Source of the DNA: Actinomycetota bacterium
Lineage (GTDB): Bacteria > Actinomycetota > JAHEXW01 > JAGVPG01
Length of the DNA stretch: 64,000 nucleotides
Reading direction: 5' to 3'
Assembly: GCA_020052375.1 (NCBI GenBank)
Contig: JAGVPG010000034.1
Span: forward strand, 7,660-71,659
Shown here: in pieces, positions 1 through 64,000 of the stretch
How the letters are laid out: every line of letters starts with the position of its first letter
Position numbering within the stretch: the stretch's first letter is position 1
Notes under the pieces: model-generated
What the model was told of the DNA's origin: nothing
Databases searched by the model: none
Seen by the model: the letters and a program-made list of their open reading frames with translations, nothing else
Translations under genes and position numbers: made by a program

Positions 1-1
1 C

Positions 2-88
2 CTTGGCGTCGCGCCGAAGATCATCGGCAAGGCTTGCGATGAGCTGGATATCAAGATAAAAGACTGCGAGCTCGGCTGTTTTTAGTTA
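2..88 (+). CDS. 3' end of an upstream CDS (partial; ...KIIGKACDELDIKIKDCELGCF*). It may be the periplasmic substrate-binding protein of the downstream ABC transporter.
   Basis: An open frame runs off the 5' edge and ends at TAG 86-88. The position immediately upstream of the ABC permease supports the guess; no domain was recognised. Confidence 0.25.
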
Positions 89-98
89 AGGGGTAGCA

Positions 99-791
99 AT
101 GAATGTGATCTGGCAGGGATTGGTCGAAGCCGTCAAGCTTATAATCCGGCTTGATCCGGAAGTGCTCACAGTCCTTTTTCTGACACTGCGCGTGACTGGA
201 ACAGCTACATTGATCGCCCTGGTCCTGGGGTTGCCGATAGGCACATACCTCGCATTAAATGAGTTTCCAGGGCGCCAGCCCATAATAGCGCTTATAAACA
301 CGGGTATGGGATTGCCGCCCGTAGTCGTCGGATTGTTCGTGTTCCTCTTCCTGGCGAGATCGGGTCCTTTTGGATCCTTCGAGGTCCTTTACACGCCGAC
401 GGCGATGATCATCGCCGAGATCATTATAGCGACACCGATGGTCATGGGCGTTACGGTCGCGGCCATCCAGGCTCTGGACCCGCGACTCCAATTACAGATC
501 ATGTCACTCGGAGCAAATCGCTGGCAGTTCTTCTGGACGCTCGTCAAAGAGGCGCGCCTGTCCTTACTGGCTGCGGTCGCCGCCGGGTTTGGGGCGATCA
601 TCTCCGAAGTGGGCGCGGTCATGATGGTCGGCGGCAATATCAAGGGAGAGACTCGCGTGTTGACGACCGCCATCGTTCTGGCGACAAGACAGGGCCAGGT
701 CAGCCTGGCGATTGCTTTAAGCATCATCTTGCTCGGCTTGACGTTCTTTGTAAACATATTTATCACGAAAGCCCAACAGGGAAAAAGATAA
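99..791 (+). CDS. ABC transporter permease, ModB/TupB-type (tungstate/molybdate family)
   Basis: A 230-aa polytopic membrane protein with an MMVGGNIKGETRVLTTAIVL-type C-terminal motif. It is followed directly by a TOBE-domain ATPase and then the Moco biosynthesis genes. Confidence 0.7.
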   Translation: MNVIWQGLVEAVKLIIRLDPEVLTVLFLTLRVTGTATLIALVLGLPIGTYLALNEFPGRQPIIALINTGMGLPPVVVGLFVFLFLARSGPFGSFEVLYTPTAMIIAEIIIATPMVMGVTVAAIQALDPRLQLQIMSLGANRWQFFWTLVKEARLSLLAAVAAGFGAIISEVGAVMMVGGNIKGETRVLTTAIVLATRQGQVSLAIALSIILLGLTFFVNIFITKAQQGKR

Positions 792-792
792 G

Positions 793-1941
793 ATGACAGA
801 TACGCTGCTCGAACTCGAAAAAGTAGTCCATTCATACGCTGGGCGGCAAGTCCTCGAAGTAGAACGCCTGGAGGTCAAGGAGGGGGAGATGCTTGTCGTT
901 CTCGGACAGACCGGCACTGGTAAGAGCACGCTCCTTAGGGTGTTGAATCTTCTTGAACAGCCCGAACAGGGAGTCATACGGTGGAGAGGGCAGGAACTTC
1001 CGGCGAATCATGCCCGGCTGGAGATACGCCGCCGGATCGCCATGGCTTTTCAAGACCCGCTTCTTTTCAGGGCGAGCGTTTTTGACAACGTCGCGTATGG
1101 CTTGCGCTTAAGGCATCGGCCGAAGACGGAGATCGAAGAAAAAGTCGGTAAGATCCTGGGTTTGTTCAAGATCGGTCATCTGGCGACAAGAAACCCTAAC
1201 CAGACGTCGGGCGGGGAGGCGCAGAGAGTCGCTCTGGCGAGAGCATTGGTGATAGAACCGGACCTTCTTCTTCTTGACGAGCCGCTGGCGTCGCTGGACC
1301 CGGTCATCAAAGAGGAGCTGGCGAAGGATCTGATCGAGGTCCTGCACTCGCTGAATGTCAGTTGCGTATACGTGACTCACAGCAGGGAAGAGGCTTTCAT
1401 GGTGGCGGACAGGGTGGCCATCATCGAGCAGGGTAAGATAGCTCAGATAGGCGACCTGGAGGACGTTTTCTATAGACCCGCCAGCGTATCAGTCGCCGGT
1501 TTTGTAGGCGTGGATACGATCATTAAAGGGGAGGTCACAGAGCAAGAAAAAGGCCTTGCCGTCATCCGGATAGACCACGGGCAGATAGAAGCGATAACGG
1601 AATATCGACCGGGTGATAAGGTATTCGTCTGTATCAGGCCGGAAGATATAGTAGTAGAATCCTTTGACTCGGAGGTTCATGCCGGACACAAAGCTAGCGC
1701 CAGAAATCACCTGAAGGGAAAGGTCACGGGTATACGTACGCTGGGCGCTATTGCGAAGGTCAATATCGACTGCGGTGCGCCTCTGGTGGCCACGATCACC
1801 AAGCGTTCGCTGGATGACCTTGGGATAAAAAAAGATGACGAGGTCATTGCTAGTTTCAAGGCAACGTCTGTGCATGTCATAAAGAGTGAGGTGATACCCC
1901 CACCTAAATCCTCCCCCCTGCCTGCCGGCAGGCAGGCTTAA
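793..1941 (+). CDS. ABC transporter ATP-binding protein with C-terminal TOBE/MOP domain (ModC/TupC-like)
   Basis: Walker A GQTGTGKST, the signature LSGGEAQR and Walker B LLLLDEP are present, with a C-terminal TOBE-like ~70 aa. The last ~17 codons read through the 76-bp palindromic repeat at 1891-1966, so the true C-terminus is uncertain. Confidence 0.8.
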   Translation: MTDTLLELEKVVHSYAGRQVLEVERLEVKEGEMLVVLGQTGTGKSTLLRVLNLLEQPEQGVIRWRGQELPANHARLEIRRRIAMAFQDPLLFRASVFDNVAYGLRLRHRPKTEIEEKVGKILGLFKIGHLATRNPNQTSGGEAQRVALARALVIEPDLLLLDEPLASLDPVIKEELAKDLIEVLHSLNVSCVYVTHSREEAFMVADRVAIIEQGKIAQIGDLEDVFYRPASVSVAGFVGVDTIIKGEVTEQEKGLAVIRIDHGQIEAITEYRPGDKVFVCIRPEDIVVESFDSEVHAGHKASARNHLKGKVTGIRTLGAIAKVNIDCGAPLVATITKRSLDDLGIKKDDEVIASFKATSVHVIKSEVIPPPKSSPLPAGRQA

Positions 1942-1966
1942 AGGGGGAGGAATAAAAGGAGGGGGT
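1891..1966. repeat. 76-bp nested palindromic element (family A): CCTCCCCCC - central perfect palindrome CCTGCCTGCCGGCAGGCAGG - GGGGGAGG, ending in an AGGAGGGGGT...AAGGAG RBS-like tail
   Basis: An identical 76-bp copy lies at 4771-4846 and a copy without the central palindrome at 5309-5362. Diverged copies occur at 21725, 24343, 25274, 26605, 27053, 46281, 47354 and 49694. Confidence 0.85.
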
Positions 1967-1992
1967 AAAAAAGTAAGGAGTGAAGACGTTTT

Positions 1993-3234
1993 ATGATCAC
2001 GACTGATCAGGCACTTGAGATCATACTTAAGAAGGCGAAAAGGCTGGAACCGGTGAGTGTTCCTTTGATAGAGTCGTTAGGCAAAGTCCTGGCGGAGGAT
2101 ATCGTATCCGGTGACGACATACCGCCGTTCGCCAATTCCGCGATGGACGGATACGCGGTAGTGGCGTCAGATACTAAAGACGCGTCGGAAGACACTCCGG
2201 TCGAGCTTGAGGTGCTGGAAGACCAGCCGGCCGGGACTGTGGCGACGCAAGCAGTTAGAAAAGGAACAGCGATCCGGATCATGACCGGCGCTCCTCTGCC
2301 GGACGGCGCGGACGCCGTTGTACAGGTGGAGAACACCATCTCCGGCAAGGACCAGCGTGTACGGCACGGTTTTGTTAAGATCCTGAAACCCGTCAGAGCA
2401 ACCAATAATGTCAGAGAGGCCGGCGAGGATGTGAAGCGCGGCGAGATCGTCCTCACGGTGGGCACCCTTTTGGGACCGGCGGCGCTGGGGCTTCTCGCGT
2501 CTCTGGGTCATCCTCATGTCAAAGTATTCAGACCGGCGCGAATAGCGATCATAACGACCGGAGATGAACTTCTTGAGATAGACCAGCCTTTGCAGCCGGG
2601 TAAGATACGCAACTCGAATGCGTATTCCCTGTATGCCCAGGTCGAACAGACAGGAGCGGTACCGGTCAAGGCGGGTATAAGCGTCGATACAAAGGAAGCG
2701 CTGGCACGAATCCTTAAAACCGCTTTAGGTGATGCCGACATCATAATGACAACGGGCGGTGTTTCTGTGGGAGACTATGACCTGGTCAAAGATGTCTTGG
2801 ACTTGCTGGGTGCGAAACTCGAGTTTTGGAGGGTCGCGCAGAAACCGGGTAAGCCGTTCGGGTTCTGGACATATGAGGGCAAGTCGATATTCGGCCTGCC
2901 GGGAAACCCGGTAGCGACGATGGTCTGTTTTGAAGAGTACGTCCGCCCGGCAGCAAGAAAGATGATGGGGTATGACCTGCTGTTCCGGCCGGAAGTCGAG
3001 GCGACGACCACGAACGACATCAAAAAGAAACCGGGGCGCATCCATTTCATACGTGTGATCGTCGAAAAAAATGACAACGTTTATACGGTATCTTCAACGG
3101 GACCGCAAGGCTCGGGCATCTTGAAAAGCATGGTGCTGGCGAACGGCCTGGCATTGATCCCGGCGGACATTGAATTTGTCCAAGCGGGTGGAAAGGTAAA
3201 GGCTCATCTCATCGACCAACCGGAGGACCATTGA
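1993..3234 (+). CDS. moeA: Molybdopterin molybdenumtransferase MoeA
   Basis: The N-terminus ...DIPPFANSAMDGYAV is the classic MoeA motif. Length of 413 aa fits and a C-terminal MoeA_C-like domain is present. Confidence 0.9.
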   Translation: MITTDQALEIILKKAKRLEPVSVPLIESLGKVLAEDIVSGDDIPPFANSAMDGYAVVASDTKDASEDTPVELEVLEDQPAGTVATQAVRKGTAIRIMTGAPLPDGADAVVQVENTISGKDQRVRHGFVKILKPVRATNNVREAGEDVKRGEIVLTVGTLLGPAALGLLASLGHPHVKVFRPARIAIITTGDELLEIDQPLQPGKIRNSNAYSLYAQVEQTGAVPVKAGISVDTKEALARILKTALGDADIIMTTGGVSVGDYDLVKDVLDLLGAKLEFWRVAQKPGKPFGFWTYEGKSIFGLPGNPVATMVCFEEYVRPAARKMMGYDLLFRPEVEATTTNDIKKKPGRIHFIRVIVEKNDNVYTVSSTGPQGSGILKSMVLANGLALIPADIEFVQAGGKVKAHLIDQPEDH

Positions 3235-3275
3235 GGAAGGCAAGAGGCAAGAGGCAAGAAGCAAGAGGGAAAAAA

Positions 3276-4247
3276 GTGCTTAGAGATGCTTGTGGGAGAA
3301 GGATAGATTATTTGCGGATATCGGTCATCGACCGGTGCAACCTACGGTGTGTTTATTGTACGCCGGAACAGGGCGTCGACCTTCTTCCCCGCGATCGCAT
3401 CCTTGCTTACGAAGAGATGCTGGCGTTCTCGAAAGTCGCCGTCATAAACGGGATTGACAAGATCCGGTTGACCGGCGGTGAGCCGCTTATCAGGAGGGAT
3501 ATAATCGGCTTCGTGGAGAGGATGGCCAAGATACCCGGCCTTAAGGACCTGTCTATGACCACGAACGCTATACTTCTAGAGGAACTTGCTCTACCGCTTT
3601 ATGATGCCGGGTTGCACCGCCTGAACATCGGCATCGACACGCTCGACCCCGGGAAGTTCAAGGAGATAACAAGAGGCGGCGATGTCAACCAGGCGATCAA
3701 GGGGATCGAGAAAGCGTTGGAAATCGGTTTTTCACCCGTCAAGATAAACGTCGTCATCATGAAAGGCGTCAGCGAAGACATAACCCCGTTTGTCAAGTTC
3801 ATCAAGGACTATCCGATACACGTAAGGTTCATCGAGTATATGCCTGTAAGCAACGGGTTAAAGTCCAAGTTCTTTGTGCCCATATCCAAGGTGCGAGACC
3901 AACTGAAGAACGTTGAAGGTGTGCATAAAGCTCCGGCGCCGGTCGGGTTCGGACCGGCCAGGGAGTATTATAAGGTCGGTGATTCGGCCGGCACGATAGG
4001 TTTTATCCCCGCCATGAGCGAGCATTTTTGCGAGGAATGCAGCCGGCTGCGTTTGACGGCCGATGGGAAGCTCAGACTTTGTCTTTTCTCAGATACAGAG
4101 GTCGACATCCTCGGCGGATTAAGGCCCAAAGTGGATGACAAAAAGTTGACCGCGCTGCTCAAAGAGGCTGTGAAACTCAAGCCGGCGGAGTATAGTATTG
4201 TAAAGCGTGACGGTAAAGGCCGCACGATGAGCCAGATAGGCGGCTAA
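3276..4247 (+). CDS. moaA: GTP 3',8-cyclase MoaA (radical SAM)
   Basis: IDYLRISVIDRCNLRCVYC is the MoaA CxxxCxxC cluster motif. A C-terminal second cluster region (CEECSRLRLTADGKLRLCLF) is present. The start is called at GTG 3276 after a purine-rich stretch; the longer ORF from ATG 3231 adds an Arg/Lys-rich leader encoded by GCAAGA tandem repeats. Confidence 0.9.
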   Translation: MLRDACGRRIDYLRISVIDRCNLRCVYCTPEQGVDLLPRDRILAYEEMLAFSKVAVINGIDKIRLTGGEPLIRRDIIGFVERMAKIPGLKDLSMTTNAILLEELALPLYDAGLHRLNIGIDTLDPGKFKEITRGGDVNQAIKGIEKALEIGFSPVKINVVIMKGVSEDITPFVKFIKDYPIHVRFIEYMPVSNGLKSKFFVPISKVRDQLKNVEGVHKAPAPVGFGPAREYYKVGDSAGTIGFIPAMSEHFCEECSRLRLTADGKLRLCLFSDTEVDILGGLRPKVDDKKLTALLKEAVKLKPAEYSIVKRDGKGRTMSQIGG

Positions 4248-4288
4248 AAAAGAGCTGAAGGATGAAGGATGAAGGCTGAAGGAGCGAC

Positions 4289-4771
4289 GTGGATAAGAAA
4301 AAGCTGAGTCATGTGGATGACAAGGGGCGGGCGAAGATGGTGGATGTGAGCGGCAAAGAGATCACCGTCCGCGAAGCGACCGCCAGGGGTGAAGTCAGGA
4401 TGACCGCCGGCACCTTGAAGCTCATCCAGGAGAAAGGCATCCCCAAAGGCGATGTCCTTCCGGTCGCCCAGCTCGCCGGCATCATGGCGGCCAAGAAGAC
4501 GCACGAACTCATACCGATGTGTCATCCCCTTGCTCTGACCGGCGTCGACGTCGACTTCGAGATACGCGAGGATGAGCCGGTGATCGATGTGATATCCCAT
4601 GTCAAAACGCGGGACCGGACGGGTGTCGAGATGGAGGCCCTGACGGCCGTCTCGGTGGCGGCATTGACAATATACGATATGTGCAAAGCCGTAGAGAGAG
4701 GCATAAAGATAACAAACATAAGACTAGTAAGCAAAAGTGGTGGAAAAAGCGGTGAATATATTAGTGAGTAG
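4289..4771 (+). CDS. moaC: Cyclic pyranopterin monophosphate synthase MoaC
   Basis: 160 aa; ...[17 protein letters not shown]...[12 protein letters not shown] is the MoaC family. A GTG start follows the GAAGGAG RBS. Confidence 0.9.
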
Positions 4772-4846
4772 TGATACCCCCACCTAAATCCTCCCCCCTG
4801 CCTGCCGGCAGGCAGGCTTAAAGGGGGAGGAATAAAAGGAGGGGGT
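4771..4846. repeat. Family A nested palindromic element (identical to 1891-1966)
   Basis: Exact 76-bp match. It starts 0 nt after the moaC stop, and its tail supplies AAGGAG upstream of the next gene's GTG at 4867. Confidence 0.85.
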
Positions 4847-4866
4847 GGCTAAATAAGGAGTGAAGA

Positions 4867-5310
4867 GTGAAGGAACCAGAAGTTCTTGCTGTAAATGTAA
4901 GTGATAAGAAGGGGACGAAGAAGAAGACGGTCGAGAAATGCGTAGTCCTGAAAGAACACGGTATCGAGGGAGACGCCCACGCCGGTAAATGGCACAGGCA
5001 GGTAAGCCTGCTGGCCGTCGAGAGCATCGATAAGATGCAGGCGAAACTTACGAACATAACGCTGGAATACGGCGATTTCGCGGAGAATATAACCACGCGG
5101 GGCATCGACCTTAAGAACCTTCCCATCGGCACAAGATTGAAGGTCGGCGACGACGTGCTCCTGGAAGTCACGCAGATCGGCAAGGAATGCCATCTCGCGT
5201 GTGACATCAGGAAGCAGGTCGGTGACTGCATCATGCCGAGAGAAGGCATCTTCGCCAAAGTGCTGGAAGAAGGCGAAATAAAGGCCGGAAACAAAATACA
5301 AATAAGTTAG
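4867..5310 (+). CDS. MOSC domain-containing protein
   Basis: 147 aa; the KEHGIEGDAHAG...RQVSLL pattern is typical of MOSC beta-barrel proteins. Its position inside the Moco operon supports the call. Confidence 0.65.
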   Translation: MKEPEVLAVNVSDKKGTKKKTVEKCVVLKEHGIEGDAHAGKWHRQVSLLAVESIDKMQAKLTNITLEYGDFAENITTRGIDLKNLPIGTRLKVGDDVLLEVTQIGKECHLACDIRKQVGDCIMPREGIFAKVLEEGEIKAGNKIQIS

Positions 5311-5362
5311 TACCCCCACCTAAATCCTCCCCCTTAAAGGGGGAGGAATAAAAGGAGGGGGT
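5309..5362. repeat. Family A palindromic element, short variant lacking the central CTGCCTGCCGGCAGGCAGG module
   Basis: GTACCCCCACCTAAATCCTCCCCCTTAAAGGGGGAGGAATAAAAGGAGGGGGT. It is followed by the AGGAG RBS of mogA. Confidence 0.8.
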
Positions 5363-5382
5363 GGCCAGAATAGGAGCGAAAA

Positions 5383-5856
5383 ATGCGCGTTGCGGTACTG
5401 ACGATCAGCGACAAGGGGTCGCGCGGTGAGCGGGTCGACGAGAGCGGTCCTTACATAAAGGATAAGATGCTCGAGAAAGGCGCTAAGATCGTCGCCTTTG
5501 AGATCGTCCCCGATGAACTGGAGCAAATAATAGACAAGCTTATACACTATGCCGATGATGTCGGAGCGGATGTCGTGCTTACAACCGGAGGCACTGGCCT
5601 TTCACCCAGAGACGTGACACCGGAAGCGACACTGGCCGTCATAGACCGGAAAGCGTCCGGTTTTACGGAAGCCATCCGCGTTGAAAGTCTTAAAGCAACG
5701 CCTAATGCCATGCTGTCCAGGGCTGAAAGCGGCCTGCGCGGCTCGACGATCATCATAAACCTTTCGGGCAGCCTGAAAGCGGTCCGGGAACAACTGGATG
5801 TCCTTATCCCTGTCCTTCCGCATGCGCTCGAGATGCTGCAGGGAAAGGAGCACTAA
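5383..5856 (+). CDS. mogA: Molybdenum cofactor biosynthesis protein MogA/MoaB
   Basis: VLTISDKGSRGERVDESG...VVLTTGGTGLSPRDVTPEAT is the MogA/MoaB GGTG motif. Confidence 0.85.
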   Translation: MRVAVLTISDKGSRGERVDESGPYIKDKMLEKGAKIVAFEIVPDELEQIIDKLIHYADDVGADVVLTTGGTGLSPRDVTPEATLAVIDRKASGFTEAIRVESLKATPNAMLSRAESGLRGSTIIINLSGSLKAVREQLDVLIPVLPHALEMLQGKEH

Positions 5857-5864
5857 TAAGAGAG

Positions 5865-6476
5865 ATGACAAACAAGCGGATCATCCTCGGAGCGCTCATC
5901 GCCGCCTGCTTTGTCGCGGCTCTGACAATTGCCGTGTTCGCGCCTGCGGAGCAGACTCTAGGCAACGCGGCCAAGGTAGTCTACGTCCATGCCGGTCTCA
6001 TCTTCGTAAGTATGTGTCTGGTCACGGTCGTCGGGATAATGGGGCTTCTCTACCTGATCACCGGCCGCGACATCTTTTATAAATGGGCCAAACCGGCAAA
6101 ACGGGTTACGCTTATCTTCTGGGGCATCTATCTGATCTCGGGGATCGCCGCCATGTGGCTTGCCTGGGGCGGAATGATATGGCAAGAACCCCGGATGCTG
6201 CTCGGTTTCTCGATATTCATCCTCTTGATCGCCATATATATCCTGGCGACGACGGTACACGCGCCGAAACTGGTCTCATTGTTCAATGTCATCATGGGGG
6301 CGTCCGTCTGGCTCCTTCTGTCGCAAGTCCCGGCGATCTTGCATCCCACCACCAGGCCGATCAACAACAGCTCTTCGTTATGGATCAAACTGTCCACCCT
6401 CGCGATCCTGGTCCTTTTCGCGGTCGCCGCGGCGCTTTCCGTAGTATTATCCAAAGATTTTGAACAAAAAACCTAA
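5865..6476 (+). CDS. CcmC-like membrane protein with a degenerate WWD motif (paralog of CcmC)
   Basis: LAWGGMIWQEPRMLLGFSIF aligns with LAWGVWWTWDPRLVTYLILL of the bona fide CcmC at 11059-11751, but the WDP core is replaced by QEP. It is polytopic. Confidence 0.5.
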   Translation: MTNKRIILGALIAACFVAALTIAVFAPAEQTLGNAAKVVYVHAGLIFVSMCLVTVVGIMGLLYLITGRDIFYKWAKPAKRVTLIFWGIYLISGIAAMWLAWGGMIWQEPRMLLGFSIFILLIAIYILATTVHAPKLVSLFNVIMGASVWLLLSQVPAILHPTTRPINNSSSLWIKLSTLAILVLFAVAAALSVVLSKDFEQKT

Positions 6477-6546
6477 GACAAATCCTCCAATATGCCGAAA
6501 ATTGTTACAAAGCGTTGGAACACGAAGAGGCGGGGGATGATGCGTT

Positions 6547-7131
6547 ATGGACGAAAACAAGGAGCTTAAGGAATTGAGGAAGAAACCTGTAAGAAGAACC
6601 ACAAAACACCTGTTCGTGCCCATTATGGGCTTACTCTTTTTGGCTGTGCTCGTAGTCGGCGTGCCTTTCTACTGGACGTCACAGCCGGGCTTCTGCGGCA
6701 GCTGTCATATAATGAAGCCGTATTACAGCACGTGGCACACATCCACCCACGCCAAGCTAGGGTGCTTAAACTGTCATGAAGAGTCCGGCACGATGGGGCT
6801 GGTAAAAAGCCGGATCAACATAACCAAGAATATCCTCGTCAACTTTACGAAAAGACCTGACAAGGTGACTGTAAGTACAAAGATCGACAACACAAAGTGC
6901 TACGAATGCCATAACTCGAAAAGGAAAGTCACGCCGGCCGGCGATCTCAAGCTTCCTCCGAGGCACCACCTGGTGAAAGACAACAAGCTACAGTGTGTCC
7001 AGTGTCACCGGAAGCTGGTCCATAACGAGAAGCCGACGGGCAAGAACAAACCGCGCGAGGCCGTATGTGTCAAGTGCCATCAGGAGCAGAAGATATCGAC
7101 CGAGTGCAGGACGTGCCATTACGAGAAATAA
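6547..7131 (+). CDS. Membrane-anchored multiheme c-type cytochrome (NapC/NirT/NrfH-like), six CXXCH motifs
   Basis: An N-terminal TM helix precedes CGSCH, CLNCH, CYECH, CVQCH, CVKCH and CRTCH. It shares the N-terminal module TSQPGFCGSCHIMKPYYSTWHTSTHAK with the ORFs at 52906, 53758 and 57057. Confidence 0.75.
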   Translation: MDENKELKELRKKPVRRTTKHLFVPIMGLLFLAVLVVGVPFYWTSQPGFCGSCHIMKPYYSTWHTSTHAKLGCLNCHEESGTMGLVKSRINITKNILVNFTKRPDKVTVSTKIDNTKCYECHNSKRKVTPAGDLKLPPRHHLVKDNKLQCVQCHRKLVHNEKPTGKNKPREAVCVKCHQEQKISTECRTCHYEK

Positions 7132-7244
7132 CTACACCATGTAGTATTGTTATTTGACTGTTATTCTGATAATATTTAAAGTAGGTGCTGGTGTTTGGAT
7201 ATCTGGCATCTACTTTTTTGTTAACCGGGAGTGTGCATATATAA

Positions 7245-7643
7245 ATGGAAGCGCGTAGTAGAAATAGACTGATCATAGTCACAGGGATCGTTCTGGTACT
7301 TTTGGCGGTACTTTTATGGCGCTCGTCCACCGGCTCTTTGTCTTACTTCAAGACGGTCACGGAACTGAAAGCCGAAAAAGGGTTGATCGGGAAGACGGTC
7401 AAGGTCGGCGGCGAGGTCGTCAAGGGATCGGTCAAGAGGAGAGAAGACGGCGTCGACTTCACTATCAGCGACAAGAAGAGTACTATAAAGATCAGTTATG
7501 ACGGCACGATACCGTCGACTTTCGGTGAGGGCATCCAGGTCATCGCGGATGGTAAGTATGACAAGGAAGATCTGGTCAAGGCCGACTCACTGGTGACTAA
7601 ATGTCCGTCTAAATACAAAAGCGAAAAGATCGAAACCAAATAA
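7245..7643 (+). CDS. ccmE: Cytochrome c-type biogenesis heme chaperone CcmE
   Basis: 132 aa with an N-terminal TM; LSYFKTVTELKAE...VKVGGEVVKGSV matches the CcmE OB-fold pattern. It lies upstream of ccmF. Confidence 0.8.
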   Translation: MEARSRNRLIIVTGIVLVLLAVLLWRSSTGSLSYFKTVTELKAEKGLIGKTVKVGGEVVKGSVKRREDGVDFTISDKKSTIKISYDGTIPSTFGEGIQVIADGKYDKEDLVKADSLVTKCPSKYKSEKIETK

Positions 7644-7655
7644 GGAGAAGAGCTT

Positions 7656-9671
7656 TTGGTATACCTCGGCAATGTCGTTCTCATCGCCGCCGTGCTGGCC
7701 GCGATCGGCGTACTCGCCTTCTTTGTGATCCGCTTAAAAAGCGACTATTATAAGCCCGATGATCTGAAAGCTCCGTATCAGTCCCTGTATGTCCTGTTCG
7801 GGCTGATCTCGCTGGCCACCCTGGTTCTTCTCTACGGATTCATAACCAACGATTATAACTTCGATTATGTAGTAAAGAACTCCAGTTCGGATATGATCAT
7901 CTGGTACCGTATGAGCGCCTTATGGGCCGGGCACGAGGGCTCTTTCCTTTTCTGGATCTGGTTGCTGTCCGGATTCACAGCCATCCTCGCGTTCACAAGA
8001 AGCAAGACCTGCGACAAACTGACATCTTACGCGCTCGGCATCCTTTCAGGGATCCAGCTGTTCTTCCTGGCGTTTCTGATGATCGCGACCAATCCGTTCG
8101 TCGTGAACCCGACCAACTTCGGCATCGGAGAGGGTATAAACCCGCTGCTTCTTCACTGGGCGATGATCATCCACCCGCCTACCCTTTTCATCGGGTACGC
8201 GGGTATGACGATACCTTTTGCTTATGCTATCGCCGCTTTGATGAACCGGGACACTTCGGCAGAATGGGTCGATCGGGCATATAAATGGACTCTTTTTGCC
8301 TGGTTGTTCCTAAGTATCGGTATCTTGCTGGGTTCCGTATGGGCGTATGTCGTCCTCGGTTGGGGCGGTTACTGGGGATGGGATCCGGTGGAGAACGCGT
8401 CGCTCCTGCCGTGGCTCGGAGGAGTCGCTTTACTTCACTCATTCCATATATACAGACAGAGAAAAAGCTTCAAGCACTGGGCGCTCTCGATGAGCGTCTT
8501 TTCATTCCTTATGGTCATAATCGCCGCGTTCATAACCCGCGGAGGCATAATCCAGTCGGTCCACGCGTTCGAACGGAACACGACGGTCGTCGGGTTCTTC
8601 GTGACCGTGATCATCGCCATCATAGCGAGCAGTATCTATCTGATCTCCACGAGATGGCAGATATATGCAAGTGAACACGAGTTCACGTCCCTGTTCTCGC
8701 GGGATATCATGTACCACTTCAACAACATATTCATGGTGTTCGGCGCCACGATCATACTGATCGGCGCGTTTCTGCCACTGTTCGCCGGCGGCATGAGCAT
8801 CGGCCCGGCCGTGTATAACCGGATAGCCCAGCCTCTCGGCATCATCCTTCTTTTCATAATATCGATATGCGCGCTGATCCCGTTCGGGAAGACGGATATG
8901 ACGGAGTTCGCCAAGCGCATGGCTGCGCCGGTGGGCGCGGTCGTACTGGCGGCCTTCCCTCTGTTTCTATACTGGCAAAGCTTGAATAAGCTGATAACCG
9001 ATGTAAATCCGAAAGCGAGCCCGCCGGGAGCCGGTTGGCTGGGGTATGTCGGCCTTCTGGTCGCGGCTTTCGGAGTGGTGGCCGTCATCGAGGCCATCAT
9101 CCTTAAGATAGCGACCAGGATGAAGGCGTCGGAACAGGGATTGCTTTCCGCTATCGTCGGGTATTTCAGGACGCAGGGCGGTGCGGCCGGCGGTTTTATC
9201 GCGCACTTCGGCATGGCCGTCATAGTCGCCGGTCTGGTCGGTTCGACGTTATACACGGCATCGGTCAAGAAGACCATCCCCGATAAGACCGGGGCGACCA
9301 TCACCGTGGCCGATTTCCAGCTGAGGTACAAGGGCTCGAAATCCGAGACCTCCGCGACGCAGGAGAAATTCCGGACCTCTTTCGATGTCCTCGAGAAATC
9401 TTCGGGCAAAGTCATCGGGCAGATCGCCCCGCGGATGGTCTTCCATAAGGATAAAGAGACTACGACCAGCGAGGTCGACATAGTCTATCAACCGCAGCGG
9501 GACATCTTTGTCGTGTTGAGAGCAATCGACGAAAAAGGCGCCATGAACTTCGAGATCAAAGTCAACCCGCTTATATCGTTTGTCTGGGCCGGCTCCATCA
9601 TGCTGGTCCTGGGGACCATCATCGCTTACTGGCCCAGGCGAAAGAAAAGTCCTCAAAATGAACCAGGATAA
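7656..9671 (+). CDS. ccmF: Cytochrome c-type biogenesis protein CcmF
   Basis: 671-aa polytopic protein with the WWD domain WGGYWGWDPVENASLLPW. A TTG start follows the AAGGAGAAG RBS. Confidence 0.9.
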   Translation: MVYLGNVVLIAAVLAAIGVLAFFVIRLKSDYYKPDDLKAPYQSLYVLFGLISLATLVLLYGFITNDYNFDYVVKNSSSDMIIWYRMSALWAGHEGSFLFWIWLLSGFTAILAFTRSKTCDKLTSYALGILSGIQLFFLAFLMIATNPFVVNPTNFGIGEGINPLLLHWAMIIHPPTLFIGYAGMTIPFAYAIAALMNRDTSAEWVDRAYKWTLFAWLFLSIGILLGSVWAYVVLGWGGYWGWDPVENASLLPWLGGVALLHSFHIYRQRKSFKHWALSMSVFSFLMVIIAAFITRGGIIQSVHAFERNTTVVGFFVTVIIAIIASSIYLISTRWQIYASEHEFTSLFSRDIMYHFNNIFMVFGATIILIGAFLPLFAGGMSIGPAVYNRIAQPLGIILLFIISICALIPFGKTDMTEFAKRMAAPVGAVVLAAFPLFLYWQSLNKLITDVNPKASPPGAGWLGYVGLLVAAFGVVAVIEAIILKIATRMKASEQGLLSAIVGYFRTQGGAAGGFIAHFGMAVIVAGLVGSTLYTASVKKTIPDKTGATITVADFQLRYKGSKSETSATQEKFRTSFDVLEKSSGKVIGQIAPRMVFHKDKETTTSEVDIVYQPQRDIFVVLRAIDEKGAMNFEIKVNPLISFVWAGSIMLVLGTIIAYWPRRKKSPQNEPG

Positions 9672-10389
9672 GCTTGCGCTGGATGTCCGGTCCGTCAGTA
9701 AGATGTTCGGCCGCAGGCAGATACTCACAGACATATCATTCACCTTAAAGACAGGCGAATTCCTTTTGATAGTCGGCCCGAACGGCGCCGGAAAGACTAC
9801 CCTATTAAAGATATTGGCCACGCTCCTTTCCCCCGGTTCCGGAGACGCTTTTGTGTCCGGTTTCTCGGTCAAGAAGAACCCGACAAAAGTGCGGGAAAGG
9901 ATCGGCTTCATATCCCACAATCATCTCCTGTATCGAGACCTCACGACCTATGAGAACCTGAAGTTCTACGGTGAGATGTACGGGGTGAAGGACCTAGACG
10001 CCCGGATAGACGAACTTCTGAATATGGTCGAGTTGAATCACCGCAGATACGACACGGTGCGGAACTTCTCGCGGGGCATGTTCCAGCGGCTGGCCATCGC
10101 CCGGGCGCTTTTGCATAAGCCGGAGATCATGTTCCTGGATGAGCCGCATACAGGGCTGGATCCGCACGCCGTCGACATCCTCGACGGGATGATGCGGGAT
10201 ATGTCGAGCACGACCACGTTCGTGATGGTGACTCACCACATCGAAAGCACACTCTCGCTCGGCACTCAAGCACTGATACTCGACGAGGGTAAGATACAGT
10301 ATTGTTCCGACACCGGCATCGATCTGGAAAGGTTCAGGTCGATCTACGGCAAGGTCTGCGGACGGGGGATCGAACATGACTGCGATTAG
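9658..10389 (+). CDS. ccmA: Heme exporter ABC ATPase CcmA
   Basis: Walker A GPNGAGKTT, signature FSRGMFQRL and Walker B IMFLDEP are present. The start is called at ATG 9658 (MNQDKL...), overlapping the ccmF end; the track ORF starts upstream at 9580. Confidence 0.8.
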   Translation: MNQDKLALDVRSVSKMFGRRQILTDISFTLKTGEFLLIVGPNGAGKTTLLKILATLLSPGSGDAFVSGFSVKKNPTKVRERIGFISHNHLLYRDLTTYENLKFYGEMYGVKDLDARIDELLNMVELNHRRYDTVRNFSRGMFQRLAIARALLHKPEIMFLDEPHTGLDPHAVDILDGMMRDMSSTTTFVMVTHHIESTLSLGTQALILDEGKIQYCSDTGIDLERFRSIYGKVCGRGIEHDCD

Positions 10390-11059
10390 GCAAGGATGGG
10401 CGATCCTAAGAAAAGACCTGCTCCTCGAGATGCGGAGCAAAGAGGTCTTTACGTCCCAGTTCCTTTTTGTCGTAATGGCCATGGTCATCTTCTACTTCGC
10501 CTTCTCACCCAACATCAAGAACCTGACTACGGTCGGCGCCGGCATGCTGTGGGTCGCGATCACATTCACTTCGCTATTGGGGCTGAACCGCTCGTTCGTC
10601 CATGAGAAGGACGAGGAATGCCTGGACGGGCTGCTTCTTTGCCCGGTCGACCGGGCGACCATATTCGCGGCCAAGTTCATAGGCAACTTCTTCTTCTTAA
10701 CGACTCTCGAAGTGATAGCCGTTCCGATCTTCGCGTTCTTCTTCCTGACCGGGACGTTCCTACCGAACCTCGGCTGGTTCTTGCTTATACTTTTGCTGGG
10801 CAATGTCGGCATTTGCGGCGTCGGTACGCTTCTCGCGACCATCTCGATGAACACCCGGGCAAGAGACCTGCTTTTACCAGTGCTTTTCTTACCCGTCATG
10901 GTACCTGTGATCATCCCGATGGTACTGGCGACCAACTATATTTTCACGCAGGGCGAGTCCATGTCTGAACTGTCTGTTTGGCTATATACGATGGCGATTT
11001 TTGATATAATGTACGTCGTGGCCGGGTATGTGCTGTATGACTTCGTGATAGGAGACTGA
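10376..11059 (+). CDS. ccmB: Heme exporter protein CcmB
   Basis: A 227-aa six-TM protein directly after ccmA with overlapping start and stop. The organisation is typical of CcmB. Confidence 0.75.
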   Translation: MTAIRQGWAILRKDLLLEMRSKEVFTSQFLFVVMAMVIFYFAFSPNIKNLTTVGAGMLWVAITFTSLLGLNRSFVHEKDEECLDGLLLCPVDRATIFAAKFIGNFFFLTTLEVIAVPIFAFFFLTGTFLPNLGWFLLILLLGNVGICGVGTLLATISMNTRARDLLLPVLFLPVMVPVIIPMVLATNYIFTQGESMSELSVWLYTMAIFDIMYVVAGYVLYDFVIGD

Positions 11060-11751
11060 TGAAAAAGGGTGTTGTGTGGGTACTGGGAGCGATCTCGGTT
11101 GTTGCGCTGGCGGTGTCGTTATACTGGATATTCGTCGTGCTGCCGATCGTGTCCAGGGAACAGACCGGTTTCAGCCAGAAGATATTCTATTTCCATATGC
11201 CGGCCGCCATCATCTCGTTCGTCGCCTTCATGGTGACCTTCATCGCTAGCATACTTTTCCTGGCCAAGAAGGATTTCAAATACGACATCCTGGCTTATAG
11301 TTCAGCGGAGATCGGCCTGGTCTTCGGTGTCGTCCTGATGATATTCGGAATCACCTGGGACAAACTGGCATGGGGCGTGTGGTGGACCTGGGACCCGCGC
11401 CTGGTCACATACCTGATCCTCCTGTTCCTTTTCGGCGCGTATTTCTTCTTGCGTTCGATGGTGTCCGAACGGATGAAGCAGGCCAGGTTCGCGGCGGTGT
11501 TCGGTATCATCGCGGCGCTCGACGTGCCCGTCTCGTTCTTCTCGACACGCTTGATAAAGAACGTGCTGCACCCGGTGATATTCTCACGCGAGGGTTTCGG
11601 GCTGGATATGAACATGACCATAGCGCTGCTGCTGGCGTTCGCCGGCATGACAGCTTTGTATGTATTGATGCTGATGCTCAAACTGAAGGTCGAGCACATG
11701 ATGGAAGACGTACATGTCTTGAAAGACATGATCGAATCGAGGAGGGATTAG
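11059..11751 (+). CDS. ccmC: Heme exporter protein CcmC
   Basis: The WWD motif WGVWWTWDPRLV is present; 230 aa and polytopic. Confidence 0.85.
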   Translation: MKKGVVWVLGAISVVALAVSLYWIFVVLPIVSREQTGFSQKIFYFHMPAAIISFVAFMVTFIASILFLAKKDFKYDILAYSSAEIGLVFGVVLMIFGITWDKLAWGVWWTWDPRLVTYLILLFLFGAYFFLRSMVSERMKQARFAAVFGIIAALDVPVSFFSTRLIKNVLHPVIFSREGFGLDMNMTIALLLAFAGMTALYVLMLMLKLKVEHMMEDVHVLKDMIESRRD

Positions 11752-11754
11752 AGC

Positions 11755-11904
11755 GTGCCTGATATAGAGATGGCTCCGTATGTCTTGGCGGCTTATGTTC
11801 TGGGCTGGGCCGTCCTGGTCGGATACTGTGTCTACCTTGCGGCGAAGATGTCGAAGATCGGCAAGGAAGTAGATCACCTGAAAGAACTTCTTAAGAAGGA
11901 ATAA
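11755..11904 (+). CDS. ccmD: CcmD-like small single-TM protein (not in the ORF track because it is under 60 aa)
   Basis: GTG 11755 sits 9 nt after a GGAGGG RBS. The product MPDIEMAPYVLAAYVLGWAVLVGYCVYLAAKMSKIGKEVDHLKELLKKE is one TM helix plus a charged tail, directly after ccmC. This is a hand-translated call. Confidence 0.5.
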   Translation: MPDIEMAPYVLAAYVLGWAVLVGYCVYLAAKMSKIGKEVDHLKELLKKE

Positions 11905-11925
11905 TAAAAGCTTAAGGCGGCTTGC

Positions 11926-12783
11926 TTGAACACATATATCACCATCGCCTTCTGGCTGGCCATACTGACGACGGCGGTCAGCGGGCTCCTGTATATCAGA
12001 AACTTCTTCACCGTCTCCGAAAGCGAGCGCATCAATGCCCTAGCGAGTGATTTCGCTGTCGCAAGTTTCGTCTTGATGTGCGTGTCGCTTATTCTACAGT
12101 GGTCGTATCTCGGAGTCAGCGAATTCGGCATCCCCTTTATAACACGGGCGGTCTATGTCATCTCGCTGTTGGGCGCTTATCTCCTGGTCGAGTCCCTGTA
12201 TTCATCTCGGTCGGCGAAGGTGAAGGTCGTCGGGATGTTCGTCATGCCGTTCGCTCTTGTACTGGAGTTCTATGCCTGGGCAGGTTACCGCCTGGAACAC
12301 GGGATCACCCCGGCGCTTCAAAGCGGATGGGTGGTGCTCCACGTGATATTCGCCATCATCTCGTATGGTGCTTTCACCATAGCTTTAGTCATGGCGGTAC
12401 TGCATATAGTCGAGGAGAGACGCCTCAAGAACAAGTTATCGCTTGCGAAAACGTTTAAGAAGTTTCCGTCCCTGGAGACCCTGGACAGTCTGGCATATAA
12501 GTCTGTATCCGTTGGATTTCTATTTCTTACACTCGTCATAATCGCCGGGACCGTAAGGGCGCAGATGCTGCCCGCTTGGCAGAAGTTCTATCTTGACCCG
12601 AAGATCATATCCGCTGGCGTGACCTGGGTCCTGTTCGGCATCTATATGCTGGCCCGGCTGGCGCTGGGCTGGAGAGGGCGGCGGGCCAACATGCTGATAA
12701 TCGCAGGCTACTCGCTGGCCATCTTTACATACCTGGTAAATTACATACTGCCTACTATCCATCAATACGGGCGAGGTTTTTAA
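11926..12783 (+). CDS. Cytochrome c assembly protein, CcsA/HemX family
   Basis: A 285-aa polytopic protein; the HVIFAIISYGAFTIALVMAVLHIVEER region resembles the CcsA/ResC C-terminal core. It sits immediately upstream of hemA, as hemX does in hemAXCDBL operons. TTG start. Confidence 0.65.
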   Translation: MNTYITIAFWLAILTTAVSGLLYIRNFFTVSESERINALASDFAVASFVLMCVSLILQWSYLGVSEFGIPFITRAVYVISLLGAYLLVESLYSSRSAKVKVVGMFVMPFALVLEFYAWAGYRLEHGITPALQSGWVVLHVIFAIISYGAFTIALVMAVLHIVEERRLKNKLSLAKTFKKFPSLETLDSLAYKSVSVGFLFLTLVIIAGTVRAQMLPAWQKFYLDPKIISAGVTWVLFGIYMLARLALGWRGRRANMLIIAGYSLAIFTYLVNYILPTIHQYGRGF

Positions 12784-12799
12784 AGGGTGGCTAGCTAGA

Positions 12800-14104
12800 A
12801 TGCACATACTGGTCACCGGATTGAGTCATAAGACAGCCCCCATCGAGATACGCGAGAAGATGGCCTTCCCCATCGAATCCCAGGAGTCGGCGCTGGAAGA
12901 GCTTATAAAATCACGTTTTATAAGCGAAGGCGTCATCCTTTCGACATGCAACCGGACGGAAGTCTACACGGCGGTCACCGACCCGGATCGGGCCGCTGAT
13001 GATGTAGTCGCCTTCTTGTGCGATTTCTGCGGCATAAAAAAAGTCGACTTGAACAGGCATCTTTATTCGTACGCGCGTGAGCGCTCCATCCATCACCTGT
13101 TTCGCGTAGTCTCATCGCTCGATTCGATGGTACTGGGCGAGGCGCAGATCTTAGGCCAGGTCAAAGAGGCCTATACGACAGCACTCGAGAGGGGAGCCAC
13201 TAGCGTCATCTTAAACAAGTTATTCACAAACGCCCTGCGGGTCGGCAAAAGAGCGCGGACGGAGACGGCGATAGGCGAAAGCGCGGTGTCCGTCAGCAGC
13301 GTAGCTGTCGAGCTGGCCAAGAACGTCTTCGAGGATTTGAGAGGACGAGTGGTAATGATCGTCGGGGCGGGAGAGATGAGCGAGCTTACGGCACAGTCAT
13401 TGAGGGACAGCGGCGTGACTTCGTTCCTGGTGGCCAACCGGACTTATGAAAAAGCCGTCGATTTCTCGCAGCGGTTCAAAGCGGAACCGGTCAGGTTCGA
13501 AGACCTCCATGCATACATGATAAGAGCGGATATAGTCATATCATCGACCGGCGCGCAAGAAGCGGTCATCACCAGGTCCGGCATGCACAAGATCATGCAG
13601 GAGCGGCGGCACTCGCCGATATTCCTGATCGACATAGCCGTCCCGCGGGACGTAGAACCGGACGCCGGCGATGTACAGAACGTCTTTCTATATAACATCG
13701 ACGACCTTAAGGCCGTAGTGGATGCCAACTTAAGCGAAAGGCAGACCGAAGCTGAGAAGGTCGAGGTGCTGATCCTGGAAGAGATCGAGGATTTCACCGA
13801 ATGGCTATCTTCTCTGGATGTCGTGCCGACTATCGCAGAGCTGAAAGAGATGGCCGAATCGATCAGGAACGAGGAAGTCGAGAAGGTGTTGAACAAGCTC
13901 GGCGACCTGTCGGATAAGGATAAGAACGAGATCGGCGCCATGGCGAAGGTCATCTTGTCGAAGATGCTCCACGAGCCGGTGATACGGCTGAAAGCCAAGG
14001 GCGAGGATAAAGACCAGTATCTTTATGTTGAGACGCTGCGCTACCTGTTCGGCCTGGAAAAAGGCAATCCAGATGACGATATGAAAAAAAGGAAGAGAAG
14101 ATGA
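12800..14104 (+). CDS. hemA: Glutamyl-tRNA reductase HemA
   Basis: MHILVTGLSHKTAPIEIREK...STCNRTEVY is the HemA N-terminal and active-site Cys region; the NADP-binding GAGEM motif is also present. Confidence 0.92.
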   Translation: MHILVTGLSHKTAPIEIREKMAFPIESQESALEELIKSRFISEGVILSTCNRTEVYTAVTDPDRAADDVVAFLCDFCGIKKVDLNRHLYSYARERSIHHLFRVVSSLDSMVLGEAQILGQVKEAYTTALERGATSVILNKLFTNALRVGKRARTETAIGESAVSVSSVAVELAKNVFEDLRGRVVMIVGAGEMSELTAQSLRDSGVTSFLVANRTYEKAVDFSQRFKAEPVRFEDLHAYMIRADIVISSTGAQEAVITRSGMHKIMQERRHSPIFLIDIAVPRDVEPDAGDVQNVFLYNIDDLKAVVDANLSERQTEAEKVEVLILEEIEDFTEWLSSLDVVPTIAELKEMAESIRNEEVEKVLNKLGDLSDKDKNEIGAMAKVILSKMLHEPVIRLKAKGEDKDQYLYVETLRYLFGLEKGNPDDDMKKRKRR

Positions 14105-15036
14105 GGGTAAGCCTGACGATCGGAACGCGCGGCAGCCAGCTCGCTTTATGGCAGGCGGAACTTGTCCGCTCGAGGATGATCGAAACATATGGCTGCGAAG
14201 TGGTACTAAAGAAGATAAAAACGACGGGCGACAAGATACTCGACTCTCCCCTGGCGAAGATCGGGGACACAGGGCTTTTCGTGAAAGAGATCGAGGTCGC
14301 TCTGGCCAAAGGTGAAGTGGATCTGGCCGTGCATTCAATGAAAGACCTGCCTACCGAACTGCTGCCGGAGCTCACGATCGGAGCGTACCTGAAACGCGAC
14401 AACCCGGCCGATGCCTTGATCTCTCGTGAAGGCCTTCTTTTGGTCGACCTCCCGGAAGGCGCGGTCATCGGGACAAGCAGTCTAAGGCGTAAAGCGCAGC
14501 TCATGGCATACCGCCCGGACTTCCGCTTCGTGGATATGAGGGGCAACGTCGATACCCGTTTGCGCAAGCTCGAGGAACAGAAGCTGGACGCGATCCTTCT
14601 TTCCGGCGCCGGGCTGACGCGCCTCGGCTGGGAAGATAAAATAACCGAAAGGCTGCCCGCGGAGGTCGTCGTTCCGGCAGTGGGACAGGGAGTCATAGCC
14701 GTTGAGATCAGGCGGGACGACGAAGAAATGATAGAACTGGCGGATCAGTTGAACGATGTAGAGACGGAATATTGCGTAGTCGCCGAACGCTCCTTCTCCC
14801 TGGCTATCGAGGGCGGATGTCAGATACCGATGGGGGCTCTGGCCATTCTGGATGGAGGAGTCTTAAGCTTAAGAGCGGTAGTGGCCAGTCTCGATGGAAA
14901 ACGGGTCGTTAAGGACCGGATAGAAGGCGATCCGTCCGAAGGTGATGAACTTGGAAGAAAGCTGGCTTCAAGAATGCTTGCAGCAGGCGCGGATAAAATA
15001 CTCGAGGAGATAAGATGCGAGACTACAGGAGAGTGA
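14101..15036 (+). CDS. hemC: Hydroxymethylbilane synthase (porphobilinogen deaminase) HemC
   Basis: IGTRGSQLALWQAELV...AVHSMKDLP are hallmark HemC motifs. Confidence 0.92.
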   Translation: MRVSLTIGTRGSQLALWQAELVRSRMIETYGCEVVLKKIKTTGDKILDSPLAKIGDTGLFVKEIEVALAKGEVDLAVHSMKDLPTELLPELTIGAYLKRDNPADALISREGLLLVDLPEGAVIGTSSLRRKAQLMAYRPDFRFVDMRGNVDTRLRKLEEQKLDAILLSGAGLTRLGWEDKITERLPAEVVVPAVGQGVIAVEIRRDDEEMIELADQLNDVETEYCVVAERSFSLAIEGGCQIPMGALAILDGGVLSLRAVVASLDGKRVVKDRIEGDPSEGDELGRKLASRMLAAGADKILEEIRCETTGE

Positions 15037-15043
15037 TCTAGAC

Positions 15044-16579
15044 TTGCCGGGCAAAGTGTACTTCGTCGGAGCGGGACCGGGAGACCATAACCTGATCACC
15101 AGCAAAGGACTTGATCTGGTGAGGAAGGCGGATGTGATAATAGCGGACCGGCTCGTCTCCAACAAGCTTCTGGCCGAAGCGCGTGAAGACGCGGAGATCC
15201 TTTTAAGCGAATCGGTCGAAGGCACCGACAAATACGATTTCGAGGGTACGGCCGTAAAGATCATCGGGCAAGCGAAGGAAAACAAGCTGGTGGTCCGCTT
15301 GAGAAATGGCGATCCCTTGATGTTCAGCCGCGGCGGCGAGGAAGCCGTCCGGCTGGCGGACGAAGGAATACCGTTCGAGATAGTGCCGGGAGTCACTGCG
15401 GCCGCCGCCGTCCCGTCCTACGCCGGCATACCGACGACACAAAAAGGGTATACGGACAGTGTGCGGATCATGTCCGGCCAGGGCGATCCCGAGCGCATCG
15501 CGCAATATGCCTGGGAAGACATCGCTCGCGGCAGCGACACACTTATTTTTCTAGCCGCACCCGAGAACTTGCCGGTCATCGTCGAACATCTTTTAAAAGG
15601 CGGAAAAGACCCTGAGACACCGGCGGCCCTCATCAAATGGGGCACGCTTCCCAAACAGCAGACGTTCACAGCTATGCTGGGCAATCTTATCCGGGAAGCG
15701 CCGCAGGAGATCATAGACTATCCTCTGATCCTTGTTGTCGGTAAAGTAGTCGAACTCCGCGAGAAGCTTAACTGGTTCGAAAAGAAACCGCTCTTCGGCA
15801 GGCAGATAATAATAACAAGGTCCAAGGACCAGTCGGCCGGCTTCACAAAACGGCTGGAGATGCTGGGCGCGGACGTCGTCGAGATCCCGACGATCAAGAC
15901 TGTGCCTGTGGACGACTACAGCAGACTTGACGCGGCCATCCAGAACATGAGCCGTGATGAACAGAGAAAAGCCCACTACGACTGGATCATATTCACCAGC
16001 GCCAACGGTGTCGACTACTTTATGGACCGGCTTCACGAGCAAGGAAAAGACTTCCGTGTTCTGTCGGGCGCCCTTCTGGCGGCCGTAGGACCGGCAACCG
16101 CCCAGAGATTAAGAGACCTGGGCCTGATGGTCGATTTCATCCCCAAGGATTTTGTGGCGGAAGGCCTGATCGCTTACTTCCTGACGACCGACATGCACGG
16201 CAGACGTGTCCTCCTGCCGACCGCGAAAGTGACCAGAGACGTTCTTCAGTCGGAGCTACTGACGATGGGCGCTGAAGTGGAACAGGTGCCTTGCTATGAG
16301 ACGATCCCGGATACATCCCGGCTGGAGATTCTCCGTAAGGTACTGGCAGATTCCCGGTTGGACGTCGTCACCTTCACAAGTTCATCTACAGTCAAGAACT
16401 TCATGAAGATGCTTGATGATAACGGCCTGAACGGCGCCATTTCTAATATCAAGATAGTCTGCATCGGTCCGGTAACAGCCAAAACGGCGCAAGAGCTGGG
16501 CCTCGAAGTCGACGCCGTCGCGGAGAAATCAACAATTCCCGGCCTGGTCGACGCCGTTACGCGAGCCCTCGGCTTATAG
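15044..16579 (+). CDS. cobA: Fused uroporphyrinogen-III C-methyltransferase / uroporphyrinogen-III synthase (CobA-HemD)
   Basis: The N-terminal VYFVGAGPGDHNLIT...PLMFSRGGEE is a SUMT domain (~250 aa). The C-terminal ~250 aa is HemD-like (IIITRSKDQ...). TTG start. Confidence 0.85.
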   Translation: MPGKVYFVGAGPGDHNLITSKGLDLVRKADVIIADRLVSNKLLAEAREDAEILLSESVEGTDKYDFEGTAVKIIGQAKENKLVVRLRNGDPLMFSRGGEEAVRLADEGIPFEIVPGVTAAAAVPSYAGIPTTQKGYTDSVRIMSGQGDPERIAQYAWEDIARGSDTLIFLAAPENLPVIVEHLLKGGKDPETPAALIKWGTLPKQQTFTAMLGNLIREAPQEIIDYPLILVVGKVVELREKLNWFEKKPLFGRQIIITRSKDQSAGFTKRLEMLGADVVEIPTIKTVPVDDYSRLDAAIQNMSRDEQRKAHYDWIIFTSANGVDYFMDRLHEQGKDFRVLSGALLAAVGPATAQRLRDLGLMVDFIPKDFVAEGLIAYFLTTDMHGRRVLLPTAKVTRDVLQSELLTMGAEVEQVPCYETIPDTSRLEILRKVLADSRLDVVTFTSSSTVKNFMKMLDDNGLNGAISNIKIVCIGPVTAKTAQELGLEVDAVAEKSTIPGLVDAVTRALGL

Positions 16580-16586
16580 ATGTTGC

Positions 16587-16661
16587 TGGTGGAGGTGGGG
16601 GGATTCGAACCCCCGACCTCTGCGATGCGAACGCAGCGCTCTCCCGCTGAGCTACACCCCC
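16587..16661 (-). tRNA. tRNA-Ala (anticodon CGC)
   Basis: The reverse complement folds by hand into a cloverleaf: acceptor GGGGGTG/CACCTCC with G3:U70, D-arm GCTC...GAGC, anticodon stem CTGCG/CGCAG, loop TTCGCAT and T-arm GGGGG-TTCGAAT-CCCCC. A CCA end is encoded. Confidence 0.8.
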
Positions 16662-16690
16662 ACAGATGATAATTCTAACATATGTATTCC

Positions 16691-16752
16691 CGTGTCGTTG
16701 CGAGGGAGCGAAGCGACCGAAGCAAACTACGCAAAAAGTGAGTGCTCCAACG
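16691..16752. repeat. Family C repeat CGTGTCGTTGCGAGG-(hairpin)-GAAGCAAACTACGCAAAAAGTGAGTGC, left copy
   Basis: Inverted copies lie at 44540-44612 and 47505-47587. A partial copy with a CCCCCGAAGGGGG hairpin lies at 16788-16830. Confidence 0.7.
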
Positions 16753-16994
16753 CACAGCATGTTTATGTAGCCGCCGACCCGACGACTCTGTCGTCGTTGC
16801 GAGCCCCCGAAGGGGGTGAAGCAATCTCATGCTCCTCTAAGAATTACCTCTCGTTTGACGAGGGAGGATTAAGGCGGGGTGGCTTCCTGTTTGAGGTTCC
16901 AAAATGGAACCTCAATAAGTCAATGCGCTCCCTTTCTATTCGCGTAGACTATAGTCTATAGTGGAACCATGAAAAACACCTTGACTGTAGGCAC

Positions 16995-17483
16995 ATGAAA
17001 CCTCTTGTCAGTATATTGCTCGTAGCCGGTTGCGGATTGTGGGTGTTTATCGGATGGCGTATAAATCCGGAAAAGACGCGGCTGGCCTTGAAGGAAGCGT
17101 TAAGGCAATTCATCCTCATCCTCCCGTTTCTTATCGCGGCGTTCATCCTCGTCGGGATCATCAAGGTCTTTCCTCCCAAGGAATATCTGCACTTTGACCT
17201 CAAGTCGGTTCGCGGCACCATCCTGGGATTGATCATTGCGGCGTTTGCCGGAAGCATCCTATCCGGACCGCCGGTTGCTGTGTACCCGCTGGCAAAGACG
17301 ATCCTCGCGAACGGCGCCGGAGTGGCGGGTGTTGCTACATTCATTCTCGCCTGGACCGCGGTCGGTACTGTGACACTGCCTCTGGAGATCAAGCTTTTCG
17401 GCACGAAGTTTGCGCTGACCAGATGGCTTGTCATGCTCGTGATATCAGTTGTCATCGGGCTTCTGATGGGGCTGATATTATGA
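16995..17483 (+). CDS. Predicted permease, N-terminal half (DUF318/ArsP-like split permease)
   Basis: A four-TM 162-aa protein whose GAGVAGVATFILAWTAVGTVTLPLEIKLFG region is paralogous to the following ORF. Such permeases usually exist as one ~300-aa protein. Confidence 0.45.
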   Translation: MKPLVSILLVAGCGLWVFIGWRINPEKTRLALKEALRQFILILPFLIAAFILVGIIKVFPPKEYLHFDLKSVRGTILGLIIAAFAGSILSGPPVAVYPLAKTILANGAGVAGVATFILAWTAVGTVTLPLEIKLFGTKFALTRWLVMLVISVVIGLLMGLIL

Positions 17484-17980
17484 AGTTCAAACAGTTCGCC
17501 CGCGACAACTGGCCGATTGTATTGGTGCTCATCGCGTTGCTGGTCGTGATCTCCAGAAGGTTCGACAAGGTCGGAGAGACACTTTCCATCGGTTTCAAAG
17601 CCATGTGGGATATCACAGCCATCCTTCTCCCCATCTTTCTATTCATCGGGTTCTTCTCCGCCTGGATGGACGAGAAACGCCTTGTCAGGATGTTCGGCGG
17701 AAAGGTCACTATCAGAGAGTTTTTCTACGCGTCGGTTGTCGGCACGTCCTGGGTCGGACCGCTTGCCAGCTTGATGCCGCTTTTAAAGACCATGCTCGAC
17801 AAAGGCGCAAGCACAGCGGTCGTCGCAACCATCCTGGCGACCTTTGCCATCAAAGTCCCCTTCATCCCGCTGGAGATCAAACTGCTCGGCTGGCAGTTCA
17901 CCGCCCTACATAACGGCTTGATGCTAGCCGCCGCCCCCCTCGTCGGCCTCATCATGCAACGCGTGTCAGTAAGAAAGTGA
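17480..17980 (+). CDS. Predicted permease, C-terminal half (paralogous to 16995-17483)
   Basis: GASTAVVATILATFAIKVPFIPLEIKLLG aligns with the preceding ORF. The start is called at ATG 17480 overlapping its stop (ATGA). Confidence 0.45.
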   Translation: MKFKQFARDNWPIVLVLIALLVVISRRFDKVGETLSIGFKAMWDITAILLPIFLFIGFFSAWMDEKRLVRMFGGKVTIREFFYASVVGTSWVGPLASLMPLLKTMLDKGASTAVVATILATFAIKVPFIPLEIKLLGWQFTALHNGLMLAAAPLVGLIMQRVSVRK

Positions 17981-18021
17981 GTGCCGCAACGCACATCAAT
18001 ATTTCAAAACACCTTATAAGC

Positions 18022-19236
18022 TTAAATGAGTGGATTGGTTCCTTCATTAAGTATCTCTAAGTATCGGCTATACGCATAGTACCTGTTGCGTGATTTACCG
18101 GTTATTTCCTTTAAGATACCTATCTTCTCAAGTTTAGAAATAAGTGTTGTGGCCGTCTGTTTTGTAACGTCGAGTTTATGGGCGACCTCACTCACATTTA
18201 CTATCGGTGCTGTAAACAACCAGTCAAGAAGTATGATAGCGGAAGAACTGGAGATGCCGGAGTTCACTATTTTTTGTGTATCGGCTTTTTGGAGCGAGAT
18301 TATTTGCTTCGCGGAGGATGCTGCCTGGTCTGACACTTCAAGAATACCTTTCAGGAAGAAATCGACCCACTCTTCATAAGCGTCTTTATCTCGCACCTTA
18401 GACAGTAGATCGTAGTATTCCTGGCGGTTACGTTTCAGGTAGTAACTTAAGTAAAGAAGGGGTCGGTTTAGAATATCCTGCCAGCATAGATAGAAAGTGA
18501 TCAACAGTCTCCCTATACGTCCGTTACCGTCCAGGAATGGATGGATCGTCTCAAACTGATAATGTATTAGCGCGCATTTGACCAGTGGCGGCATCTTACT
18601 ATCTGAATGGACGAACTTCTCAAAGTCACTCATCGCGTCGATAACATCTACCGGAGGTGGCGGAACGAATGTCGCGTCGGCAAGCAGAGCTCCGCTAGGC
18701 CCGATCCAATTCTGGCTTTTTCTGAATTGGCCGGGGTCTTTATCGCTGCCGCGGACACCTGCCATTAAGACACCATGTATCTCACGGATCAGTCTAAGAG
18801 AAAACGGCAGATCCTGAAGTCTTTCTAAACCATGGTTCATCGCTTTTACATAGTTTATTACCTCTGCAACGTCATCGACACCTTTTATCGGTTTAGTGAG
18901 AGCTTCAAACTCAAGTACATCTATAAGTGATGATTGTGTTCCTTCTATTTGTGAGCTTAGTACCGCTTCTTTTTTTACAAACATAGCGACAAAAAGATCT
19001 GCATTGGGAAGGATGTAGGAAATACCGTCTAGTCTTGCAAGAGCTCGATCGGCATTCGATAAAAGAACAAGCATATCCTGGTCCAGAGCGATTTGCGGTA
19101 CCGGGGGTAAAGATTTTGGTATGAATGCCGAGTATCCGGCAGATTGCTGTACATAATAGCCACTTCGTTCGCCCAAGATGCCTCCTTCTATTCTAGTTAG
19201 TAAAGTAAAATTGATGATACTTGTATTTTGAGTCAT
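18022..19236 (-). CDS. Fic family protein (adenylyltransferase/AMPylator family) with a C-terminal winged-helix domain
   Basis: The canonical Fic motif HPFLDGNGRIGRLL is present. The C-terminal ~70 aa, ...VSEVAHKLDVTKQTATTLISKLEKIGILKE, is wHTH-like. Confidence 0.85.
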   Translation of the reverse strand: MTQNTSIINFTLLTRIEGGILGERSGYYVQQSAGYSAFIPKSLPPVPQIALDQDMLVLLSNADRALARLDGISYILPNADLFVAMFVKKEAVLSSQIEGTQSSLIDVLEFEALTKPIKGVDDVAEVINYVKAMNHGLERLQDLPFSLRLIREIHGVLMAGVRGSDKDPGQFRKSQNWIGPSGALLADATFVPPPPVDVIDAMSDFEKFVHSDSKMPPLVKCALIHYQFETIHPFLDGNGRIGRLLITFYLCWQDILNRPLLYLSYYLKRNRQEYYDLLSKVRDKDAYEEWVDFFLKGILEVSDQAASSAKQIISLQKADTQKIVNSGISSSSAIILLDWLFTAPIVNVSEVAHKLDVTKQTATTLISKLEKIGILKEITGKSRNRYYAYSRYLEILNEGTNPLI

Positions 19237-19277
19237 ATAATCAAGATGTCTTTATTATAGTACCCTTAAGCAAGTGC

Positions 19278-19299
19278 TTAGTCAAGATATCTTGACTAA
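19278..19299. promoter_or_regulatory. Perfect 22-bp palindrome TTAGTCAAGATATCTTGACTAA in the Fic / 19341 divergent promoter region, a putative operator
   Basis: Read directly from the sequence. The same TCAAGA-NN-TCTTGA core occurs twice upstream of the DUF169 gene (20907-20926 and 20947-20966). Confidence 0.5.
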
Positions 19300-19340
19300 T
19301 ATATATTGCAACTATTTAAGTACTAGCTTAATGTGGAACC

Positions 19341-19715
19341 ATGAAAAGTATCTTTTTTTACATGGCTGGGGCTTTGACGATGATCTGGGGCATAGCGCAC
19401 TTGTTCCCGACCAGGAATGTGGTCAGGGATTTCGGGGAAATCAGTCAGGATAACAAACACATAATCACCATGGAATGGATCATCGAAGGTGTCATACTGA
19501 TCTTCTTGGGCGTGCTATTGATCCTGGTGACATCGATCAGTCCGATGGCTGCGGTTTCTACCGCTGTTTACTGGTCCGTCTTCGTTATGCTGAACGTTCT
19601 TTCAATAGTATCGATATTTACCGGTTTCAAAGTGAACTTCCTTCCGTTCAAACTCTGTCCGGTCATATTCACGATCTCCGCAGCACTGATCCTCATCGGC
19701 ATCATAATTAAATGA
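19341..19715 (+). CDS. Small four-TM membrane protein, function unknown
   Basis: A 124-aa hydrophobic ORF divergent from Fic. It ends in a family B hairpin. Confidence 0.4.
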   Translation: MKSIFFYMAGALTMIWGIAHLFPTRNVVRDFGEISQDNKHIITMEWIIEGVILIFLGVLLILVTSISPMAAVSTAVYWSVFVMLNVLSIVSIFTGFKVNFLPFKLCPVIFTISAALILIGIIIK

Positions 19716-19763
19716 TCTTGTAGCAGCCGACCTTCAGGTCGGTCACATCTTGCCTCATATCTG

Positions 19764-20621
19764 CTAAGGAGTTGTATCTTCTATAATTACCGGTTGTGGA
19801 GGCGGGCTGGAAGGCATGGGCGGGTAGCGAGTTCTGGACGGGACTGTACCCGAGTAACCGCTGTTAGAACTAGAAGTACTCGATGACCCACTGCTAGAAC
19901 TGGTGATTACTAATGATTCGGTTGTGAAACTATTTACGCCGTCTGTCCAGCTGCCATCATCTGCCAAAGCTGTCCAGGTTATAGTGTAATCAGTTCCATA
20001 GCTAAGTTGCCCGAATGTGAAAGTGACTTGCTTTTTATCCGGACTCCACTGCGGTGCGCCAAGCGGAACCGGACTCATCATGATCATGTCTTTGAGTGGC
20101 TTATCAGAGGTATAAGTGATCTTGCCGACATCTATGCTAATCCCTTGAGAGCCATTCGGGATATCGGTCGTTATTTGGGGTGAAGTAGGTGTCCTGAACT
20201 CCACAATGAATGGTTTTTTCTCCAGCAAAGAATCGGGACATTCTCCAAGAAGTCCGCTATAGTCTTCTAGTTTAACCCTCATCGTCCGGCCTTGTGGCCA
20301 GTAGTTAAGGCGAGAAATATAGATAGTCCTTTTGTTTACTGACAAGCTGTATTTAAACGGTATTTCTATTTCCGCGTTCTTCTCATCGACGTAGCATGCT
20401 TTTAGGATCAGTTTATCCGGATCGAGGCAACAAGAGGTTTCGATCTCGACAGTAGTTGTGGCTTTTACGACCTTATTTTTTTCCGGCTGGAATTTAACAA
20501 CATACGCTAGCGCTGGTAGCGAGGTAGCTTGATTGTTGTTCAGCGCAATAAAAGTAATTATTACTGCCGGTAGTGCAATCACTAAAGCTACCGGCCAGAT
20601 CAATTTCGGATTATTAAACAT
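19764..20621 (-). CDS. Membrane-anchored secreted protein with a Ser/Pro-rich C-terminal tail, function unknown
   Basis: An N-terminal TM or signal (LIWPVALVIALPAVIITFIAL) and a C-terminal SSSGSSSTSSSNSGYSG...PPMPSSPPPQP low-complexity tail. Confidence 0.4.
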   Translation of the reverse strand: MFNNPKLIWPVALVIALPAVIITFIALNNNQATSLPALAYVVKFQPEKNKVVKATTTVEIETSCCLDPDKLILKACYVDEKNAEIEIPFKYSLSVNKRTIYISRLNYWPQGRTMRVKLEDYSGLLGECPDSLLEKKPFIVEFRTPTSPQITTDIPNGSQGISIDVGKITYTSDKPLKDMIMMSPVPLGAPQWSPDKKQVTFTFGQLSYGTDYTITWTALADDGSWTDGVNSFTTESLVITSSSSGSSSTSSSNSGYSGTVPSRTRYPPMPSSPPPQPVIIEDTTP

Positions 20622-20906
20622 TCAACCACCATCCGCTCATTATTTGTTATATCTTATGAAAACCACAAATATATGTCAACGCTCTATCGTAGAATCAGGA
20701 TTAATCCAGGTTAGCGAGTGTGGAATGTTCCCCGAATTGCAGTTTGCGAATCGCCAATTATTTTCTAATTGCCGACCTTCAGGTCGGCTGATCTCTGTAT
20801 GTAAAAAGACCAAATAAGTATTTTTTAAGTCATGAAATATGAGTTTGACCTATTTCAACTTAAACCTAAAACTTGAAATAAGAAACCGAAGTACTTACTA
20901 CCGCTA

Positions 20907-20966
20907 TATTCAAGACATCTTGAATACAAATGTGATTAGGCTTCCTTATTCAAGACATCTTGAATA
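20907..20966. promoter_or_regulatory. Two copies of the 20-bp inverted repeat TATTCAAGACATCTTGAATA, spaced 40 bp apart, upstream of the DUF169 gene
   Basis: Copies at 20907-20926 and 20947-20966. The arms TATTCAAGA/TCTTGAATA are perfect complements. Confidence 0.5.
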
Positions 20967-21010
20967 AGCCACCTGCTCCACTCTACTGCGCTCTATGCTA
21001 GACTTTTCCC

Positions 21011-21751
21011 ATGAAGAGCAATCTCGCACGTATGATTAAACTCAAGACATCGCCAGTCGTTGTTCTTTGGACCGATGAGAAACCGGCTGACGCGATCCAG
21101 TGCAAGGAAGGGAAATGGGCTTGCGTCATATCGTTCCTCGTCCAAGCCGCCAAGGGAAAAACGGTCGTATTCGATGAGAGGACGGTCACCTGCCGAGGAG
21201 GCAAGACTGGCTTAGGATTCGGCCGCTACGAGCCCGGCTCGATAGAATATTTCCTCTCAACAGGGGAAAAGGGCGAGGAAGGCGAGCGCTACTGGAAAAC
21301 TCCTGAACTCGCTAGGTCCTTCATCGAAAGCCTGCCCGAATTGAAAGTGCCCACAAAATACGTCGTCTTGAAACCTCTCGAGCAGCTTGAAGAAGGCGAG
21401 ACACCCAAAGCGGTCGTTTTCCTTGTAAACCCGGACCAGCTATCGGCTCTCATCACGCTATCCAACTACGACCGGCCTACAGGCGACAATGTGGTCCACT
21501 ACGCCGGCGCCGGCTGCCACAGCACGGTCCTGTTCCCGATCCTCGAAGCAGATTCCAATCAACCAAAAGCAATAATCGGCCTGACCGATATCTCCGCCCG
21601 CAAAGTCATCGACAAAGACATCCTCTCCTTCAGCGTCCCCTACAAACGCTTCCTCGAACTGGAATCAAACGCAGAAGACAGCTTCCTGAGGACAGATGAA
21701 TGGAAAAGCATAGCTAGGCGGTCTTCCTCCCCCTTGAAGGGGGAGGAATAA
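21011..21751 (+). CDS. DUF169-family protein (uncharacterised, COG2043-like)
   Basis: WTDEKPADAIQCKEGKWACVISFLVQAAKGKTVVFDERTVTCRGGKTGLGFG is a Cys pattern and GLGFG motif recalled from DUF169 proteins. The C-terminus reads into a family A repeat. Confidence 0.55.
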   Translation: MKSNLARMIKLKTSPVVVLWTDEKPADAIQCKEGKWACVISFLVQAAKGKTVVFDERTVTCRGGKTGLGFGRYEPGSIEYFLSTGEKGEEGERYWKTPELARSFIESLPELKVPTKYVVLKPLEQLEEGETPKAVVFLVNPDQLSALITLSNYDRPTGDNVVHYAGAGCHSTVLFPILEADSNQPKAIIGLTDISARKVIDKDILSFSVPYKRFLELESNAEDSFLRTDEWKSIARRSSSPLKGEE

Positions 21752-21779
21752 AGGTGGGGGTGGGTTTTCTTTCCGTTTC

Positions 21780-24209
21780 CTAACTCTTGTCTTTTATCTT
21801 AGAGAGGAACCTGTCAAATATTTTCTCAGACATCTGAAACCAGCTTCCGACTAATATCAGGTAGAAACCGGCGAAGCCGACGAATGGCGCAAGACGGAAC
21901 TGAACAGAAGAAACGTTGGTCAAATAGGCGATGGTAAGAAGTATTGCCGGCCCGACGATGACGCCGAACTGGTCAGCCCTTTCAGCCCACTTAGGATCTT
22001 TGACTGTGATCTTCGCTCTTCCTTTTCTGATCAATGATATGAACGGCAGAGCGGTCAGAAAGCCGCCTACAGTTATCGCGTAGAAGATCCACCAATTTTC
22101 GAATGGGAAGGGCCTGGGTTCGCTCATTCCCAGATGAACAAGCTCGGCGCCGTAGACGCCGATTATCAAGGCCTCCAGGAACTCCAAAGTAAACTGGGCC
22201 GAGCGCGAGCCCTCTTGGACCAGCAAGCTTGAATACTGTTGAACATTCTGACTCACGTGCATGCCAAGCATATCAAGACGCTCGACTTTATGAAGAAGGT
22301 TCCGGTAGAGGCTTTCCAGATGGAACACGTGATTGGTCTTCTCGATCAAATCGAAGAAGAGAGAACTGCCGCCCTTTCTGCTTAGCGGATCCTCGATAGT
22401 CTCCGCGAGAGCTATTTTACGATGGTCGATCCCCCTGGTGACATCGGCAAGTCCCTCGATCACTTCGGAAAACTCTTCTTCTAAGCTCTTCTCCTTGAGA
22501 ACCTCAAGCGCGGCTGAGATGCTCCTTATATCATGGGTCACTAAATGGTCTGAAGTGGCATACGCGTACCAGAGGATCCGCTGCCACTGAATGGTGTCAC
22601 TCAGTTCATCCAGATACTTATACACATTGGCCATCTCTGGTACGAGCCGCACCTCATTTGCGTTACCGGGTGCGTAGTATACACATAGCGCGCTTCTTAT
22701 GTGGACGGCCATATGGACGAGATCGGAATAAAAAACATTCTCGAGAGACCTGATAGCGGGCTCCCAGTCCGATCTGATTACTACCCATTTTGATTTCATG
22801 AGGACTCTGACAAGATCTTTCTTGTATCTCGCAAACGTGTTACTGAAGTGCTCAACGACTTGGTCTGGTGTTGAGGCCGAGTTCTTGAAGGGACTCGGAG
22901 CGCTTAATAATGTTGATACATAGGGGTGCTCCTCAATGCTTGGAGATAAGGATGGAAAGGTCAGGTTTGGTATTGTGCTCATCAGTTGTTCTTTAAGGAT
23001 GATCTCGCTGCGCTCCGGGCGTTTCCTTCGCTCGGGCCGGTTGACAAACCGGACTATGTCTTCATCCTGCAGCAATGCTTGACTTAGTTCCGCCAAAAAG
23101 ACGTCCCGGGTGATGTGCTGGAAATACTCAAACATGGAAGACGCTGAATCCCTCGATTCTTTCCAGAGAAGGCGCGGCATATGTTCGCGAGAGAAGCCAC
23201 GATCAAGGTTCTCGATGTCTACGATGTCGTCGACCGTTAGCTCTCCATTTATTAGTGTTACCTGGTCAACAGCGGTACGTAGACGGTTCCGGATGAGATC
23301 TTTTGTTTCAAGAGATGCGGGGTATTTCTCAAGCAAGGTATCGATGCCAACCATCGATCGCTTCTTTACCGCATCCAAAATCGCCTCTCGTAGCTCTTGG
23401 GCTAGTTTTGTTGTCTTATCGGCAGGAGACGGGATTGCCGCGCTCTTGAGTTCCATGGTTGTGAATATGATCTCGTCGACGAGCTCCTTTAGGCCCTGCT
23501 CATTGGCTAGACGAACTCCCAGTCGTACACAACCGAAGCCCGTAGCCAGTAGTCGAATAGTCGACGCAATACGGATTCCGGGTACGTCTCTAAACTCTGA
23601 ACTGGAAGGGAGCTTTGCACTTATATCGGGGAGTATACTTGGATTCTCTATGGCCAGGCTCGCAGCTTTAAATCTGGTCTCGATGTAAGGCTGTTTGCGC
23701 TCCAGATAACCGCGGGTGCCCTTGCTATGGCCGGAGTGATATTTGGCTTGTGTGAGAAGAGGGACCCGACTTTCGTTTATCTTTTTCGACACGAACTTCA
23801 TCATGTTCTCGGGAGCTTTGGCTTCGTGTTCCCGGATCAGTTCCGATAATTCGAGATAGAGAAGATCCTGTCCGACTTCGCGAAACTCATCAGAAGTGGC
23901 CGGTAGCTCTCTGACCAGCGCCCTGACCTCGCCTGCGAGACTCTGATTTGATCTGCGCCGATTCGGATTGCGACTAGTACCACTAATACACCGGTCCAGT
24001 ATCTCCTTTGCTTTTCTTACAGGAGGCGCTTCTGTACCGAAGGCGGATTCCAAGCGGTCTTGTGCGGCCAGGAGGGACGATTGCAGATCGTATTCTTGTT
24101 CGTTTAGGAAGCCGGTTATGCCGTGGCGAAACGTCTCCCATCGGTCGACTCTGAAAGGATAGAGGAACTGGATAGTCGCCTTGTTAGTGTAAAACTGCTC
24201 GTGCTGCAT
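21780..24209 (-). CDS. Large hypothetical protein (809 aa): a soluble alpha-rich N-terminal ~650 aa plus three C-terminal TM helices
   Basis: A long clean ORF with no motif I can assign. The C-terminus FPFENWWIFYAITVGGFLTALPFISLI...IVGPAILLTIAYL...FVGFAGFYLILVGSWF is hydrophobic. Confidence 0.5.
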   Translation of the reverse strand: MQHEQFYTNKATIQFLYPFRVDRWETFRHGITGFLNEQEYDLQSSLLAAQDRLESAFGTEAPPVRKAKEILDRCISGTSRNPNRRRSNQSLAGEVRALVRELPATSDEFREVGQDLLYLELSELIREHEAKAPENMMKFVSKKINESRVPLLTQAKYHSGHSKGTRGYLERKQPYIETRFKAASLAIENPSILPDISAKLPSSSEFRDVPGIRIASTIRLLATGFGCVRLGVRLANEQGLKELVDEIIFTTMELKSAAIPSPADKTTKLAQELREAILDAVKKRSMVGIDTLLEKYPASLETKDLIRNRLRTAVDQVTLINGELTVDDIVDIENLDRGFSREHMPRLLWKESRDSASSMFEYFQHITRDVFLAELSQALLQDEDIVRFVNRPERRKRPERSEIILKEQLMSTIPNLTFPSLSPSIEEHPYVSTLLSAPSPFKNSASTPDQVVEHFSNTFARYKKDLVRVLMKSKWVVIRSDWEPAIRSLENVFYSDLVHMAVHIRSALCVYYAPGNANEVRLVPEMANVYKYLDELSDTIQWQRILWYAYATSDHLVTHDIRSISAALEVLKEKSLEEEFSEVIEGLADVTRGIDHRKIALAETIEDPLSRKGGSSLFFDLIEKTNHVFHLESLYRNLLHKVERLDMLGMHVSQNVQQYSSLLVQEGSRSAQFTLEFLEALIIGVYGAELVHLGMSEPRPFPFENWWIFYAITVGGFLTALPFISLIRKGRAKITVKDPKWAERADQFGVIVGPAILLTIAYLTNVSSVQFRLAPFVGFAGFYLILVGSWFQMSEKIFDRFLSKIKDKS

Positions 24210-24287
24210 AATAGTCGTCCCGCCGAAATCATCTGCCTGAAAGTCAACCTAATATATTACTTTTGCACATGTGACGTCAATACGTGA

Positions 24288-24403
24288 TGTAGCAGCCGAC
24301 CTTCAGGTCGGCTCCCTAAAAGTGATGACTTTCAATAATATTCCCTCCCCCTTTAAGCCTGCCTGCCGGCAGGCAGGGGGGAGAATCAAAGAGGGGGTAG
24401 CAA
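24288..24403. repeat. Composite repeat unit: family B hairpin TGTAGCAGCCGACCTTCAGGTCGGC + CTCCCTAAAAGTGATGACTTTCAATAATATT + family A C/G palindrome
   Basis: Near-identical composite units occur at 26548-26640 and 26998-27089. Confidence 0.8.
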
Positions 24404-24456
24404 ACGCCAATAAGCATCTGCTGTGATATAATAAATGCAGATAAAAGAGGTATAAG

Positions 24457-24666
24457 ATGATAAAAAACACTAGTGTTTGGAACGATATTGAACGCGAACA
24501 GATGAGAATGAGAACCGTGGACTACGCCTCAAACCTAAGGATCTTCGAATCCTTATGGAAAGAAGCAATAGCACTCCGCGCCCTTCCGCTTTCCGACCCC
24601 CTAGCCGGGATAGAAACAGATATCCAAATGGCCAAGATCCTCAACTCATGTTCCAAGACATCCTAG
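24457..24666 (+). CDS. Small hypothetical protein (69 aa) overlapping the start of the downstream nucleotidyltransferase-fold gene
   Basis: An ORF with a 19-nt overlap onto the 24648 start. No recognisable motif. Confidence 0.3.
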   Translation: MIKNTSVWNDIEREQMRMRTVDYASNLRIFESLWKEAIALRALPLSDPLAGIETDIQMAKILNSCSKTS

Positions 24667-25202
24667 CTCGTCTTGCCGGCATTCTTAAAAAAGCAGATAT
24701 TCCCTATATCGTTATTGGAGGCCAGGCGGTATTACTGTATGGTGAACCGAGGCTGACTGCCGACATAGATATAACGGTAGGACTCGGGATCGATGAGTTA
24801 TCGCGCTTGCTGACTGCAGGGGAGGAAAGCGGTTTGGTTCCGCTAGTTTCCGATATTGAGGCGTTTACCAAAGAAACCATGGTCGTTCCGTTAAAAGACA
24901 AAACGACCGACATCCGGATCGACTTCGTGTTGTCATTCACTACATACGAGGCCGCTGCTATAAAGAGGGCTCGAAAAGTAAAGATAGGTGGCATGGAGGT
25001 CAACTTTGCTTCACCCGAAGATGTTGTAATTCATAAGATATTCGCAGGACGTCCGAGAGACATAGAAGACTTACGCGGGATCTTGCTTAAACAAAAAGAT
25101 ATAGATGTCGGCTACATTGAGACTTCGCTCAAGGAGTTCGATCTCACATTCCCCGATAAGAGATTCTCGAAGACATTCAAAGATCTCATCAGCGAGCTAT
25201 AG
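24648..25202 (+). CDS. Nucleotidyltransferase-fold protein (minimal NTase-like; possible toxin/antitoxin-type component)
   Basis: IVIGGQAVLLYGEPRLTADIDITV fits the G[GS]-x9-13-D-x-[DE] pol-beta NTase motif. The start is called at ATG 24648; the track ORF begins at 24555 with a low-complexity leader. Confidence 0.5.
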   Translation: MFQDILARLAGILKKADIPYIVIGGQAVLLYGEPRLTADIDITVGLGIDELSRLLTAGEESGLVPLVSDIEAFTKETMVVPLKDKTTDIRIDFVLSFTTYEAAAIKRARKVKIGGMEVNFASPEDVVIHKIFAGRPRDIEDLRGILLKQKDIDVGYIETSLKEFDLTFPDKRFSKTFKDLISEL

Positions 25203-25403
25203 AAACAGGTCATTCAGGGGCACCGAAGAATCCACCAAGAAGAGAGTGCTCCATCGCACAATATATTAGTTTTCCTCCCCCTTCAAGGGGGAGAATCAAA
25301 GAGGGGGTGGCTCTCCTCACTTTGTAACCATATCTTAACGATACTGTAACCTTGCCTTAACGGTACTGGTCGATGATGTTATCGTTAAGAAAAGGAGGAC
25401 GAT

Positions 25404-26552
25404 ATGAATATGCGTATTCATAAAACCCACGGCATTCTGCTCGGATGTGTATTCATCTTCTCGGTGCTGATCGGTTCCGGTTGCAGGTCGGACGTATCAA
25501 ATACAAGTCAGAATAAAGTGTCCACGAAATCAGAAACGGCTAATCCTAAAGATTTAAAACTTCAGAAGAAAGTGACGTTTAAGAACGGCGCCAGGCCGGA
25601 AGTCGCGGCGACGGGAGACAGGGTCTTTGTGGTATATCTGGACCCGTCCACACCGGATAGAACGTTCAATGTGAAGATCTACAACAAAGACATGACGCAG
25701 GAACGCACCACGAAAGTCATCGTTCCGACCGATCAGGAATATGGCAGCCCCACGGATATCCGGATCGTGAAAGACGGAAAATACCTTTTCACGTTCTACG
25801 AGACCGTGAAAGGTATGACGACCTTTTTGTTCGGGGCCAAATACTCGCTGGACGATGGTTTCGCCAGAGTCGCGTATACGGGACCGATTGCGCAAAGCAT
25901 GATGTTCAAGGTCACCAAGGCAGGGGATGAGAAACTGGATGACCCGGCGCCGATGGTCACGGGAGATCACGTATATGTGATGACACGATATAAAACATCA
26001 CTGGCCAAAGAAGGGGAAACAAAATATAAGATCCGCCAGTTCGATAAAGAACTGCAACCGGTTTCGGAGTTCGAACTGGACCTATCCGACTATATGGATG
26101 GTGAAGTAAGGCAGTCCAGCCTCATATACGTAAACGGCTACTTCTACATAGTTGGCCCGACTACCACGACTGGTACCGGCAATATCGTCGAGACCGTCGA
26201 ATGGACCGCCCCTTCGGATATCATGCTGATCAAACTGGACAAAGACTGGAAAGTCCGGGAAACAAAAGTCGTCGCCAACGAGGACGGATACACGGAAGGA
26301 TACGTCACAGGGCTTGTCCGGGACGGCAAGTATTTCTACATGACATATAACCGCGTCATCCTAGGGCAGGAATTCTCATCGATGATCAGGATCTTTGATA
26401 AGGACTGGAACCTGGTCAAACAAGAAAAAGTTGAAACCGGAGCCGGCGACCTAAGACCTTCCATCTTCGTGACTGATGACAAGCTCTACACCGGCAACGC
26501 CAACAAACAGTCATTAACCGCCGAGATCCTTGTTTATTATAAGGGTTTGTAG
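25404..26552 (+). CDS. Lipoprotein, function unknown (382 aa)
   Basis: A signal peptide with lipobox LIGSGC is present. The TAG stop lies inside the family B repeat (GTTTGTAGCAGCCGACC). Confidence 0.5.
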   Translation: MNMRIHKTHGILLGCVFIFSVLIGSGCRSDVSNTSQNKVSTKSETANPKDLKLQKKVTFKNGARPEVAATGDRVFVVYLDPSTPDRTFNVKIYNKDMTQERTTKVIVPTDQEYGSPTDIRIVKDGKYLFTFYETVKGMTTFLFGAKYSLDDGFARVAYTGPIAQSMMFKVTKAGDEKLDDPAPMVTGDHVYVMTRYKTSLAKEGETKYKIRQFDKELQPVSEFELDLSDYMDGEVRQSSLIYVNGYFYIVGPTTTTGTGNIVETVEWTAPSDIMLIKLDKDWKVRETKVVANEDGYTEGYVTGLVRDGKYFYMTYNRVILGQEFSSMIRIFDKDWNLVKQEKVETGAGDLRPSIFVTDDKLYTGNANKQSLTAEILVYYKGL

Positions 26553-26852
26553 CAGCCGACCTTCAGGTCGGCTCCCTAAAAGTGATGACTTTCAATAATA
26601 TTTTCTCCCCCTTCAAGGGGGAGAATCAAAGAGGGGGTGGCAAACACCGCAAACGTGCAGCTCAAAGGTGTCATCCTGAGGAAGGTCGCCGAAGGCGACC
26701 GACGAAGGACCTAAGAGAAAGCTTACGTGTCCGAATCAACCCAAGTTAAAGAGAATGTAGCGTTCCTTCGAATTACGGCTTGCCAAGTGCTTTCTTATAG
26801 CTGACTTGCTAAGTGTTACAAAACTGACATTTCTAGACCTGACCCCAAAATC

Positions 26853-27001
26853 ACTGGAACCTGATCAAACAAGAAAAAGCAGAAACCGGAGCCGGCGACC
26901 TAAGACCCTCTATTTTCGTAACAGACGACAAGCTCTACGCCGGCAACGCCAACAAACAGTCATTAACCGCCGAGATCCTCGTATATAACAAGATTTTGTA
27001 G
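26853..27001 (+). pseudogene. Diverged duplicate of the last ~50 codons of the 25404-26552 lipoprotein gene (gene fragment)
   Basis: Translation HWNLIKQEKAETGAGDLRPSIFVTDDKLYAGNANKQSLTAEILVYNKIL* matches DWNLVKQEKVETGAGDLRPSIFVTDDKLYTGNANKQSLTAEILVYYKGL*. The same composite repeat follows it. Confidence 0.6.
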
Positions 27002-27194
27002 CCGCCGACCTTCAGGTCGGCTCCCTAAAAGTGATGACTTTCAATAATATTTTCTCCCCCTTCAAGGGGGAGAATCAAAGAGGGGGTGGCAAATCCCCAT
27101 AACCACTAATAACCGCTTGCGAATAGCAAATTGCCTTGTATTCTGACCTGCCAAGTGTTACAGAACTGATAATTCAAGAAGTGACCTTGTTACT

Positions 27195-28988
27195 CTAGCG
27201 AAGTCTACCCGATGTCCATTCCCACAACCAGAGAACTCTCCTTGTGATGCTCCATTGAGTTTTGATCAATGTTCTAATATGGCTCATTAGTGATCCCTTA
27301 CCAATAGTGTTCAAAAGAACAGACGCTTTTAGCATCCCAGGTCTATCTTGAATTGTTTTAGATCTTAAGAACAACAACTCGATCTCGCTGTCACTTACAT
27401 GTTTTCCCGTATCCAGTCTTTTCTTAATGTCCCATCTTGAAAAGTTGATTAGACCGAGAATACTGTCGGTTTCAGCAAATGAGGACGTTAATGCAGAAGA
27501 ATCTAAAATAATTACTTCAGGTAGTTCAAAATACTTATCTATACCAGTAAGTTCTTGATAGACTCTTGTGATTTGTGCCCTCGCATGAGGATTAACAATA
27601 ACGCGGTCACTAAGATCAGACAGCTTTTGAAAGGCAAAAGTTTCTCGCCCAAAGCTAGCAATTCTGTTATATAGTGTAAATTTTCTAAGATCTCGACGAT
27701 AATGAAGAAAATCAATCAATGCTTGAACGCAGAAATCTAGATATGATGTATCTTTGCAGGTAGCAAGATTCAAGTTATCTATTTGCTTAAGGGTTTTTCT
27801 AAAATACCACCCAGCTCTAGTTATTCTAAAACCGAGCCAGTAATTACCTGCAATTCGATAGTTTCTGAGTAAAGCCATCTTTGGATTTGCGACCAGCGTC
27901 TTTTTCGAGTAGCCTAACGCTTTTTTATATTTACCCAAGTGGCTATAGCCATGATCAAGTAACTCATTTATCAGTAACTTGAAGTCTTGACTATTTGAAG
28001 AATTAAGAAAAGAGTTTGCAGTTTTTTCAAGCCTAATAACCTCATCGCCAATTCCCATTGACGAAAACATTTTCATTGTAGAAATGGTTTTTTGAGAATC
28101 GTGAATGTGAGGACATAGGATGCTCCACTTGTGTTTTTGACTTGGGATGTTCTTCTTGAAGTCAAAAGACCATTTATTTGCAAGATGTTCAAGAAAAGAA
28201 CCATCACTATGTATTTCGTCAACCCAAACATGGACTTTTGCATTACAATTTTGCAGTCCTCTTGTAATCGCGGAAGATATTGAGCTGTTACGACTGTGTT
28301 TCACCCAGATTACTGACAGGTGCTTTAAGTCCATTGTTAGATCTTGAAAAAAAGGATTTACATCAAAGTAGTCGCTACCACTATAGCCAAGAAAGACAAG
28401 AAACCTTACGTTCTTAAGTATTTTCTTAATTCTATCCATGCTTTCTTCTGGTAATCCTTTAGCAACATTGTTTATGGTTATTCCAAGACGAAGTAAAGAC
28501 CTTTGGTCATCCGAGTATTTACCATGGTAGTGGAATAGGTTTGTTGGTTCCGTAGTTATTTTACTTAGACTGAGAGGCTGCTGGTATGCTTTCTCGATGC
28601 ATGTGTCAAAGTTTGCAGTTATGTGATAGCCATTATCAATAATGTGCTGAGCAAAAAACTGGTGATAGTGATTTGGTACCGCGTTTCCGTAACTACTAAG
28701 TGTTTTTAAAGACTCAATACCGTTTACTGAAACGACGCTATTAAGGATAATCTCCAAGCGTGGATATTTTTTCCGGTTCCCCTCGCTATCGACCATTTTG
28801 GCATTTGAGAACCTGTTTAAAATTGTCTCCCATGTTTCAGGAAAACAGAAGTGCTCTATTGTACTGTGGGTTAGCTCAATACCAAGCGGTAAATTAGTTG
28901 GTGCTTCCTTTGAAATTCCAGCACCTGTCCAAAAACAAACCTCTTCAGGATTTCCGATACTTTCTACTAGATCATTGATATAAGTCAC
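27195..28988 (-). CDS. SIR2-like domain protein (SIR2_2/DUF4020-type N-terminal domain + ~350-aa helical C-terminal domain)
   Basis: FWTGAGIS (Rossmann Gly motif), ITANFD (the TTNYD-type motif), HYHG and VFLGYSGSDYFD are the conserved blocks of defence-type SIR2 domains. GTG start. The gene is AT-rich. Confidence 0.7.
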   Translation of the reverse strand: MTYINDLVESIGNPEEVCFWTGAGISKEAPTNLPLGIELTHSTIEHFCFPETWETILNRFSNAKMVDSEGNRKKYPRLEIILNSVVSVNGIESLKTLSSYGNAVPNHYHQFFAQHIIDNGYHITANFDTCIEKAYQQPLSLSKITTEPTNLFHYHGKYSDDQRSLLRLGITINNVAKGLPEESMDRIKKILKNVRFLVFLGYSGSDYFDVNPFFQDLTMDLKHLSVIWVKHSRNSSISSAITRGLQNCNAKVHVWVDEIHSDGSFLEHLANKWSFDFKKNIPSQKHKWSILCPHIHDSQKTISTMKMFSSMGIGDEVIRLEKTANSFLNSSNSQDFKLLINELLDHGYSHLGKYKKALGYSKKTLVANPKMALLRNYRIAGNYWLGFRITRAGWYFRKTLKQIDNLNLATCKDTSYLDFCVQALIDFLHYRRDLRKFTLYNRIASFGRETFAFQKLSDLSDRVIVNPHARAQITRVYQELTGIDKYFELPEVIILDSSALTSSFAETDSILGLINFSRWDIKKRLDTGKHVSDSEIELLFLRSKTIQDRPGMLKASVLLNTIGKGSLMSHIRTLIKTQWSITRRVLWLWEWTSGRLR

Positions 28989-29305
28989 ATCTCATTTCCA
29001 ATATTTCTTTACTGATTGATAAATCTACAGCTCATAGAGTCTGTAGAGTATTTACGCAGACTAGACTCACTATACTATGAAAATGTGATGAGGATTAGTT
29101 TGAAAGGCAACATAAAGGTCCCAGGAAAGGTTCTTTAAGATCGCCAAGGCATAGACAGCTGCTCATAACTAACTGTTAGGAGCAGCTTTTTCATTTATAA
29201 TCCCTTCATATGCTGTTCAAATCCACCCTTCCCATATACGTCATCATAAATTATTGGTATAGTCGAGAAAATAAAGATTTGTAAGAGCGTCTGCTATTTC
29301 TATTA

Positions 29306-32300
29306 ATGAGGTGGCACATCGTGGTAAAACCAAAAAATACTATTGGCAAAATTGCAGGACTTAATACCAACAATGAGAAAATAGCAAATGATGATCAGAT
29401 AGCCAAATTTGTACAAGAATACGGTGAAAGTATACGAGTTCAGGATCCAAAAGAAGCTTTTGTAGATCCACAGATTAAGAACCTAAGCCTTCAATTGGCA
29501 AATTCTATTAGCGAATCATCACAAGGAACAATCTTAGATATAGGTTGTGGTAAAGGTATTATTCTCCAACGACTAGCAGATATCGATGAATTCAAGACTC
29601 GAGAATGGTTCTATATTGGTGTCGACTATCCAGAAAAAACACAAGAAGTTTTAAGACTTGCTGCCGAGCTAGAAGTACATCGAAGAGTAGATGTGATTGC
29701 GCCAGATATCTTATATGCTGATTGGATCTCTTCAGAGGAAACAGAAAATCCGATTCTTGTTATTATTCGTAACGTTTTTCATGAACTAAATATTGAAGAG
29801 ACAGCAAAATGTATTTATACCCTAAGAACGAGACTTTCAAAAAAAGATACTATTTTGATTCAAGACCTACTTGTTTTTCCAATAGTGGAACGAGGTAATG
29901 TTTGCTGGGATGTTAATGCTTTTAAACAGATGCTGATCTCTTGTGGATTTAAGTGCACGATGGTCACTGAGCCAACCACTAGAGGAAATGGATGGTTTTC
30001 CGCATATGTAAAAGTTTCGAATCATTCTCGAATCAGTCTAAGTAATATCCACGCCGAGGTTCTTAATGCAAGACTTGCCCAGTTTAAGCGTTGGCAAGAC
30101 CTTGATACACTAATAGCAGGCAAGACAAAACCGAGGCTTGCACCAATTGCCCGTATCGACTTAGACCTCCAGCGAGCTTCTCTCCAAGCGCAACTAAACG
30201 AGGCAGGTGCATCCGGTGTTTTACCGCTTGATAAAAAAGATCAGGCACGCGTATTTTATCAAACATTTTCGAGCATTTTAGAAAACTTTAATGTCGAGAA
30301 CCTGTTAGGTAGAAAATCCGAACTGAATCTTTCCCCATATTTCCGTGATAGAGCACGACATCAAGATAGCCTCGAGCAGTTCTTATTAGACGATACAAAT
30401 ATTGCGATAATTCAAGGTCATGCTTTGATGGGAAAAAGTGTTCTAACTGCAGAAGTCCTAGCACGAAGGGCACATCGTCGTCAACCAATGATCATCGATG
30501 TCCAAGATACTTCAAGCGTTTGGAGCCTAATCGAAAGGTATTTAGGTGCTCTTGGATGCAACATATCATATGAGATCTTGTCTAAGCTAAAGAGTGCACG
30601 TTTATACGACGCAGTAGATCCACTGTCAGCACTTGTTTATAGAACTGCTTGTCACTCCGTCGTTGTATTTGATCATTTTGAGGCTTTACTAGATCCAGAG
30701 GGATGTCTAATTGATCCTGAGATTAAGACTTTTCTTATAATGCTAGCACGTGCTCCTAAAGCTAAAGTAATAATTACTACACGTCGACAGCCTGATTTTT
30801 GCTTCTTACCACCCGGAACAAAGATAAATGATAAACAAATGCCTGTTAGTAAACTCCCAAAGAACGAAAAGCACGTTATAAATATTTTAAATGACATTGT
30901 TGATTTAGCTTCTTTGGGTATTTCAGAGTACCCAGAAGGATTGATTACTGCTATAGGAGGACATCCATTCTTAGCCGTTACTGCAGCGCAGATAATAAAA
31001 AAAGAGGGTCCATCATCACTCGACGACAAGGAATTCCTTGAAATATTACGTTTGTTTCTCCGTGAAGAGTTGCTGAAAAGGATTGCTACAGATGAAGCAA
31101 TGGCGACAATAGATCTTGCTTCAAAAGTGAGAATACCAATACCTTTGAGAATGTTTGAAGTTCTAGCAGGTAAGCAAAGCGTCAAAGATGCAATAGAACT
31201 TGGACTTATTTACAGATCGTATGATTATTCCAGGGGTGATCTATTTACAGGAATTGGAATACTTCGCGACTCCATGGATGTGAATTATAGGGGATTATCG
31301 TCAGACTCAACTACAGATACGGCAGTCGACGCAAGGCTGAGACAGTTACATGAAAGAATTGCTAACTATTACGAAAAACTCTACAGACAAGATCATGATC
31401 CTCGTTGGATTCGCGAGTTGCACTATCACACCGTTGCTGCTGGTAATATGGAGAGAATTACGCAGTTCGGAATTCTCTACAAGAGCGAGCTTTTTGCAGC
31501 AGGTGAGTACTGGTTCCGCTTAAAGAAATATGACGCCGCTTTTGATATATTCAAAGCAGCAAAGGACTTAGATTTTACATCTTATAGGTTGGATATGCGC
31601 ATCGCCGCTTGTATGATGCGTATTGGTCGGATTGCGGAAGGAGAGAAACTATACGAAGAGCTTATCAAATCCCACCCCACATTCAACGGCATAAAAAGCT
31701 CATTTATTGATAGTCTGCTTTTTATTAAGAGATATTCAGACGCTTATAAAAAGTTAGAGGAATATCAATACAAAATGAGGGACAATACATATGTTGCTAA
31801 TCAATACGGTAGAGCATATTTTGGATTGCGGATGTATCGTAGAGCGATAGAAGCTTTTGACTATAAATGTAAAAATGACCCGGATGAATTTGGCTACTGG
31901 TGGCTAGCTCGCGCGTACCAATATGTTGGTGAACAAAATATGGTTGGAAGTGTTCTTGAAAAAGGTCTTATCATATTTAGTCAGAGTGAGCGTCTTAGTT
32001 TGAGCTACGCTGCGCATCTTTTACGACTTAATACAGCAAAAGATCGCAAAAAGACTATAATGCTTCTCCGCAGCCTTCATACTCTTTCACCTTTAAACGG
32101 AGGTATTCTGCAACAGCTATGTAAGGCATTATGTTTAGATGGAAATAGTTACGAGGCGAGGGGTTTAGCTGCGCAGTTCAATGACAAAATAACACCTGAA
32201 CGTTATAGAATACCAATGTGGATTGAGGTTTATATTGCTGAGGGTAAATATGAAGATGCTCTATCGCTGCTTCGTGAAATCCCAAATGACGATGAGCATT

Positions 32301-32578
32301 TAGTAGGCTTAGTTAAAAAAACATACCTCCGCTGGTCAAAATCTCGTGATAGCGATAAAGACCGGCAAGATATTGCACATCGTGGATTAGGCATACCGAT
32401 AAGTGCTGACCTTAACAACAACATTCCAATCTTAGTTTTGTCACTACGCCTTGCGCATCTCTCCAACAATGAAAAGGCTGCTAAAGACATAGCTGCTGAG
32501 ATTAAAAAAATAAACCCAGCATTTGCGCAGACTATACAGGAAGTTGAAACTCCGTACTTTGAAGATGAACCATACTAA
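29306..32578 (+). CDS. Three-domain protein: class I SAM-dependent methyltransferase (N) + STAND/NB-ARC NTPase (middle) + TPR repeats (C)
   Basis: ILDIGCGKGIIL is MTase motif I. GHALMGKS is Walker A, VVVFDHFE is Walker B, KVIITTRRQ is the hhhTTR motif and GGHPFLAVTAA is GxP-like. The C-terminal ~400 aa holds repeated Tyr/Ala-rich TPR-like helices. It is AT-rich and divergent from the SIR2 gene. Confidence 0.65.
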   Translation: MRWHIVVKPKNTIGKIAGLNTNNEKIANDDQIAKFVQEYGESIRVQDPKEAFVDPQIKNLSLQLANSISESSQGTILDIGCGKGIILQRLADIDEFKTREWFYIGVDYPEKTQEVLRLAAELEVHRRVDVIAPDILYADWISSEETENPILVIIRNVFHELNIEETAKCIYTLRTRLSKKDTILIQDLLVFPIVERGNVCWDVNAFKQMLISCGFKCTMVTEPTTRGNGWFSAYVKVSNHSRISLSNIHAEVLNARLAQFKRWQDLDTLIAGKTKPRLAPIARIDLDLQRASLQAQLNEAGASGVLPLDKKDQARVFYQTFSSILENFNVENLLGRKSELNLSPYFRDRARHQDSLEQFLLDDTNIAIIQGHALMGKSVLTAEVLARRAHRRQPMIIDVQDTSSVWSLIERYLGALGCNISYEILSKLKSARLYDAVDPLSALVYRTACHSVVVFDHFEALLDPEGCLIDPEIKTFLIMLARAPKAKVIITTRRQPDFCFLPPGTKINDKQMPVSKLPKNEKHVINILNDIVDLASLGISEYPEGLITAIGGHPFLAVTAAQIIKKEGPSSLDDKEFLEILRLFLREELLKRIATDEAMATIDLASKVRIPIPLRMFEVLAGKQSVKDAIELGLIYRSYDYSRGDLFTGIGILRDSMDVNYRGLSSDSTTDTAVDARLRQLHERIANYYEKLYRQDHDPRWIRELHYHTVAAGNMERITQFGILYKSELFAAGEYWFRLKKYDAAFDIFKAAKDLDFTSYRLDMRIAACMMRIGRIAEGEKLYEELIKSHPTFNGIKSSFIDSLLFIKRYSDAYKKLEEYQYKMRDNTYVANQYGRAYFGLRMYRRAIEAFDYKCKNDPDEFGYWWLARAYQYVGEQNMVGSVLEKGLIIFSQSERLSLSYAAHLLRLNTAKDRKKTIMLLRSLHTLSPLNGGILQQLCKALCLDGNSYEARGLAAQFNDKITPERYRIPMWIEVYIAEGKYEDALSLLREIPNDDEHLVGLVKKTYLRWSKSRDSDKDRQDIAHRGLGIPISADLNNNIPILVLSLRLAHLSNNEKAAKDIAAEIKKINPAFAQTIQEVETPYFEDEPY

Positions 32579-32775
32579 AGACCAAATACTTCTCATGCCC
32601 CTATTTGCGAAGTTCTGCACTCAAAATCTCAATATCAGCATCAGTAAGATTGTCTACGAAGCATTCAAGTCTTACGTCTGATACTCTGCAAATCATATCG
32701 TCGTCGAGGACTCTAGAAATAAAATTTCTCCGGTTTTGAATGGATTGGTTTTGGGGTGAATGTCTCCCGTATATA

Positions 32776-34230
32776 TTAGTTATCGCTCGAGCAGTCGATT
32801 ATTGATACTGGACTTGGAATCTTGCCCATGAACCAGATGTCATCAGGAAACACATAAGCCTTACAGCCAATATTGAGCTCATCAGTCCAGTGAAATTTCT
32901 GGTTATTAATAAAATTACTGTCCAAGTTTATCTTACCGTCAGAAGACCGAAACCATGCTTGCCAGACTAGTGATGAACAATAGAGTGTCCTACTCGTATT
33001 TTTATTCAACGCTTGCCTAACAGCTATTCTATCCGTCAGAATCTGTTCAATTGTCAGTAGTGGGAAGTCTTTGTACTCAGAGAAAGGATATGGGCTAGAC
33101 ATCAGATTATTATATGCATAACCAACAGATTTTCCCCTAGCTTCATCAGTTGTATTAACGCGAAGCAGAGCCCATTCTTCTTCTAAACCTCTGTTTTGAA
33201 GAGATCTCATAACAGGATTACCATTTCTATAGTCTGCTTCTATAATGTAATGAAGCCCATCGATCTCGCCGAAATATAAGGCACAGTGAGTCCAATAGAC
33301 ATCTGCCAGTAAATGCAGGAGACTAACGATAGTTTTATCTCCTCCTCTCATTATGAGGATATCTCCTTTTTTCAGCTGAGAGTAAGGCCACTCATTTTGC
33401 CTATACATGCCAAAATCTACTCGATAATCACCGGATTCGCTCGATATACTAACAGGTTGAGTTTGCGGGGTACTTGATTTCCAGCCAGAGTTTTGCACTA
33501 TACTGATCGAATAAGAGCCCTCAGTAACATTTGTGAATTCGAAATAACCGTTTGCATCTGTACAAGTTGTTTCACTGAGTGGCCCGAGGTCTTCCTGTTG
33601 CGCTAGTTCTATAGTCCAACCAGGTAAAGTCTTCTCACTAATATTTTCATCCCGTACGCCGTTTGTATTCTTATCTTCAAACACATAACCAGATACTTTG
33701 CTTTTATTAGTCCATATAATTTCTTCAAATGTGTAATGAGTCCAACCTTCATTTGCAGAAGGGACTGGGAATGCATGAGTCTCTGTCCCATCAGGTCCTT
33801 CAAGTATTAGATCGATTGAGTAGTATTCAATGTTACGGCTAAAACTCCAGAAATCAGCTGGATCTGAAAAATAGCTTAATGGTGGATTTAGACCGCCACT
33901 TCCGCCACCCCAACCGACACCATTTAGAAAAACCCAAGTGTATATGCCTTTATTGGTTGAAACTGCCCAAGAGGCTTTAATGTCTTTACCCAAAGCACTT
34001 GTTCGTCTCTTGATTCCGTAGTCTATGTTACGTAGCGAATAATTAGAGTAAACGTCTGCTCTTTGTTGGACCTCAACATAATCAAGATAGAAGCTACTGC
34101 GGGGCTCCTCCGCGGCTCTAACCTTAGAGCTCTGTCCGTTTATGCATAGAAGTATAGTGCATAAAAAAACTAAGAGACCCGCTAATCTAATTGTTTTCAA
34201 CGTCAGCGAAACCACCTCGCAAATTATCAA
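32776..34230 (-). CDS. Secreted protein with an SdrD B-like domain and a C-terminal putative permuted papain-fold (YiiX/DUF830-like) cysteine peptidase domain
   Basis: N-terminal TM or signal. GYVFEDKNTNGVRDE...GWTIEL...TDANGYFEF...GSYSI is the SdrD-B pattern. WTHCALYFGE and LYCSSLVWQAW resemble the YiiX H/C motifs. Confidence 0.45.
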   Translation of the reverse strand: MIICEVVSLTLKTIRLAGLLVFLCTILLCINGQSSKVRAAEEPRSSFYLDYVEVQQRADVYSNYSLRNIDYGIKRRTSALGKDIKASWAVSTNKGIYTWVFLNGVGWGGGSGGLNPPLSYFSDPADFWSFSRNIEYYSIDLILEGPDGTETHAFPVPSANEGWTHYTFEEIIWTNKSKVSGYVFEDKNTNGVRDENISEKTLPGWTIELAQQEDLGPLSETTCTDANGYFEFTNVTEGSYSISIVQNSGWKSSTPQTQPVSISSESGDYRVDFGMYRQNEWPYSQLKKGDILIMRGGDKTIVSLLHLLADVYWTHCALYFGEIDGLHYIIEADYRNGNPVMRSLQNRGLEEEWALLRVNTTDEARGKSVGYAYNNLMSSPYPFSEYKDFPLLTIEQILTDRIAVRQALNKNTSRTLYCSSLVWQAWFRSSDGKINLDSNFINNQKFHWTDELNIGCKAYVFPDDIWFMGKIPSPVSIIDCSSDN

Positions 34231-34560
34231 TGCGGATTTTTATCTGTATGCAAGCGTACTAGTCAATGCTCAAAATATCATAAAGGTCTGCAACTGTAAA
34301 TTGTAAGGATATAACGCAACTGACAAGAATCAATCTACATAGATGTTATCTGTATAATTATACTGCCAGTTAAGATAAACCATTGACGACACCGTATAGG
34401 AAACGCGGTTGACAGCCTCTCTATGTAATGATTCAATGAGGCAAAATAGGAAAACAGCACATTGTGAAAAGTATAGCAATAATATATGAGAATAAAGCAT
34501 TAAACAAATAATAATTTAAAGAATAACTTTCAAATGTATGACTGACAAGGGGGTTGGGAC

Positions 34561-37554
34561 ATGAAAAACAATAAACACGCTTTCCAATGTGCCGGAGGTC
34601 GAATACTCATACTAACCATATTTATGGTTACCTTGTTTCTGCTTCTTACCAGCTCTGTTCAAGCAACTATGGAATTAGTTAGACCTGTCGGGGGATTTCT
34701 AGGATCCTATTATTCGAAGAATCCGAATGTTCAATATGGACCACCTGGTCACAATTGGAATGATTGGGTAGTTGATCCAAATGGAAATGATTATTGGTGG
34801 CAACCAGTTATTAATGCTAACACACCTGTCTTGGCTTTTAATTGGGGGGCACAAGGTTGGATACCGATATATCCTATGGGTGCCTGGTGGAATGGTACGT
34901 TGAGAATACAAAGTACTGGTTACTATGTCTTCAGTTGTGAGAACGATGATGGTCTTTGGGTTTGGCTAGATAGACAGACAAGGCAAAACCCAATCATTGC
35001 TAATCGGATTGGGGTTGCTTATAGTCAACCAATTTTTTTAACTGCTGGCGATCATTCAATCGAGGTAAAGTATTTTGAAGATTTTGAATGGACGGCTCCG
35101 ATTGGTGCCTCAGTGCTCTTTTTAAGTATGGAGGATAGGAACTGTGATTTGTCCGTAGTAAAAAGTGATACATTTGATATCTACAACTATGATCCAAGAC
35201 TACCTGGTCAAGAAATAGTCTATAAAACTGTTGTGACAAACAAGGGTGCGTATACAGCCAGAAATATTTCCCTAACTGATACACCTCCTCTCGCTCTTGA
35301 TAATATTCAATATTCTTATAGTCCACAAGGACCTTGGTTGAACTGGTCGAGTCCATACACGCTGGGCTTGGGTGATCTTCTTCCTACCGAATCTCGTTCA
35401 ATATATATCAAGGGCCGAGTACAAGATGGAACTCGACCCGATACAATCACTAACTCAGTGTCTGTAACAAATTCCGTTTATGACATTGATATGTCTAATA
35501 ACACAGACACTGAAGACACTACAATTATCGGTTACAAAATTAATATCACACCCGAGGACTCTACAAACAAAGTAGGAGACGAACATAAATTTACCGTTCG
35601 CTTGGAGAAAAATGAAGGATTTGGATGGTCGCCAGCACCGGGTGAAAGTGTCGATCTTAGCTGGTCCGGTGTTGGAAACATCATATCCCCTTCCTCACCA
35701 GCTATAACTGACGCGGAGGGTATGATCGAGGTCACCGTACAAAGCAACCTCCCCGGAATGGGTACGCTTATTACTAACTTTTCTAAACAAACTGACGGAG
35801 CGACTATTAATGAACAAGAATCAGCAGATAAGACATGGATTGATTATAATATTTCCGTTACACCAGCTGCCTCAACAAACACAGTCGGTGATGATCATAT
35901 CTTCACAATTAAGCTCTTAAAAGATGAAGGATCCGGCTGGATAGATGCTGCGGGTGAAAGTGTCGATTTTAACTGGACCGGGGTCGGAAATATCATCTTG
36001 TATCCCTCACCAATGACGACAGATGCATCTGGTGAGTTCCAAGTAATTGTTCATAGTGATACTGCTGGCTCAGGTACTCTTTCAGCTAAGTTCCAGAGAC
36101 TAACAGATTCTTCCATGATTGATATATCCGACTCCGGAGAGAAGACATGGATTGGTGGTACTGTGTCCGGATATAAATTCAATGACTTGAACGGTAACGG
36201 TATATGGGAGCCAGGACTTGGTGAGAAAGGTCTGCCTAATTGGACAATTCTCCTAACAAAGGATGGCGATATCAACGAAGGACCTGTTTGGTCAACAGTA
36301 ACTGATGCTGATGGGTACTACGAGTTCCAATCGGTCGGTCTAGGTGACTACAAAATCTACGAGATCATGCAGGATTACTGGAACAATACAACTCCAAAAC
36401 TGAAAGATATCACGATAAGCAAAGAAAACCTTGACGCCAGAGTTGACTTCGGCAATCAACACTATGAACTAGCTAGTATTTCTGGTTCAAAATATGATGA
36501 CTCTAATGGGGATGGTGTATTTAATGTACCACTGGAATTGGGTATTTCCGACTGGCACTCAATTGTTCTAAAGGATTCACTGGGAAATACTATCCAAACT
36601 ACTCAGACTGATCAAAGCGGAAACTACAACTTCAAGAACTTAAATCCGGGAATGTACATTGTAGACGAAGACCCATCAACAGAATCTGCAGTAATCAACC
36701 CTATAGATCCGGGTAACTTGCTGAAATCAGGGTGGTCTAAGACAACACAAACTTTTCAAGTCACTGTTGACTACAACAATAAGGTTGAAAATCTCAACAT
36801 TGGCAATCTTTGGTATGGATGGATTTGGGGACGTGCAACCGATGAGTTTAGTGGTCAGCCTCTATCAGGATTCACCATTACTGTCTTGGAGACCGGCCAA
36901 ACAGCCAAAACTGACAGTAACGGATACTACACTTTCCCAGAGCTATATCCAAACTGGACTCAGCAGTATCCGGGTGAAACTTACACCGTCGAGATTTCAC
37001 TACCAACCGGTTATTCAACACATGACTCGGTGACAAAATTTGCTACAGTCAATGAGCGAGCAGGAACAAGGGTTGACTTTAATGCATATAGAACAGACTG
37101 GGGCAATAATAAAACACCGAGGACAATAGGTTACTGGAAGAATTGGGCAAACCACTATACAAGCACGCAAATGGAAAGTTATATAAGTCTAGTTAAGCAG
37201 GCCAGTGGCTTGTTTACAGATCTAACAGTTGCCAATATATCAACCACATACTTAACGATCACCAAGAATTCTACAATGCAAGATAAAGCACGGGCTCAAT
37301 TATTAGCGTCTTGGTTAAATGTGGTATCTGCTAATTTGGGAGTTGACGTTGTTGTAAACGTTAGTTCTATTGACGGATGGGAGCTTCTGATAAAAAGCGC
37401 CGATACTAGTGGTCAAGTAACAGTGTTTAGCTTGCTAACTGAGGTAGACAGTTACTTTAAAGGAGCAGCAAATGGAACGATATCTTTAACAAAACAATCC
37501 TGGGAGGTTATAAAAGATATACTGGACAAGCTGAACAATGGGCAGTTGTTTTAG
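34561..37554 (+). CDS. Large secreted surface/adhesin-like protein (997 aa): PA14-like N-terminal domain, DUF11-like domain, Ig-like repeats, SdrD B-like domains
   Basis: Signal peptide present. GSYYSKNPNVQYGPPGH...STGYYVFSCENDDGLWVWLD is PA14-like. LTDTPPLALDNIQYSY is DUF11-like. GYKFNDLNGNGIWEPGLGEKGLPNWTILL...TDADGYYEF...GDYKIYE is SdrD-B. Repeated ...TPxxSTNxVGDxHxFT... blocks are present. Confidence 0.55.
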   Translation: MKNNKHAFQCAGGRILILTIFMVTLFLLLTSSVQATMELVRPVGGFLGSYYSKNPNVQYGPPGHNWNDWVVDPNGNDYWWQPVINANTPVLAFNWGAQGWIPIYPMGAWWNGTLRIQSTGYYVFSCENDDGLWVWLDRQTRQNPIIANRIGVAYSQPIFLTAGDHSIEVKYFEDFEWTAPIGASVLFLSMEDRNCDLSVVKSDTFDIYNYDPRLPGQEIVYKTVVTNKGAYTARNISLTDTPPLALDNIQYSYSPQGPWLNWSSPYTLGLGDLLPTESRSIYIKGRVQDGTRPDTITNSVSVTNSVYDIDMSNNTDTEDTTIIGYKINITPEDSTNKVGDEHKFTVRLEKNEGFGWSPAPGESVDLSWSGVGNIISPSSPAITDAEGMIEVTVQSNLPGMGTLITNFSKQTDGATINEQESADKTWIDYNISVTPAASTNTVGDDHIFTIKLLKDEGSGWIDAAGESVDFNWTGVGNIILYPSPMTTDASGEFQVIVHSDTAGSGTLSAKFQRLTDSSMIDISDSGEKTWIGGTVSGYKFNDLNGNGIWEPGLGEKGLPNWTILLTKDGDINEGPVWSTVTDADGYYEFQSVGLGDYKIYEIMQDYWNNTTPKLKDITISKENLDARVDFGNQHYELASISGSKYDDSNGDGVFNVPLELGISDWHSIVLKDSLGNTIQTTQTDQSGNYNFKNLNPGMYIVDEDPSTESAVINPIDPGNLLKSGWSKTTQTFQVTVDYNNKVENLNIGNLWYGWIWGRATDEFSGQPLSGFTITVLETGQTAKTDSNGYYTFPELYPNWTQQYPGETYTVEISLPTGYSTHDSVTKFATVNERAGTRVDFNAYRTDWGNNKTPRTIGYWKNWANHYTSTQMESYISLVKQASGLFTDLTVANISTTYLTITKNSTMQDKARAQLLASWLNVVSANLGVDVVVNVSSIDGWELLIKSADTSGQVTVFSLLTEVDSYFKGAANGTISLTKQSWEVIKDILDKLNNGQLF

Positions 37555-37605
37555 AATCAAGTGATTATAGAAAACACATAGTTTAACAATCAGTGGGGGC
37601 GACTA

Positions 37606-38775
37606 TTGAAGAATGACGAAAGCCTTTTTCATTGGGGCATTCCTGGATGGTGTTTCATAGTTCTATGTGTAAGCCTTTTTGTCGCTGACTATTTTGTTTC
37701 TCCATCAAGTTTCTCGTCCAAGGCAATTGTAGGATTCCTTCAGAATGCACAACCTAATAGAAGTGGTACCATTCTCAGCATTGAAGCTGTTGTAGCGGCT
37801 GGAGGAGTAGGTATTCCAATCGGATTTGTACTCTATCAAATATATTACTGTTGTTTTTGGAAGTTCTTCTTTAGACCAGAACGATGGTTTACGCAAGATG
37901 TGTTTTCTCCAGAGTCTGCTGAGAAACTAGCACTACAACATGGGATGAAACGGGAAGATGACACTAGAATTAGAAGCAGCTTTGATTTTTTAGCACGAAT
38001 TCTCTTTAATATTGCCAAACTATCTCGGCTAATAACGTGGAATGATAGGTGGTTTAGGGATGAAAGGAAGAAAGAACAACAAGGCTCTGCTTTGTTGTTC
38101 GATCTCGAATCAATAAAAAGCAGACTAACGGAAATTGAAATCTCAAAGAGGGTATGGACATTTCTACGAACAAAGTTGGAGATGGAGTTGTATAAGAAAG
38201 ATAAAGCTCGTGTGGAGGAAAGCTTTAAGTCTCTAACAAGAAAATTTCATACTCTTGGAACAACTACTTTCGCTTTTGCTGGAGCTTTTCTTGTTCTTTG
38301 GCTAACTAAAGCCGGAGATATTACATATCTATATATCCAAATATACAGGCAAAGCAACATAACAGACAGTATCGTTATTACCTTAGTACCATTAGGAATC
38401 ATGTTTCTCGAGTGGAAAACACTTTTACGGGTAGGACACTACATCTATGAAAAACAAGCAACAACAGCTATTACAGGTGTCTTCATAATAACGGGAATCT
38501 TCTTAGCACTCATTGAGATGACATCTCTTATGGTGCTGACAGAATTTGCCGGCTCTTTGTTTATATTAATTGTGTTCTTATTTGTGTCTGTGTGCATATA
38601 TATACTTAGAAATAATCGACGAGACATTAGAATACGGATGAATACACTAATGCTAAGAGTTTTTGAGGATATAGATCAAAGAGAATCACAAACAAGTGAG
38701 AAACCACCATTATTAGTGGATCAAATGATTCAAGAGAATTCTAGTCAGAGGGCATACTTTAATGAGTATTACTAG
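37606..38775 (+). CDS. Hypothetical polytopic membrane protein (389 aa)
   Basis: Multiple hydrophobic helices with a central coiled-coil-like charged region. No assignable motif. Confidence 0.4.
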   Translation: MKNDESLFHWGIPGWCFIVLCVSLFVADYFVSPSSFSSKAIVGFLQNAQPNRSGTILSIEAVVAAGGVGIPIGFVLYQIYYCCFWKFFFRPERWFTQDVFSPESAEKLALQHGMKREDDTRIRSSFDFLARILFNIAKLSRLITWNDRWFRDERKKEQQGSALLFDLESIKSRLTEIEISKRVWTFLRTKLEMELYKKDKARVEESFKSLTRKFHTLGTTTFAFAGAFLVLWLTKAGDITYLYIQIYRQSNITDSIVITLVPLGIMFLEWKTLLRVGHYIYEKQATTAITGVFIITGIFLALIEMTSLMVLTEFAGSLFILIVFLFVSVCIYILRNNRRDIRIRMNTLMLRVFEDIDQRESQTSEKPPLLVDQMIQENSSQRAYFNEYY

Positions 38776-39053
38776 AGTCTAAGATTAAGTCTCGAAATCC
38801 TTGGTTTATAAATCATCCTTGATAGAAAAGCAATGAGATATTTGTTATTGTACTAGTTCACATCAATTTATAGAGCCTCGTGGGCACATTTCCAATCCCA
38901 ATCTGATCCTTCCAGTTCTTGAACATGCTCTACAAGATACTTTGAAACATATTTATCCGGTTTGATGATTGTCGATAGAATCGGGTAGTGTTCCTCGAGC
39001 AGCAGGCGTATAAGTGGTTCATGTTCGGTATTAAAAAGGATAACGTACAATAT

Positions 39054-40390
39054 CTTTCGCACATTTGTAAGGACGGTGGCCTCTTTCTGGTTTAATTGGA
39101 AGTGAGAAGACAACCTTTTAGACCAGAGAGGAGAACCACCGCTATGAACAAGTCTACACCAAAAGATCTCGGTAAGGTGATAGAGATCGACGAGGGGAAG
39201 ATCCGCGACCACTTAGGCGAGATCGTCCGGGACACCGTCGAGGAGACATTGAACGGCATGCTCGACGCCGAAGCCGACCGGCTTTGCCAGGCACAACGCT
39301 ACGAGAGAAGCGCAGACAGAACCGACACAAGAGCTGGTCACTACCAAAGAAAGCTTCATACCAAAGCCGGAGAGGTCACTTTGAACATGCCCAAGCTGAG
39401 GAAGCAAACATTCGAGACGGCGATCATTGAACGCTACCGCCGGCGGGAGACCTCGGTCGAGGAAGCCTTGATTGAGATGTATTTGGCCGGTGTTTCCGTC
39501 AGACGAGTCGAGGACATCACAGAAGCCCTCTGGGGTACACGAGTCAGCCCGGGGACGGTATCCAACTTAAACAAGAAGGTCTACTCCCGCATCGAGGAGT
39601 GGAGAAACCAGCCGATAGTCGGCACTCATCCTTATGTCTACCTCGACGGCATCGCCCTCAAGCGTAGCTGGGGTGGCGAGGTGAAGAACGTATCTATCCT
39701 GGTCGCCGTCGGGGTCGCATCCGACGGCTTCCGTGAGATCCTCGGTATTGTCGAGGGCGCCAAGGAGGACAAAGCCGGCTGGACTTCTTTCTTAAGACAC
39801 CTGAAAGAACGCGGCCTCTCCGGTGTCAGGCTGGTCATCTCAGACGCATGTTTAGGTCTTACCGAATCTTTGGCCGACTTCTATCCCGAAGCTAAATGGC
39901 AGAGATGCACCGTCCACTTCTACAGAAACGTCTTTTCTGTAGTCCCGTCCGGCAAGGTGAGAGAAGTCGCCTGCATGCTGAAAGCGATCCACGCCTCCGA
40001 AGACAAAGACGCAGCCCGTGAGAAAGCCGAGGCTGTGATCAGAAAACTTAAGGAAGCGAAGCTCTCTGCCGCCGCCAAGAAAGTAGAAGAGGCCATCGAA
40101 GAAACGCTCACCTACTATGACTTCCCCGCATCTCACTGGGTCCGCATCAGAACAAACAACCCGCTGGAAAGGTTGCTCCGTGAGATCAGAAGAAGGACCA
40201 GAGTCGTCGGATCCTTCCCCGACGGACACTCTGCCCTGATGCTGTCGGCCGCACGCTTAAGACACGTTGCTGGAACTAAATGGGGAACCAGGAGATATCT
40301 AGTAATGGAACTGCTCGCGGACTACGAAGTCGCCGCGGGAGTCGGTGCATAAACGATGCTGGAAGGAGGCCGCCAGATAAAAGTGCGAAA
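39054..40390 (+). mobile_element. IS256-family insertion sequence (~1.34 kb)
   Basis: Imperfect terminal inverted repeats: left CTTTCGCACATTTGTAAGG at 39054 and right ...CCAGATAAAAGTGCGAAAG ending at 40390 (9 terminal nt are perfect complements). It encloses a single IS256/mutator-type transposase ORF. Confidence 0.7.
39144..40352 (+). CDS. IS256 family transposase
   Basis: MNKSTPKDLGKVIEIDEGKIRDHLGEIVRDTVEETLNGMLDAEADRLCQAQRYERS...YLDGIALK...LVAVGVASDGFREILG...QRCTVHFYRN are IS256 (mutator) transposase hallmarks. A DDE region is present. Confidence 0.88.
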   Translation: MNKSTPKDLGKVIEIDEGKIRDHLGEIVRDTVEETLNGMLDAEADRLCQAQRYERSADRTDTRAGHYQRKLHTKAGEVTLNMPKLRKQTFETAIIERYRRRETSVEEALIEMYLAGVSVRRVEDITEALWGTRVSPGTVSNLNKKVYSRIEEWRNQPIVGTHPYVYLDGIALKRSWGGEVKNVSILVAVGVASDGFREILGIVEGAKEDKAGWTSFLRHLKERGLSGVRLVISDACLGLTESLADFYPEAKWQRCTVHFYRNVFSVVPSGKVREVACMLKAIHASEDKDAAREKAEAVIRKLKEAKLSAAAKKVEEAIEETLTYYDFPASHWVRIRTNNPLERLLREIRRRTRVVGSFPDGHSALMLSAARLRHVAGTKWGTRRYLVMELLADYEVAAGVGA

Positions 40391-41047
40391 GATTCTTGAC
40401 ACTACCTTAAAAAGATCGCGATCTATCAGTTTTTTCTTCGTTGCATATAAGACTGAATTGCAGTAGGAAATAAGAAGCTCTACATAACCATAGTATATAG
40501 CCCAAGCCTTATCTTCTTTGGTCTTCTGATCGTAAATAAGTGTGAAACAGTTCGAATTCCACTGCTTGGCGAGCGTTAAGACTTCCGGATACTGCATTCT
40601 ATAATCAACCATCTTGTCATATCGCGCTATTATCTCTTGTTGCATCAGGTTTCTTTGCGACTGTTTGTTCTGGCGAAGTTGTAACCAGGCGATTGTGAGA
40701 GAGACAATAGCAGATACAGAAGCTGCGACAAGTGCCGTGATTATCTGGTTCTTCATTATTCTTCCTCATTTTAGGCGTTGATGTGATTATATAGTCTGAA
40801 CAAACAGAGGGTTGAAAGTCAAGATTCTAGATCTTAACATCCGCTTTGCTCCATTTTGACTGTTTTCCGTGTTCGAGATACTTCCATACGTCAATTAATG
40901 GAAGCGACCATATGATGTGACCTGCGGTGCTTCCATACTCTAGTGTATTGGTGCGTGGAAGTGGGGAGGGAAAGCCGACCTGAAGGTCGGCGGCTACAAG
41001 ATCCTACTGATTGCGGCTTGCGAATCGCTTCTTGCTTCTGGCTCTTT

Positions 41048-41083
41048 CTGTTCACTGTTCATTGTTCACAGTTCACTAATCGC
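41048..41083. repeat. Four direct 7-bp repeats TGTTCAC TGTTCAT TGTTCAC AGTTCAC (family E) upstream of the DUF3795 gene
   Basis: A second copy lies at 44624-44660 and a degenerate inverted copy at 47262-47320, upstream of the minus-strand gene that starts at 47244. Confidence 0.6.
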
Positions 41084-41103
41084 TCCAGTGCTATAATCCT
41101 CCT

Positions 41104-41676
41104 ATGGATGCTCAATACGTTGAAATCGGAGTTTGTGGGCTTTCGTGCAGGTTGTGTCCTGCTTACATAAGGACGACCAAGAGCCGGTGTCCCGGATGTA
41201 AGACCGAATTCCGGTTTGGTGGACCCTGCAAGATGCTTCACTGCAAGCAGCTTAAAGAGCAGGGGATCGAGTTCTGCTGGGATTGCGGTGTTAGCGATAG
41301 CTGTGAGATATGGGCCAAGCATCGCGAAATGGGCAAACAATACGATTCTCCCAAGTGCTACCAGACTTTGGAGAAAGACATAGCTTTTGCTCAAGAACAC
41401 AGAGTCAGGGAGTTCGAGAAGACTCAAAAAGCCCGCGAGAAACTGCTCCGGACTATGATCGACGAGTTCAATGAGGGAAGGTCTAAAAGCTATTTCTGCA
41501 TAGCGGCGACTGTAATGAATATTGACGAGTTGGAGCAGGCGATAAAGAAGGCGAGAACAGATGTCAAGGATGTCAAAGATGTCGAGGATGTCAAGGAGAA
41601 GGCTAAGATTATGCATATGATCCTGGATGAGATAGCGGAAGAGAAAGGATATCTGCTGAAGTTGAGGAAGAGATAA
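41104..41676 (+). CDS. DUF3795-family cysteine-rich protein
   Basis: CGLSCRLCPAY...CPGCK...CKMLHC...CWDCGVSDSCEIW is the DUF3795 Cys pattern. A tandem GCAAGA repeat follows the stop. Confidence 0.55.
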   Translation: MDAQYVEIGVCGLSCRLCPAYIRTTKSRCPGCKTEFRFGGPCKMLHCKQLKEQGIEFCWDCGVSDSCEIWAKHREMGKQYDSPKCYQTLEKDIAFAQEHRVREFEKTQKAREKLLRTMIDEFNEGRSKSYFCIAATVMNIDELEQAIKKARTDVKDVKDVEDVKEKAKIMHMILDEIAEEKGYLLKLRKR

Positions 41677-41900
41677 TAGCAGCAAGAAGCAAGAAGCAAG
41701 AAGCAAAAAACGAGCCGTAATCCGGGGAACATTCTATTCATCACAGGATGCCAATGAATTTAGATTAAACAAAGACAATTAACTTCCGTTGTATGGTGGT
41801 AATTATCGTTGATTATTGCAAGAATATACTTAAATCTGGTATAAACGTAGAACGTAAGAATAATAAAACGACATTGAAAGGCAACTGATAGGCATATCAT

Positions 41901-42917
41901 ATGAATATGACACCAAAGAAGCGTAGCATACTACCCCTGATTATTATCATTGCAGTTATAATGTTGCTTGTCGGGTGTGTGGGCTGCGCTTTCCTCTTCT
42001 ATTGGTTGGCCAAGGAAGCGCCTTTAGACATACCAAGCCAAAGTGTGAAAGTAAAAGCGGAAGAGGTCTTCGAGGTCACTTTAGAAACATCCAATACGAG
42101 TGATAAAAAGATTGTCATCAATCAAGTCGATCTAGTACATAAAGAAATCGACAAGAACATTATCTTTACTGAAACGAAACCGGCCTATGTTAAAGAGCAA
42201 GTTGACGATATTATGGGGCGTACGCAAAGTTTGTACTTCAAACCTGTAGTGACAGTCGAACCGGGTAAGAAGAAGGAAATCACATTTCGGGGGCAGGCAC
42301 TCAAGGAAGGATATTATACGATCGAGGTAACGTTTTGGACAAATGAGGGTCAGGCATCCTCGAATATCAAAGTAATAGTAAAAGGCTCGGCAGGCCAGGG
42401 ATGGAAGACTGTTCAAACTAAAGACGGAGATGTTTCTATCGAGTGTCCAAGTAGCTGGATGGAAATACGAGGAGATAAAACCGAGCTTCCGCCGAGTGTT
42501 CTCTTTGGTGTTATCGGACCGTATGATCCAAACTCACGTTTCTCAACGACGTCGCTCTTATACCGAGTGCCGGTGGCCACACAGGATGTCGAATCTCTCT
42601 TTAAATCATTAGAACAGACATATAGCAGCGGCAAAAGTGGGGATGTGACCGTTAAAGATTTCAAATTAATCGAGGAGAAGCCCATCGAGCTTTCATACGG
42701 TAACGCTCGTAGGAAGGTCTACTCCGCTGTGATTCCGGGACAAAACCAAGAGATAGAGGTGACCATCGACGTTCTGGCCGTTATTGCTGGAGACGCTGGT
42801 TACATTATAGAGATCGATACCGCTCGAGGTGTGTATAACGATCAGTCAGTAATATTCGAAAGGATCTTTAAAAGTCTACGTATCGGGCAAGCGAGTGGCC
42901 AAGAGAAGAGTTTCTAG
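41901..42917 (+). CDS. Membrane-anchored secreted protein, function unknown (338 aa)
   Basis: An N-terminal TM (LPLIIIIAVIMLLVGCVGCAFLFYWL) and a beta-rich extracytoplasmic region. Confidence 0.4.
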   Translation: MNMTPKKRSILPLIIIIAVIMLLVGCVGCAFLFYWLAKEAPLDIPSQSVKVKAEEVFEVTLETSNTSDKKIVINQVDLVHKEIDKNIIFTETKPAYVKEQVDDIMGRTQSLYFKPVVTVEPGKKKEITFRGQALKEGYYTIEVTFWTNEGQASSNIKVIVKGSAGQGWKTVQTKDGDVSIECPSSWMEIRGDKTELPPSVLFGVIGPYDPNSRFSTTSLLYRVPVATQDVESLFKSLEQTYSSGKSGDVTVKDFKLIEEKPIELSYGNARRKVYSAVIPGQNQEIEVTIDVLAVIAGDAGYIIEIDTARGVYNDQSVIFERIFKSLRIGQASGQEKSF

Positions 42918-42947
42918 TAGAGAGCGGAGAAACCTATCGATCAGAGG

Positions 42948-43634
42948 ATGGAATACCCGTTAGCTTTCGATTATCTCTTTAAGGATCCGCACTGGAAGAG
43001 AAAGTATTTCTTTGCTTGTTTTCTGCTTGTTTTAAGCCCTCTGATATTTCCATTATTCTATCTCAATGGATATATAGTAAGAGTGATCAGAGAGGTGCGC
43101 GACGGGCGCAGGCTCGGTCTCCCGGCGTGGAACAAGACAGACGAGCTGCTAGTCGACGGCTTTCGTTACGTTGTCCTATCCTTCTGCTGGTACTTGCCGT
43201 TGATCCTCGCATACCTGACGATGTACATCCTGATATTTGTCTTGATCGCCCGAGAGCCGAACCAGGATTTAGCTACATTCGAGCTTTCCATAATGATTAT
43301 GGCCATTCCTATCGGAATGCTTATAAGTCTTTTTTTTATGCTCGTATCCGGCTTGTTACCGGGAGCGCAGATGGTCTTCGCGAATACAGACTCGCTTGCG
43401 CAAAGTCTTTCGCCTATCCGTACCGTTAAGGCCATATGGGTCGACGCTCTACACTACGCTCCTATACCGTTTATCAGGTATCTTCTGAACATGGTGGCAA
43501 TGCAACTGGGAGTGATATCCTTTTACATCTTACTACCGCCCGCGCTCGTGTACGCAATGTTCGTGAACGCAAATATAAAAGGTCAGACATTGAACGTGTT
43601 AAACAATAATAGTCCAAAAAGGACGCGAATATGA
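42948..43634 (+). CDS. DUF4013-family membrane protein
   Basis: N-terminal YPLAFDYLFKDPHWKRKYFF...VIREVRDGR plus 5-6 TM helices, recalled as the DUF4013 pattern. Confidence 0.5.
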   Translation: MEYPLAFDYLFKDPHWKRKYFFACFLLVLSPLIFPLFYLNGYIVRVIREVRDGRRLGLPAWNKTDELLVDGFRYVVLSFCWYLPLILAYLTMYILIFVLIAREPNQDLATFELSIMIMAIPIGMLISLFFMLVSGLLPGAQMVFANTDSLAQSLSPIRTVKAIWVDALHYAPIPFIRYLLNMVAMQLGVISFYILLPPALVYAMFVNANIKGQTLNVLNNNSPKRTRI

Positions 43635-43650
43635 AAGGGGAAGAGGCGGC

Positions 43651-44364
43651 TTGAGCGATAAAGACATGGTCTACGGCTATAACTGGAGGGAAGCTATCAC
43701 ATATATAATAAAGGACCCGAAGTGGATCTCGACAGTGTTTTTTCTGGGCCTTTGCATGTTGCTGTGGTGGTTGTTATTCCCCGTGTTCGTGTTCAGGGGA
43801 TATATTATCAGGACTATCCGCCATGTCGCTGACGGAAACATAAGCCTGCCTTCTCTTTCCAATTCCGGTGAGATGGTTGAGAAGGGATTCAAGATGTTCT
43901 TGGTTGATCTCGCTTATATGTGGCCCGGGTACCTCCTAACGTTTATTTCCATGATCTTTTCATTTGGCTTCATTGCTTTGATTGCAAGTTCGGAACCGAG
44001 CGCACTAGCTATTATGCTTGTCATGTTTGGTTCGCTTCTACAGATGATCGGCTCCTTACTGCTCATAGTGATCATACCGTTTACATGGACTGCTCTTTTA
44101 TGGTTCACCGCGACCAATAGCATGAAAGCTTGTTTCAGGCCAAAGCTGATGTGGCAATTCTTTAAGAAGTACTTCAAAGACTTTGTCATCATTTATGTGA
44201 TCAATATTGCTGTCGGTTATATCGCGTCATTGGGTATGTTCTTGTTCTTCATAGGTTATGCATTCACGCTAGCCTACGCTACGCTTGTGAGCGCTTACCT
44301 GTACGGCAAGCTTCTAGAGAAATCGCGCACGGACATACCGCCTGTTCAAAGCTTGGCTTCCTAA
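43651..44364 (+). CDS. DUF4013-family membrane protein (tandem paralog)
   Basis: WREAITYIIKDPKWISTVFF...IIRTIRHVADGN parallels the upstream ORF. Confidence 0.5.
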   Translation: MSDKDMVYGYNWREAITYIIKDPKWISTVFFLGLCMLLWWLLFPVFVFRGYIIRTIRHVADGNISLPSLSNSGEMVEKGFKMFLVDLAYMWPGYLLTFISMIFSFGFIALIASSEPSALAIMLVMFGSLLQMIGSLLLIVIIPFTWTALLWFTATNSMKACFRPKLMWQFFKKYFKDFVIIYVINIAVGYIASLGMFLFFIGYAFTLAYATLVSAYLYGKLLEKSRTDIPPVQSLAS

Positions 44365-44539
44365 CATGGGCTAAGATATGGGATCAGATAGAATGATGCA
44401 TTAAGATTTGGGAAAGGGGTATATTAATGGCAGGGGTCATCTATGAAAAAACACCCTCTATCAAGTAGATCACAACCAATTGCCCCACCTTACTGCTTTT
44501 TCGTAGGTCCTTAGTTGGTCGCCTAAAGACGACCTCTCA

Positions 44540-44612
44540 CGGTTACACCTTTTATGCATGTTTACGTAGTTTGCTTCGTCAGCCGCCCTTCGGGCGGCTT
44601 CCTCGCAACGAC
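44540..44612. repeat. Family C repeat (inverted orientation, with GCCGCCCTTCGGGCGGC hairpin), followed by the family E heptamer array at 44624-44660
   Basis: Reverse complement ...GTGTCGTTGCGAGGAAGCCGCCCGAAGGGCGGCTGACGAAGCAAACTACGTAAACATG matches the copies at 16691 and 47505. Confidence 0.7.
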
Positions 44613-44684
44613 ACTTTTTTACCCTGTTCACTGTTCATTGTTCACCGTTCACTAATTGCGGAAGAGAGGAAGCGCGGAACCGGT

Positions 44685-44864
44685 TTATGCTTCTTTGTTC
44701 CTTTGCATGAGATTTTCGAGATTCATAAGAGCGATAAAAGCGATGCCGAGTAAAATAAGACCACTATCGTAGTCTTGTTGAAGAAGATTCCATATTCCAG
44801 GCCCTGCAAGCATAACGATACCAATGCCTAGAACAACAAGAATAACCGGATTGGTCCTTTTCAT
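44685..44864 (-). CDS. Small two-TM membrane protein (59 aa)
   Basis: ATG at 44864 is preceded by a GGGAGG RBS; MKRTNPVILVVLGIGIVMLAGPGIW... The longer track ORF to 44993 lacks an RBS. Confidence 0.4.
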   Translation of the reverse strand: MKRTNPVILVVLGIGIVMLAGPGIWNLLQQDYDSGLILLGIAFIALMNLENLMQRNKEA

Positions 44865-45048
44865 GTATGCCTCCCTTTTTCCTAGATAGTATTGATAATC
44901 AACTGATGTTGTCAAATACGACAATGAAATAGGTGGGGAAGGAAAATGAGGTATTGGATTGACAAGATGGTTGTTAAGGCATAGAATACTCAACGTATTG
45001 AGATAATTAACTCAATACGTTGAGTATATTGTTAAAAGGGGTGTTTAC

Positions 45049-46242
45049 GTGCGCGATCTGTATGTTCGATCGGTCAATAATATTATAAAAAAGAGGCTCC
45101 AAGAGCCTCGTAGATTCATCCAGGTTCTATACGGTCCGAGACAAGTAGGAAAGACTACCGCTATTCTTCAGGTGCTTGAGGGGATCAGGATAGCGCATTC
45201 ATATGCTTCCGCCGACAAACCACTCCTGCAAGATGTCGACTGGGTACAAGATGAATGGCAAAAAGCTCGCGGTCTATTAGCGAAGAATAAACAAGCTGTT
45301 CTTGTGCTCGATGAGATCCAAAAAGTGCCGGAATGGTCGGAAGTAGTGAAACGGCTATGGGATGAAGATACAAGACAAGGCAGACTACTTCATGTTGTAT
45401 TGCTTGGTTCGTCTCCGTTTCTCATCCAAAAGGGTTTAACGGAGAGTTTGGCCGGCCGTTTTGAGGTCATACGCATTCCGCATTGGTCGTTTGTCGAGTG
45501 CCGGGACTATTTCGGTTGGGACGCAGATGTTTATATTTATTATGGCGGGTATCCGGGTGCTGCGCCTCTAATAGAGGACCGCTCACGCTGGGTCAGGTAT
45601 ATAGAGGATGCTTTAATCGAGACGACCGTATCGCGGGACATCTTGCTGTTGACGCGCATCGATAAACCGGCGTTGTTAAGGCGCTTATTCTATCTGGCTT
45701 GCCTGTACTCCGGACAGATTGTGACATATGAGAGTATGCTCGGGCAGCTTCACGAAAAAGGAAACACGACAACCCTAGCACACTATCTAGATCTCCTAGA
45801 CGGTGTCGGTTTTGTGAGAGGTCTTCAAAAATACTCTGGTTCGATAATCCGCCAACGCGCTTCCAGCCCCAAATTGCAGGTCTATAACAACGCTTTGATG
45901 ACTTCTCAATCCGATACAAGCTTTGATGAAGCGCGAGAGGACAAACCGTACTGGGGGAGGCTTGTTGAATCAGCAGTTGGAGCACATCTTCTAAGGGGTG
46001 TTATGGAACACAGATTCGAACTTTTTTATTGGCGCGAGAAGAGCAACGAGGTCGATTTTGTTATCCGTCATAGAAAAGGGGTAACGGCGGTTGAAGTTAA
46101 AACAGGATCGAGTGAACGTGCTCGACGCGGTTTCTCGGCATTCAGCCGGAACTATAAGGCAGATAAAATGATTATTATAGGACCGGAAGGTATACCGGTC
46201 GAAGACTTCCTCTTGGCCGAACCGGACGCTTTTATGAGCTAG
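45049..46242 (+). CDS. AAA-superfamily ATPase with DUF4143 C-terminal domain (COG1373-like)
   Basis: Walker A GPRQVGKTT and Walker B VLVLDEIQ are present. The C-terminal ...WREKSNEVDFVI... region is DUF4143-like. The stop TAG is embedded in a family B repeat. Confidence 0.7.
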   Translation: MRDLYVRSVNNIIKKRLQEPRRFIQVLYGPRQVGKTTAILQVLEGIRIAHSYASADKPLLQDVDWVQDEWQKARGLLAKNKQAVLVLDEIQKVPEWSEVVKRLWDEDTRQGRLLHVVLLGSSPFLIQKGLTESLAGRFEVIRIPHWSFVECRDYFGWDADVYIYYGGYPGAAPLIEDRSRWVRYIEDALIETTVSRDILLLTRIDKPALLRRLFYLACLYSGQIVTYESMLGQLHEKGNTTTLAHYLDLLDGVGFVRGLQKYSGSIIRQRASSPKLQVYNNALMTSQSDTSFDEAREDKPYWGRLVESAVGAHLLRGVMEHRFELFYWREKSNEVDFVIRHRKGVTAVEVKTGSSERARRGFSAFSRNYKADKMIIIGPEGIPVEDFLLAEPDAFMS

Positions 46243-46483
46243 CCGACCTAAAGGTCGGCGGCTACATTTAGTCTACCTAACCCCCTCCCTGGATCCCTCC
46301 CCCTTTGAAATGGGGAGGGAAACGTTTCATTCTCTTTTACCTTTCTAAACAATGTGCATTGTGCGAGGAGTAGGCGAGAGTATGGCATTATACATACTGT
46401 CTCTGGGCTAGGTTGAAGAATTCTTCGAGCGAGATATCTTTAGCGAGAAGATTTACTTCAACCTAGTCCAGGTACACACTTTT
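46243..46483. repeat. Mosaic repeat block: family B hairpin (46246) + family A C/G palindrome (46281) + family D 90-bp element (46390-46483, GGTTGAAGAATTCTTCGAGCG...TTCAACCTAG)
   Basis: The same three modules recur at 47345-47530 on the other side of gene 46552-47244. Confidence 0.75.
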
Positions 46484-46551
46484 CATGTCTTTCGCTGACT
46501 GAGAGCAATCACTTTTAAAGGGAGGCCGACCTGAAGGTCGGCGGCTACGTG

Positions 46552-47244
46552 TTAGATGTTGCGTTGGACGGCGAGCCATTCCTGGCGGATCTCGTCCCGG
46601 AGCCGGCGGTACTCGGCGGCCTTTACGTTCCTGGCCGCGTTGTTCTCATCCAGTTCCTTATCCTCTTCCATGTTCTCGGTTTTGAATTCGTCTGTAGTTA
46701 TTGAGCCGTTGGCCGCATTCCTATAGGTTGTGATGAACTTCCTATCTATGTCGATGCTGGTCTGAAGCAGGGTCCTAAAATCGTTTTCAACGGCATTTCC
46801 CTCGGCTGCTTTGACGGCTAGGTTTGCGGATGATGACTTGAGCGACACGGGCTCGACTTTTGCCGACTCGGATGCCAGTCTCATCACCAGGCCGTTCTCC
46901 TGCATTACAGCGGTGTTTATCTCGTCGACCAATGACTGTTGCTTGTCGACGTTGGCCTCGACATCGTCGATCGCTTTTAAGACCTCGGTGTTGTCGCCGG
47001 CATTGGCGGCGGCCTCCATCTTGTCCACCAGCGTGTTCCGCTCTTGTTCGAGGGTCGAGAATTCGTCGAGCTTTGTGTTGACCTTGTTAGCTGCAGCTAT
47101 GTATTGATTGTAGACGTCCTTGAATCCAAGAGCCGACTGCCTCTGCTGGTTTCGCCTGTTGAGCAGATAGACCGCCCCTGCCAGGCAGCAGGCAAGCAAG
47201 ACAACAACAAGGATGACTGCGATTATGACCAGTATCTTTTTCAT
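46552..47244 (-). CDS. Membrane-anchored coiled-coil protein, function unknown (230 aa)
   Basis: An N-terminal TM (ILVIIAVILVVVLLACCLAGAVYLL) followed by an alpha-helical, Ala/Glu/Asn-rich periplasmic region. The mosaic repeat blocks flank it on both sides. Confidence 0.4.
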   Translation of the reverse strand: MKKILVIIAVILVVVLLACCLAGAVYLLNRRNQQRQSALGFKDVYNQYIAAANKVNTKLDEFSTLEQERNTLVDKMEAAANAGDNTEVLKAIDDVEANVDKQQSLVDEINTAVMQENGLVMRLASESAKVEPVSLKSSSANLAVKAAEGNAVENDFRTLLQTSIDIDRKFITTYRNAANGSITTDEFKTENMEEDKELDENNAARNVKAAEYRRLRDEIRQEWLAVQRNI

Positions 47245-47344
47245 GGCACTCCTTTGTTAGTGAATTAGTGAATGTTGAATTTATTATAGTGTAAAATCGG
47301 TGAACAGTGAATAAAGGGAATAAAGTTAATAAGAGCGGAGAGCG

Positions 47345-47590
47345 GGAAGAACCAACCCCCACCCTTGATCCCTCCCCCTTAGAAAAGGGGAGGGAAACAC
47401 AGAGGAAAGCCGACCTGAAGGTCGGCTGCTACACTATACATACTGTGTTCGGGGAGGTTGAAGAATTCTTCGAGCGGGTATCTTTAGCGAGAAGATTTAC
47501 TTTAACCTAGTCCGGACACTCACTTTTTTACGTTTGCATAGTTTGCTTCGTCGCGCTGGCGGACATTGCTCCTCGCAACGACACGAGGGT
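47345..47590. repeat. Mosaic repeat block: family A (47354) + family B (47405) + family D (47436-47530) + family C inverted copy (47505-47587)
   Basis: Matches the modules at 46243-46483 and 16691-16752. It marks the right edge of the accessory island, immediately upstream of hemB. Confidence 0.75.
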
Positions 47591-47650
47591 AATGTGATAT
47601 CATGTTTGGCGTAGTCATTTAAGCTTTTTACCTTCTAGGAGGCACATATC

Positions 47651-48622
47651 ATGTACTTTCCCGAATACCGTTTGCGGCGTCTGCGTAAGGATGACAACTT
47701 CCGGCGGTTGATCAGGGAGACGAACCTTCTGGTCGACGATCTGATCTACCCGATGTTCGTCGTGCCGGGAAAGAACGTCAAGAAGGAGATCAAGGCGATG
47801 CCGGGAATCTTCCAGATGTCTGTCGACACAGCGCTGGAAGAGGTGAGAGAGGTCGAGTCCCTGGGGATACCGGCGGTCATCCTGTTCGGGATCCCGGAGA
47901 AGAAGGATGAGGCGGCTACGGAAGCTTACGCTGAGAACGGGATCGTACAGACCGCTATAAGAGCCGTCAAACAGGCGAATCTAAGTACACTGGTCGTGAC
48001 GGACGTGTGCCTTTGCGAGTATATGAGCCACGGACATTGCGGCGTGGTGCAGAACGGGCAGATATTGAACGATGTCACGCTCGAGCTGCTGGCGAACGCC
48101 GCGAACTCGCATGTCGAGGCGGGTGCGGACATGGTCGCGCCGTCGGACATGATGGACGGCCGGGTGGCTGCCATAAGAAGCGGCTTGGACCATATCGGAT
48201 ACAACGACACGCCGATCATGAGTTACGCGGCTAAGTACGCGTCTTGTTTCTATGACCCGTTCCGGGAAGCCGCGGAATCGACACCGGAGTTCGGCGACAG
48301 GCGTTCCTACCAGATGGATCCGCCGAACGCCCTTGAGGCGTTGCGCGAGGCGTCTCTGGATATTGAGGAGGGCGCGGACATAATCATGGTCAAGCCGGCG
48401 CTGTCGTATCTAGACGTCATCTACCGGGTAAAAGAGGAGTTCAGATACCCCACGGCTGCCTACAATGTCAGTGGTGAATATTCGACGATCAAGGCAGCGG
48501 CGGCCAATGGATGGATAAACGAAGAGCGCGCCGTGATCGAGATATTGACCTCGATAAAGCGGGCCGGCGCAGATATGATACTTACTTACCATGCGAAGGA
48601 CGCAGCGCAGTGGCTGAAGTAA
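47651..48622 (+). CDS. hemB: Porphobilinogen synthase (delta-aminolevulinic acid dehydratase) HemB
   Basis: [12 protein letters not shown]...DLIYPMFVV...[16 protein letters not shown] (Cys-rich zinc site)...active-site Lys region. 323 aa. Confidence 0.92.
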
Positions 48623-48639
48623 ATTCTGCGCCATTGCGG

Positions 48640-49686
48640 ATGATCGCGTGGGAGGTTACCGGCTCCTGCAACTTGAAGTGTCTGCATTGCCGGGCGTCCG
48701 CCGTGGATAGACCGCTTCCTAATGAATTCTCCACCGAAGAAGCATTCAAGCTGCTCGACGACATCATCTCCTTTTCCAAACCCGTAATAATATTGACGGG
48801 CGGGGAACCGTTGCTTAGAAAAGATGTCTTCGAGATCGCCAGATACGGCACGGATAAAGGCCTGATAATGACCATGGGAAGCAACGGCACGTTGATCACC
48901 CGGGAAGTGGCGGACAAGATAAGGGAAAGCGGCATAAAACGGGTGGCCGTTAGTCTGGAGAGTTCACAGCCTCCGTTGCATGACGCGTTCCGGAACGTTC
49001 CCGGCGCTTATGACGCCACGATGGAAGGCATAAAGAACCTTAAGGCGGCCGGTGTCTCTTTTCAGATCGATCCGACGATCACGGCGAGGAACGTTGACGA
49101 TATCGATAATATAGTGAATCTTAGCGTCGAGCTTGGCGCCGACGCCGTGCATATATTCCTGCTCGTGCCGACCGGCCGGGGAAAAGAACTTGAGGATGAG
49201 GAGATACCTCCGGAGCAGTACGAGAAGGTGCTTGAGTGGTTCTGGGAAAAGCAGCAGACAGTGCCGGTATTCTTAAAAGCTACATGCGCTCCGCATTTCC
49301 ACCGGATAGCCAGGGTGAAGGCCAAGGAAGCGGGTATCGACTTAAAGAAGATGGTGCCTGGTCAGACGCACAGCTTGGAGTCGATGACGCGGGGGTGTCT
49401 TGGAGGCATCTCGTTCTGTTTCATCGGGCATACCGGAGACGTCCAGCCGTGCGGTTATCTCGAACTCAAAGCCGGGAATGTCAGGGAAGAGCCATTCGAG
49501 AAGATATGGAAAGAGTCCAAGCTGTTCACGGACCTAAGAGATTACGAGAAGCTCAAGGGTAAATGCGGCATCTGCGAGTATAAATATGTGTGCGGCGGCT
49601 GCCGCGCCAGAGCGTACACCAAAACAGGAGACTACCTCGAGGAAGAACCGTACTGTATCTATGTGCCGAAAAAGAGCAGGGAATAA
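48640..49686 (+). CDS. Radical SAM/SPASM protein of the AhbD/NirJ family (alternative heme biosynthesis, heme synthase-like)
   Basis: IAWEVTGSCNLKCLHCRA is the CxxxCxxC motif. A C-terminal SPASM-like Cys cluster (CGICEYKYVCGGCRARAY) is present. It sits between hemB and hemL, downstream of a siroheme-type cobA/hemD. The start is called at ATG 48640; the track ORF starts at 48511. Confidence 0.7.
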   Translation: MIAWEVTGSCNLKCLHCRASAVDRPLPNEFSTEEAFKLLDDIISFSKPVIILTGGEPLLRKDVFEIARYGTDKGLIMTMGSNGTLITREVADKIRESGIKRVAVSLESSQPPLHDAFRNVPGAYDATMEGIKNLKAAGVSFQIDPTITARNVDDIDNIVNLSVELGADAVHIFLLVPTGRGKELEDEEIPPEQYEKVLEWFWEKQQTVPVFLKATCAPHFHRIARVKAKEAGIDLKKMVPGQTHSLESMTRGCLGGISFCFIGHTGDVQPCGYLELKAGNVREEPFEKIWKESKLFTDLRDYEKLKGKCGICEYKYVCGGCRARAYTKTGDYLEEEPYCIYVPKKSRE

Positions 49687-49693
49687 CTAATGT

Positions 49694-49782
49694 TTCCCCC
49701 TCCCTTGAGGGGAGGGGGTCAGGGGGAGGGTGGAAATACTACCCCCTCCTTTAATTCCTCCCCCTTAAAAGGGGGAGGAAAA
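49694..49782. repeat. Two adjacent family A C/G-rich palindromes (CCCCCTCCC-TTGA-GGGGAGGGGG ... CCTCCCCC-TTAAAA-GGGGGAGG)
   Basis: Read directly. It lies between the radical SAM gene and hemL. Confidence 0.75.
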
Positions 49783-49796
49783 CGAAAAAGAGAGGA

Positions 49797-51113
49797 ATGG
49801 CGGAAGTGAAGCTGGGGACGGAGAAGTCGGAAGTATTGTTCCGGGAGGCGAAGAAGTACATTCCGGGGGGCGTGAATAGTCCGGTGAGGGCGTTCAAGTC
49901 GGTCGGAATGGACCCCGTGTTTATGGCCAGCGGCAAAGGCGCATATATCATGGACGTGGACGAGAACGAATATATCGACTACATCTCGTCCTGGGGTCCG
50001 CTGATCCTCGGCCACGCCGCTCCCGAAGTCCTCAATTCTGTTAAGAAAGTCATGTCTAAAGGGACCAGTTTCGGAGCGCCTACTCCTTATGAAGTCGAAC
50101 TCGCGCGGATGGTCGTCGAGGCGGTCCCGTCCGTCGAAAAGGTAAGGATGGTCAGCTCCGGCACAGAGGCGGTCATGAGCGCGATCCGCCTGGCCAGGGC
50201 ATATACGGGGCGTTCGAAGATCCTTAAATTCGAGGGCTGTTACCATGGTCATTCCGACGCTCTGCTTGTCAAAGCCGGCTCCGGTGTGGCGACTCTCGGC
50301 TTGCCGGACAGCCCGGGTGTGACGGTAGGCACGGCGTCCGATACGCTGACTGTCCCGTACAACAATATCGACGAGGTCGAAAGGACCGTTGTAAAACAAG
50401 GCAAGGATATCGCCTGCCTGATACTCGAGCCGGTGGCGGCCAATATGGGCGTCGTCCTGCCGAGAAACGGTTTCTTAAAAGCGCTCAGGAAGATAACAAA
50501 GGACAACGGTATAGTCCTGATATTCGATGAAGTGATAACAGGGTTCAGGATGGGATTGAGCGGAGCCCAGGGATACTTTGCCGTAACACCGGACATGACA
50601 TGCATGGGGAAGATAATCGGCGGAGGTTTTCCGGTCGGCGCCTTCGGAGGCAAGGCGGAGATCATGGACATGGTAGCCCCGGACGGTCCCGCGTATCAAG
50701 CAGGCACTTTATCCGGCAATCCGGTCGCGATGGCGGCCGGCATCGCTACGCTAAAAGCACTGGCAAAACCAGGACTTTATGACGAGCTGAACGCGAAAAC
50801 GGAACGGCTTGCCGCCGGCTTGAGGAAGACGGCGGTCGACGCCGGCATCCCGGTTCAGATAAACCATGTGGCGTCTATGCTGACGATGTTCTTTACCGAC
50901 AAGGCGGTGGTCGAGTATAAAAGCGCCAAGACTTCGGATACGGACAGGTACGCGTTATTCTTCAGATCGATGATCGAGAAGAAAGTCTACTTCCCGCCGT
51001 CGCAGTTTGAGGCGGTGTTCACATCCCGGGCGCATTCCGAAAACGATATCGATCTTACAGTCGAGGCAGCGGCCGGAGCGTTTAAAACGCTTGCCAAAGA
51101 CATCGTAGAATAG
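49797..51113 (+). CDS. hemL: Glutamate-1-semialdehyde 2,1-aminomutase HemL
   Basis: [23 protein letters not shown]... and the PLP lysine region [16 protein letters not shown]. 438 aa. Confidence 0.92.
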
Positions 51114-51127
51114 GTTATTATAGAGGC

Positions 51128-52123
51128 ATGAAAGAACCGTTACAAATCATCAAGAAAATCACAGTATTTATACTCATCCTTTCTTTGTGCGTCGGTTTTG
51201 CGTTGACATCTTCCTCATACGCGGCAGACGAGCCCGAACCATCACCGGAATCGAGCAAGGGCAAGCCGAATATCGTCAAAGCGGACAAGGACGATTGTCT
51301 TAAGTGCCACGTGATGAGCAAGAAGATCAAGGTCTCCGAGTTGCTGAAGGAGCAACCATCCAACTTCATCTCGCCGGAGGCGTATATAGAGACCGCTCAT
51401 GGAAAGACGGCATGCACCGACTGCCACACGGGTTACAAACCGGCCGAAAAGCGGCGCATAAAGTCGAAGTTCAGCCGGTCGACGGAGCTGAAGTATTCTC
51501 ACACCGAATCCGAGTACCGGAACTATACGCAGACGGCCAACCAGGCATGCGGCGCGCCGAAGTGCCATCCCAAGCCGCAGAAGGACTATTTAAGAGGCAG
51601 CCATAGCACTAGGCTGGCCAAGGGTACGGAAGATCTGCCGCTATGCACGACTTGCCACGGCTTCCACTACATGACCTCGTTCTTAAAGAAGACGAAGGGC
51701 GGACAGAAGAAGATATCCGCGGCTACCAAGATCGAGTTTTCCCAGATGGTATGCGGAAGCTGCCATCGCAAAGAATATGATCTGTATACCGGAAATTATC
51801 ATTACAAGGCGCTCCGGCTGGGCAACGCGAATGCTCCGATGTGCGACGATTGCCATGGAGGGCATAAAGCTAAGCCGCTTAAGGCGGGTACGGCGGATGC
51901 CGTGGTCGCCTGCAAGAAATGCCACAAGGACGCCAACAAGAACTTCTCTCTTTATGTAGTTCATCTCGATCCGGTGTCCAAGACGGCGCCGCCCGAGGTG
52001 CTCTACGTGAACCTGTTCTATCTGGTGCTGACGGCGCTTATCATAAGTATGGCGACACTCCATACGATAATCCTTCATTACAGGAGAAAAGCGGAAAAGC
52101 GCGCCAAGGAAATGGAGGAATAG
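51128..52123 (+). CDS. Multiheme c-type cytochrome (~7 heme sites) with a C-terminal TM anchor
   Basis: Signal peptide present. Sites: CLKCH, CTDCH, CGAPKCH (CX4CH-type), CTTCH, CGSCH, CDDCH, CKKCH. A C-terminal TM helix is present. Confidence 0.75.
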   Translation: MKEPLQIIKKITVFILILSLCVGFALTSSSYAADEPEPSPESSKGKPNIVKADKDDCLKCHVMSKKIKVSELLKEQPSNFISPEAYIETAHGKTACTDCHTGYKPAEKRRIKSKFSRSTELKYSHTESEYRNYTQTANQACGAPKCHPKPQKDYLRGSHSTRLAKGTEDLPLCTTCHGFHYMTSFLKKTKGGQKKISAATKIEFSQMVCGSCHRKEYDLYTGNYHYKALRLGNANAPMCDDCHGGHKAKPLKAGTADAVVACKKCHKDANKNFSLYVVHLDPVSKTAPPEVLYVNLFYLVLTALIISMATLHTIILHYRRKAEKRAKEMEE

Positions 52124-52795
52124 ATGCAAAAAGAAGCTAAGAAACCGGCGCCTAAAGCGAAGCGGTTCAACCTGTTCCACCGGATCGCCCACGCCGTCGT
52201 GACGATCGGCGTAGTCGGGGCCTGCATAACCGGCTTCCCGCTTAAGTTCAAGGATGTCGCGTACATGGGATTGCTGACACAGAAGATGGGCGGCGTCGCC
52301 CAGATGGCGCTGTACCACAGGATATTCGCCGTCATGATCGGCTCGTATATCGCGACGCAGATGCTATATATGGGGTACTACTTCATCGCCTTGAGAAGGG
52401 GTGTCGACGTCAGCTCGCTGTCATGGGTCCTTCCGCGCAAAAGGGAGACGCTCGACGTGCCGGCTAACGCCATGTATCTCTTAGGGAGGCGAGGCGAGCC
52501 GAGTTTCAAGAAACAAGTCTACTGGGGAGTCTTCGACTGGATCGTCAGCATCGCCGGGATATGGGCTATCGTGGTATCCGGAGCGATGGTATGGTTTCCG
52601 CAAATCGTCGCCAGGTACATCCCGGGCACATGGTTGAATGTAGCATATGTTACACACTCAAACGGGGCCGTTTTACTCATCGTTATCGTCTTTATTACGC
52701 ATTTCTACAACATATATTGGTCGACCGGTCATCTATCGGATTGCAACATTATCATAACTGGTCGAATGACCACGAGACGTAAGAAACTTACATAA
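52124..52795 (+). CDS. b-type cytochrome membrane subunit (Ni/Fe-hydrogenase/FDH cytochrome b-like)
   Basis: FHRIAHAVVTIGVVGACITGFPLKF is the first TM with a conserved His. There are four TMs with additional His residues. The ATG immediately follows the cytochrome c stop. Confidence 0.6.
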   Translation: MQKEAKKPAPKAKRFNLFHRIAHAVVTIGVVGACITGFPLKFKDVAYMGLLTQKMGGVAQMALYHRIFAVMIGSYIATQMLYMGYYFIALRRGVDVSSLSWVLPRKRETLDVPANAMYLLGRRGEPSFKKQVYWGVFDWIVSIAGIWAIVVSGAMVWFPQIVARYIPGTWLNVAYVTHSNGAVLLIVIVFITHFYNIYWSTGHLSDCNIIITGRMTTRRKKLT

Positions 52796-52905
52796 ATAGC
52801 AGATTATTGATATAATTGTTCTTGACAACTTGTGGTCGTTCATAGTAATAATTTATTGACTACGTGAACTGAGACACAAAGATACAAGAAAAAATGAGGT
52901 AAAAT

Positions 52906-53739
52906 ATGGCATTTACCGGCAAAGTCAAGTCTTGGTTTTTCTTCATCAACCGAAGGAACCTTACAAGGCCAGTTTTCTGGTTCGCATTCCTCGGAATGAT
53001 CTTCATAATCGCTCTTATGATATCAGTTCCTATGTATATAACGACACGCAACCAGTATTGCTCGACGTGTCACGCGATGGAATCATACTATTCGTCATGG
53101 GAACATTCGACGCACGCCTACGCGGACTGCGTCAACTGCCACGTGGCTCCGGGTCTGGGCAACGACATAAGGCACGTCTACAGGTCGACCAGAGAGTTAT
53201 ATACGAACTTGATCAGTAGCCCCGAGCATTCGGCCAACTTCTCGCTGCCGACGAATGAGATCTGTTTCTCGTGCCATACCGAGTACCGCAGCGTCTCGGC
53301 CAGCGGGGACCTCTTGATACCGCATAAACAGCATGTTAAGCTGCGCAGTCTGCAGTGCGTCAACTGCCACAGGTATCTGGTCCATTATAAGAACCCTGAA
53401 GGCAAGAACACTCCCAGCATGACCATATGCTACAAATGCCATAACGGCGTACAGGCGCCTAAAGACTGCAAGGCATGTCATACGAAGAAGTCATACCCCG
53501 ATACCCACAAGGCGGCGGAATGGTTCGAGGTGCATGGATCTCTGGCAAAGAAGGAAGGCAAAGAGTGCGCCAAGTGCCACGGCTGGACGCCTAAGTATTG
53601 CGAGGAATGCCATCAGAAGAGACCGCCTTCCCATGCAGGCGTGATATGGCGGACAAACCACAAAGACGCGGGCAAGGAACGAGAGCAGGGTTGTTACGTC
53701 TGTCATGGCAAGACGTTCTGTAAAAACTGTCATGATTAG
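52906..53739 (+). CDS. Membrane-anchored decaheme c-type cytochrome (NapC/NrfH-like N-terminal module)
   Basis: An N-terminal TM and 10 CXXCH motifs. Paralogous to the ORFs at 53758 and 57057. Confidence 0.7.
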   Translation: MAFTGKVKSWFFFINRRNLTRPVFWFAFLGMIFIIALMISVPMYITTRNQYCSTCHAMESYYSSWEHSTHAYADCVNCHVAPGLGNDIRHVYRSTRELYTNLISSPEHSANFSLPTNEICFSCHTEYRSVSASGDLLIPHKQHVKLRSLQCVNCHRYLVHYKNPEGKNTPSMTICYKCHNGVQAPKDCKACHTKKSYPDTHKAAEWFEVHGSLAKKEGKECAKCHGWTPKYCEECHQKRPPSHAGVIWRTNHKDAGKEREQGCYVCHGKTFCKNCHD

Positions 53740-53757
53740 GGGGAATCAGTAAAAGAT

Positions 53758-54624
53758 ATGGCGCGCGAAAAGAAGGATCCGAAAAAGAAAGGCCGAATAA
53801 AAGAACGCTTGAAGAAGATCTTCAATAAAGAGAACGCGAAGAAGCCGATCTTCTGGGGCGGTGTTACCGGCGTGGTGGGTCTACTCATGGCTTTGATCGT
53901 CGGGATGATCGCTTTCACCGAACAACCGGTCTTCTGCAATACATGCCACATCATGAAAGGGCCCTATGAGGTCTGGGAGAAGTCGACACACGCGCGGGTA
54001 AGATGCACGGTATGCCACGTAAAACCCGGCTTGTACGAGATGCTTCTACATAAACCGAAAGGCCTGCTGGAGGTATGGGCCGTCATAACCAGGAATCCGG
54101 CCAAGCCGGCTCAAGTGCATCCGCCGGATAATGAGAACTGCAACCTGTGCCATAAGGCGAAGAGAAAAGTCTCGACGACCGGGGACTTGAAGATGCCGCA
54201 CGAAGCCCATATCAAACTGCGCGGCCTTAAGTGCGTCGATTGTCATCGCAACCTTGTACATACGGTTAATCCGAGGAAGAAGAACCTGCCTACGATGATC
54301 ACGTGTTATAAATGCCACGACGGAAAGAAGGCGCCCAACTCCTGCACCGCTTGCCATACGGAGAAGGCGGTGCCTGAAGACCACAAATCCGCTGAATGGA
54401 CGGTGGTACACAGCTCGGTCCAGCAGGGCGATCCGAGTTACTGCGAGAAGTGCCACGGATGGGTCAAGGACTATTGCTCCGAATGCCACCAGAGACGGCC
54501 GAAGAGCCATATGACGAAGTGGCGCACGAATCATCAGACAAAGATCGCGGCTGACGGTAAACTGAGCTGCGCCAAGTGCCATCAAAACGAGATGTGCATC
54601 AGGTGCCATGGCATAATCCCGTAG
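53758..54624 (+). CDS. Membrane-anchored decaheme c-type cytochrome (tandem paralog)
   Basis: An N-terminal TM and 10 CXXCH motifs. Collinear with the ORF at 52906 (e.g. CYKCHDG / CYKCHNG, CEKCHGW / CAKCHGW). Confidence 0.7.
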   Translation: MAREKKDPKKKGRIKERLKKIFNKENAKKPIFWGGVTGVVGLLMALIVGMIAFTEQPVFCNTCHIMKGPYEVWEKSTHARVRCTVCHVKPGLYEMLLHKPKGLLEVWAVITRNPAKPAQVHPPDNENCNLCHKAKRKVSTTGDLKMPHEAHIKLRGLKCVDCHRNLVHTVNPRKKNLPTMITCYKCHDGKKAPNSCTACHTEKAVPEDHKSAEWTVVHSSVQQGDPSYCEKCHGWVKDYCSECHQRRPKSHMTKWRTNHQTKIAADGKLSCAKCHQNEMCIRCHGIIP

Positions 54625-54669
54625 ATACCTTTTTCTATCATATGCAGCTGGATATGATAGAATTATAAT

Positions 54670-55170
54670 ATGATTCCGAACTGCACCAGGCGTAAGAACC
54701 TGTCTTATTTTCTCACTATTCTGTTGTTCTTAGGGTCATCGGCGTATGTTGCTGCCGGTTGCACCAGGTTCAGCAATTCCGCGGACACGACAAAGACAAA
54801 GACCAAAACAACAAAAGGCAAGACCAGCACCTCCAACAACGGAACAAATAAAGCCGATTGTCCAGGGACGGACATACAGGATTTCAAACGTTACCCGGGC
54901 TCGAGAAGGACCTCCGACATCGTCGTCAAAGGCGAGAACAACAAGCAAAGCGGGACGATCACATACGAAACGGATGCCAAAGTTACTACAGCCATACACT
55001 TCTTCAAGGATGAAGCGGAGCGCCAGGACTGGAAGGTGGGCGAGATCGTCGATACGAAATTCGGACAGATCCTTATAATGAGCAAGGTCACGCGTAAACT
55101 GTCGGTCAGCGTGAGCCGTCGCGAACATGAAGACGTGACCGATGTCGTGTTTGTGTATAGAGAGTATTGA
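54670..55170 (+). CDS. Lipoprotein, function unknown
   Basis: A signal peptide with lipobox AAGC and a Thr/Lys-rich linker. Confidence 0.4.
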   Translation: MIPNCTRRKNLSYFLTILLFLGSSAYVAAGCTRFSNSADTTKTKTKTTKGKTSTSNNGTNKADCPGTDIQDFKRYPGSRRTSDIVVKGENNKQSGTITYETDAKVTTAIHFFKDEAERQDWKVGEIVDTKFGQILIMSKVTRKLSVSVSRREHEDVTDVVFVYREY

Positions 55171-55210
55171 GGGAGCGGAAAGAGGAAAGAGGGAAAAGGA
55201 TGGGGATTCG

Positions 55211-56845
55211 TTGCGTGTAGTAAAGGGATCGGTCCTGGCGGTGGTGTCGGGCGCTCTTCTCGCTCTGTGTTTTCCATATCCGGACCTGGGGTTACTGGCT
55301 TATTTTGCGCTTGTGCCTCTACTGATAGCCCTGTTCGGATCCTCGCCTCGTGACGCGGCCCTTTATGGTTTCCTTACCGGCTGGGTCCTTTTCGCGGCTC
55401 TATCCTACTGGGTAGCCATCTACGGCGCTTTTCCGTTCATCCTGATCGTAAGCTTAGCGGCGTCTTTGATCGCGGTCTTTGCCGCTCTTTCATCGTATGT
55501 GATCAAAAGGACGGGACCGTTACTCCAACTGTTCTTCTTGCCGGTCGTCTGGGTCGTTATCGAATTCTTAAGGAGCGAACTCGGTTCCTACAGTTATCCG
55601 TACGGAGTCCTAGGCTATTCGCAGACGGGTATCCGGCCCGTGCTTCAGATAGCCGGCATCCTCGGCGTTTATGGAATATCCTACCTGATCGTCTTCGTCA
55701 ACACGGGCATAGCCGTATTGATAAAAGGTCGCGATCTTACAGAGAGGAAGAGCCTGTATGCCGTGCAAATATGTGTCGTGCTCATGTTACTCGCCTCCGC
55801 CGGATTTGGCTTTGTAAGGACGGCGTCTTTTAAAGATAAGAGCAAAAACGAGGTCAGCGTAGGGATCGTCCAGCCTTCTGTCCCTCAGAAACTGAAATGG
55901 GATGAGGATATGGCGCCCTCCATCATGAACAAGTATGAAGGATTGGTAAGACCTTTTAGGGTGGACAGCGTCGATATGATAGTCCTTCCGGAGGCTACGC
56001 TTCCCCTGTATGTCGAACCGGACGATCCGCTTCTCTATAGGTTGAAATCGTGGGCGTCGATGACAAAGACACCGCTGCTTGCGGGCGTCCCGCTGATCGA
56101 CGAGGATCTGAAGAGCCGGAACACGGTGCAGCTCATCTATCCCGGGGGCCGGGAGAACGGACGTTATGACAAGATGTACCCGGCGCCGTTCGGTGAGTTC
56201 GTCCCGTTCCGGCCCATATCCGAAAGACTGTGGACCGACTTCACGGCCCGCGGGGACGTGACTCCCGGGAAGAATCCGACGGTCTTCAGGTTAAGGCGTT
56301 CGGGTTCAAATAAGGACCTTCGATTCGGCGTCCTCATATGTTCGGAATCGCTCTATTCCCATCTCGCCCGCCGCGTCGTGCGTGACGGAGCGGAGGCGAT
56401 ATTCGTCATGACGAACGACGCGTGGTTCTACACGACAAACGAGTCCGATCTCCATTTCGATATGAGTGTCTTAAGAGCGGTCGAGAACGGTGTGTACGTC
56501 GCGCAAGCCGCGAACTCCGGCGTATCGGGAGTAGTGGATCCGACGGGACGAGTCGTCGAACAGACCAAGGTGTTCGAGGTGACGACGCTCAAAAGCACTA
56601 TCGGTTTCAACGATACACGGACGTTCTTCAACAAAGCAGGATATCTGTTTCCTTACATCTTATCCGCTCTTCTATTTTTATTCTTACTATTTCTAATATT
56701 CTCCGTAGGTTCCGCCGATACTGTGAGTGAGGATGGGAACGAGCATACGGAGGGTAATAGGCAATGGCGAAAAAATGCACCAGACGGGATATCATCCGGA
56801 TCATCAGACAAAAGGCAAAGAAGGACAAGATCGAACAGGCGATGA
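55211..56845 (+). CDS. lnt: Apolipoprotein N-acyltransferase Lnt
   Basis: Six to seven N-terminal TMs, then a CN-hydrolase domain (...VGIVQPSV..., LICSESLY... containing the catalytic Cys, MTNDAWF) and a C-terminal TM. The start is called at TTG 55211 after a purine-rich stretch; the track ORF from 55142 overlaps the upstream gene. A ~60-aa low-complexity C-terminal extension is present. Confidence 0.7.
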   Translation: MRVVKGSVLAVVSGALLALCFPYPDLGLLAYFALVPLLIALFGSSPRDAALYGFLTGWVLFAALSYWVAIYGAFPFILIVSLAASLIAVFAALSSYVIKRTGPLLQLFFLPVVWVVIEFLRSELGSYSYPYGVLGYSQTGIRPVLQIAGILGVYGISYLIVFVNTGIAVLIKGRDLTERKSLYAVQICVVLMLLASAGFGFVRTASFKDKSKNEVSVGIVQPSVPQKLKWDEDMAPSIMNKYEGLVRPFRVDSVDMIVLPEATLPLYVEPDDPLLYRLKSWASMTKTPLLAGVPLIDEDLKSRNTVQLIYPGGRENGRYDKMYPAPFGEFVPFRPISERLWTDFTARGDVTPGKNPTVFRLRRSGSNKDLRFGVLICSESLYSHLARRVVRDGAEAIFVMTNDAWFYTTNESDLHFDMSVLRAVENGVYVAQAANSGVSGVVDPTGRVVEQTKVFEVTTLKSTIGFNDTRTFFNKAGYLFPYILSALLFLFLLFLIFSVGSADTVSEDGNEHTEGNRQWRKNAPDGISSGSSDKRQRRTRSNRR

Positions 56846-57056
56846 CGGACTCGCGCTTTGAAGACGGTGTGGCCAAGCTCGAGTATATGAGGTTCATGCG
56901 CGATCTCGAAGAAGGACGCATACGCCGCTTGTCTGGTAAAAGAATCGGATAGATAAAGTTTGCACGATAATCGCTCCCACAGATATAATCGTTAATATGT
57001 GAAATTATATTTTATTAGCAGCGCTTTAATCCCTACGTATTCGAGGCAAAGACTAT

Positions 57057-58190
57057 ATGGACGAAACACCAAAGGATATCCAGAATGGGTCGGAAAAGAA
57101 ACCCGCGGGAGATCATGGTGAACAGGAAGAAAATATAGAGAAGAAACTACCGCGGTCTAAACCGGAAGGCGCCAAGCCACCCGGTCAAAGGCCGCCTGGA
57201 GCTCGCCCGCCGGGCGCTCCGGTGCCGAGGCCACGCCCGAAAACGGGACGCGAAGTACGACGCCACCCGATCTTCAGAAGGTTTATCAACATCACAAGCA
57301 TCATAGGCATAATCATGATCCTTCTTCTCTTCTTCGGTCTGCCGAACTTAGTCACATTCCAGCCGGCGTTCTGCGGCCAATGCCATTCGGATGCCAAGAG
57401 ACCCGTATACCAGCAATGGAAGACATCTACGCACGCCAAGATCGGATGTATGCAATGCCATGTCCGGCCGGGGCTTAAGAACATCTTCTTGAGCCGGATC
57501 GGGCTGGCGCAAGAGATCTGGATGCGGGTCGTGCCGTCCGAGAAGAGAGAGAAACCGGTCGGCTTCGACTCGCCGCCGACGAACGAAACGTGTATGCCGT
57601 GCCACGAAGCGCGGAAGAGGATATCTCCCAGTGGCGACATCGTCATACCGCATCAGTCGCATATCAAGATCAGGAAGCTGAACTGCGTCGATTGTCACCA
57701 GAACTTCGTCTGCCGGCGGACGTCGAAGACCAAGGCGCTCGTATCTATGGAAGGATGTTACAGGTGCCACAACGGGCGGAGGGCCACCAACGAGTGTACG
57801 GCTTGTCATACGGAGAAGGGCGTGCCCGCTTCGCACAGGGACAAATGGGTCCTTCAGCACGGAACGGAGGCCCAGACGGATAAAGACACTTGTATGGAAT
57901 GCCACTCGAAACCGAAGGATTTCTGCAAAAGCTGCCACGGCGTCAAACCGCCCTCTCACACGGCGGATTTCGGAATCGCGCATGCGACATACGCCAGAGA
58001 AAATAAAGCGGCTTGCCTGGAATGCCATGATGAAAAAGGCGTCTGCGCCAAGTGCCACGGCGATACGGGGCGCCAGCATAACGAGAACTGGTTGGGCATT
58101 CATCCGAGCGTCGCGAGGAGCGGCATCAGGGATTGTTTTGAATGTCACAGTAAGATACACTGCAATACATGTCATCGTTCACCACATTAA
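57057..58190 (+). CDS. Membrane-anchored dodecaheme c-type cytochrome
   Basis: A Pro/Arg-rich N-terminal region, a TM, then 12 CXXCH motifs. It shares the NapC/NrfH-like N-terminal module with the ORFs at 6547, 52906 and 53758. Confidence 0.7.
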   Translation: MDETPKDIQNGSEKKPAGDHGEQEENIEKKLPRSKPEGAKPPGQRPPGARPPGAPVPRPRPKTGREVRRHPIFRRFINITSIIGIIMILLLFFGLPNLVTFQPAFCGQCHSDAKRPVYQQWKTSTHAKIGCMQCHVRPGLKNIFLSRIGLAQEIWMRVVPSEKREKPVGFDSPPTNETCMPCHEARKRISPSGDIVIPHQSHIKIRKLNCVDCHQNFVCRRTSKTKALVSMEGCYRCHNGRRATNECTACHTEKGVPASHRDKWVLQHGTEAQTDKDTCMECHSKPKDFCKSCHGVKPPSHTADFGIAHATYARENKAACLECHDEKGVCAKCHGDTGRQHNENWLGIHPSVARSGIRDCFECHSKIHCNTCHRSPH

Positions 58191-58847
58191 ATGCTATTGA
58201 AAGGAGCCAAACTGAAGATATCTGAGATCCCCGAACCGACGATCATGCGCTTGACCGTCTACGCGAGGTGTCTTACAGACCTCGTCAAGCAAAATGTGCA
58301 GGTGGTCTCGTCGGAAAAACTGGCGAACGAGGCCGGCGTGAATGCTGCTCAAGTCCGTAAAGACCTGTCTTATCTGGGCAGCTTCGGGCGACGGGGGGTA
58401 GGTTACGAAACGAATCATCTTTTGAACAAGATATCGATCTGCCTCGGGTTGACGAAAGAACGGTCGATAGTGATCGTAGGGGTAGGTAAACTTGGAAGCG
58501 CTCTTTTAGGATATCAAGGGTTCCTGGAAAAAGGTTTCAAGATGGTGGCGGCTTTTGATACGGACAAACGCCGGATCGGCTCGAGCATCGGCGGTATCGA
58601 GGTCATAGATCTTGAGCGTGTCGACGAGATCATCAAGAAGAAGAATGTCGAGATAGGGATCATCGCGGTTCCCGCGGAAGCGGCGCAAAAGGTGGCCGAC
58701 AGGCTAGTCGTAGCCGGGATCAAAAGCATATTGAACTTTGCTCCGGTCGTGATCAAGGTTCCCGAGTCGATCCTCCTGAGAAGGGTGGATCTGTCAAGCG
58801 AACTCGAGATACTATCCCACTATCTGAACTCGTCGCATAAGGAATAA
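58191..58847 (+). CDS. rex: Redox-sensing transcriptional repressor Rex
   Basis: KISEIPEPTIMRLTVYARCL... is the N-terminal wHTH. The Rossmann segment IVIVGVGKLGSALLGY and C-terminal IKSILNFAPVVIKVPE match Rex end to end. Confidence 0.85.
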   Translation: MLLKGAKLKISEIPEPTIMRLTVYARCLTDLVKQNVQVVSSEKLANEAGVNAAQVRKDLSYLGSFGRRGVGYETNHLLNKISICLGLTKERSIVIVGVGKLGSALLGYQGFLEKGFKMVAAFDTDKRRIGSSIGGIEVIDLERVDEIIKKKNVEIGIIAVPAEAAQKVADRLVVAGIKSILNFAPVVIKVPESILLRRVDLSSELEILSHYLNSSHKE

Positions 58848-58861
58848 AGAGATGGTGAGGC

Positions 58862-59635
58862 ATGGCGTTCGAAGAGAAGACCAGGATAACTCTATACATC
58901 TTATTGATCCTCTTCGCGATCTTTCTGCTGGCCGTCGTTCTCGCTTATATCGATAATAACGGCATACTCGTACCGGGCAAGCTGAAGATATATGATGTCC
59001 GCTACAACCGCCCCCTCTATAACAAGGGCTCTTACCACATCTTCAACGTCTACGACTTCAAGAAGAAAAGATTTGAGGGAGTCGCGGCGATCTGTCGCAA
59101 AGTCGGCCGTTTCTCATATGTCTTTGCAGAGAAGGAGCTCGACGTACCTAAAAAAACCGTCGAGTATGTCTCCAGCAATTTCGACACCTACATATATCCC
59201 ACTTTCGACGACGCTTTGACAGGACAGCTGTCAAAAGGCGTTAATGACGACAACCGCGTAGTCATCCTGTTTCTGGACAAGGACCGGGCTTTCCCGCTGG
59301 CGATCAGGGACAAACTGCTGAAAGGCTTCTACACGCAGACAAACGAACGGACCCGCATGTTCTTCGCGCCGTCCAACGAATCGAAAGTCCTGTATGTCTT
59401 CGTGAATCCCCTTATCGATTCGGATGAAGATGTGGTCGAGACCGTCGCGCATGAAGCGAACCATCTAAAAAACTGGAGCATAATCAAGACGAATATCGGG
59501 TTTACCTTTACATCAGCCTTTTTTATAGCTACATTATTCCTGTTGTATCTGGGACTGACAGGCCTTTACTACAGGTTCATGTCGGCCAGGGATGTCGGCC
59601 GAAGAAGGGTGGCTCATGAAGATCGAGACGTATGA
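58862..59635 (+). CDS. Membrane-anchored protein with an HExxH motif (putative zinc metallopeptidase-like)
   Basis: N-terminal TM; VAHEANHL is an HExxH motif. A C-terminal TM is present. Confidence 0.35.
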   Translation: MAFEEKTRITLYILLILFAIFLLAVVLAYIDNNGILVPGKLKIYDVRYNRPLYNKGSYHIFNVYDFKKKRFEGVAAICRKVGRFSYVFAEKELDVPKKTVEYVSSNFDTYIYPTFDDALTGQLSKGVNDDNRVVILFLDKDRAFPLAIRDKLLKGFYTQTNERTRMFFAPSNESKVLYVFVNPLIDSDEDVVETVAHEANHLKNWSIIKTNIGFTFTSAFFIATLFLLYLGLTGLYYRFMSARDVGRRRVAHEDRDV

Positions 59636-61028
59636 CCGGCTGATCATGATCGGCGCTTTTATCGTTTACCTGATCCTTTTCGAATCGTGGCTGCGCGTAG
59701 CGCCCGATCCCGGCTGGGGCAACATCGGCCTTGTATTCCTCATGGTGCCGATGGTGACCGTCGTCGTGTTCTACGGGATCTGGTGGTCGCTATTTTTAGG
59801 GATCTTCCTCTCCGCTCTATACTTGCCCGTGATATGGCCTTCCTTAGTCGTAGGCAAGACGTCCGTCCTGGAAGTGGTGATGAAGTTCGCGCTCGTCTTC
59901 GCCGCGGCTATCGGAGCCGAGCTTTTCCGCAGATACGAGATAAAAAAGAGGATCAAACTGGCGGATCTGGCCGAGCGGTTGGAGAAGAAAGTCGAGCAGC
60001 AGAAGGCGCTGATAAAAGCGCAGCAAGCGCTCGGGACGGATCTTGATTATCACAACCAGCTCCAGGCGTTCATGCATTGGGCGGTCCGCCTCGTATCGTC
60101 GGAAGCCGGGTATCTGATGATCTATGACCGGAAGAAGAAACACATAGAAGTCATCCTACCCGATGAGCCGGAAGAAGAAAAGGAAATGCCGGAACCTTTC
60201 CGGAAAATGGAGTCGATGAAATCCGGGAAGGTCACGGACGAACAGGTATTCGACCTGATCGAAGAGATGAACGAACACAAGCATGTCTTATGCATCCCGC
60301 TTTATGTAGAGAAGCAGCTTGCCGGAAGCTTATGCCTGGTCGGCGGGGAACACCATTTTACGGACAACGACGAGAACCTGGTCAATATGCTGGGCGAGAA
60401 GGCGCAGGTGGCTATAGACAACGCGCGGCTTCATGAGAAGAACACGGAGCTGTTCATAAGCAGTATCATCGCGCTGGCGAAGATCATTAATGCCAGAGAC
60501 CCGCTGACCAAAGACCACTCGGACCGTGTCGCGCGACTGTCCAGCATGCTTGCCACAGAGTTCGGGCTGGAAGACGCGATGGTCTCCGCCATGATGCAAG
60601 CCGGAGAGCTGCATGACATCGGTAGGATCATCATACCTGACCAGATCCTTAAGAAACCTGGATCGCTGACCAAGGACGAATACGAGATCGTCAAGAAACA
60701 TCCGGAAACCGGTTATGAGCTGCTGAAAGGCGTAACCGCCTTCGAAGACATCCTACCGGCGGTCTTACATCATCACGAGAGGTATGACGGCCAGGGCTAT
60801 CCGAAAGGCCTTAAAGGGGCGAAGATACCGCTGATCGCCAGGATCGTATCGGTGGCCGACGTATTCGAGGCGTTGACGTCGGACAGGTCGCATAGGGGCA
60901 GCATAGCTCCGGAGGAAGCGCTCGAAGTCCTTAATGAGGTCTCGGGGAAGCAACTCGACCCTGAACTGGTCGATGTTTTCTGCTCCGCGTATATGAAACA
61001 TAGAGAAAGGTATGCGGTAGAGGTCTAG
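59616..61028 (+). CDS. HD-GYP domain c-di-GMP phosphodiesterase with an N-terminal membrane domain and central GAF-like domain
   Basis: HDIGRI...HHERYDGQGYPKGL are the HD and GYP motifs. Four N-terminal TMs. The start is called at ATG 59616. Confidence 0.8.
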   Translation: MKIETYDRLIMIGAFIVYLILFESWLRVAPDPGWGNIGLVFLMVPMVTVVVFYGIWWSLFLGIFLSALYLPVIWPSLVVGKTSVLEVVMKFALVFAAAIGAELFRRYEIKKRIKLADLAERLEKKVEQQKALIKAQQALGTDLDYHNQLQAFMHWAVRLVSSEAGYLMIYDRKKKHIEVILPDEPEEEKEMPEPFRKMESMKSGKVTDEQVFDLIEEMNEHKHVLCIPLYVEKQLAGSLCLVGGEHHFTDNDENLVNMLGEKAQVAIDNARLHEKNTELFISSIIALAKIINARDPLTKDHSDRVARLSSMLATEFGLEDAMVSAMMQAGELHDIGRIIIPDQILKKPGSLTKDEYEIVKKHPETGYELLKGVTAFEDILPAVLHHHERYDGQGYPKGLKGAKIPLIARIVSVADVFEALTSDRSHRGSIAPEEALEVLNEVSGKQLDPELVDVFCSAYMKHRERYAVEV

Positions 61029-61262
61029 CATCACCATAATGCCAGTTCAACATATATAAAGCACCCTTTTATGTTCTTGCGTCATATTTCCCAATCTGCT
61101 ATAATGTAATTGCTTGAAAAAGCGCCTGTGAAGTGCTGTGAAGTAGAACACTAAAAACCTCCTGACGTATGGTGGTACAGGAAGGGAATGTCTTTTTGTC
61201 TTTAAAAGGCATTATAGGACGCTGCGTGCCCTAAATCATCCCTGCCTGTTATTAGGCTATCT

Positions 61263-62780
61263 GTGGAGCGGGATTTGGCTGACACTGACAAGGGTGACAA
61301 GAAAGAGAAGAAGGAAGAAAAGCCTAAGAAACCGGTAAAGCGTCCCGCGAAGCCAAAGGGGCAGGCAAAACCGGCAGGAGGTTCCGGGGAAAAGAAACCG
61401 GGGACAGAACAAGACAAGAAGCCTTCTGTATCAGGAGCTGCTCCCGGAGGGCAAGCACTGGCGACCACAGGTCAACCGGCACCACGCCCGAAGGGACGCA
61501 ATGGAAACGGGCGCACCAAAGAGGAAGAACGCCGCCGCCGGGTGATCCTAGCCCTATGGCTCCTCATGTTCAGCATCCTTACAGGCGTCTTCGTATTCAT
61601 CTTCCTAAACCTTTTCAGTCCCGCGGGACGCAAAGAGACAGCCAAGAAATGCCTCGATTGTCACGATAAAGGAATGGCCAGGCAACTGAACGCTCAGTAC
61701 AAACACGAGCCGTTCGAGAGGGAAAGATGCACCGAGTGCCACAAGGACGTCGTCTGCGACAAGGAGAAGAAGAAGTTCGCCGTCCTCAAGGGCTCGCTCA
61801 AGACCATCTGTTTCGGTTGTCACACCAAGGCCAAGTCGGATGAGAAAAAGAAAAACGTCCATAAGCCGTTCAAAGGTAAAAGATGTACGGATTGCCATGA
61901 TCCCCATGGGTCCGATTTCGAGAAGATCACCATTCTACCCGCCAACGAACTCTGCGTTTCATGCCACTACGGCAGCAGCTTCACACAGGTATTCAAGCAC
62001 CAACCGGCCGAGATGCGTAACTGCATCGACTGCCATGAGCCTCACTCCAGCGACTACGACAAGCACATGACGATGGACGAGGGCGACCTCTGCTACAGCT
62101 GTCATCTCAGAGTCGCGCAGCAGACTTACCGGCCATTCAAGCACAAACCGTTCGGCGACGAAAAATGTGTGGATTGCCACAAACCGCACAGCGCGGGAGA
62201 AAAGCGTCTGCTGGTCAAGGAGTACAACAGCATGTGCAAGGGTTGCCACCCTATTGTGGAAGGAGAGTTCGGAAAACCGAACCATCATCCGCTGGGGCGG
62301 GCGCCTATCGAGAACTGCGGCAAATGCCACCTGTATCATTCCGCCGACTACGCCAAACTGCTGCCGCTGCCGGGGACCGTCAACTGTTATCAGGCCCCGT
62401 GTCATCCGGGCTTGAGGGAGACATTTGAAGCCTCGGAGCATAACAGCAGCGTAATGGCTATGCTGGCGCAAAGGAACTTTGCCGTGAACTGCAGCGCGTG
62501 CCACTCGCCTCACGGGTCGGATTACACGCGGATGCTGACCAAGAGCAAATATACAGTCTGCCAGACGTGCCACACATTCGCGGGTACGATCGGAGAACAT
62601 ACGGTGTTCACACATGTCAACCAACCACCTGCTCCTGACAGATGGCATGGCGATTATATGTGGTGCGGGAGTTGCCACGCTTTTCACGGGTCGCCGTTTC
62701 CCAACATGAGGCTTGCATGGGGAGATGACCTATGCATAAAATGTCATAACACTGAGCAGATGGAAAACGTGAACAGATGA
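61263..62780 (+). CDS. Membrane-anchored multiheme c-type cytochrome (~14 CXXCH sites, several CXXCH-x-PH doubled-motif type)
   Basis: A Lys-rich N-terminus, a TM, then CLDCH, CTECH, CFGCH, CTDCHDPH, CVSCH, CIDCHEPH, CYSCH, CVDCHKPH, CKGCH, CGKCHLYH, CSACHSPH, CQTCH, CGSCHAFH, CIKCH. Confidence 0.7.
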   Translation: MERDLADTDKGDKKEKKEEKPKKPVKRPAKPKGQAKPAGGSGEKKPGTEQDKKPSVSGAAPGGQALATTGQPAPRPKGRNGNGRTKEEERRRRVILALWLLMFSILTGVFVFIFLNLFSPAGRKETAKKCLDCHDKGMARQLNAQYKHEPFERERCTECHKDVVCDKEKKKFAVLKGSLKTICFGCHTKAKSDEKKKNVHKPFKGKRCTDCHDPHGSDFEKITILPANELCVSCHYGSSFTQVFKHQPAEMRNCIDCHEPHSSDYDKHMTMDEGDLCYSCHLRVAQQTYRPFKHKPFGDEKCVDCHKPHSAGEKRLLVKEYNSMCKGCHPIVEGEFGKPNHHPLGRAPIENCGKCHLYHSADYAKLLPLPGTVNCYQAPCHPGLRETFEASEHNSSVMAMLAQRNFAVNCSACHSPHGSDYTRMLTKSKYTVCQTCHTFAGTIGEHTVFTHVNQPPAPDRWHGDYMWCGSCHAFHGSPFPNMRLAWGDDLCIKCHNTEQMENVNR

Positions 62781-63541
62781 GATTGTCTGATCTTTCCAAC
62801 GAGCAACTGAACAAAGCCACATGGATAGTCGTCGCGCTGATAGTGATCACACTGTCGGCGGCAGGCGGCTATTTTGCGTATAAGAACTATCTGACCGGAA
62901 ACATCCCTCCGCTTATCCAGAAGGAGATGGACAAGGCCAAGCAGGACATCGCCAAGGATCCGAAGAACGTAGAAGCCAGGATCAAACTGGCGAACCTGTA
63001 TATCGGCGAGAACATGAACAGCGAGGCGAAACTCGAACTCGAACAGGTCCTCAAGATAAACAAGAACCACATCGCCGCGCTGACTCTTCTGGGCACCGTT
63101 TACGAATCGACCGGGCAGGACAATCAGGCGGTGACCTATTATAAGAAAGCCATTGCCGTCGCGGAAAAGACCGAGTTCAAGGCCTTGAACATATACCTGT
63201 ACGAAGCGTATTACCGGCTCGGTTCGATCTATCTCAAACAGAAGGCGTATGATAAGGCGATAGAGGTCTTGAAGAAAGACTCGTCGTTGAATCCGATGGA
63301 CTCGGACCTTCACTATCAGCTCGGGCAAGCGTATCTTAAGAAAGGCGACGCGGATACGGCCATCCTCGAGTTCTCGGACGCGCTGAAGTACGTGCCCAAC
63401 TACGCTGAGGCCTATTTCGGCTTGGGGCAGGCGTATGAGAAGAAAGGCGACAAGCCGAAGGCGATAGAGGCTTATCAGAACGCGTTGAAATACAAATCGG
63501 ATTACGAAGACGCCAAGAAAGCGTTGGAGAAGCTGAAATGA
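62777..63541 (+). CDS. TPR-repeat protein with N-terminal TM anchor
   Basis: AYFGLGQAYEKKGDKPKAIEAYQNAL and related 34-aa repeats. Confidence 0.6.
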   Translation: MRLSDLSNEQLNKATWIVVALIVITLSAAGGYFAYKNYLTGNIPPLIQKEMDKAKQDIAKDPKNVEARIKLANLYIGENMNSEAKLELEQVLKINKNHIAALTLLGTVYESTGQDNQAVTYYKKAIAVAEKTEFKALNIYLYEAYYRLGSIYLKQKAYDKAIEVLKKDSSLNPMDSDLHYQLGQAYLKKGDADTAILEFSDALKYVPNYAEAYFGLGQAYEKKGDKPKAIEAYQNALKYKSDYEDAKKALEKLK

Positions 63542-64000
63542 GCATAGTCGACAAAGAGATCGAGAAAGAAGCTCTTAAAGCAAGAAAAAAGAAGATCAAG
63601 ATACTGCTCGGACTGGTGGGTCTGCTGGCTGTTATCATAGCCGTCGTCCTCTTCTTGATCTTTAACAAGAAGCCCGTGATCAACATCATTCCCGGACGCG
63701 TCGGCCCGCCGGCCTACACGGAATCGATCTACGGGGATTTCAACTGGCCCCTGGGTGTTGCGACCAGTCCTGACGGAGGCAAGATCTATGTGGTCGATTC
63801 GAACAACCGGAAGGTCAAGATGTTCGACCGTAATGGCAATGCGCAGGGTGATTTCGGCGGAGAAGCCAAGTCGTCCAGCAAACAGCCCGGTTTTTCCAAC
63901 CCTTTATATATCGCCGTCAATTCGAAAGGGCAGGTATATGTCTCGGACAGGACGATGTCGATGGTCAGCATATTCGACGGCAACGGCAAGTTCATCGAGC
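63538..64000 (+). CDS. NHL-repeat protein (partial, continues beyond the window)
   Basis: N-terminal TM, then PLGVATSPDGGKIYVVDSNNRKVKMFDRNG...PLYIAVNSKGQVYVSDRTMSMVSIFDGNGKF, which are NHL repeats. Confidence 0.55.
   Translation, partial: MSIVDKEIEKEALKARKKKIKILLGLVGLLAVIIAVVLFLIFNKKPVINIIPGRVGPPAYTESIYGDFNWPLGVATSPDGGKIYVVDSNNRKVKMFDRNGNAQGDFGGEAKSSSKQPGFSNPLYIAVNSKGQVYVSDRTMSMVSIFDGNGKFIE

Follow-up and report, generated by a model that had tools for sequence, protein, structure and literature searches.

The G/C-rich palindromes that lie between genes of the Moco operon described here are probably copies of a G/C-rich intrastrand-triplex repeat, of the class that comprises BoxC, PIT elements and TM motifs. 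This repeat class is already described, having been known since 1992, and the present copies add a new member to it. A unit carries three blocks on one strand: a block of pyrimidines (CCTCCCCC), the purine block that forms Watson-Crick pairs with it (GGGGGAGG) and a third block, GG(A/T)GGGGG, whose sequence mirrors that of the purine block. This anatomy, the covariation of the blocks as triads, the restriction of the elements to intergenic DNA and their polymorphism among strains were observed directly; that the copies in the window (the whole 64-kb stretch of DNA analysed) form a triple helix is inferred.

The Moco operon contains three copies, two long and one short, with the following features:

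1895–1967, no strand assigned: site 1, long-form nested palindrome between the tupC-like ABC ATPase gene and moeA
1897–1905, 1909–1917, 1943–1951 and 1957–1965: blocks of site 1, respectively, the left outer arm (which is the third block of the minus-strand motif), the pyrimidine block, the purine block and the third block
1917–1936, no strand assigned: 20-nt perfect palindrome CCTGCCTGCCGGCAGGCAGG, inserted in loop 1 of site 1
1974–1986, plus strand: SD module TAAGGAGTGAAGA, outside the hairpin and within the 96-nt unit common to sites 1 and 2
4775–4846, no strand assigned: site 2, long form, the same as site 1, between moaC and the MOSC gene
4777–4785, 4789–4797, 4823–4831 and 4837–4845: blocks of site 2, with the palindrome insert at 4797–4816
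4854–4866, plus strand: SD module TAAGGAGTGAAGA, directly ahead of the MOSC gene, whose GTG start is at 4867
5311–5362, no strand assigned: site 3, short form, between the MOSC gene and mogA, with the triplex motif on both strands (minus, 5312–5347; plus, 5325–5362)

The layout agrees with a sequence-only reading of this DNA, which had reported identical 76-nt elements at the tupC/moeA and moaC/MOSC junctions (here 1891–1966 and 4771–4846), a shorter version that lacks the 20-nt palindrome (here 5311–5362, with the same arms), a ribosome-binding site for the next gene after each copy, and an ABC ATPase ORF that runs into one copy by 17 codons (here copy 1, with the stop counted). The common unit of sites 1 and 2 spans 96 nt (1891–1986 and 4771–4866; 95% identity), and CCTGCCTGCCGGCAGGCAGG occurs three times in the window (1917–1936, 4797–4816 and 24358–24377), each time in the loop of such an element. 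AAGGAG or TAGGAG follows every Moco copy (1975–1980, 4855–4860 and 5371–5376), 12, 6 and 6 nt ahead of the starts at 1993, 4867 and 5383, respectively. The ABC ATPase ORF (793–1941) encodes ABC_tran and TOBE domains, with the TOBE match stopping at residue 363 of 382, and its stop codon, TAA at 1939–1941, lies in the loop of site 1. The palindromes in the Moco copies are nested because both strands carry the motif around one shared hairpin.

All eight further intergenic sites named by that reading were found, along with a ninth at 49741–49780, bringing the window total to 12:

21724–21761, plus strand: half element with 11 triads between convergent genes; a DUF169 ORF ends inside it, with the tail ...SSPLKGEE*
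24345–24397, plus strand: long-form half element in a divergent intergenic region, forming a composite with a GTAG-headed palindrome at 24288–24313
25275–25308, plus strand: half element between co-directional genes
26603–26638, plus strand: half element with the perfect mirror GGGGGAGAA-TC-AAGAGGGGG, forming a composite with a GTAG palindrome at 26548–26573
27052–27087, plus strand: duplicate of the 26603 copy, within a 241-nt duplication
46282–46320, minus strand: half element between convergent genes, adjoining a GTAG palindrome at 46241–46266
47357–47395, minus strand: half element in a divergent intergenic region, adjoining a GTAG palindrome at 47408–47433
49696–49780: two adjoining motifs of opposite orientation (49696–49730, plus; 49741–49780, minus) upstream of hemL

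The elements are thus a genuine repeat family, as had been proposed, and a strictly intergenic one: all 12 sites fall within the approximately 9.5% of the window that lies outside ORFs, with the last codons of the upstream ORF extending into the element at two of them. The motif is on the plus strand only at six sites, on the minus strand only at three, and on both strands at three.

A perfect pyrimidine/purine/mirror triad rule holds at 12 of 12 sites and in 15 of 15 strand instances, with 7–11 triads in each. The pyrimidine/purine stems are perfect at all 12 sites (7–11 nt), loop 1 measures 25 nt and contains a hairpin of its own in the three long forms and 3–9 nt elsewhere, and loop 2 measures 2–7 nt in every instance. 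Every G-rich pyrimidine-purine hairpin in the window is accompanied by a third block, and that block is mirror-only rather than direct-repeat-only in 10 cases to 0. The 15 instances compare with none in 200 dinucleotide-preserving shuffles of the window. As a positive control, the same motif finder recovered the E. coli BoxC/TM-ECO pair adjoining hrpB, which corresponds to entries 1 and 2 of Table 1 in PMC4666352.

Beyond the window, genomes from many phyla yielded matches to a 24-base element pattern at no fewer than 117 loci, with locus GC contents of 33–71%. Because the pattern fixes 24 bases, only the unfixed positions and the 105 further motifs described below count as independent evidence. 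Across the 131 pattern matches listed (at least 117 loci), the third-block partner of the purine-block A was T in 81, A in 40, G in 7 and C in 3; among the matches listed, an A at purine-block position 8 was paired with A or T in the third block in 10 of 10 cases, and position 9 gave 71 G/G and 19 A/A pairs. The matched loci listed contain 105 further motifs with other block sequences that still keep the triad rule, for a total of 234 motifs compared with 0 in each of 10 shuffle rounds, and third blocks there are mirror-only versus direct-repeat-only at 69:3. In just 3 of 12 full palindromes could the central bases of the two outer arms form a Watson-Crick pair (5 of the others have A.A, as do the window copies, 3 have T.T and 1 has A.G), so that the arms seem to be under constraint as third strands rather than as mutual partners. 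This comparative evidence points to the mirror relation between the purine and third blocks, a triple-helix requirement, as the constraint, rather than a plain hairpin or quadruplex, and it comes from a sequence variant, present in many phyla, in which the blocks covary as triads while the outer arms do not maintain Watson-Crick pairing. Near-full matches that fall in annotated plasmids overlap no annotated feature, and no Rfam family reached its gathering score for the elements in the window and 18 loci from other phyla.

In E. coli, BoxC, PIT (for potential intrastrand triplex) and TM-ECO are names for the same elements (Bergler 1992; Hoyne et al. 2000; Hoyne & Maher 2002; Holder et al. 2015, PMC4666352). 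Like TM-ECO, the window elements comprise a pyrimidine block, a complementary purine block and a mirror block on one strand, are compatible with G*G:C plus T*A:T or A*A:T triads, and have stems of about 9 nt with short loops; like TM-ECO, they are multicopy, strictly intergenic, found on either strand and located at sites that are hypervariable between close strains, and inverted ('palindromic') pairs, with two members of differing type, are frequent. The E. coli TM motifs are always intergenic, show no strand bias and occupy loci that are hypervariable among strains (PMC4666352). The block sequences differ, however, with CCTCCCCC / GGGGGAGG / GG(A/T)GGGGG in the window and CCCTCNCCC / GGGNGAGGG / GGGNGAGGG in TM-ECO. 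The TM-ECO consensus, CCCTCNCCC N3-6 GGGNGAGGG N3 GGGNGAGGG, is not matched by the window blocks, and the main text of PMC4666352 does not contain the variant string CCTCCCCC / GGGGGAGG / GG(A/T)GGGGG. The element is thus a member of the structural class but lies outside the TM-ECO sequence family, and, because the blocks depart from that consensus (G5 tracts, not GAGAG), homology is undemonstrable for elements this short. Whereas TM-ECO pairs are two separate units, here the motifs of both strands share one central hairpin in a compact nested palindrome; three window copies carry the 20-nt palindrome in loop 1, and the resulting 25-nt first loop lies outside the published 3–6 nt. The copies in the Moco operon, unlike TM-ECO, sit inside an operon and are accompanied by stop and SD sequences, and the host is an uncultured, probably actinomycetotal lineage, whereas TM-ECO has been reported in Proteobacteria.

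H-DNA mirror repeats (homopurine-homopyrimidine) resemble the elements in that a mirror-symmetric purine tract permits a purine-motif triple helix, and such tracts have been linked to polymerase arrest and genetic instability (reviewed in PMC4666352). However, H-DNA arises from two blocks in duplex DNA, giving an intramolecular triplex and a free single strand, whereas the three blocks of the window element on one strand allow a self-contained single-strand fold. If a strand became unpaired during replication, transcription or supercoil-driven extrusion, the pyrimidine and purine blocks could form a hairpin, and the third block could then lie antiparallel in its major groove, giving G*G:C, A*A:T and T*A:T triads. 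A TM-ECO oligonucleotide forms a stable triplex in vitro by CD and NMR, but there was no sign of a stable triplex in double-stranded DNA or in in vivo DMS footprinting (PMC4666352). The mirror rule could instead result from protein recognition or from the mode in which the repeat is generated.

The loci at all three Moco sites vary between contigs that are otherwise approximately 97–99% identical. Site 3 is empty in relatives L118 and L180 (MOSC 97% identical) and in L119 (89%), and in these three the MOSC and mogA genes overlap (TGATG). At site 2, L118 and L180 carry an unrelated heptamer-armed palindrome instead, and L122 (MoeA 99% identical) differs from site 1 by an exact indel of the 20-nt palindrome, with 1917–1936 missing. 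Differences per 100 nt amount to 0–6 in the coding background and 28–106 in the spacers. Since presence differs among near-identical strains, the elements do not serve the operon as a fixed regulator; rather, they arose recently, vary from strain to strain and form no conserved part of operon control. The idea of an element dedicated to regulating the operon is not supported: near-identical strains lack it at two of the three Moco sites, and half elements occur in either orientation, some of them in intergenic regions between divergent or convergent genes.

A non-autonomous, MITE- or REPIN-like mobile element supplied with a transposase in trans, for example, one of the RAYT type that also moves the GTAG palindromes, might also account for the presence/absence alleles and for the identical copies at a distance of 2.9 kb. 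This explanation, which we consider rather unlikely, gains from the composites of GTAG palindrome and triplex motif at 24288–24402, 26548–26641 and 26997–27090, from the GTAG-headed palindromes that adjoin five copies, and from the frequent position of matches in other genomes close to contig ends (among the matches listed). However, a comparison of the filled and empty MOSC/mogA sites, where 14 nt are replaced by 84 nt and the divergence reaches the flanking codons, revealed neither a target-site duplication nor a clean boundary; no transposase-like domain was detected in the ten neighbouring ORFs scanned; no GTAG palindrome adjoins the Moco copies; and in E. coli no TM-ECO was found on mobile elements (PMC4666352). 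MITE-type repeats (Correia/NEMIS, ERIC/IRU, BOX and RUP) are likewise small, palindromic, strain-variable insertions co-transcribed with flanking genes, but they have terminal inverted repeats and target-site duplications and span 100–200 nt, whereas here no duplication was seen and the unit measures 35–76 nt.

An unlikely alternative is that the elements act at the RNA level, as do REP-like cis elements, by protecting the upstream cistron from 3' exonucleases, providing a processing site or uncoupling translation, and so set Moco expression ratios. REP, BIME and REPIN sequences are likewise short, GC-rich, intergenic palindromes, often in operons just past stop codons, multicopy and assembled into mosaic composites; they differ in having a conserved GT(A/G)G or CGTC head and a RAYT transposase and in lacking a mirror third block, and no head tetranucleotide is conserved among the copies studied here. 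An Azospirillum copy occupies the classic REP position, with the binding-protein gene of an ABC operon on one side and the permease gene on the other. The predicted RNA hairpins of the three Moco copies, modelled with ViennaRNA, which considers Watson-Crick and GU pairing alone, are very stable (−54.6, −52.8 and −39.1 kcal/mol; z-scores −5.1, −5.3 and −4.2) and begin at, or 1–4 nt past, the upstream stop codon. The downstream SD is outside the hairpin and free, which speaks against SD sequestration; the notion that the element provides the SD is supported at sites 1 and 2, where the repeated unit contains the SD module TAAGGAGTGAAGA of the next gene. Neither an attenuator, as suggested earlier, nor a terminator is supported, as no U-tract or intrinsic terminator was found on the plus (sense) strand at the three Moco elements (tails AAAAAAG, GGCTAAA and GGCCAGA) and a Moco riboswitch is already present upstream of the operon; the E. 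coli PIT elements are summarised as devoid of promoter and terminator activity (PMC4666352, citing Hoyne & Maher 2002). Further against an RNA role, the same junctions lack the element in near-identical strains, half elements lie in either orientation and in divergent or convergent regions, a hairpin leaves the mirror third block and the tolerated outer-arm mismatches unexplained, and RNA does not form purine-motif triplexes (PMC4666352).

It is very improbable that the elements serve as binding sites for a nucleoid-associated or other DNA-binding protein able to recognise the G/C tract palindrome, with the mirror reflecting protein symmetry. Specific features are conserved across phyla (A or T at one arm position, TT..AA loop ends and GGGGGTG(A/G) ends), as such a site would predict, but the sites are dispensable in close strains, and many block sequences under one triad rule fit a structural rule better than a single recognition sequence; we know of no universal protein that binds such a palindrome. 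The hunch of a non-B structure in the G/C tracts pointed in the right direction, but a G-quadruplex on the G-rich strand or an i-motif on the C-rich strand, with four G tracts folding in competition with the hairpin, is extremely unlikely: GGGGGAGGG-nn-GGGTGGGGG, the consensus across phyla, does conform to a canonical quadruplex motif, and window sites 46282, 47357 and 49696 contain one, but the other 9 of 12 sites, including all three Moco copies, lack four tracts of G≥3 (loops of 1–7 nt) while keeping a perfect mirror, as in GGGGGAGAA-TC-AAGAGGGGG, so that four tracts occur at 3 of 12 sites versus 12 of 12 for the mirror rule, and a quadruplex does not predict the A-position covariation, a partner limited to A or T, or the conserved complementary pyrimidine block.

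Under the triplex-repeat interpretation, site 1 was probably copied locally to sites 2 and 3, and the route may have been recombination or template switching between intergenic spacers. The copies appear to be neutral, seemingly tolerated because the copied stretch spans the region from the stop codon to the RBS and start, replacing the former stop/start overlap. They would add a very stable intercistronic hairpin while the next RBS stays free, and any stabilising or uncoupling effect on expression would be a plausible by-product. It is quite improbable that the G5-type motif is a single family spreading horizontally across phyla, from Parcubacteria to Proteobacteria, with propagation dependent on its own non-B fold; under such a scenario, a triplex-stalled fork might, for example, switch template and copy 'intercistronic cassettes' (stop, structured module, RBS and start) between operon junctions, which, if true, would amount to transposase-free DNA movement that also rewires translational coupling.

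The filled, empty, long and short natural alleles at defined operon junctions of near-identical strains are constructs for tests of expression and local mutation. In annotation, the elements should not be taken for operon-specific regulators, and they add spurious C-terminal tails to ORFs, such as ...SSPLKGEE. The window also holds a separate family of GTAG-headed palindromes, which fits REP better than the triplex-motif element does.

Alignment of the copies in the window showed that their common unit is not the full palindrome. Instead, the unit starts with the inner hairpin (CCTCCCCC-loop-GGGGGAGG), which a short spacer separates from a third block, GG(A/T)GGGGG(T), and only the three copies in the Moco operon have a left outer arm in addition. 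The third block is neither a direct nor an inverted copy of the purine arm, but mirrors it, as in the arm/third block pairs GGGGGAGG/GGAGGGGG, GGGGGAGAA/AAGAGGGGG and GGGAGGGGG/GGGGGAGGG. A finder built on this arrangement required the pyrimidine/purine stem to be perfectly Watson-Crick paired, 7 nt or longer and 60% G or more, with loop 1 spanning 3–30 nt and loop 2 spanning 1–8 nt; the third block downstream had to mirror the purine block, each G facing a G and each A facing an A or a T. In the window it returned 15 instances, which fall into 12 sites, against none for 200 dinucleotide-preserving shuffles, and all G-rich homopurine/homopyrimidine hairpins of the window possess a mirror third block on at least one strand. 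A test of mirror against direct repeats left many blocks in an uninformative "both" class, because the trimmed G-rich blocks are nearly symmetric.

Triplex motifs returned by the finder in the window:
1897-1965, both strands, site 1 (ABC ATPase/moeA junction)
4777-4845, both strands, site 2 (moaC/MOSC junction)
5312-5362, both strands, site 3 (MOSC/mogA junction)
starts at 21724, 24345, 25275, 26603, 27052 and 49696, plus strand
starts at 46282, 47357 and 49741, minus strand

The description of the Moco copies in the sequence-only reading held throughout: the same 76 nt stand at 1891-1966 and 4771-4846, 5311-5362 keeps the arms and lacks the 20-nt perfect palindrome CCTGCCTGCCGGCAGGCAGG, the family is intergenic, and the ABC ATPase ORF (793-1941) reads into the first copy. 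All 12 sites fall in the approximately 9.5% of the window outside ORFs. The repeated unit of sites 1 and 2 reaches 96 nt at 95% identity, including a downstream module, TAAGGAGTGAAGA. The 20-nt palindrome occurs three times in the window, each time in the loop of an element, never outside the elements, and in none of 179 loci from elsewhere. Genes flanking the window sites are arranged co-directionally, convergently and divergently, and an Rfam scan that covered the window and 18 loci of other phyla placed no family on the elements. In a Pfam scan, ORF 793-1941 carries ABC_tran and TOBE domains, the TOBE match stopping at residue 363 of 382. Element-encoded tails (...SSPLKGEE*, ...SSPLPAGRQA*) were observed on ORFs entering an element at 21724-21751 and 1895-1941 in the window and at ~1012-1050 in L122, a related contig where the ATPase ends in ...SSPLKGEE* at a short-form site 1. 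One and the same tail occurs on unrelated proteins, and such tails are a likely origin of spurious C-terminal extensions in annotations.

Using a search pattern derived from the element (CTCCCCCTT N1-2 AAGGGGGAG N8-11 GGGGGT; 24 fixed bases) on one genome per GTDB species, we recovered at least 117 loci. Only five third-block G are fixed by this pattern, which defines the informative positions among the 131 distinct matches listed. Opposite the purine-block A stands T (81 of the listed matches), A (40), G (7) or C (3), and in 124 of 131 the base after this partner is G. At position 8, the ten listed matches with a purine-block A all have A or T in the third block (pyrimidine block T in nine of the ten), and at position 9 the pairs among the listed matches are G/G (71) and A/A (19), with few exceptions. 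At least 105 further motifs in the listed loci fall outside the search pattern, with different blocks that follow the same triad rule, for example CCTTCCCCC/GGGGGAAGG/GGATGGGGG, CCCTCTCCCC/GGGGAGAGGG/GGGTGAGGGG and CCCCCCTTT/AAAGGGGGG/GGGGGGATT, and with stems that reach 12 triads. The total in the listed loci is at least 234 motifs; when all loci were shuffled, each of the 10 rounds gave 0. Among the listed matches, 12 are full nested palindromes of other genomes; only 3 of them could form a Watson-Crick pair at the centre of the outer arms, the rest having A.A (5), T.T (3) or A.G (1) there, and all three window copies have A.A. That these pairs are mostly non-Watson-Crick argues that each outer arm is constrained as the third strand of its own strand's hairpin, with A or T allowed, and not as the pairing partner of the other arm. 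A parallel exists in E. coli, where inverted pairs always combine one type A and one type B motif.

A literature search with exact sequence strings of the element returned nothing relevant. The link to the triplex-repeat literature came from a weaker blastn match to an E. coli chromosomal site beside hrpB (CCCTCTCCCTTGAGGGAGAGGGTTAGGGTGAGGGTGA), recognised as BoxC, and a subsequent keyword search; this site corresponds to TM-ECO numbers 1 and 2 (Holder et al. 2015, PMC4666352). As related there, BoxC was first described in Bergler 1992 and found again as potential intrastrand triplex (PIT) elements (Hoyne et al. 2000). The TM-ECO pattern is CCCTCNCCC N3-6 GGGNGAGGG N3 GGGNGAGGG, and E. coli MG1655 carries 23 copies, all of them intergenic, with no preference for either strand. 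In CD and NMR the strand on its own folds into a stable purine-motif triplex, but neither double-stranded DNA nor DMS footprinting in vivo showed signs of a stable one; neither promoter nor terminator activity was found for the elements, and their loci are far more variable among E. coli strains than control intergenic regions (PMC4666352). As a positive control, our finder recovered the E. coli BoxC/TM-ECO pair. Every structural criterion tested places the elements in the BoxC/PIT/TM class of intrastrand-triplex repeats. The window elements do not match the TM-ECO sequence consensus, and therefore represent a different sequence family inside the class. Absent from the main text of PMC4666352 are the G5 variant of the blocks, which is spread over a very wide taxonomic range, the compact nested arrangement with one hairpin common to both strands, the polymorphic 20-nt palindrome in loop 1, and a location inside an operon along with stop and SD sequences.

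By their record titles, the matches listed belong to Nitrospirota, Thermodesulfobacteriota, Alpha-, Beta- and Gammaproteobacteria, Planctomycetota, Actinomycetota, Chloroflexota, Bacillota, Bacteroidota, Nitrospinota, Methylomirabilota, Spirochaetes, Ca. Stahlbacteria, Auribacterota and Parcubacteria, with locus GC from 33% to 71%. Many of them lie close to contig ends, as expected for repeats. Among the at least 117 loci, stop-to-stop frames contain 44% of sites compared with a baseline of 88%; this indicates depletion without amounting to gene calling, the test being uninformative in GC-rich genomes. Blastn of the consensus against plasmid records gave many Azospirillum matches in unannotated intergenic DNA, one of them between the genes for the binding protein and the permease in an ABC operon. 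No triplex motif was found in the other MoeA loci (L123-L179, 34–63% identity), so the element is not a general feature of Moco operons.

Comparison with related contigs revealed polymorphism at the Moco sites. Site 3 has no element in L118 (ENA ERZ27256953), L180 (JGI 3300031949) or L119, whose MOSC proteins are 97%, 97% and 89% identical to that of the window and where MOSC and mogA overlap by one base (TGATG). The filled site has 84 nt in place of 14 nt, with no target duplication in this comparison. In L118 and L180, site 2 is taken up by an unrelated palindrome of 190 nt with arms made of heptamer arrays, (GTGAGTN)4 ... (NACTCAC)4. In L122, which is from the same metagenome as L180 and encodes a MoeA 99% identical to the window's, site 1 is of the short form, with the 20-nt palindrome exactly missing and identical surroundings. 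Reciprocally, L118 carries a 66-nt heptamer-plus-SD cassette between ccmB and ccmC, where the window has a TGATG overlap. Differences between contigs amount to 0–6 per 100 nt in coding DNA and 28–106 in spacers, and spacer divergence reaches a few codons into the adjoining genes, at the end of the one and the start of the next. Because site 1 is common to strains, sites 2 and 3 occur only in the window's strain, and site 2 equals site 1 including the flanks, we infer, as the simplest history, that site 1 was copied locally, through conversion or template switching and not by cut-and-paste.

Most likely, the elements are unstable intergenic repeats under structural constraint, which the operon tolerates and which do not act as its regulator. 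The three Moco junctions are predicted to form hairpins of -54.6, -52.8 and -39.1 kcal/mol (z-scores -5.1, -5.3 and -4.2), and a putative effect of these hairpins on mRNA stability or translational coupling is plausible. Sequestration of the SD, which the sequence-only reading had proposed to check by folding, is not borne out; AGGAGG within the third block is paired in the predicted fold, and the functional SDs (1975-1980, 4855-4860, 5371-5376) lie outside the hairpin. Its attenuator idea fares no better, the sense strand of the three elements having no terminator-like site. Moreover, a Moco/tungsten riboswitch aptamer (RF01055, 63 bits) lies at 4825-4951 of the source contig (L181, JGI 3300038466 Ga0394676_52088), 184–310 nt upstream of window position 1, ahead of two small ORFs and then the transporter/Moco operon, which thus already has a dedicated control element. 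A G-quadruplex is unlikely, since a canonical motif is missing from all the Moco copies and present at just three of the 12 sites in the window.

Other repeats accompany the triplex motifs. A second family, the GTAG-headed palindrome GTAGC(A/C)GCCGACCTTCAGGTCGGC, fits the REP definition (GTAG tag and hairpin). Five of its copies lie 13–56 nt from a triplex motif, and three are within one composite repeat of ~95–115 nt (24288-24402, 26548-26641, 26997-27090). Pfam scans of ten ORFs adjoining repeats found no transposase, and no RAYT-like gene near the GTAG palindromes.

GTAG palindromes in the window:
19719-19742, 20771-20789, 24288-24313, 26548-26573 and 26997-27022, plus strand
40973-41003, 46241-46266, 46525-46548 and 47408-47433, reverse orientation

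A 241-nt direct duplication (26404-26644 and 26853-27093, 93% identity) spans the 3' end of ORF 25404-26552, the downstream GTAG palindrome and a triplex motif. A degenerate triplex-like sequence, CCTCTCGTTTGACGAGGGAGGATTAAGGCGGGGTGG (16848-16881), probably a decayed copy, lies beside tRNA-Ala(CGC) at 16587-16661 (minus strand); a tmRNA call at the same place was rejected as a clan overlap, the tRNA scoring just over the Rfam tmRNA gathering threshold.

Intercistronic spacers are also filled by tandem heptamer arrays (AGGCAAG, TGAAGGA, CTGTTCA, AGCAAGA, GGAAAGA), which resemble the cyanobacterial STRR heptamer repeats.

Heptamer arrays:
3238-3268, 4256-4283, 41048-41077, 41681-41706, 44624-44653 and 55177-55200, window
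205-396 and 6520-6585, L118
~2330-2370, L122

Between moeA and moaA the array reads GGCAAGA in the window but TGAAGGA in the strain with the 99% identical MoeA, and relatives carry heptamer-armed palindromes and the heptamer-plus-SD cassette at junctions whose genes overlap in the window. The spacers of this lineage behave as exchangeable cassettes.

Further along the window, downstream of cytochrome c maturation (ccm) and haem biosynthesis genes, an ORF cluster (53428-62335) has repeated CxxCH-coding segments (multihaem cytochromes). HemL homologues at 63–66% identity, from Actinomycetota/Ca. Aquicultor MAGs, tentatively assign the host to this group.

Follow-up and report, generated by a model that had tools for sequence, protein, structure and literature searches.

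The hemD-hemB interval of an uncultured, probably actinobacterial clade: a layered patchwork and probable accessory and defence hotspot

Genomic islands, ICEs and prophages residing at tRNA genes are inserted by an integrase and are bounded by att repeats derived from the tRNA 3' end. Short repeats of the REP, BIME and REPIN type have a conserved GTAG tetranucleotide beside an imperfect palindrome and are mobilised by RAYT transposases. There are also reports about fixed positions between core genes that collect cargo, such as the core defence hotspots cDHS1 and cDHS2 of Pseudomonas aeruginosa (PMC10250203) and the integration hotspots of E. coli (PMC10121019). Published core defence hotspots have a tRNA or tmRNA gene on a flank, a lower GC content and an 'additive' character (PMC10250203, PMC10121019). 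The interval between hemD and hemB described here belongs to this known and fairly ordinary kind of genome feature. It is a patchwork of several layers, not one island delimited by a ~60-bp repeat, and it is probably a long-lived, additive accessory and defence hotspot of an uncultured, probably actinobacterial clade, shaped by insertions and rearrangements between core genes.

In the window (the whole 64-kb stretch of DNA analysed), hemA-hemC-cobA/hemD and hemB-ahbD-hemL are separated by 31,071 bp containing tRNA-Ala(CGC) and accessory genes. Pfam, TIGR04545 and NCBIfam place heme genes on both sides exactly where the original prediction had them, and ahbD scores 530 bits with TIGR04545 (cut-off 500). 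The flanks and the tRNA are as follows.

12800..16579, plus strand: left core flank, hemA, hemC and fused cobA/hemD (Pfam), in the same order in every relative examined
12800-14104: hemA (Pfam)
14101-15036: hemC (Pfam)
15044-16579: cobA/hemD fusion (Pfam)
16587-16661, minus strand: tRNA-Ala(CGC) (ARAGORN)
47651..51113, plus strand: right core flank, hemB, ahbD and hemL, then multihaem cytochrome genes; order kept in all relatives
47651-48622: hemB

Other genomes were compared for adjacency of hemD and hemB. The two genes are contiguous in outgroups, with a gap that stays below 500 nt in at least 14 loci of several phyla and is 220-240 nt in two actinobacterial loci (L001 and L019). The relatives are a handful of short metagenomic contigs, most of which break off either within the tRNA or 80-390 nt upstream of hemB; for close relatives the comparison covers the edges of the interval, outside window positions 17-41 kb. 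In this clade hemD is followed by a tRNA-Ala(CGC), and the distance on to hemB varies from 1.9 kb through 6 kb and at least 10 kb to 31 kb, with different cargo each time. L090, which like L213 is syntenic with the window at the left flank, has hemD, tRNA-Ala on the plus strand, one HATPase/DUF4325 gene and hemB (1,888 nt in all). The 6,064-nt interval of L213 contains genes for TauE, TusA, Sulf_transp and Na_Ca_ex; from position 5051 on, L212 matches L213 at 100% identity, but further upstream it has a 1553-aa gene of 41.6% GC instead. L081, which aligns with window positions 5401-16554 at 77% nucleotide identity, has a GGDEF gene, AbiEii/AbiEi and tRNA-Ala after hemD, all on the minus strand, and in L082 hemD is likewise followed by a minus-strand GGDEF gene. 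Non-hem genes already lie after hemD and before hemB in relatives at 77-81% nucleotide identity, and the split of the hem operon is older than the window's genome.

Of the cargo listed in the original prediction, Fic, DUF169, the 809-aa protein, the nucleotidyltransferase, adhesins, IS256, DUF4013 and DUF4143 were confirmed. From left to right, the interval contains the following features.

16995..17980, plus strand: two overlapping half-size ArsP_1-type permease genes (Pfam; GC3 0.67 and 0.71, core-like)
18022..19236, minus strand: Fic/SoFic-type gene (Pfam Fic_N and Fic; GC3 0.42, atypical)
19341..26552, strand unstated: mixed segment of orf124, orf285, DUF169, the 809-aa orphan, a small ORF with a DUF6036 nucleotidyltransferase, and orf382 (GC3 0.46 to 0.65)
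26853..27093, plus strand: 241-nt direct repeat, 93% identical to 26404-26644; a second, truncated orf382 3' end with the accompanying repeat cluster
26992..27022, plus strand: R1 REP, TGTAGC followed by the palindrome GCCGACCTTCAGGTCGGC, forming the left half of an inverted pair
27100..40960, strand unstated: low-GC block, ~12.5 kb plus IS (GC 37-42%, GC3 0.31-0.37)
27195-28988, minus strand: SIR2-like gene
29306-32578, plus strand: methyltransferase-NTPase-TPR gene
32776-34230, minus strand: adhesin-like gene 1
34561-37554, plus strand: adhesin-like gene 2
37606-38775, plus strand: orf389
39052..40393, plus strand: IS256-family insertion sequence, ~1.34 kb, core-like in composition, with inverted ends of its own (ATCTTTCGCAC...)
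40973..41003, minus strand: R1 REP, right half of that R1 pair
41104..47244, strand unstated: DUF3795, orf338, two DUF4013 genes, orf102, DUF4143 ATPase and orf230 (Pfam)

A homologue search with the second ArsP_1-type half gene returned only itself, and the 809-aa protein has no match in Pfam, NCBIfam or PADLOC. The Fic gene matches PADLOC SoFic (E=2.5e-126) and the DUF4143 ATPase matches PADLOC PDC-S01 (E=1.8e-171), and both products are, by family membership, candidate defence proteins, the SoFic type as a single-gene system. R1 and R2, short repeats native to this genome, are scattered through the mixed segment (19341..26552), and the 31 kb holds nine copies of R1.

Composition differs along the interval. 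Windowed GC drops from 54-56% in the flanks to 37-42% in the 27-39 kb stretch, which had rightly been called AT-rich, and on average the interval is poorer in GC than its flanks. Against a core GC3 of 0.68 +/- 0.04, values of 0.31-0.37, that is, 8-10 SD lower, are confined to the genes at 27.2-38.8 kb, where the depression spans five consecutive genes on both strands; these genes carry a strong foreign signature. Elsewhere the windowed GC and codon usage check gave a mixed, partly core-like picture. Codon usage is a mosaic of at least three compositional classes, in which the ArsP halves, DUF169, orf382 and orf230 are core-like and interleaved with atypical genes. One 31-kb insertion is not supported, because core-like genes occur among atypical ones in this mosaic. 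The original prediction that horizontal DNA split an ancestral hem cluster therefore stands in part: outgroups are contiguous and the low-GC genes look foreign, but the single 31-kb event does not hold.

The low-GC block is best read as the youngest layer, an order suggested by its composition and by its repeat content: copies of R1, R2 and R3 are absent between 27.1 and 40.9 kb. The 241-nt direct repeat sits at its left edge, and the inverted R1 pair (31 nt, 97% complementary) brackets it. No recombinase or duplication was found at the edges of the block, the sole feature there being this REP-like hairpin pair. In the SIR2 half of the proposed SIR2/STAND pair, the SIR2_2 match is weak (22.1 bits, below the gathering score of 24.5), with transitive support from a Ralstonia homologue that passes the threshold. 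No library calls the STAND half; in this partner Pfam recognises a methyltransferase domain and TPR repeats only, and a Walker-A-like GHALMGKS is visible in its sequence. The adhesin-like proteins have SdrD_B, DUF11, PA14 and Big_1 domains (Pfam). The IS256 transposase is well supported (Pfam Transposase_mut, 1e-109; NCBIfam IS256 equivalog, 358 bits), and the element interrupts a low-GC gene on the minus strand (40756-40394 plus 39051-38868), so that its removal in silico restores an ORF of ~184 aa. As the halves of a low-GC ORF flank it, the IS256 is a genuine insertion within the block. Only one IS copy is present, with no clear target duplication of 8-9 bp.

The right-hand segment is older. 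DUF3795, DUF4143 and orf230 are kept beside hemB in L086, and orf230 also in L087; by blastn the three genes are 79-80% and 70% identical to L086, and the identity to L087 is 73%. This divergence (70-80% at the nucleotide level) is core-like, hemB-ahbD itself being 80% identical in L086. By this measure, the right-hand genes are older than the split from the ~80%-identity relatives.

The ~60-bp element, R3, had been reported beside the tRNA and, inverted, before hemB; both copies (A and D) are real and have the exact boxes CGTGTCGTTGCGAGG, GAAGCAAACTA and AAAAAGTGAGTG in common, far beyond chance. Its four copies in the window are listed below.

16691..16752, plus strand: copy A, made up of GTGTCGTTGCGAGG, a centre that varies, GAAGCAAACTA and a tail
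16789..16835, plus strand: copy B, with the hairpin centre CCCCCGAAGGGGG
44561..44617, minus strand: copy C, internal to the region, with a homologous copy in L086 at 1774-1830
47505..47587, minus strand: copy D, whose ~62-nt core is an insertion/deletion polymorphism among strains

The A/D pair is not unique to the region ends, because B and C also occur in the window. Two boxes, GTCGTTGCGAG and GAAGCAAWCT, are constant in the family and enclose a hairpin that varies freely. Proposed as an island terminus, R3 turned out to be a ubiquitous, mostly intergenic element, found in more than 120 metagenome contigs with a GC content of 33% to 68%. Copy D is present in L083 and L085 and absent from L084 (98% nucleotide identity), L087 and L086, the last two of which keep the orf230-hemB arrangement despite its absence. 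No Rfam family matches R3, and a literature search by its sequence found no paper.

The tRNA-Ala(CGC) was found by ARAGORN beside the accessory region as expected. Its 3' end is separated from the stop codon of hemD by 7 nt and points away from the variable region, which lies on the 5' side of the tRNA in the window. The matching tRNA-Ala in relatives is 98-99% identical; L081 has it on the minus strand, L090 and L213 on the plus strand immediately behind hemD. In the latter two, the 25 nt of the tRNA 3' end recur as a direct repeat, exactly in L090 (228 nt downstream) and at 24/25 in L213 (331 nt downstream). These repeats look like old att-like integration scars, of those more distant lineages and not of the window. 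Within the window, no partial copy of tRNA-Ala with up to three mismatches was found in the whole 64 kb, no integrase among the genes annotated by Pfam profiles, and no att repeat or target duplication for the 31-kb interval. The tRNA was rejected as a classical attachment site in the window, with its 3' end abutting hemD, no partial copy and no integrase.

A single ~31-kb mobile island at tRNA-Ala, with R3 as its terminal inverted repeats, would account for the inverted placement of copies A and D, ~30 nt from the tRNA and ~65 nt from hemB, for three of the four R3 copies being at the ends, and for the low mean GC. It is largely refuted, and very improbable, by the internal copy and the spread of R3 through unrelated metagenomes, the strain-variable copy D, the lack in the window of a target duplication, cognate transposase or integrase, and att repeat, and the mosaic in which some genes are common to relatives at core-like divergence. 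An integrative element (a genomic island, ICE or prophage remnant) that targeted the tRNA, filled the whole interval and decayed with loss of its integrase is somewhat less remote, although still unlikely. The tRNA at one edge and the repeats in L090 and L213 fit it, and tRNAs are common landing sites (PMC10250203, PMC10121019), but the region is on the 5' side of a tRNA that has left neither partial copy nor integrase in the 64 kb. Moreover, one element would hardly comprise at least three compositional classes, nor both right-hand genes that predate the ~80%-identity relatives and a central block that looks much younger.

The contig is metagenomic, and the stretch at 27.1-40.95 kb is bracketed by short repeats and carries an IS, a kind of element that typically leads to misjoins, which might suggest an assembly chimera foreign to the genome. 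The bracketing repeats, however, at 26-31 nt, fall below the usual length of assembly k-mers, a misassembly would need two independent misjoins that both lead back to one operon, and an IS of host composition lies between the halves of one low-GC ORF, making a chimera hardly credible. It is equally hard to regard the interval as native and vertically inherited, with low GC as a gene-specific constraint. The core-like codon usage of the ArsP halves, DUF169, orf382 and orf230 and the conservation of some genes in relatives agree with this, but not the GC3 depression over five consecutive genes on both strands, the content that differs per lineage and between strains within identical flanks, or the adjacency of hemD and hemB in outgroups.

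For the preferred reading, a layered hotspot, a history may be proposed. In an ancestor, at least one integrase-mediated insertion at tRNA-Ala would have opened the operon. Separate gains, among them the SoFic gene, the nucleotidyltransferase cassette and the DUF4143/PDC-S01 ATPase, presumably followed, along with losses, for example of a GGDEF gene that two relatives retain, and the tRNA-Ala would have been inverted. Native short intergenic repeats may then have colonised the older layers. The ~12.5-kb low-GC block (SIR2-like, methyltransferase-NTPase-TPR and two adhesin-like genes) was probably gained last, and a resident IS256 would afterwards have inserted into one of its genes.

Compared with known systems, the IS256 copy conforms to its family in its transposase (358 bits against a cut-off of 150), length of ~1.34 kb and terminal inverted repeats, and it is a passenger inside the low-GC block, not the carrier of the 31 kb. 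R1 (TGTAGC then GCCGACCTTCAGGTCGGC) has the same shape as REP/BIME/REPIN sequences, and R3 resembles them in being short, mostly intergenic, multi-copy and polymorphic by insertion or deletion around a hairpin centre. The window differs in having no RAYT gene, and R3, unlike typical species-specific REPs, occurs in hosts of 33% to 68% GC. With tRNA-integrated islands the locus shares the tRNA neighbour and, in L090 and L213, the 25-nt repeats at 228 and 331 nt, whereas the window lacks an integrase and an att repeat, uses the 5' side of the tRNA and is mosaic in composition. From published core defence hotspots, which were defined in hundreds of genomes and not a handful of metagenomic contigs, it departs in that its flanks are the halves of one biosynthetic operon (hemACD and hemB-ahbD-hemL), that no integrase or vehicle genes are left in the window, and that the tRNA is inverted with its 3' end toward the core gene. 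It resembles them in its conserved core genes on both sides with a tRNA on one flank, in a size and cargo that vary greatly between genomes, in a GC content below that of the genome, and in its defence-type genes, SoFic and PDC-S01 in the window and AbiE in L081.

The 31,071 nt between the stop codon of cobA/hemD and the start codon of hemB are most likely a long-lived additive accessory and defence hotspot. As originally described, heme biosynthesis genes lie on both sides of about 31 kb and a tRNA-Ala, an arrangement confirmed by Pfam, NCBIfam and a tRNA call:

12800-14104, hemA (Pfam), with a ccsA-like gene upstream
14101-15036, hemC (Pfam)
15044-16579, fused cobA/hemD (Pfam)
16587-16661, minus strand, tRNA-Ala(CGC), the sole tRNA in the window
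47651-48622, hemB (Pfam)
downstream of hemB, ahbD (NCBIfam TIGR04545, 530 bits against a cut-off of 500)
downstream of hemB and ahbD, hemL (NCBIfam)

A scan of genome contigs with CobA/HemD, whose matches (all at 46% identity or less) were used for ancestral gene order only, gives hemA-hemC-cobA/hemD-hemB(-ahbD-hemL) as a widespread contiguous order. At least 14 loci have a hemD-hemB gap below 500 nt, among them two actinobacterial outgroups, L001 (Ca. Hakubella; 220 nt) and L019 (239 nt), and a single gene intervenes in about eight further loci. The claim that acquired DNA splits an ancestral hem cluster is upheld by this outgroup contiguity and by outlier composition, but not as one insertion, since the interval is a mosaic and the split pre-dates the window lineage. 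The cobA-hemD fusion (511 aa) is also present in the relatives L081 and L082 and in many outgroups; a stand-alone HemD of 267 aa, with the HEM4 domain only, occupies the same position in the more distant L090 (7309-8112) and L213 (3133-3936). Rfam labels the window tRNA-Ala and its L090 counterpart (8134-8208) as tmRNA, barely above the gathering score (48.4 versus 47 bits); this identity was rejected, since within the clan the tRNA-like portion of the tmRNA model scores higher than the tRNA model does.

The nearest named HemB homologues (71-79% identity) carry the source names Actinomycetota, Ca. Aquicultor and Ca. Subteraquimicrobiales, and on the strength of these names the window clade would be a deep actinobacterial lineage. 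The flanks are syntenic in L081, L088, L090, L091, L212 and L213, where the left side reads ccm-hemA-hemC-hemD and the right side hemB-ahbD-hemL-cytochromes. Despite these constant core flanks, the cargo and size of the interval differ between genomes and strains, its length being 0.2 kb in L001 and L019, 1.9 kb in L090, 6.1 kb in L213, at least 10 kb in L212 and 31.1 kb in the window. In L090 (HemB 78%), hemD is followed after 21 nt by tRNA-Ala on the plus strand, one HATPase_c_2/DUF4325 gene and hemB (interval 1,888 nt). In L213 (HemB 76%; 968-kb contig), the order is hemD, tRNA-Ala (plus strand), TauE, TusA, Sulf_transp, tRNA-Cys, Na_Ca_ex and hemB (6,064 nt). The 25-nt 3' end of tRNA-Ala is repeated exactly 228 nt downstream in L090 (8184-8208 and 8412-8436; 25/25) and with 24/25 matches 331 nt downstream in L213 (4008-4032 and 4339-4363). 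These direct repeats look like att-like scars with almost nothing left between the sites. L212 belongs to the same species as L213, with an identical HemB and 100% identity over 15.9 kb from position 5051. Upstream of that position the two diverge completely, L213 having hemA-hemC-hemD-tRNA-Ala and L212 a 1553-aa gene of 41.6% GC with no Pfam match. The breakpoint falls in a short repeat belonging to that genome, and the difference amounts to turnover of the hemD-hemB interval between strains.

Nearer relatives extend the comparison on both sides. L081 and L082 (CobA/HemD 78% and 77% aa; 74-77% nt) have an opposite-strand GGDEF gene after hemD, beyond which L081 continues with AbiEii, AbiEi (43% GC) and a minus-strand tRNA-Ala at the contig end. 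On the hemB side, L086 (HemB 89%), which is probably the same organism as L082, has the order DUF4143 ATPase, DUF3795, R3 (a short repeat described below), a minus-strand 231-aa gene, R1 (a second short repeat) and hemB. Its nucleotide identity to the window is 80% (45074-46235), 79% (41103-41670) and 70.5% (46564-47229), and 80% in hemB-ahbD. A second relative, L087, likewise has an orf230 homologue and R1 upstream of hemB. The genes shared with L086 and L087 mark three or more genes of the right-hand 6.5 kb as long-standing, though rearranged, occupants, and the arrangements in L081/L082/L086/L087 and L090/L213 place the splitting of the operon before the divergence of these lineages. Relative to L090 (8134-8208) and L213 (3958-4032), the window and L081 both have the tRNA-Ala in inverted orientation; no second breakpoint of this inversion was found, and a 71-nt tRNA-Ala pattern had no match in metagenome contigs. 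Assemblies of relatives consistently break where repeats crowd the edges of the interval. Six of the seven short-read hemB contigs of relatives (L083-L089) begin 77-385 nt ahead of hemB, and the L081 contig stops within tRNA-Ala. The contigs of strains at 91-99% identity end 80-200 nt upstream of hemB, short of the 17-41 kb content, and no contig spans the 5' side of the tRNA.

The accessory cargo listed in the original prediction is present by Pfam, NCBIfam and PADLOC, except that SIR2 is weak and STAND is not called. The left part holds two half-size ArsP-type permease genes, Fic, DUF169 and a DUF6036 nucleotidyltransferase with a small upstream ORF; the remainder holds two adhesin-like proteins, an IS256 transposase, DUF3795, two DUF4013 genes and a DUF4143/AAA_14 ATPase. 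When homologues of the ArsP-like gene beside the tRNA were sought, the gene itself was the sole match. PADLOC matches SoFic (E=2.5e-126) and PDC-S01 (the DUF4143 ATPase, E=1.8e-171), and these two, together with AbiEii/AbiEi of L081, are candidate defence genes by family match. An 809-aa protein (21780-24209, minus strand) has C-terminal hydrophobic segments and a GC3 of 0.57, near the core, with no match in Pfam, NCBIfam or PADLOC. The flanks have a GC content of 54-56% and the 27-39 kb stretch one of 37-42%, which bears out the noted AT-richness of this stretch against a core of about 55%. In a per-gene codon analysis, GC3 ranges from 0.31 to 0.71 across the interval against a core value of 0.68 +/- 0.04, and the genes fall into at least three classes, here divided into four.

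GC3 classes of genes in the interval
Core-like: ArsP halves (two overlapping half-size permease genes beside the tRNA; 0.67, 0.71), orf124, DUF169, orf382, IS256 transposase, orf230 (0.70)
Intermediate: 809-aa orphan (0.57), DUF3795 and two DUF4013 genes (0.57-0.60)
Atypical: SoFic (0.42), orf285, nucleotidyltransferase, orf338, DUF4143 (0.47), orf102
Strongly foreign, uniform: SIR2-like, methyltransferase-NTPase-TPR, both adhesin-like, orf389 (0.31-0.37; contiguous, 27195-38775)

A GTTCAC-rich 36-nt direct repeat (41048-41083 and 44624-44659, 94% identical) flanks the DUF3795-orf338-DUF4013x2-R3 segment, and the same repeat lies between hemB and ahbD in strain L085 (1184-1216). It may be tied to DUF3795 and DUF4143 being ordered differently in the window and in L086.

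The short repeats R1, R2 and R3 are frequent on either side of the low-GC block, and no copy of any of them lies between 27.1 and 40.9 kb. The block is bracketed by an inverted R1 pair (26992-27022 and 40973-41003; 31 nt, 97% complementary), and only inverted repeats, no direct ones, are shared by its two edges. Its left edge carries a 241-nt direct repeat (93%; 26404-26644 and 26853-27093) made of the last ~50 codons of orf382 and an R1/R2 cluster, the second copy being a truncated pseudo-3' end at the block edge. IS256 (39052-40393) has inverted ends of its own and host-like composition; it splits a minus-strand low-GC gene (38868-39051 and 40394-40756), and its removal restores an ORF of ~184 aa; no clear 8-9 bp target duplication was seen at its ends. 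Being host-like and inside a low-GC gene, IS256 came after the block and was not its vehicle. As for the "SIR2/STAND pair", the SIR2 half has weak support and the STAND half was called only as methyltransferase and TPR. The SIR2_2 score is 22.1 bits, below the Pfam threshold of 24.5, but a Ralstonia homologue (E=2e-15) passes that threshold and provides transitive support. In the STAND-like protein a Walker-A-like GHALMGKS is visible; it has no relative in viral contigs, and neither protein gave a significant match in PDB sequence searches. In a plasmid collection, relatives of the SIR2-like protein were found by tblastn in Ralstonia megaplasmids only (27% identity over aa 14-237), where, at the locus L214 (5926-9284), the gene adjoins a TnsD/TniQ gene in a Tn7-like context. 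A conserved pairing with the methyltransferase-NTPase-TPR protein was sought and not found, the Ralstonia partner being DUF2130 instead; the divergently transcribed window pair (27195-32578) matches no PADLOC system.

R3, the ~60-bp element taken to bound an island, consists of two invariant boxes, GTCGTTGCGAG and GAAGCAA(A/T)CT (GAAGCAAWCT), around a variable centre that is usually a GC-rich hairpin. The element does occur inverted near the two ends of the interval, but the window has four copies, one of them internal:

16691-16752, plus strand, R3
16789-16835, plus strand, R3
44561-44617, minus strand, R3 (internal)
47505-47587, minus strand, R3 (hemB side)

A copy matching the internal one lies in L086 at 1774-1830. 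A metagenome scan with the pattern box1-N9-39-box2 gave R3 on at least 120 unrelated contigs of 33-68% GC; the matches listed comprise 149 copies, at most five per contig. Among these matches, T stands at -1 in 114/149 and C at +1 in 128/148, both positions outside the searched pattern, and 34% of copies lie inside long open frames compared with 76% of random positions. From this copy number, contig spread and depletion in long frames, R3 reads as a ubiquitous, mostly intergenic element, the very case that the original prediction had set against its own reading of the repeat. Arrays of 4-5 copies ~50 nt apart occur in the metagenome loci L094, L132 and L151. R3 may be MITE-like, REP-like or a protein-binding site; it belongs to no Rfam family, and a literature search by sequence returned only unrelated primer matches. 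The hemB-side copy is present in the strains L083 (98.7% nt) and L085 and absent from L084 (98% nt), L087 and L086, yet L086 and L087 have an orf230 homologue directly upstream of hemB. This copy is thus a strain indel, younger in its position than the genes beside it, and cannot be the limit of the DNA that brought them in. Inversion by homologous recombination between the outermost copies was rejected: their longest exact matches are 15, 11 and 12 nt, and beside hemB the genes of relatives are oriented as in the window. R1 is TGTAGC followed by the palindrome GCCGACCTTCAGGTCGGC, with nine copies between 19.7 and 47.4 kb; its pattern, TGTAGC(A/C)GCCGACCT(TC/GA)AGGTCGGC, also occurs in L086 and L087. 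All five R1 copies left of the low-GC block (19707-27022) are in plus orientation and all four on the right (40961-47432) in minus orientation; R3 is split alike, two plus on the left and two minus on the right. A recent inversion of the right arm was rejected as the cause, as R1 is also in minus orientation beside hemB in L086 and L087.

A single island with terminal inverted repeats would account for R3 near both ends, and fails on the copy number and ubiquity of this family, the indel at the hemB side, the mosaic composition and the conservation of right-hand genes in relatives. No direct repeat of at least 8 nt lies immediately outside the outermost R3 copies as a target-site duplication; the direct 8-mers common to both end windows lie elsewhere. 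IS256 is the only transposase, and its own ends at 39052 and 40393 are unrelated to R3. One decayed tRNA-integrated element would explain the adjacent tRNA-Ala, and fails because the tRNA orientation is wrong, an att repeat is absent and the layers differ in apparent age. The 3' end of a tRNA gene is the usual integration point. In the window, 7 nt separate this end (16587) from the hemD stop, and it faces away, leaving the interval on the 5' side of the minus-strand tRNA. No copy of the tRNA 3' end was found in the 64 kb, either as a 25-nt sequence with up to 3 mismatches or as a 15-mer with up to 2. Pfam detects no integrase or recombinase in 30 ORFs over 11.9-49.7 kb, where the IS256 transposase is the only mobility gene, and the unannotated gaps, at most about 700 nt, are not large enough to hide an integrase. 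An assembly chimera, which would place the foreign block here artificially, is unlikely, given the shortness of the bracketing repeats, the need for two misjoins and the position of the IS within a single low-GC ORF. A purely native origin, to which the core-like genes would conform, is contradicted by the genes whose composition lies 8-10 SD below the core and by the variability between lineages.

The hotspot reading accommodates these observations: the core flanks are shared, size and content vary, defence-family genes occur and the composition has several layers. Integration at tRNA-Ala would have opened the operon in an ancestor, leaving the att-like scars of L090 and L213 as its trace, and cassettes would then have been gained and lost independently in each lineage. 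In the window lineage, the tRNA would have been inverted and the GGDEF gene lost, followed by gain of the defence-type genes SoFic, PDC-S01 and the nucleotidyltransferase cassette. The short repeats of the genome itself would then have spread into the older layers; the ~12.5-kb low-GC block would have come last, before insertion of the resident IS256. A bolder and rather improbable version sees the interval as a cassette-exchange site that no longer has an integrase and is shared by the whole clade, an uncultured lineage of cytochrome-rich actinobacteria; the hairpin repeats R1 and R3 would mark, and perhaps mediate, junctions, and the youngest block would carry a new two-gene defence system (SIR2-like and methyltransferase-NTPase-TPR). 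It draws on the oppositely oriented R1 copies that bracket the youngest block, on the L212/L213 strain breakpoint, also in a short repeat, and on R3, which is mobile, cross-phylum and found neither in Rfam nor in the searched literature.

Collectively, the features first noticed at this locus are real and their interpretation is partly supported. An essential biosynthetic operon can house a persistent accessory and defence hotspot across a whole uncultured clade. hemD and hemB might serve as marker genes for pulling this hotspot from metagenomes, giving access to new cargo including candidate defence genes. Short inverted repeats ending a low-GC region in a repeat-rich genome should not be taken as evidence of a mobile-element boundary.

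Compared with known systems, the interval lacks the end-specific repeats, target duplication and cognate transposase of a TIR-delimited transposon. The integrase, att repeat and 3'-side position of a tRNA-targeted integrative island (GI, ICE, IME or prophage) are all missing in the window, and att repeats are found as short scars in the relatives L090 and L213. R1 resembles classical REP/REPIN elements in having a GTAG tetranucleotide beside an imperfect palindrome and many intergenic copies; no RAYT (IS200/IS605-like) transposase gene is present in the 64-kb window. Core defence hotspots and additive islands have been described with core marker genes, tRNA or tmRNA flanks and lower GC (PMC10250203), and integration hotspots have been described in E. 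coli (PMC10121019). Since tRNA-linked additive islands and defence hotspots are already well established, the practical consequences are modest. The interval is like these hotspots in its core flanks, tRNA, lower GC and variable content, and is a further instance of this kind, unusual in lying inside a heme operon and in persisting there across the clade.

Follow-up and report, generated by a model that had tools for sequence, protein, structure and literature searches.

Two neighbouring genes in an Actinomycetota genome, one encoding a Fic protein with a C-terminal winged helix (wHTH) and the other a DUF169 protein, carry the same kind of palindrome upstream, which raises the question of which protein reads these sites and whether both genes answer to it. 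The initial annotation of the locus had suggested one dimeric regulator acting at both genes, possibly the wHTH of the Fic protein itself. Here we analyse the palindromes in a window of 64 kb, the whole stretch of contig studied, and follow them through Fic relatives from many phyla. We consider it likely that they are operators of the Fic wHTH, through which Fic would repress its own gene and the gene of a divergently encoded membrane protein, with DUF169 most probably under Fic-dependent control as well.

Two phased pairs of palindromes

Four strong copies of a 20-bp palindrome, TAnTCAAGAnnTCTTGAnTA, are present in the window, arranged as two pairs with a spacing of 40–41 bp. One pair is in the divergent promoter region between Fic and the membrane-protein gene (boxes A and B); the second (boxes C and D; Table 1) precedes DUF169 by 45 bp. 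The 64 kb contain three exact copies of the core TCAAGAnnTCTTGA, at 19282, 20910 and 20950, against 0.01 expected from shuffled sequence, and a count of three was reached in 0 of 100 shuffles. When searched with up to two mismatches, the consensus of the wider family, TATTMAAGNNNNCTTKAATA, matches only the four strong boxes (shuffle mean, 0.1). The palindromes proposed to be shared by the Fic and DUF169 upstream regions are thus real, and their frequency within the window lies far above chance.

Two further claims of the annotation concerned individual sites. The two identical sites 40 bp apart before DUF169 are present, and so is the perfect 22-bp palindrome on the Fic side, box B; its stated distance of 42 bp from the Fic start presupposes the ATG at 19236, and box B begins 102 bp upstream when the likely TTG start is used. 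Fic probably begins at this TTG (19174–19176) rather than at the ATG at 19236, given a GGAGG at 19181–19185, the length of 384 aa assigned by NCBI and homologues of 376–388 aa that align from MxxRSG. Box A, a fourth site 41 bp from box B, means that the Fic side too has a phased pair. The weak box in the Fic leader has four mismatches to the family consensus and a counterpart at the equivalent position of relatives L003, L005, L128, L129, L167, L210 and L214.

The identity between boxes C and D spans exactly 20 bp, with unrelated flanks and spacers, which argues against tandem duplication as their source and for constraint on the sites themselves. Flanking positions 3 and 18 distinguish the Fic-side boxes from C and D.

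Table 1. Features of the Fic–DUF169 region, in window coordinates
Feature	Position	Strand	Remarks
Fic gene, SoFic-type class II, 384 aa (Fic_N, Fic, C-terminal wHTH)	18022–19176	−	Proposed box-binding protein
Weak third Fic-side box, fifth in the window (TAGTAAAGTAAAATTGATGA)	19198–19217	.	40 bp beyond box A, in the Fic 5′ leader
Box A (TAATCAAGATGTCTTTATTA)	19238–19257	.	One core mismatch; 41 bp from box B
Predicted Fic promoter	19257–19285	−	−35 TTGACT 19280–19285, 17-bp spacer, −10 TACTAT 19257–19262
Box B (TTAGTCAAGATATCTTGACTAA)	19278–19299	.	Perfect 22-bp palindrome
Predicted promoter of the membrane-protein gene	19279–19307	+	−35 TAGTCA, 17 bp, −10 TATATT
Membrane protein, 124 aa (or 117 aa)	19341–19715	+	No Pfam family; divergent from Fic
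Box C (TATTCAAGACATCTTGAATA)	20907–20926	.	No mismatches to the family consensus
Box D (TATTCAAGACATCTTGAATA)	20947–20966	.	Identical to box C, 40 bp away
Candidate extended −10, conserved (TGCTAGACT)	20996–21004	+	Ends 6 nt before the DUF169 ATG
DUF169 gene, 246 aa	21011–21751	+	Pfam DUF169, 4.7e-49
809-aa protein, unknown family	21780–24209	−	Convergent with DUF169; context, not part of the operator

The Fic protein and its predicted promoter

The protein encoded next to boxes A and B has matches to the Pfam families Fic_N (1.6e-27) and Fic (6.4e-21), and its C-terminal wHTH is recognized by HTH_13 (30.3 bits, cutoff 26.1), with SoFic-like_C slightly below its cutoff (24.2 against 27). The SoFic profile of PADLOC, PDLC03963, an anti-phage defence family, covers it from profile position 5 to 359 of 361 (E = 2e-126, 420 bits), and a phmmer search of the PDB returns SoFic (8e-37). 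Compared by Foldseek, its AF2 model is nearer to SoFic (TM 0.73–0.78 over the full length) than to CccR (TM 0.54). In this monomer model the wHTH comprises helices 311–320, 328–335 and 339–351 followed by a β wing, at pLDDT 84–93, and the last of these helices is the predicted recognition helix; a long helix spans residues 33–55. The translation contains the active-site motif HxFx(D/E)GNGRxxR as HPFLDGNGRIGR, with H212, P213, D216, G217, N218, G219, R220, G222 and R223 invariant in 24 homologues, and the class II inhibitory motif (S/T)xxxE(G/N) as SSQIEG (residues 74–79), invariant in the alignment and N-terminal to the Fic core.

Box B overlaps the −35 of both predicted divergent promoters, including the TTGACT of the Fic promoter, and box A abuts the predicted Fic −10, TACTAT, and covers the predicted transcription start. 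The same interlock, with the −35 in the right arm of one box and, 17 bp further on, a −10 that abuts the next box, recurs in eight relatives (L003, L005, L128, L167, L210, L212, L214 and L215). We rejected an archaeal TATA-box reading of the AT-rich region in view of Shine–Dalgarno sequences, sigma-70-like hexamers and a bacterial Ccm system on the contig.

The mechanism that we favour follows this geometry. Each palindrome would be bound by the C-terminal winged helix of the adjacent SoFic-type Fic, which we presume to be dimeric, with one dimer per palindrome. The three Fic-side boxes are phased at 40–41 bp, about four helical turns, and so lie on one face of the DNA. Box B would occupy the −35, box A the edge of the −10 and the transcription start, and the weak box the leader, and bound Fic would thereby repress its own transcription; we infer both the binding and the repression at Fic. 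Through box B the divergent membrane-protein gene would be co-repressed, probably. Such autorepression may keep a toxic AMPylase low and buffered.

Origin and possible role of the DUF169 boxes

At DUF169 the geometry is different. The gene probably starts at the ATG at 21011, which is kept in the window and in the related contigs L215 and L208, whereas an alternative ATG at 21032 is not conserved. In the same three sequences the gene is preceded by TGCTAsACT, and we take the window version, TGCTAGACT, as a putative promoter element; no Shine–Dalgarno sequence is present upstream of DUF169, and a leaderless transcript from the candidate promoter at 20996–21004 is suggested. Relative to that promoter, the centres of the two boxes fall near −54.5 and −94.5. 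They are thus upstream of the likely core promoter and clear of it, and their spacer offers no good −10 on either strand, which leaves no room for classical occlusion. We infer both the existence and the sign of any effect on DUF169.

The closest relative, L215, reveals where these boxes came from. Its DUF169 and 809-aa genes are 91% and 93% identical to those of the window, and divergent from DUF169 it carries Fic2, which encodes a 59%-identical Fic protein. Three boxes at 40–41 bp occupy the shared intergenic region, the last ending 45 bp short of the DUF169 ATG, the same distance as in the window. Homology between the two contigs has its boundary precisely at box D, on the left edge; on the upstream side lie Fic2 in L215 and unrelated DNA with a 285-aa gene in the window. 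By this homology the DUF169 boxes of the window descend from a Fic operator, one belonging to a Fic gene other than that of the window. In tblastn searches with E up to 10, no relic of Fic coding DNA came to light around DUF169 in the window, and a search for close relatives of Fic2, by which to see whether the divergent Fic–DUF169 layout recurs, gave a best match of 57% identity and mostly fragments.

Such descent invites a rival reading, in which autoregulation does operate through the Fic-side boxes, and boxes C and D are a functionless relic of a Fic cassette that has recombined out, at most a decoy that titrates Fic. In its favour, homology to L215 breaks off at the very edge of box D, and in all four related contigs Fic has a different place with respect to DUF169 and the 809-aa gene. 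The C–D spacer has no usable −10, unlike every intact Fic promoter examined, and the boxes stand upstream of a candidate −10 that L208 keeps without them. An unselected relic should decay, however, and boxes C and D are perfect 20-bp consensus matches, identical to each other, while the DNA around them has diverged or been replaced; their 40-bp phasing has been kept, and a Fic of equal core specificity is encoded 1.7 kb away. On balance we regard a purely vestigial pair as unlikely, if worth serious consideration. Our preferred reading remains that the resident Fic most likely still binds the perfect boxes before DUF169 and thereby controls this gene. Such control would be recent and dispensable, since no boxes are found at the DUF169 genes of L208 (77% identity) and L209 (68%). 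A conserved partner of DUF169 is the 809-aa gene, found in L003, L208 and L215 (tblastn, 82–93% identity), whose product has no match in Pfam or PADLOC. The locus illustrates that operators can outlast the exchange of defence cassettes within an island and be put to new use.

Boxes accompany Fic genes across phyla

We compared 200 bp upstream of 86 Fic genes from many phyla and unrelated gene neighbourhoods. Searches with the exact core TCAAGAnnTCTTGA, and then with TCAA-N6-TTGA, missed the boxes of relatives at or below 56% identity, which made an unbiased 16-mer autocorrelation (at least 12 of 16 matches) and a broader consensus necessary. The autocorrelation has a sharp direct-repeat peak at lags of 40 (18 loci) and 41 (21 loci), against 0–3 loci at most other lags, and 37 of the 86 loci score at lags 39–42. 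With up to four mismatches, TATTMAAG-N4-CTTKAATA finds 53 matches in 33 of the 86 upstream regions and 1–3 in coding, shuffled and distal controls; with up to three, it finds 27 across about 19 kb of sequence upstream of Fic genes and 12 across about 527 kb of other DNA, two of the 12 being the DUF169 boxes.

Fic orthologues at 78%, 64%, 63%, 61%, 60%, 55% and 51% identity all have two to four upstream boxes spaced 39–41 bp apart, in settings as different as downstream of an 810-aa gene, an ABC transporter or a two-component system, within a relB/glyQ interval, or beside AbiEi. Box-bearing Fic genes occur in Actinomycetota, Nitrospirota, Atribacterota, Chlamydiota, Cyanobacteriota and further groups, and no other neighbour is common to them. 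In silico, then, the sites exist, are non-random and travel with Fic genes across phyla.

The boxes also change with the protein. Their sequence drifts in parallel with Fic divergence, and across orthologues the arms are conserved and the central 4 bp variable, as expected of half-sites. Position 2 of the recognition helix tracks the box type, Q or E accompanying TTCAAG and P accompanying TTAAAG (7 to 3 versus 1 to 13; Fisher p = 0.002, uncorrected for phylogeny). Boxes that travel and co-evolve with Fic argue for autoregulation, as for CccR. The annotated idea of a single dimeric regulator at both genes, possibly the Fic wHTH, thereby gains comparative support from the boxes at Fic orthologues in many contexts; the parallel drift, the precedents of CccR and SoFic, and the homology of the DUF169 pair to the L215 operator all point to the wHTH as that regulator.

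The same comparison bears on whether some other transcription factor of the host, with its gene elsewhere, reads the palindromes and the Fic wHTH is uninvolved. The arms TTGAAT and TTGACT resemble −35 hexamers, and a metagenome-wide scan for AAGAnnTCTTGA-N26-31-AAGAnnTCTTGA returned, among the matches listed, GTCAAGAwwTCTTGAC pairs 43 bp apart on archaeal-looking contigs with no Fic in the available flanks. Most of the matches listed in that scan are low-complexity or tandem repeats, none of the 120 loci listed has a Fic gene in its flanks, and viral contigs gave no match to the paired box. An unrelated factor is nonetheless very improbable: it would have to account for boxes that accompany Fic, and no other common neighbour, across phyla and diverge in step with it, neither site in the window has a regulator gene nearby, and direct promoter binding is known for CccR and SoFic.

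Least credible of all is that the palindromes are structural elements, namely RNA hairpins or terminators, REP-like repeats or the ends of small mobile elements: a simple scan does flag box B as terminator-like, and the island has a genuine repeated hairpin family, CCGACCTnnAGGTCGG, in nine copies, but that dispersed hairpin is a different sequence, no box follows a gene, all being placed between divergent starts or ahead of a gene, their stems are AT-rich (only box B, with three GC pairs, was flagged), the arms are conserved across orthologues but the central 4 bp are not, phasing is fixed at 40–41 bp, and only four strong copies occur in the 64 kb, with no target-site duplications.

Comparison with known Fic regulators

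The system is of a known kind, and what is newly defined is the operator architecture. CccR of Yersinia pseudotuberculosis, a class II Fic protein with a C-terminal HTH (PDB 7xux), represses its own promoter through the HTH at symmetric sites over the −35 and −10, and dimerization is required; its operator consists of two 10-bp inverted repeats with a 26-bp spacer (PMC9755527). The predicted sites in the window likewise overlap the −35 of the regulator's own gene (box B) and abut the −10 (box A), and by analogy the mechanism would be similar. The operator, in contrast, is an array of two to four complete 20-bp palindromes with 20–21 bp between them, and the T6SS context of CccR is absent from the window locus.

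SoFic of Shewanella oneidensis (SO_4266, PDB 3eqx), which shares domain architecture and family with the window Fic, binds as a dimer to the 100 bp immediately preceding its own gene (bioRxiv 10.64898/2026.07.09.737422). That paper describes no operator, palindrome, consensus or second target gene. In its published promoter fragment, half-sites ATGTCGAT lie at −107, −68 and −28, with inverted copies at −137 and −57, giving a period of 39–40 bp and one full palindrome; the half-site differs from that of the window, TATTCAAG. EcSofic of E. coli H397, a toxic dimeric AMPylase of the same SoFic type from a defence context, is neutralized by a 47-aa antitoxin, AS1, encoded downstream (PMC12249575). 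The window differs in that the 41 bp between the Fic stop (18022) and the end of the convergent ArsP-like gene (17980) hold no small antitoxin ORF.

CbFic2 of Coxiella burnetii (PDB 8cil) is a wHTH-Fic like the window protein, in which DNA binding drives dimerization and stimulates (de)AMPylation; it is a secreted effector targeting histone H3, and was studied with random DNA only, its specific operator not being known (PMC10628234). Because DNA binding has this effect on CbFic2, one can propose that phased SoFic-type arrays (41 bp) both repress and gate the AMPylase according to its DNA-bound state, and that the DUF169 boxes mark DUF169, perhaps with its 809-aa partner, as a component or target of the system. 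We rate this fuller scheme as rather improbable; were it true, the boxes would offer a first functional handle on the DUF169 family. In AbiE systems, the DNA binder is a separate antitoxin, whereas here the toxin-like enzyme itself carries the wHTH. As Hampton and colleagues are reported to have found in 2018 (cited in PMC9755527), an AbiEi-type wHTH of toxin–antitoxin and abortive-infection modules binds paired inverted repeats in its own promoter cooperatively, giving negative autoregulation.

SoFic-type Fic proteins are widespread single-gene anti-phage or toxin modules, and the study of their control is only beginning. Although self-promoter binding is known for CccR and SoFic, the literature we searched describes no operator for the SoFic branch, and the 20-bp palindrome TATTMAAG-N4-CTTKAATA, repeated every 40–41 bp in arrays that interlock with the −35 and −10, is a concrete candidate, with DUF169 as a candidate first heterologous target. 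The relatives include Fic genes on plasmids of model organisms, SGL_RS01820 on pSYSX of Synechocystis PCC 6803 and SYNPCC7002_RS15195 on pAQ6 of Picosynechococcus PCC 7002.

Phased palindromes upstream of Fic and DUF169

The palindromic sites shared by the upstream regions of Fic, a SoFic-type class II Fic gene, and of the DUF169 gene are real, and chance is excluded as their origin: TCAAGAnnTCTTGA has exactly three perfect sites in the window, where shuffles lead us to expect 0.01, and a fourth site of this type carries one mismatch. The initial annotation had placed a pair of sites before DUF169, which stands, and a lone site at Fic, which does not, as a second copy 41 bp away makes that site a pair as well. 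A repeat finder grouped the sites as one 20-mer in four copies, whose starts lie 41, 1628 and 40 bp apart, and thus as two phased pairs rather than a single site and a pair. With a broader consensus derived from the family comparison, TATTMAAGNNNNCTTKAATA, these four are the only sites in 64 kb at two mismatches or fewer (shuffle mean 0.1), and a weak fifth box extends the Fic-side array at +40 bp.

In JGI metagenome 3300038466 the window is contig Ga0394676_52088. The listed Fic ORF starts at ATG 19236 and encodes 404 aa (JGI), and the NCBI model has 384 aa from TTG 19176. Because of the NCBI model, the length of homologues (376-388 aa), an alignment that begins at 'MxxRSGxY' and a GGAGG with a 5-nt spacer before the codon, TTG 19174-19176 is most likely the real start, which would place all three Fic-side boxes inside the 164-bp gap between Fic (-) and the divergent gene for a 124-aa membrane protein (+). 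Under the longer model, the weak third box falls in coding sequence and box A ends 2 bp before the ATG.

Coordinates of boxes, genes and repeats in the window and in related loci
Feature	Locus	Coordinates (strand)	Detail
Weak fifth box	window	19198-19217	
Box A	window	19238-19257	20-mer copy at 19238; one-mismatch site at 19241
Box B	window	19278-19299	20-mer copy at 19279; perfect site at 19282
Box C	window	20907-20926	20-mer copy at 20907; perfect site at 20910
Box D	window	20947-20966	20-mer copy at 20947; perfect site at 20950
Predicted Fic -35	window	19280-19285	TTGACT
Predicted Fic -10	window	19257-19262	TACTAT
Half-site	window	21037-21051	TCAAGACATC
Fic	window	18022-19176 (-)	
124-aa membrane protein	window	19341-19715 (+)	
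DUF169	window	21011-21751 (+)	
809-aa protein	window	21780-24209 (-)	
ArsP_1-type half-size permeases	window	16995-17483, 17423-17980 (+)	overlapping
tRNA-Ala	window	16587-16661 (-)	
Low-GC stretch	window	18000-47500	
DUF6036/AbiEii-like nucleotidyltransferase	window	24555-25202	low-GC stretch
SIR2-like protein	window	27195-28988	low-GC stretch
mad2-like protein	window	29306-32578	low-GC stretch; weak match
IS256/Mutator-family transposase	window	39096-40352	low-GC stretch
GC-rich hairpins	window	19727, 20772, 24296, 26556, 27005, 40975, 46243, 46526, 47410	
Hairpin	L208	358-375	same hairpin as in the window; upstream of DUF169
Solitary box	L005	4087-4106	TATGCGAGATATCTTGAATA
Box pair	L093	2645-2703	23-nt match to box B and its flank: TTAGTCAAGATATCTTGACTAAT
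43-bp palindrome pairs	L025; L055; L059 (= L099); L091; L095	12302-12356; 4446-4500; 3166-3220; 8316-8370; 3749-3803	
Variant box region	L216 (pAQ6, PCC 7002); L217 (pSYSX, PCC 6803)	2735-2994 in both	TATTAACGAAAGCGATAAT

The boxes accompany Fic genes

At every close Fic orthologue for which upstream DNA was available, this element recurs with unchanged geometry, and the neighbouring genes differ. In all these promoters the -35 hexamer (TTGAAT or TTGACT) is the right arm of one box, and the -10 hexamer (TAnnnT) follows exactly 17 bp later and abuts the next box, so that the 41-bp period is interlocked with promoter geometry.

Boxes and gene orders in the window and in related loci
Locus	Fic identity to window	Setting or gene order	Boxes
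window		Fic, 124-aa gene, 285-aa gene, boxes C and D, DUF169, 809-aa gene	
L003	78%	810-aa gene, boxes, Fic, DUF169 (convergent with Fic)	AAGTAAAGATGTCTTGACTA, TAGTAAAGACATCTTGACTA, weak third box
L005-7	64%	Actinomycetota MAG, between relB and glyQ	TATCTAAGAAATCTTGAATA, TATTCAAGATATCTTGAATA, third box
L214	64%	adjoins AbiEi	3
L210	63%	after ABC transporter	4, exactly 41 bp
L212	61%	after two-component system	2
L128	60%	Thermodesulfovibrionia	3, 41 bp
L129	55%	Atribacterota	3, 40 and 39 bp
L167	51%	Parachlamydiales	3, 41 bp
L215		Fic2, three boxes, DUF169, 809-aa gene	TGTTCAAGAAAAACTAAATA, TATACAAGCTATCTTGTATA, TAGTCAAGACATCTTGAATA
L208		tRNA, hairpin, DUF169, two small genes, 809-aa gene	

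Across 86 Fic loci from many phyla (46-100% identity), we analysed the 200 bp upstream of Fic by a motif-free autocorrelation, taking for every lag between 22 and 70 the highest-scoring direct repeat of a 16-mer, with a threshold of at least 12/16. Lag 40 had 18 scoring loci and lag 41 had 21, against 0-3 at nearly all other lags; lags 39-42 together account for 37/86 loci. The half-site common to the repeated words is TATT(C/A)AAG. Allowing up to four mismatches, TATTMAAG-N4-CTTKAATA has 53 matches in 33 of the 86 upstream regions, compared with 1 in coding, 3 in shuffled and 1 in -600..-400 controls; at three or fewer, there are 27 in about 19 kb of Fic-upstream DNA and 12 in the other 527 kb or so, two of the latter being the DUF169 boxes of the window. 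Since these loci have no gene in common but Fic, and the boxes change in sequence as Fic diverges, the C-terminal winged helix (wHTH) of Fic itself is the simplest candidate for their binder. In the recognition helix predicted for this domain, the second residue is Q or E at loci with TTCAAG boxes and P at those with TTAAAG boxes (7 to 3 versus 1 to 13; Fisher p=0.002, kinship of loci ignored), a suggestive sign that this residue tracks box type.

Minor peaks at lags 31 and 50-51 stem from a cyanobacterial sub-architecture. Plasmids, Synechocystis pSYSX and Picosynechococcus pAQ6 among them, also carry Fic relatives in the company of TA and RM genes; on these two plasmids the variant box directly abuts the Fic ATG and a split palindrome, TATTAACGAAA-N9-TTTCGATAATA, lies about 51 bp further upstream, which accounts for the 50-51-bp peak. 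The solitary L005 box (two mismatches), between recO and relB and 914 bp upstream of Fic, is possibly an auxiliary site. On the high-GC contig L093, an exact 23-nt match to box B and its flank has a second box 40 bp away; these precede a 344-aa ORF by 83-136 bp and are 67 bp from the contig end, beyond which a Fic gene may lie. Among the matches listed, (T/G)T(C/A)AAGAwwTCTTGAC palindrome pairs 43 bp apart occur in archaeal-looking contigs with Hdr-like genes and secreted proteins bearing an ANF(F/M)P motif, and no Fic gene is present in their available flanks; they resemble box B and may be the sites of another regulator.

The Fic protein and known wHTH-Fic systems

The window Fic comprises Fic_N, Fic and a C-terminal HTH_13/SoFic-like_C domain (SoFic-like_C just under cutoff), with HPFLDGNGRIGR as its catalytic motif and SSQIEG as the inhibitory motif of class II. 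The protein aligns to the entire profile of the 'SoFic' anti-phage model in PADLOC (2e-126) and also matches the sequences of solved SoFic/EcSofic-type structures (8e-37 to 5e-40). Its AlphaFold model (pLDDT 82, pTM 0.84), in which the recognition helix spans residues 339-351, superposes on SoFic with a TM of 0.73-0.78 and on CccR and CbFic2 with about 0.54.

The putative mechanism would be of a type already known, self-repression by a wHTH-Fic protein. CccR, a Fic protein whose C-terminal domain is an HTH, represses its own promoter through AGATAATCAT-N26-ATGATAATCT near -35/-10, for which dimerization is required (PMC9755527), and SoFic, as a dimer and not as a monomer, binds the 100 bp immediately in front of its own gene (bioRxiv 10.64898/2026.07.09.737422). 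The text of the SoFic paper makes no mention of an operator, palindrome or consensus; in the promoter given in its Table S2 we find ATGTCGAT three times (-107, -68, -28) and, inverted, twice more (-137, -57). The period is 39-40 bp, and the bound fragment includes one complete palindrome, ATGTCGATTGAATCGACAT. The experimentally bound SoFic promoter thus has the same phased design as the window, although with a different half-site. For CbFic2, DNA binding can also turn on Fic catalysis (PMC10628234). EcSofic is a dimeric toxin with the antitoxin AS1 encoded downstream (PMC12249575), whereas no AS1-type antitoxin ORF is found in the window. Two features are new here: full 20-bp palindromes in phased arrays that interlock with the promoter, an arrangement conserved throughout the SoFic branch, and the operator pair kept before DUF169; we found no description of either in the searchable literature.

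Origin of the DUF169 pair

Boxes C and D share a single sequence that fits the family consensus without mismatch, a closer fit than that of the boxes at Fic. The flanking DNA and the 20-bp spacer are unrelated, which rules out tandem duplication as the source of the pair. In L215, a contig from another sample, DUF169 and the 809-aa neighbour are 91% and 93% identical to those of the window, and a different Fic gene, Fic2 (59% identity over 155 aa, TTG start, AGGAGG Shine-Dalgarno), lies divergently upstream of DUF169. Between these two genes lie three boxes at 40-41 bp and, among them, a well-formed predicted Fic2 promoter (TTGACT, 17 bp, TACTAT). Homology between the window and L215 has its left edge exactly at box D and continues into DUF169, and the distance from box end to DUF169 ATG is 45 bp in both, so that the DUF169 boxes are homologous to a Fic operator. 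Gene order differs among all four contigs compared (window, L215, L003 and L208), and Fic cassettes have evidently been exchanged at this position; in the window the adjacent Fic was replaced, and a Fic of the same predicted core specificity lies 1.7 kb away. The initial proposal of one regulator, possibly the Fic wHTH, at both genes holds as far as sequence analysis reaches, given that the boxes accompany Fic and the DUF169 pair is homologous to a Fic operator.

The 809-aa protein is paired with DUF169 every time in L003, L208 and L215 (82-93% conserved), has no match in Pfam or PADLOC, and looks membrane-embedded in its C-terminal third.

Does Fic control DUF169?

The DUF169 start at ATG 21011 is kept in the two closest relatives, and the alternative ATG 21032 is not. 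No Shine-Dalgarno is found at this start; TGCTAsACT, which the window, L215 and L208 all conserve 6 nt before the ATG, resembles an extended -10 for a leaderless mRNA. If so, the core promoter would lie downstream of both boxes, with the centre of D near -54.5 and that of C near -94.5. The C-D spacer contains no usable -10 in either direction. Fic bound to boxes C and D might therefore raise or lower DUF169 expression, form a loop with the Fic-side array at a distance of 1.6 kb, or have no effect on DUF169. L208 has the candidate core promoter, with neither Fic nor boxes within the available sequence, and any Fic control of DUF169 would therefore be an add-on. We consider Fic autoregulation very probable, and present control of DUF169 by Fic somewhat favoured. 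That the DUF169 pair is a relic or decoy is a reading to set beside the replacement of the adjacent Fic on the one side and the perfect consensus of both boxes on the other; we regard it as rather unlikely.

The lone half-site within the first DUF169 codons, 92 bp from box D, is kept in L215 and is out of phase with the array; coding constraint probably accounts for it.

Island context

Just past tRNA-Ala, GC content falls to 0.37-0.47, from 0.54 in the flanks, and the locus lies at the edge of this low-GC stretch. Together with these features, its SIR2-like, DUF6036, mad2-like and IS256 content gives the stretch the typical character of a defence island; it resembles an integrated defence or variable island. 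The 16-nt hairpin CCGACCT(TC/GA/AA)AGGTCGG has nine copies in the window, against 0 expected from shuffles, all of them intergenic and within the island, and recurs in L208; these repeats form a family of REP-like or terminator type, separate from the Fic boxes. The two permease genes adjoin Fic, and as an ArsP_1 gene also lies near a 67%-identical Fic in L004, this adjacency may be conserved.
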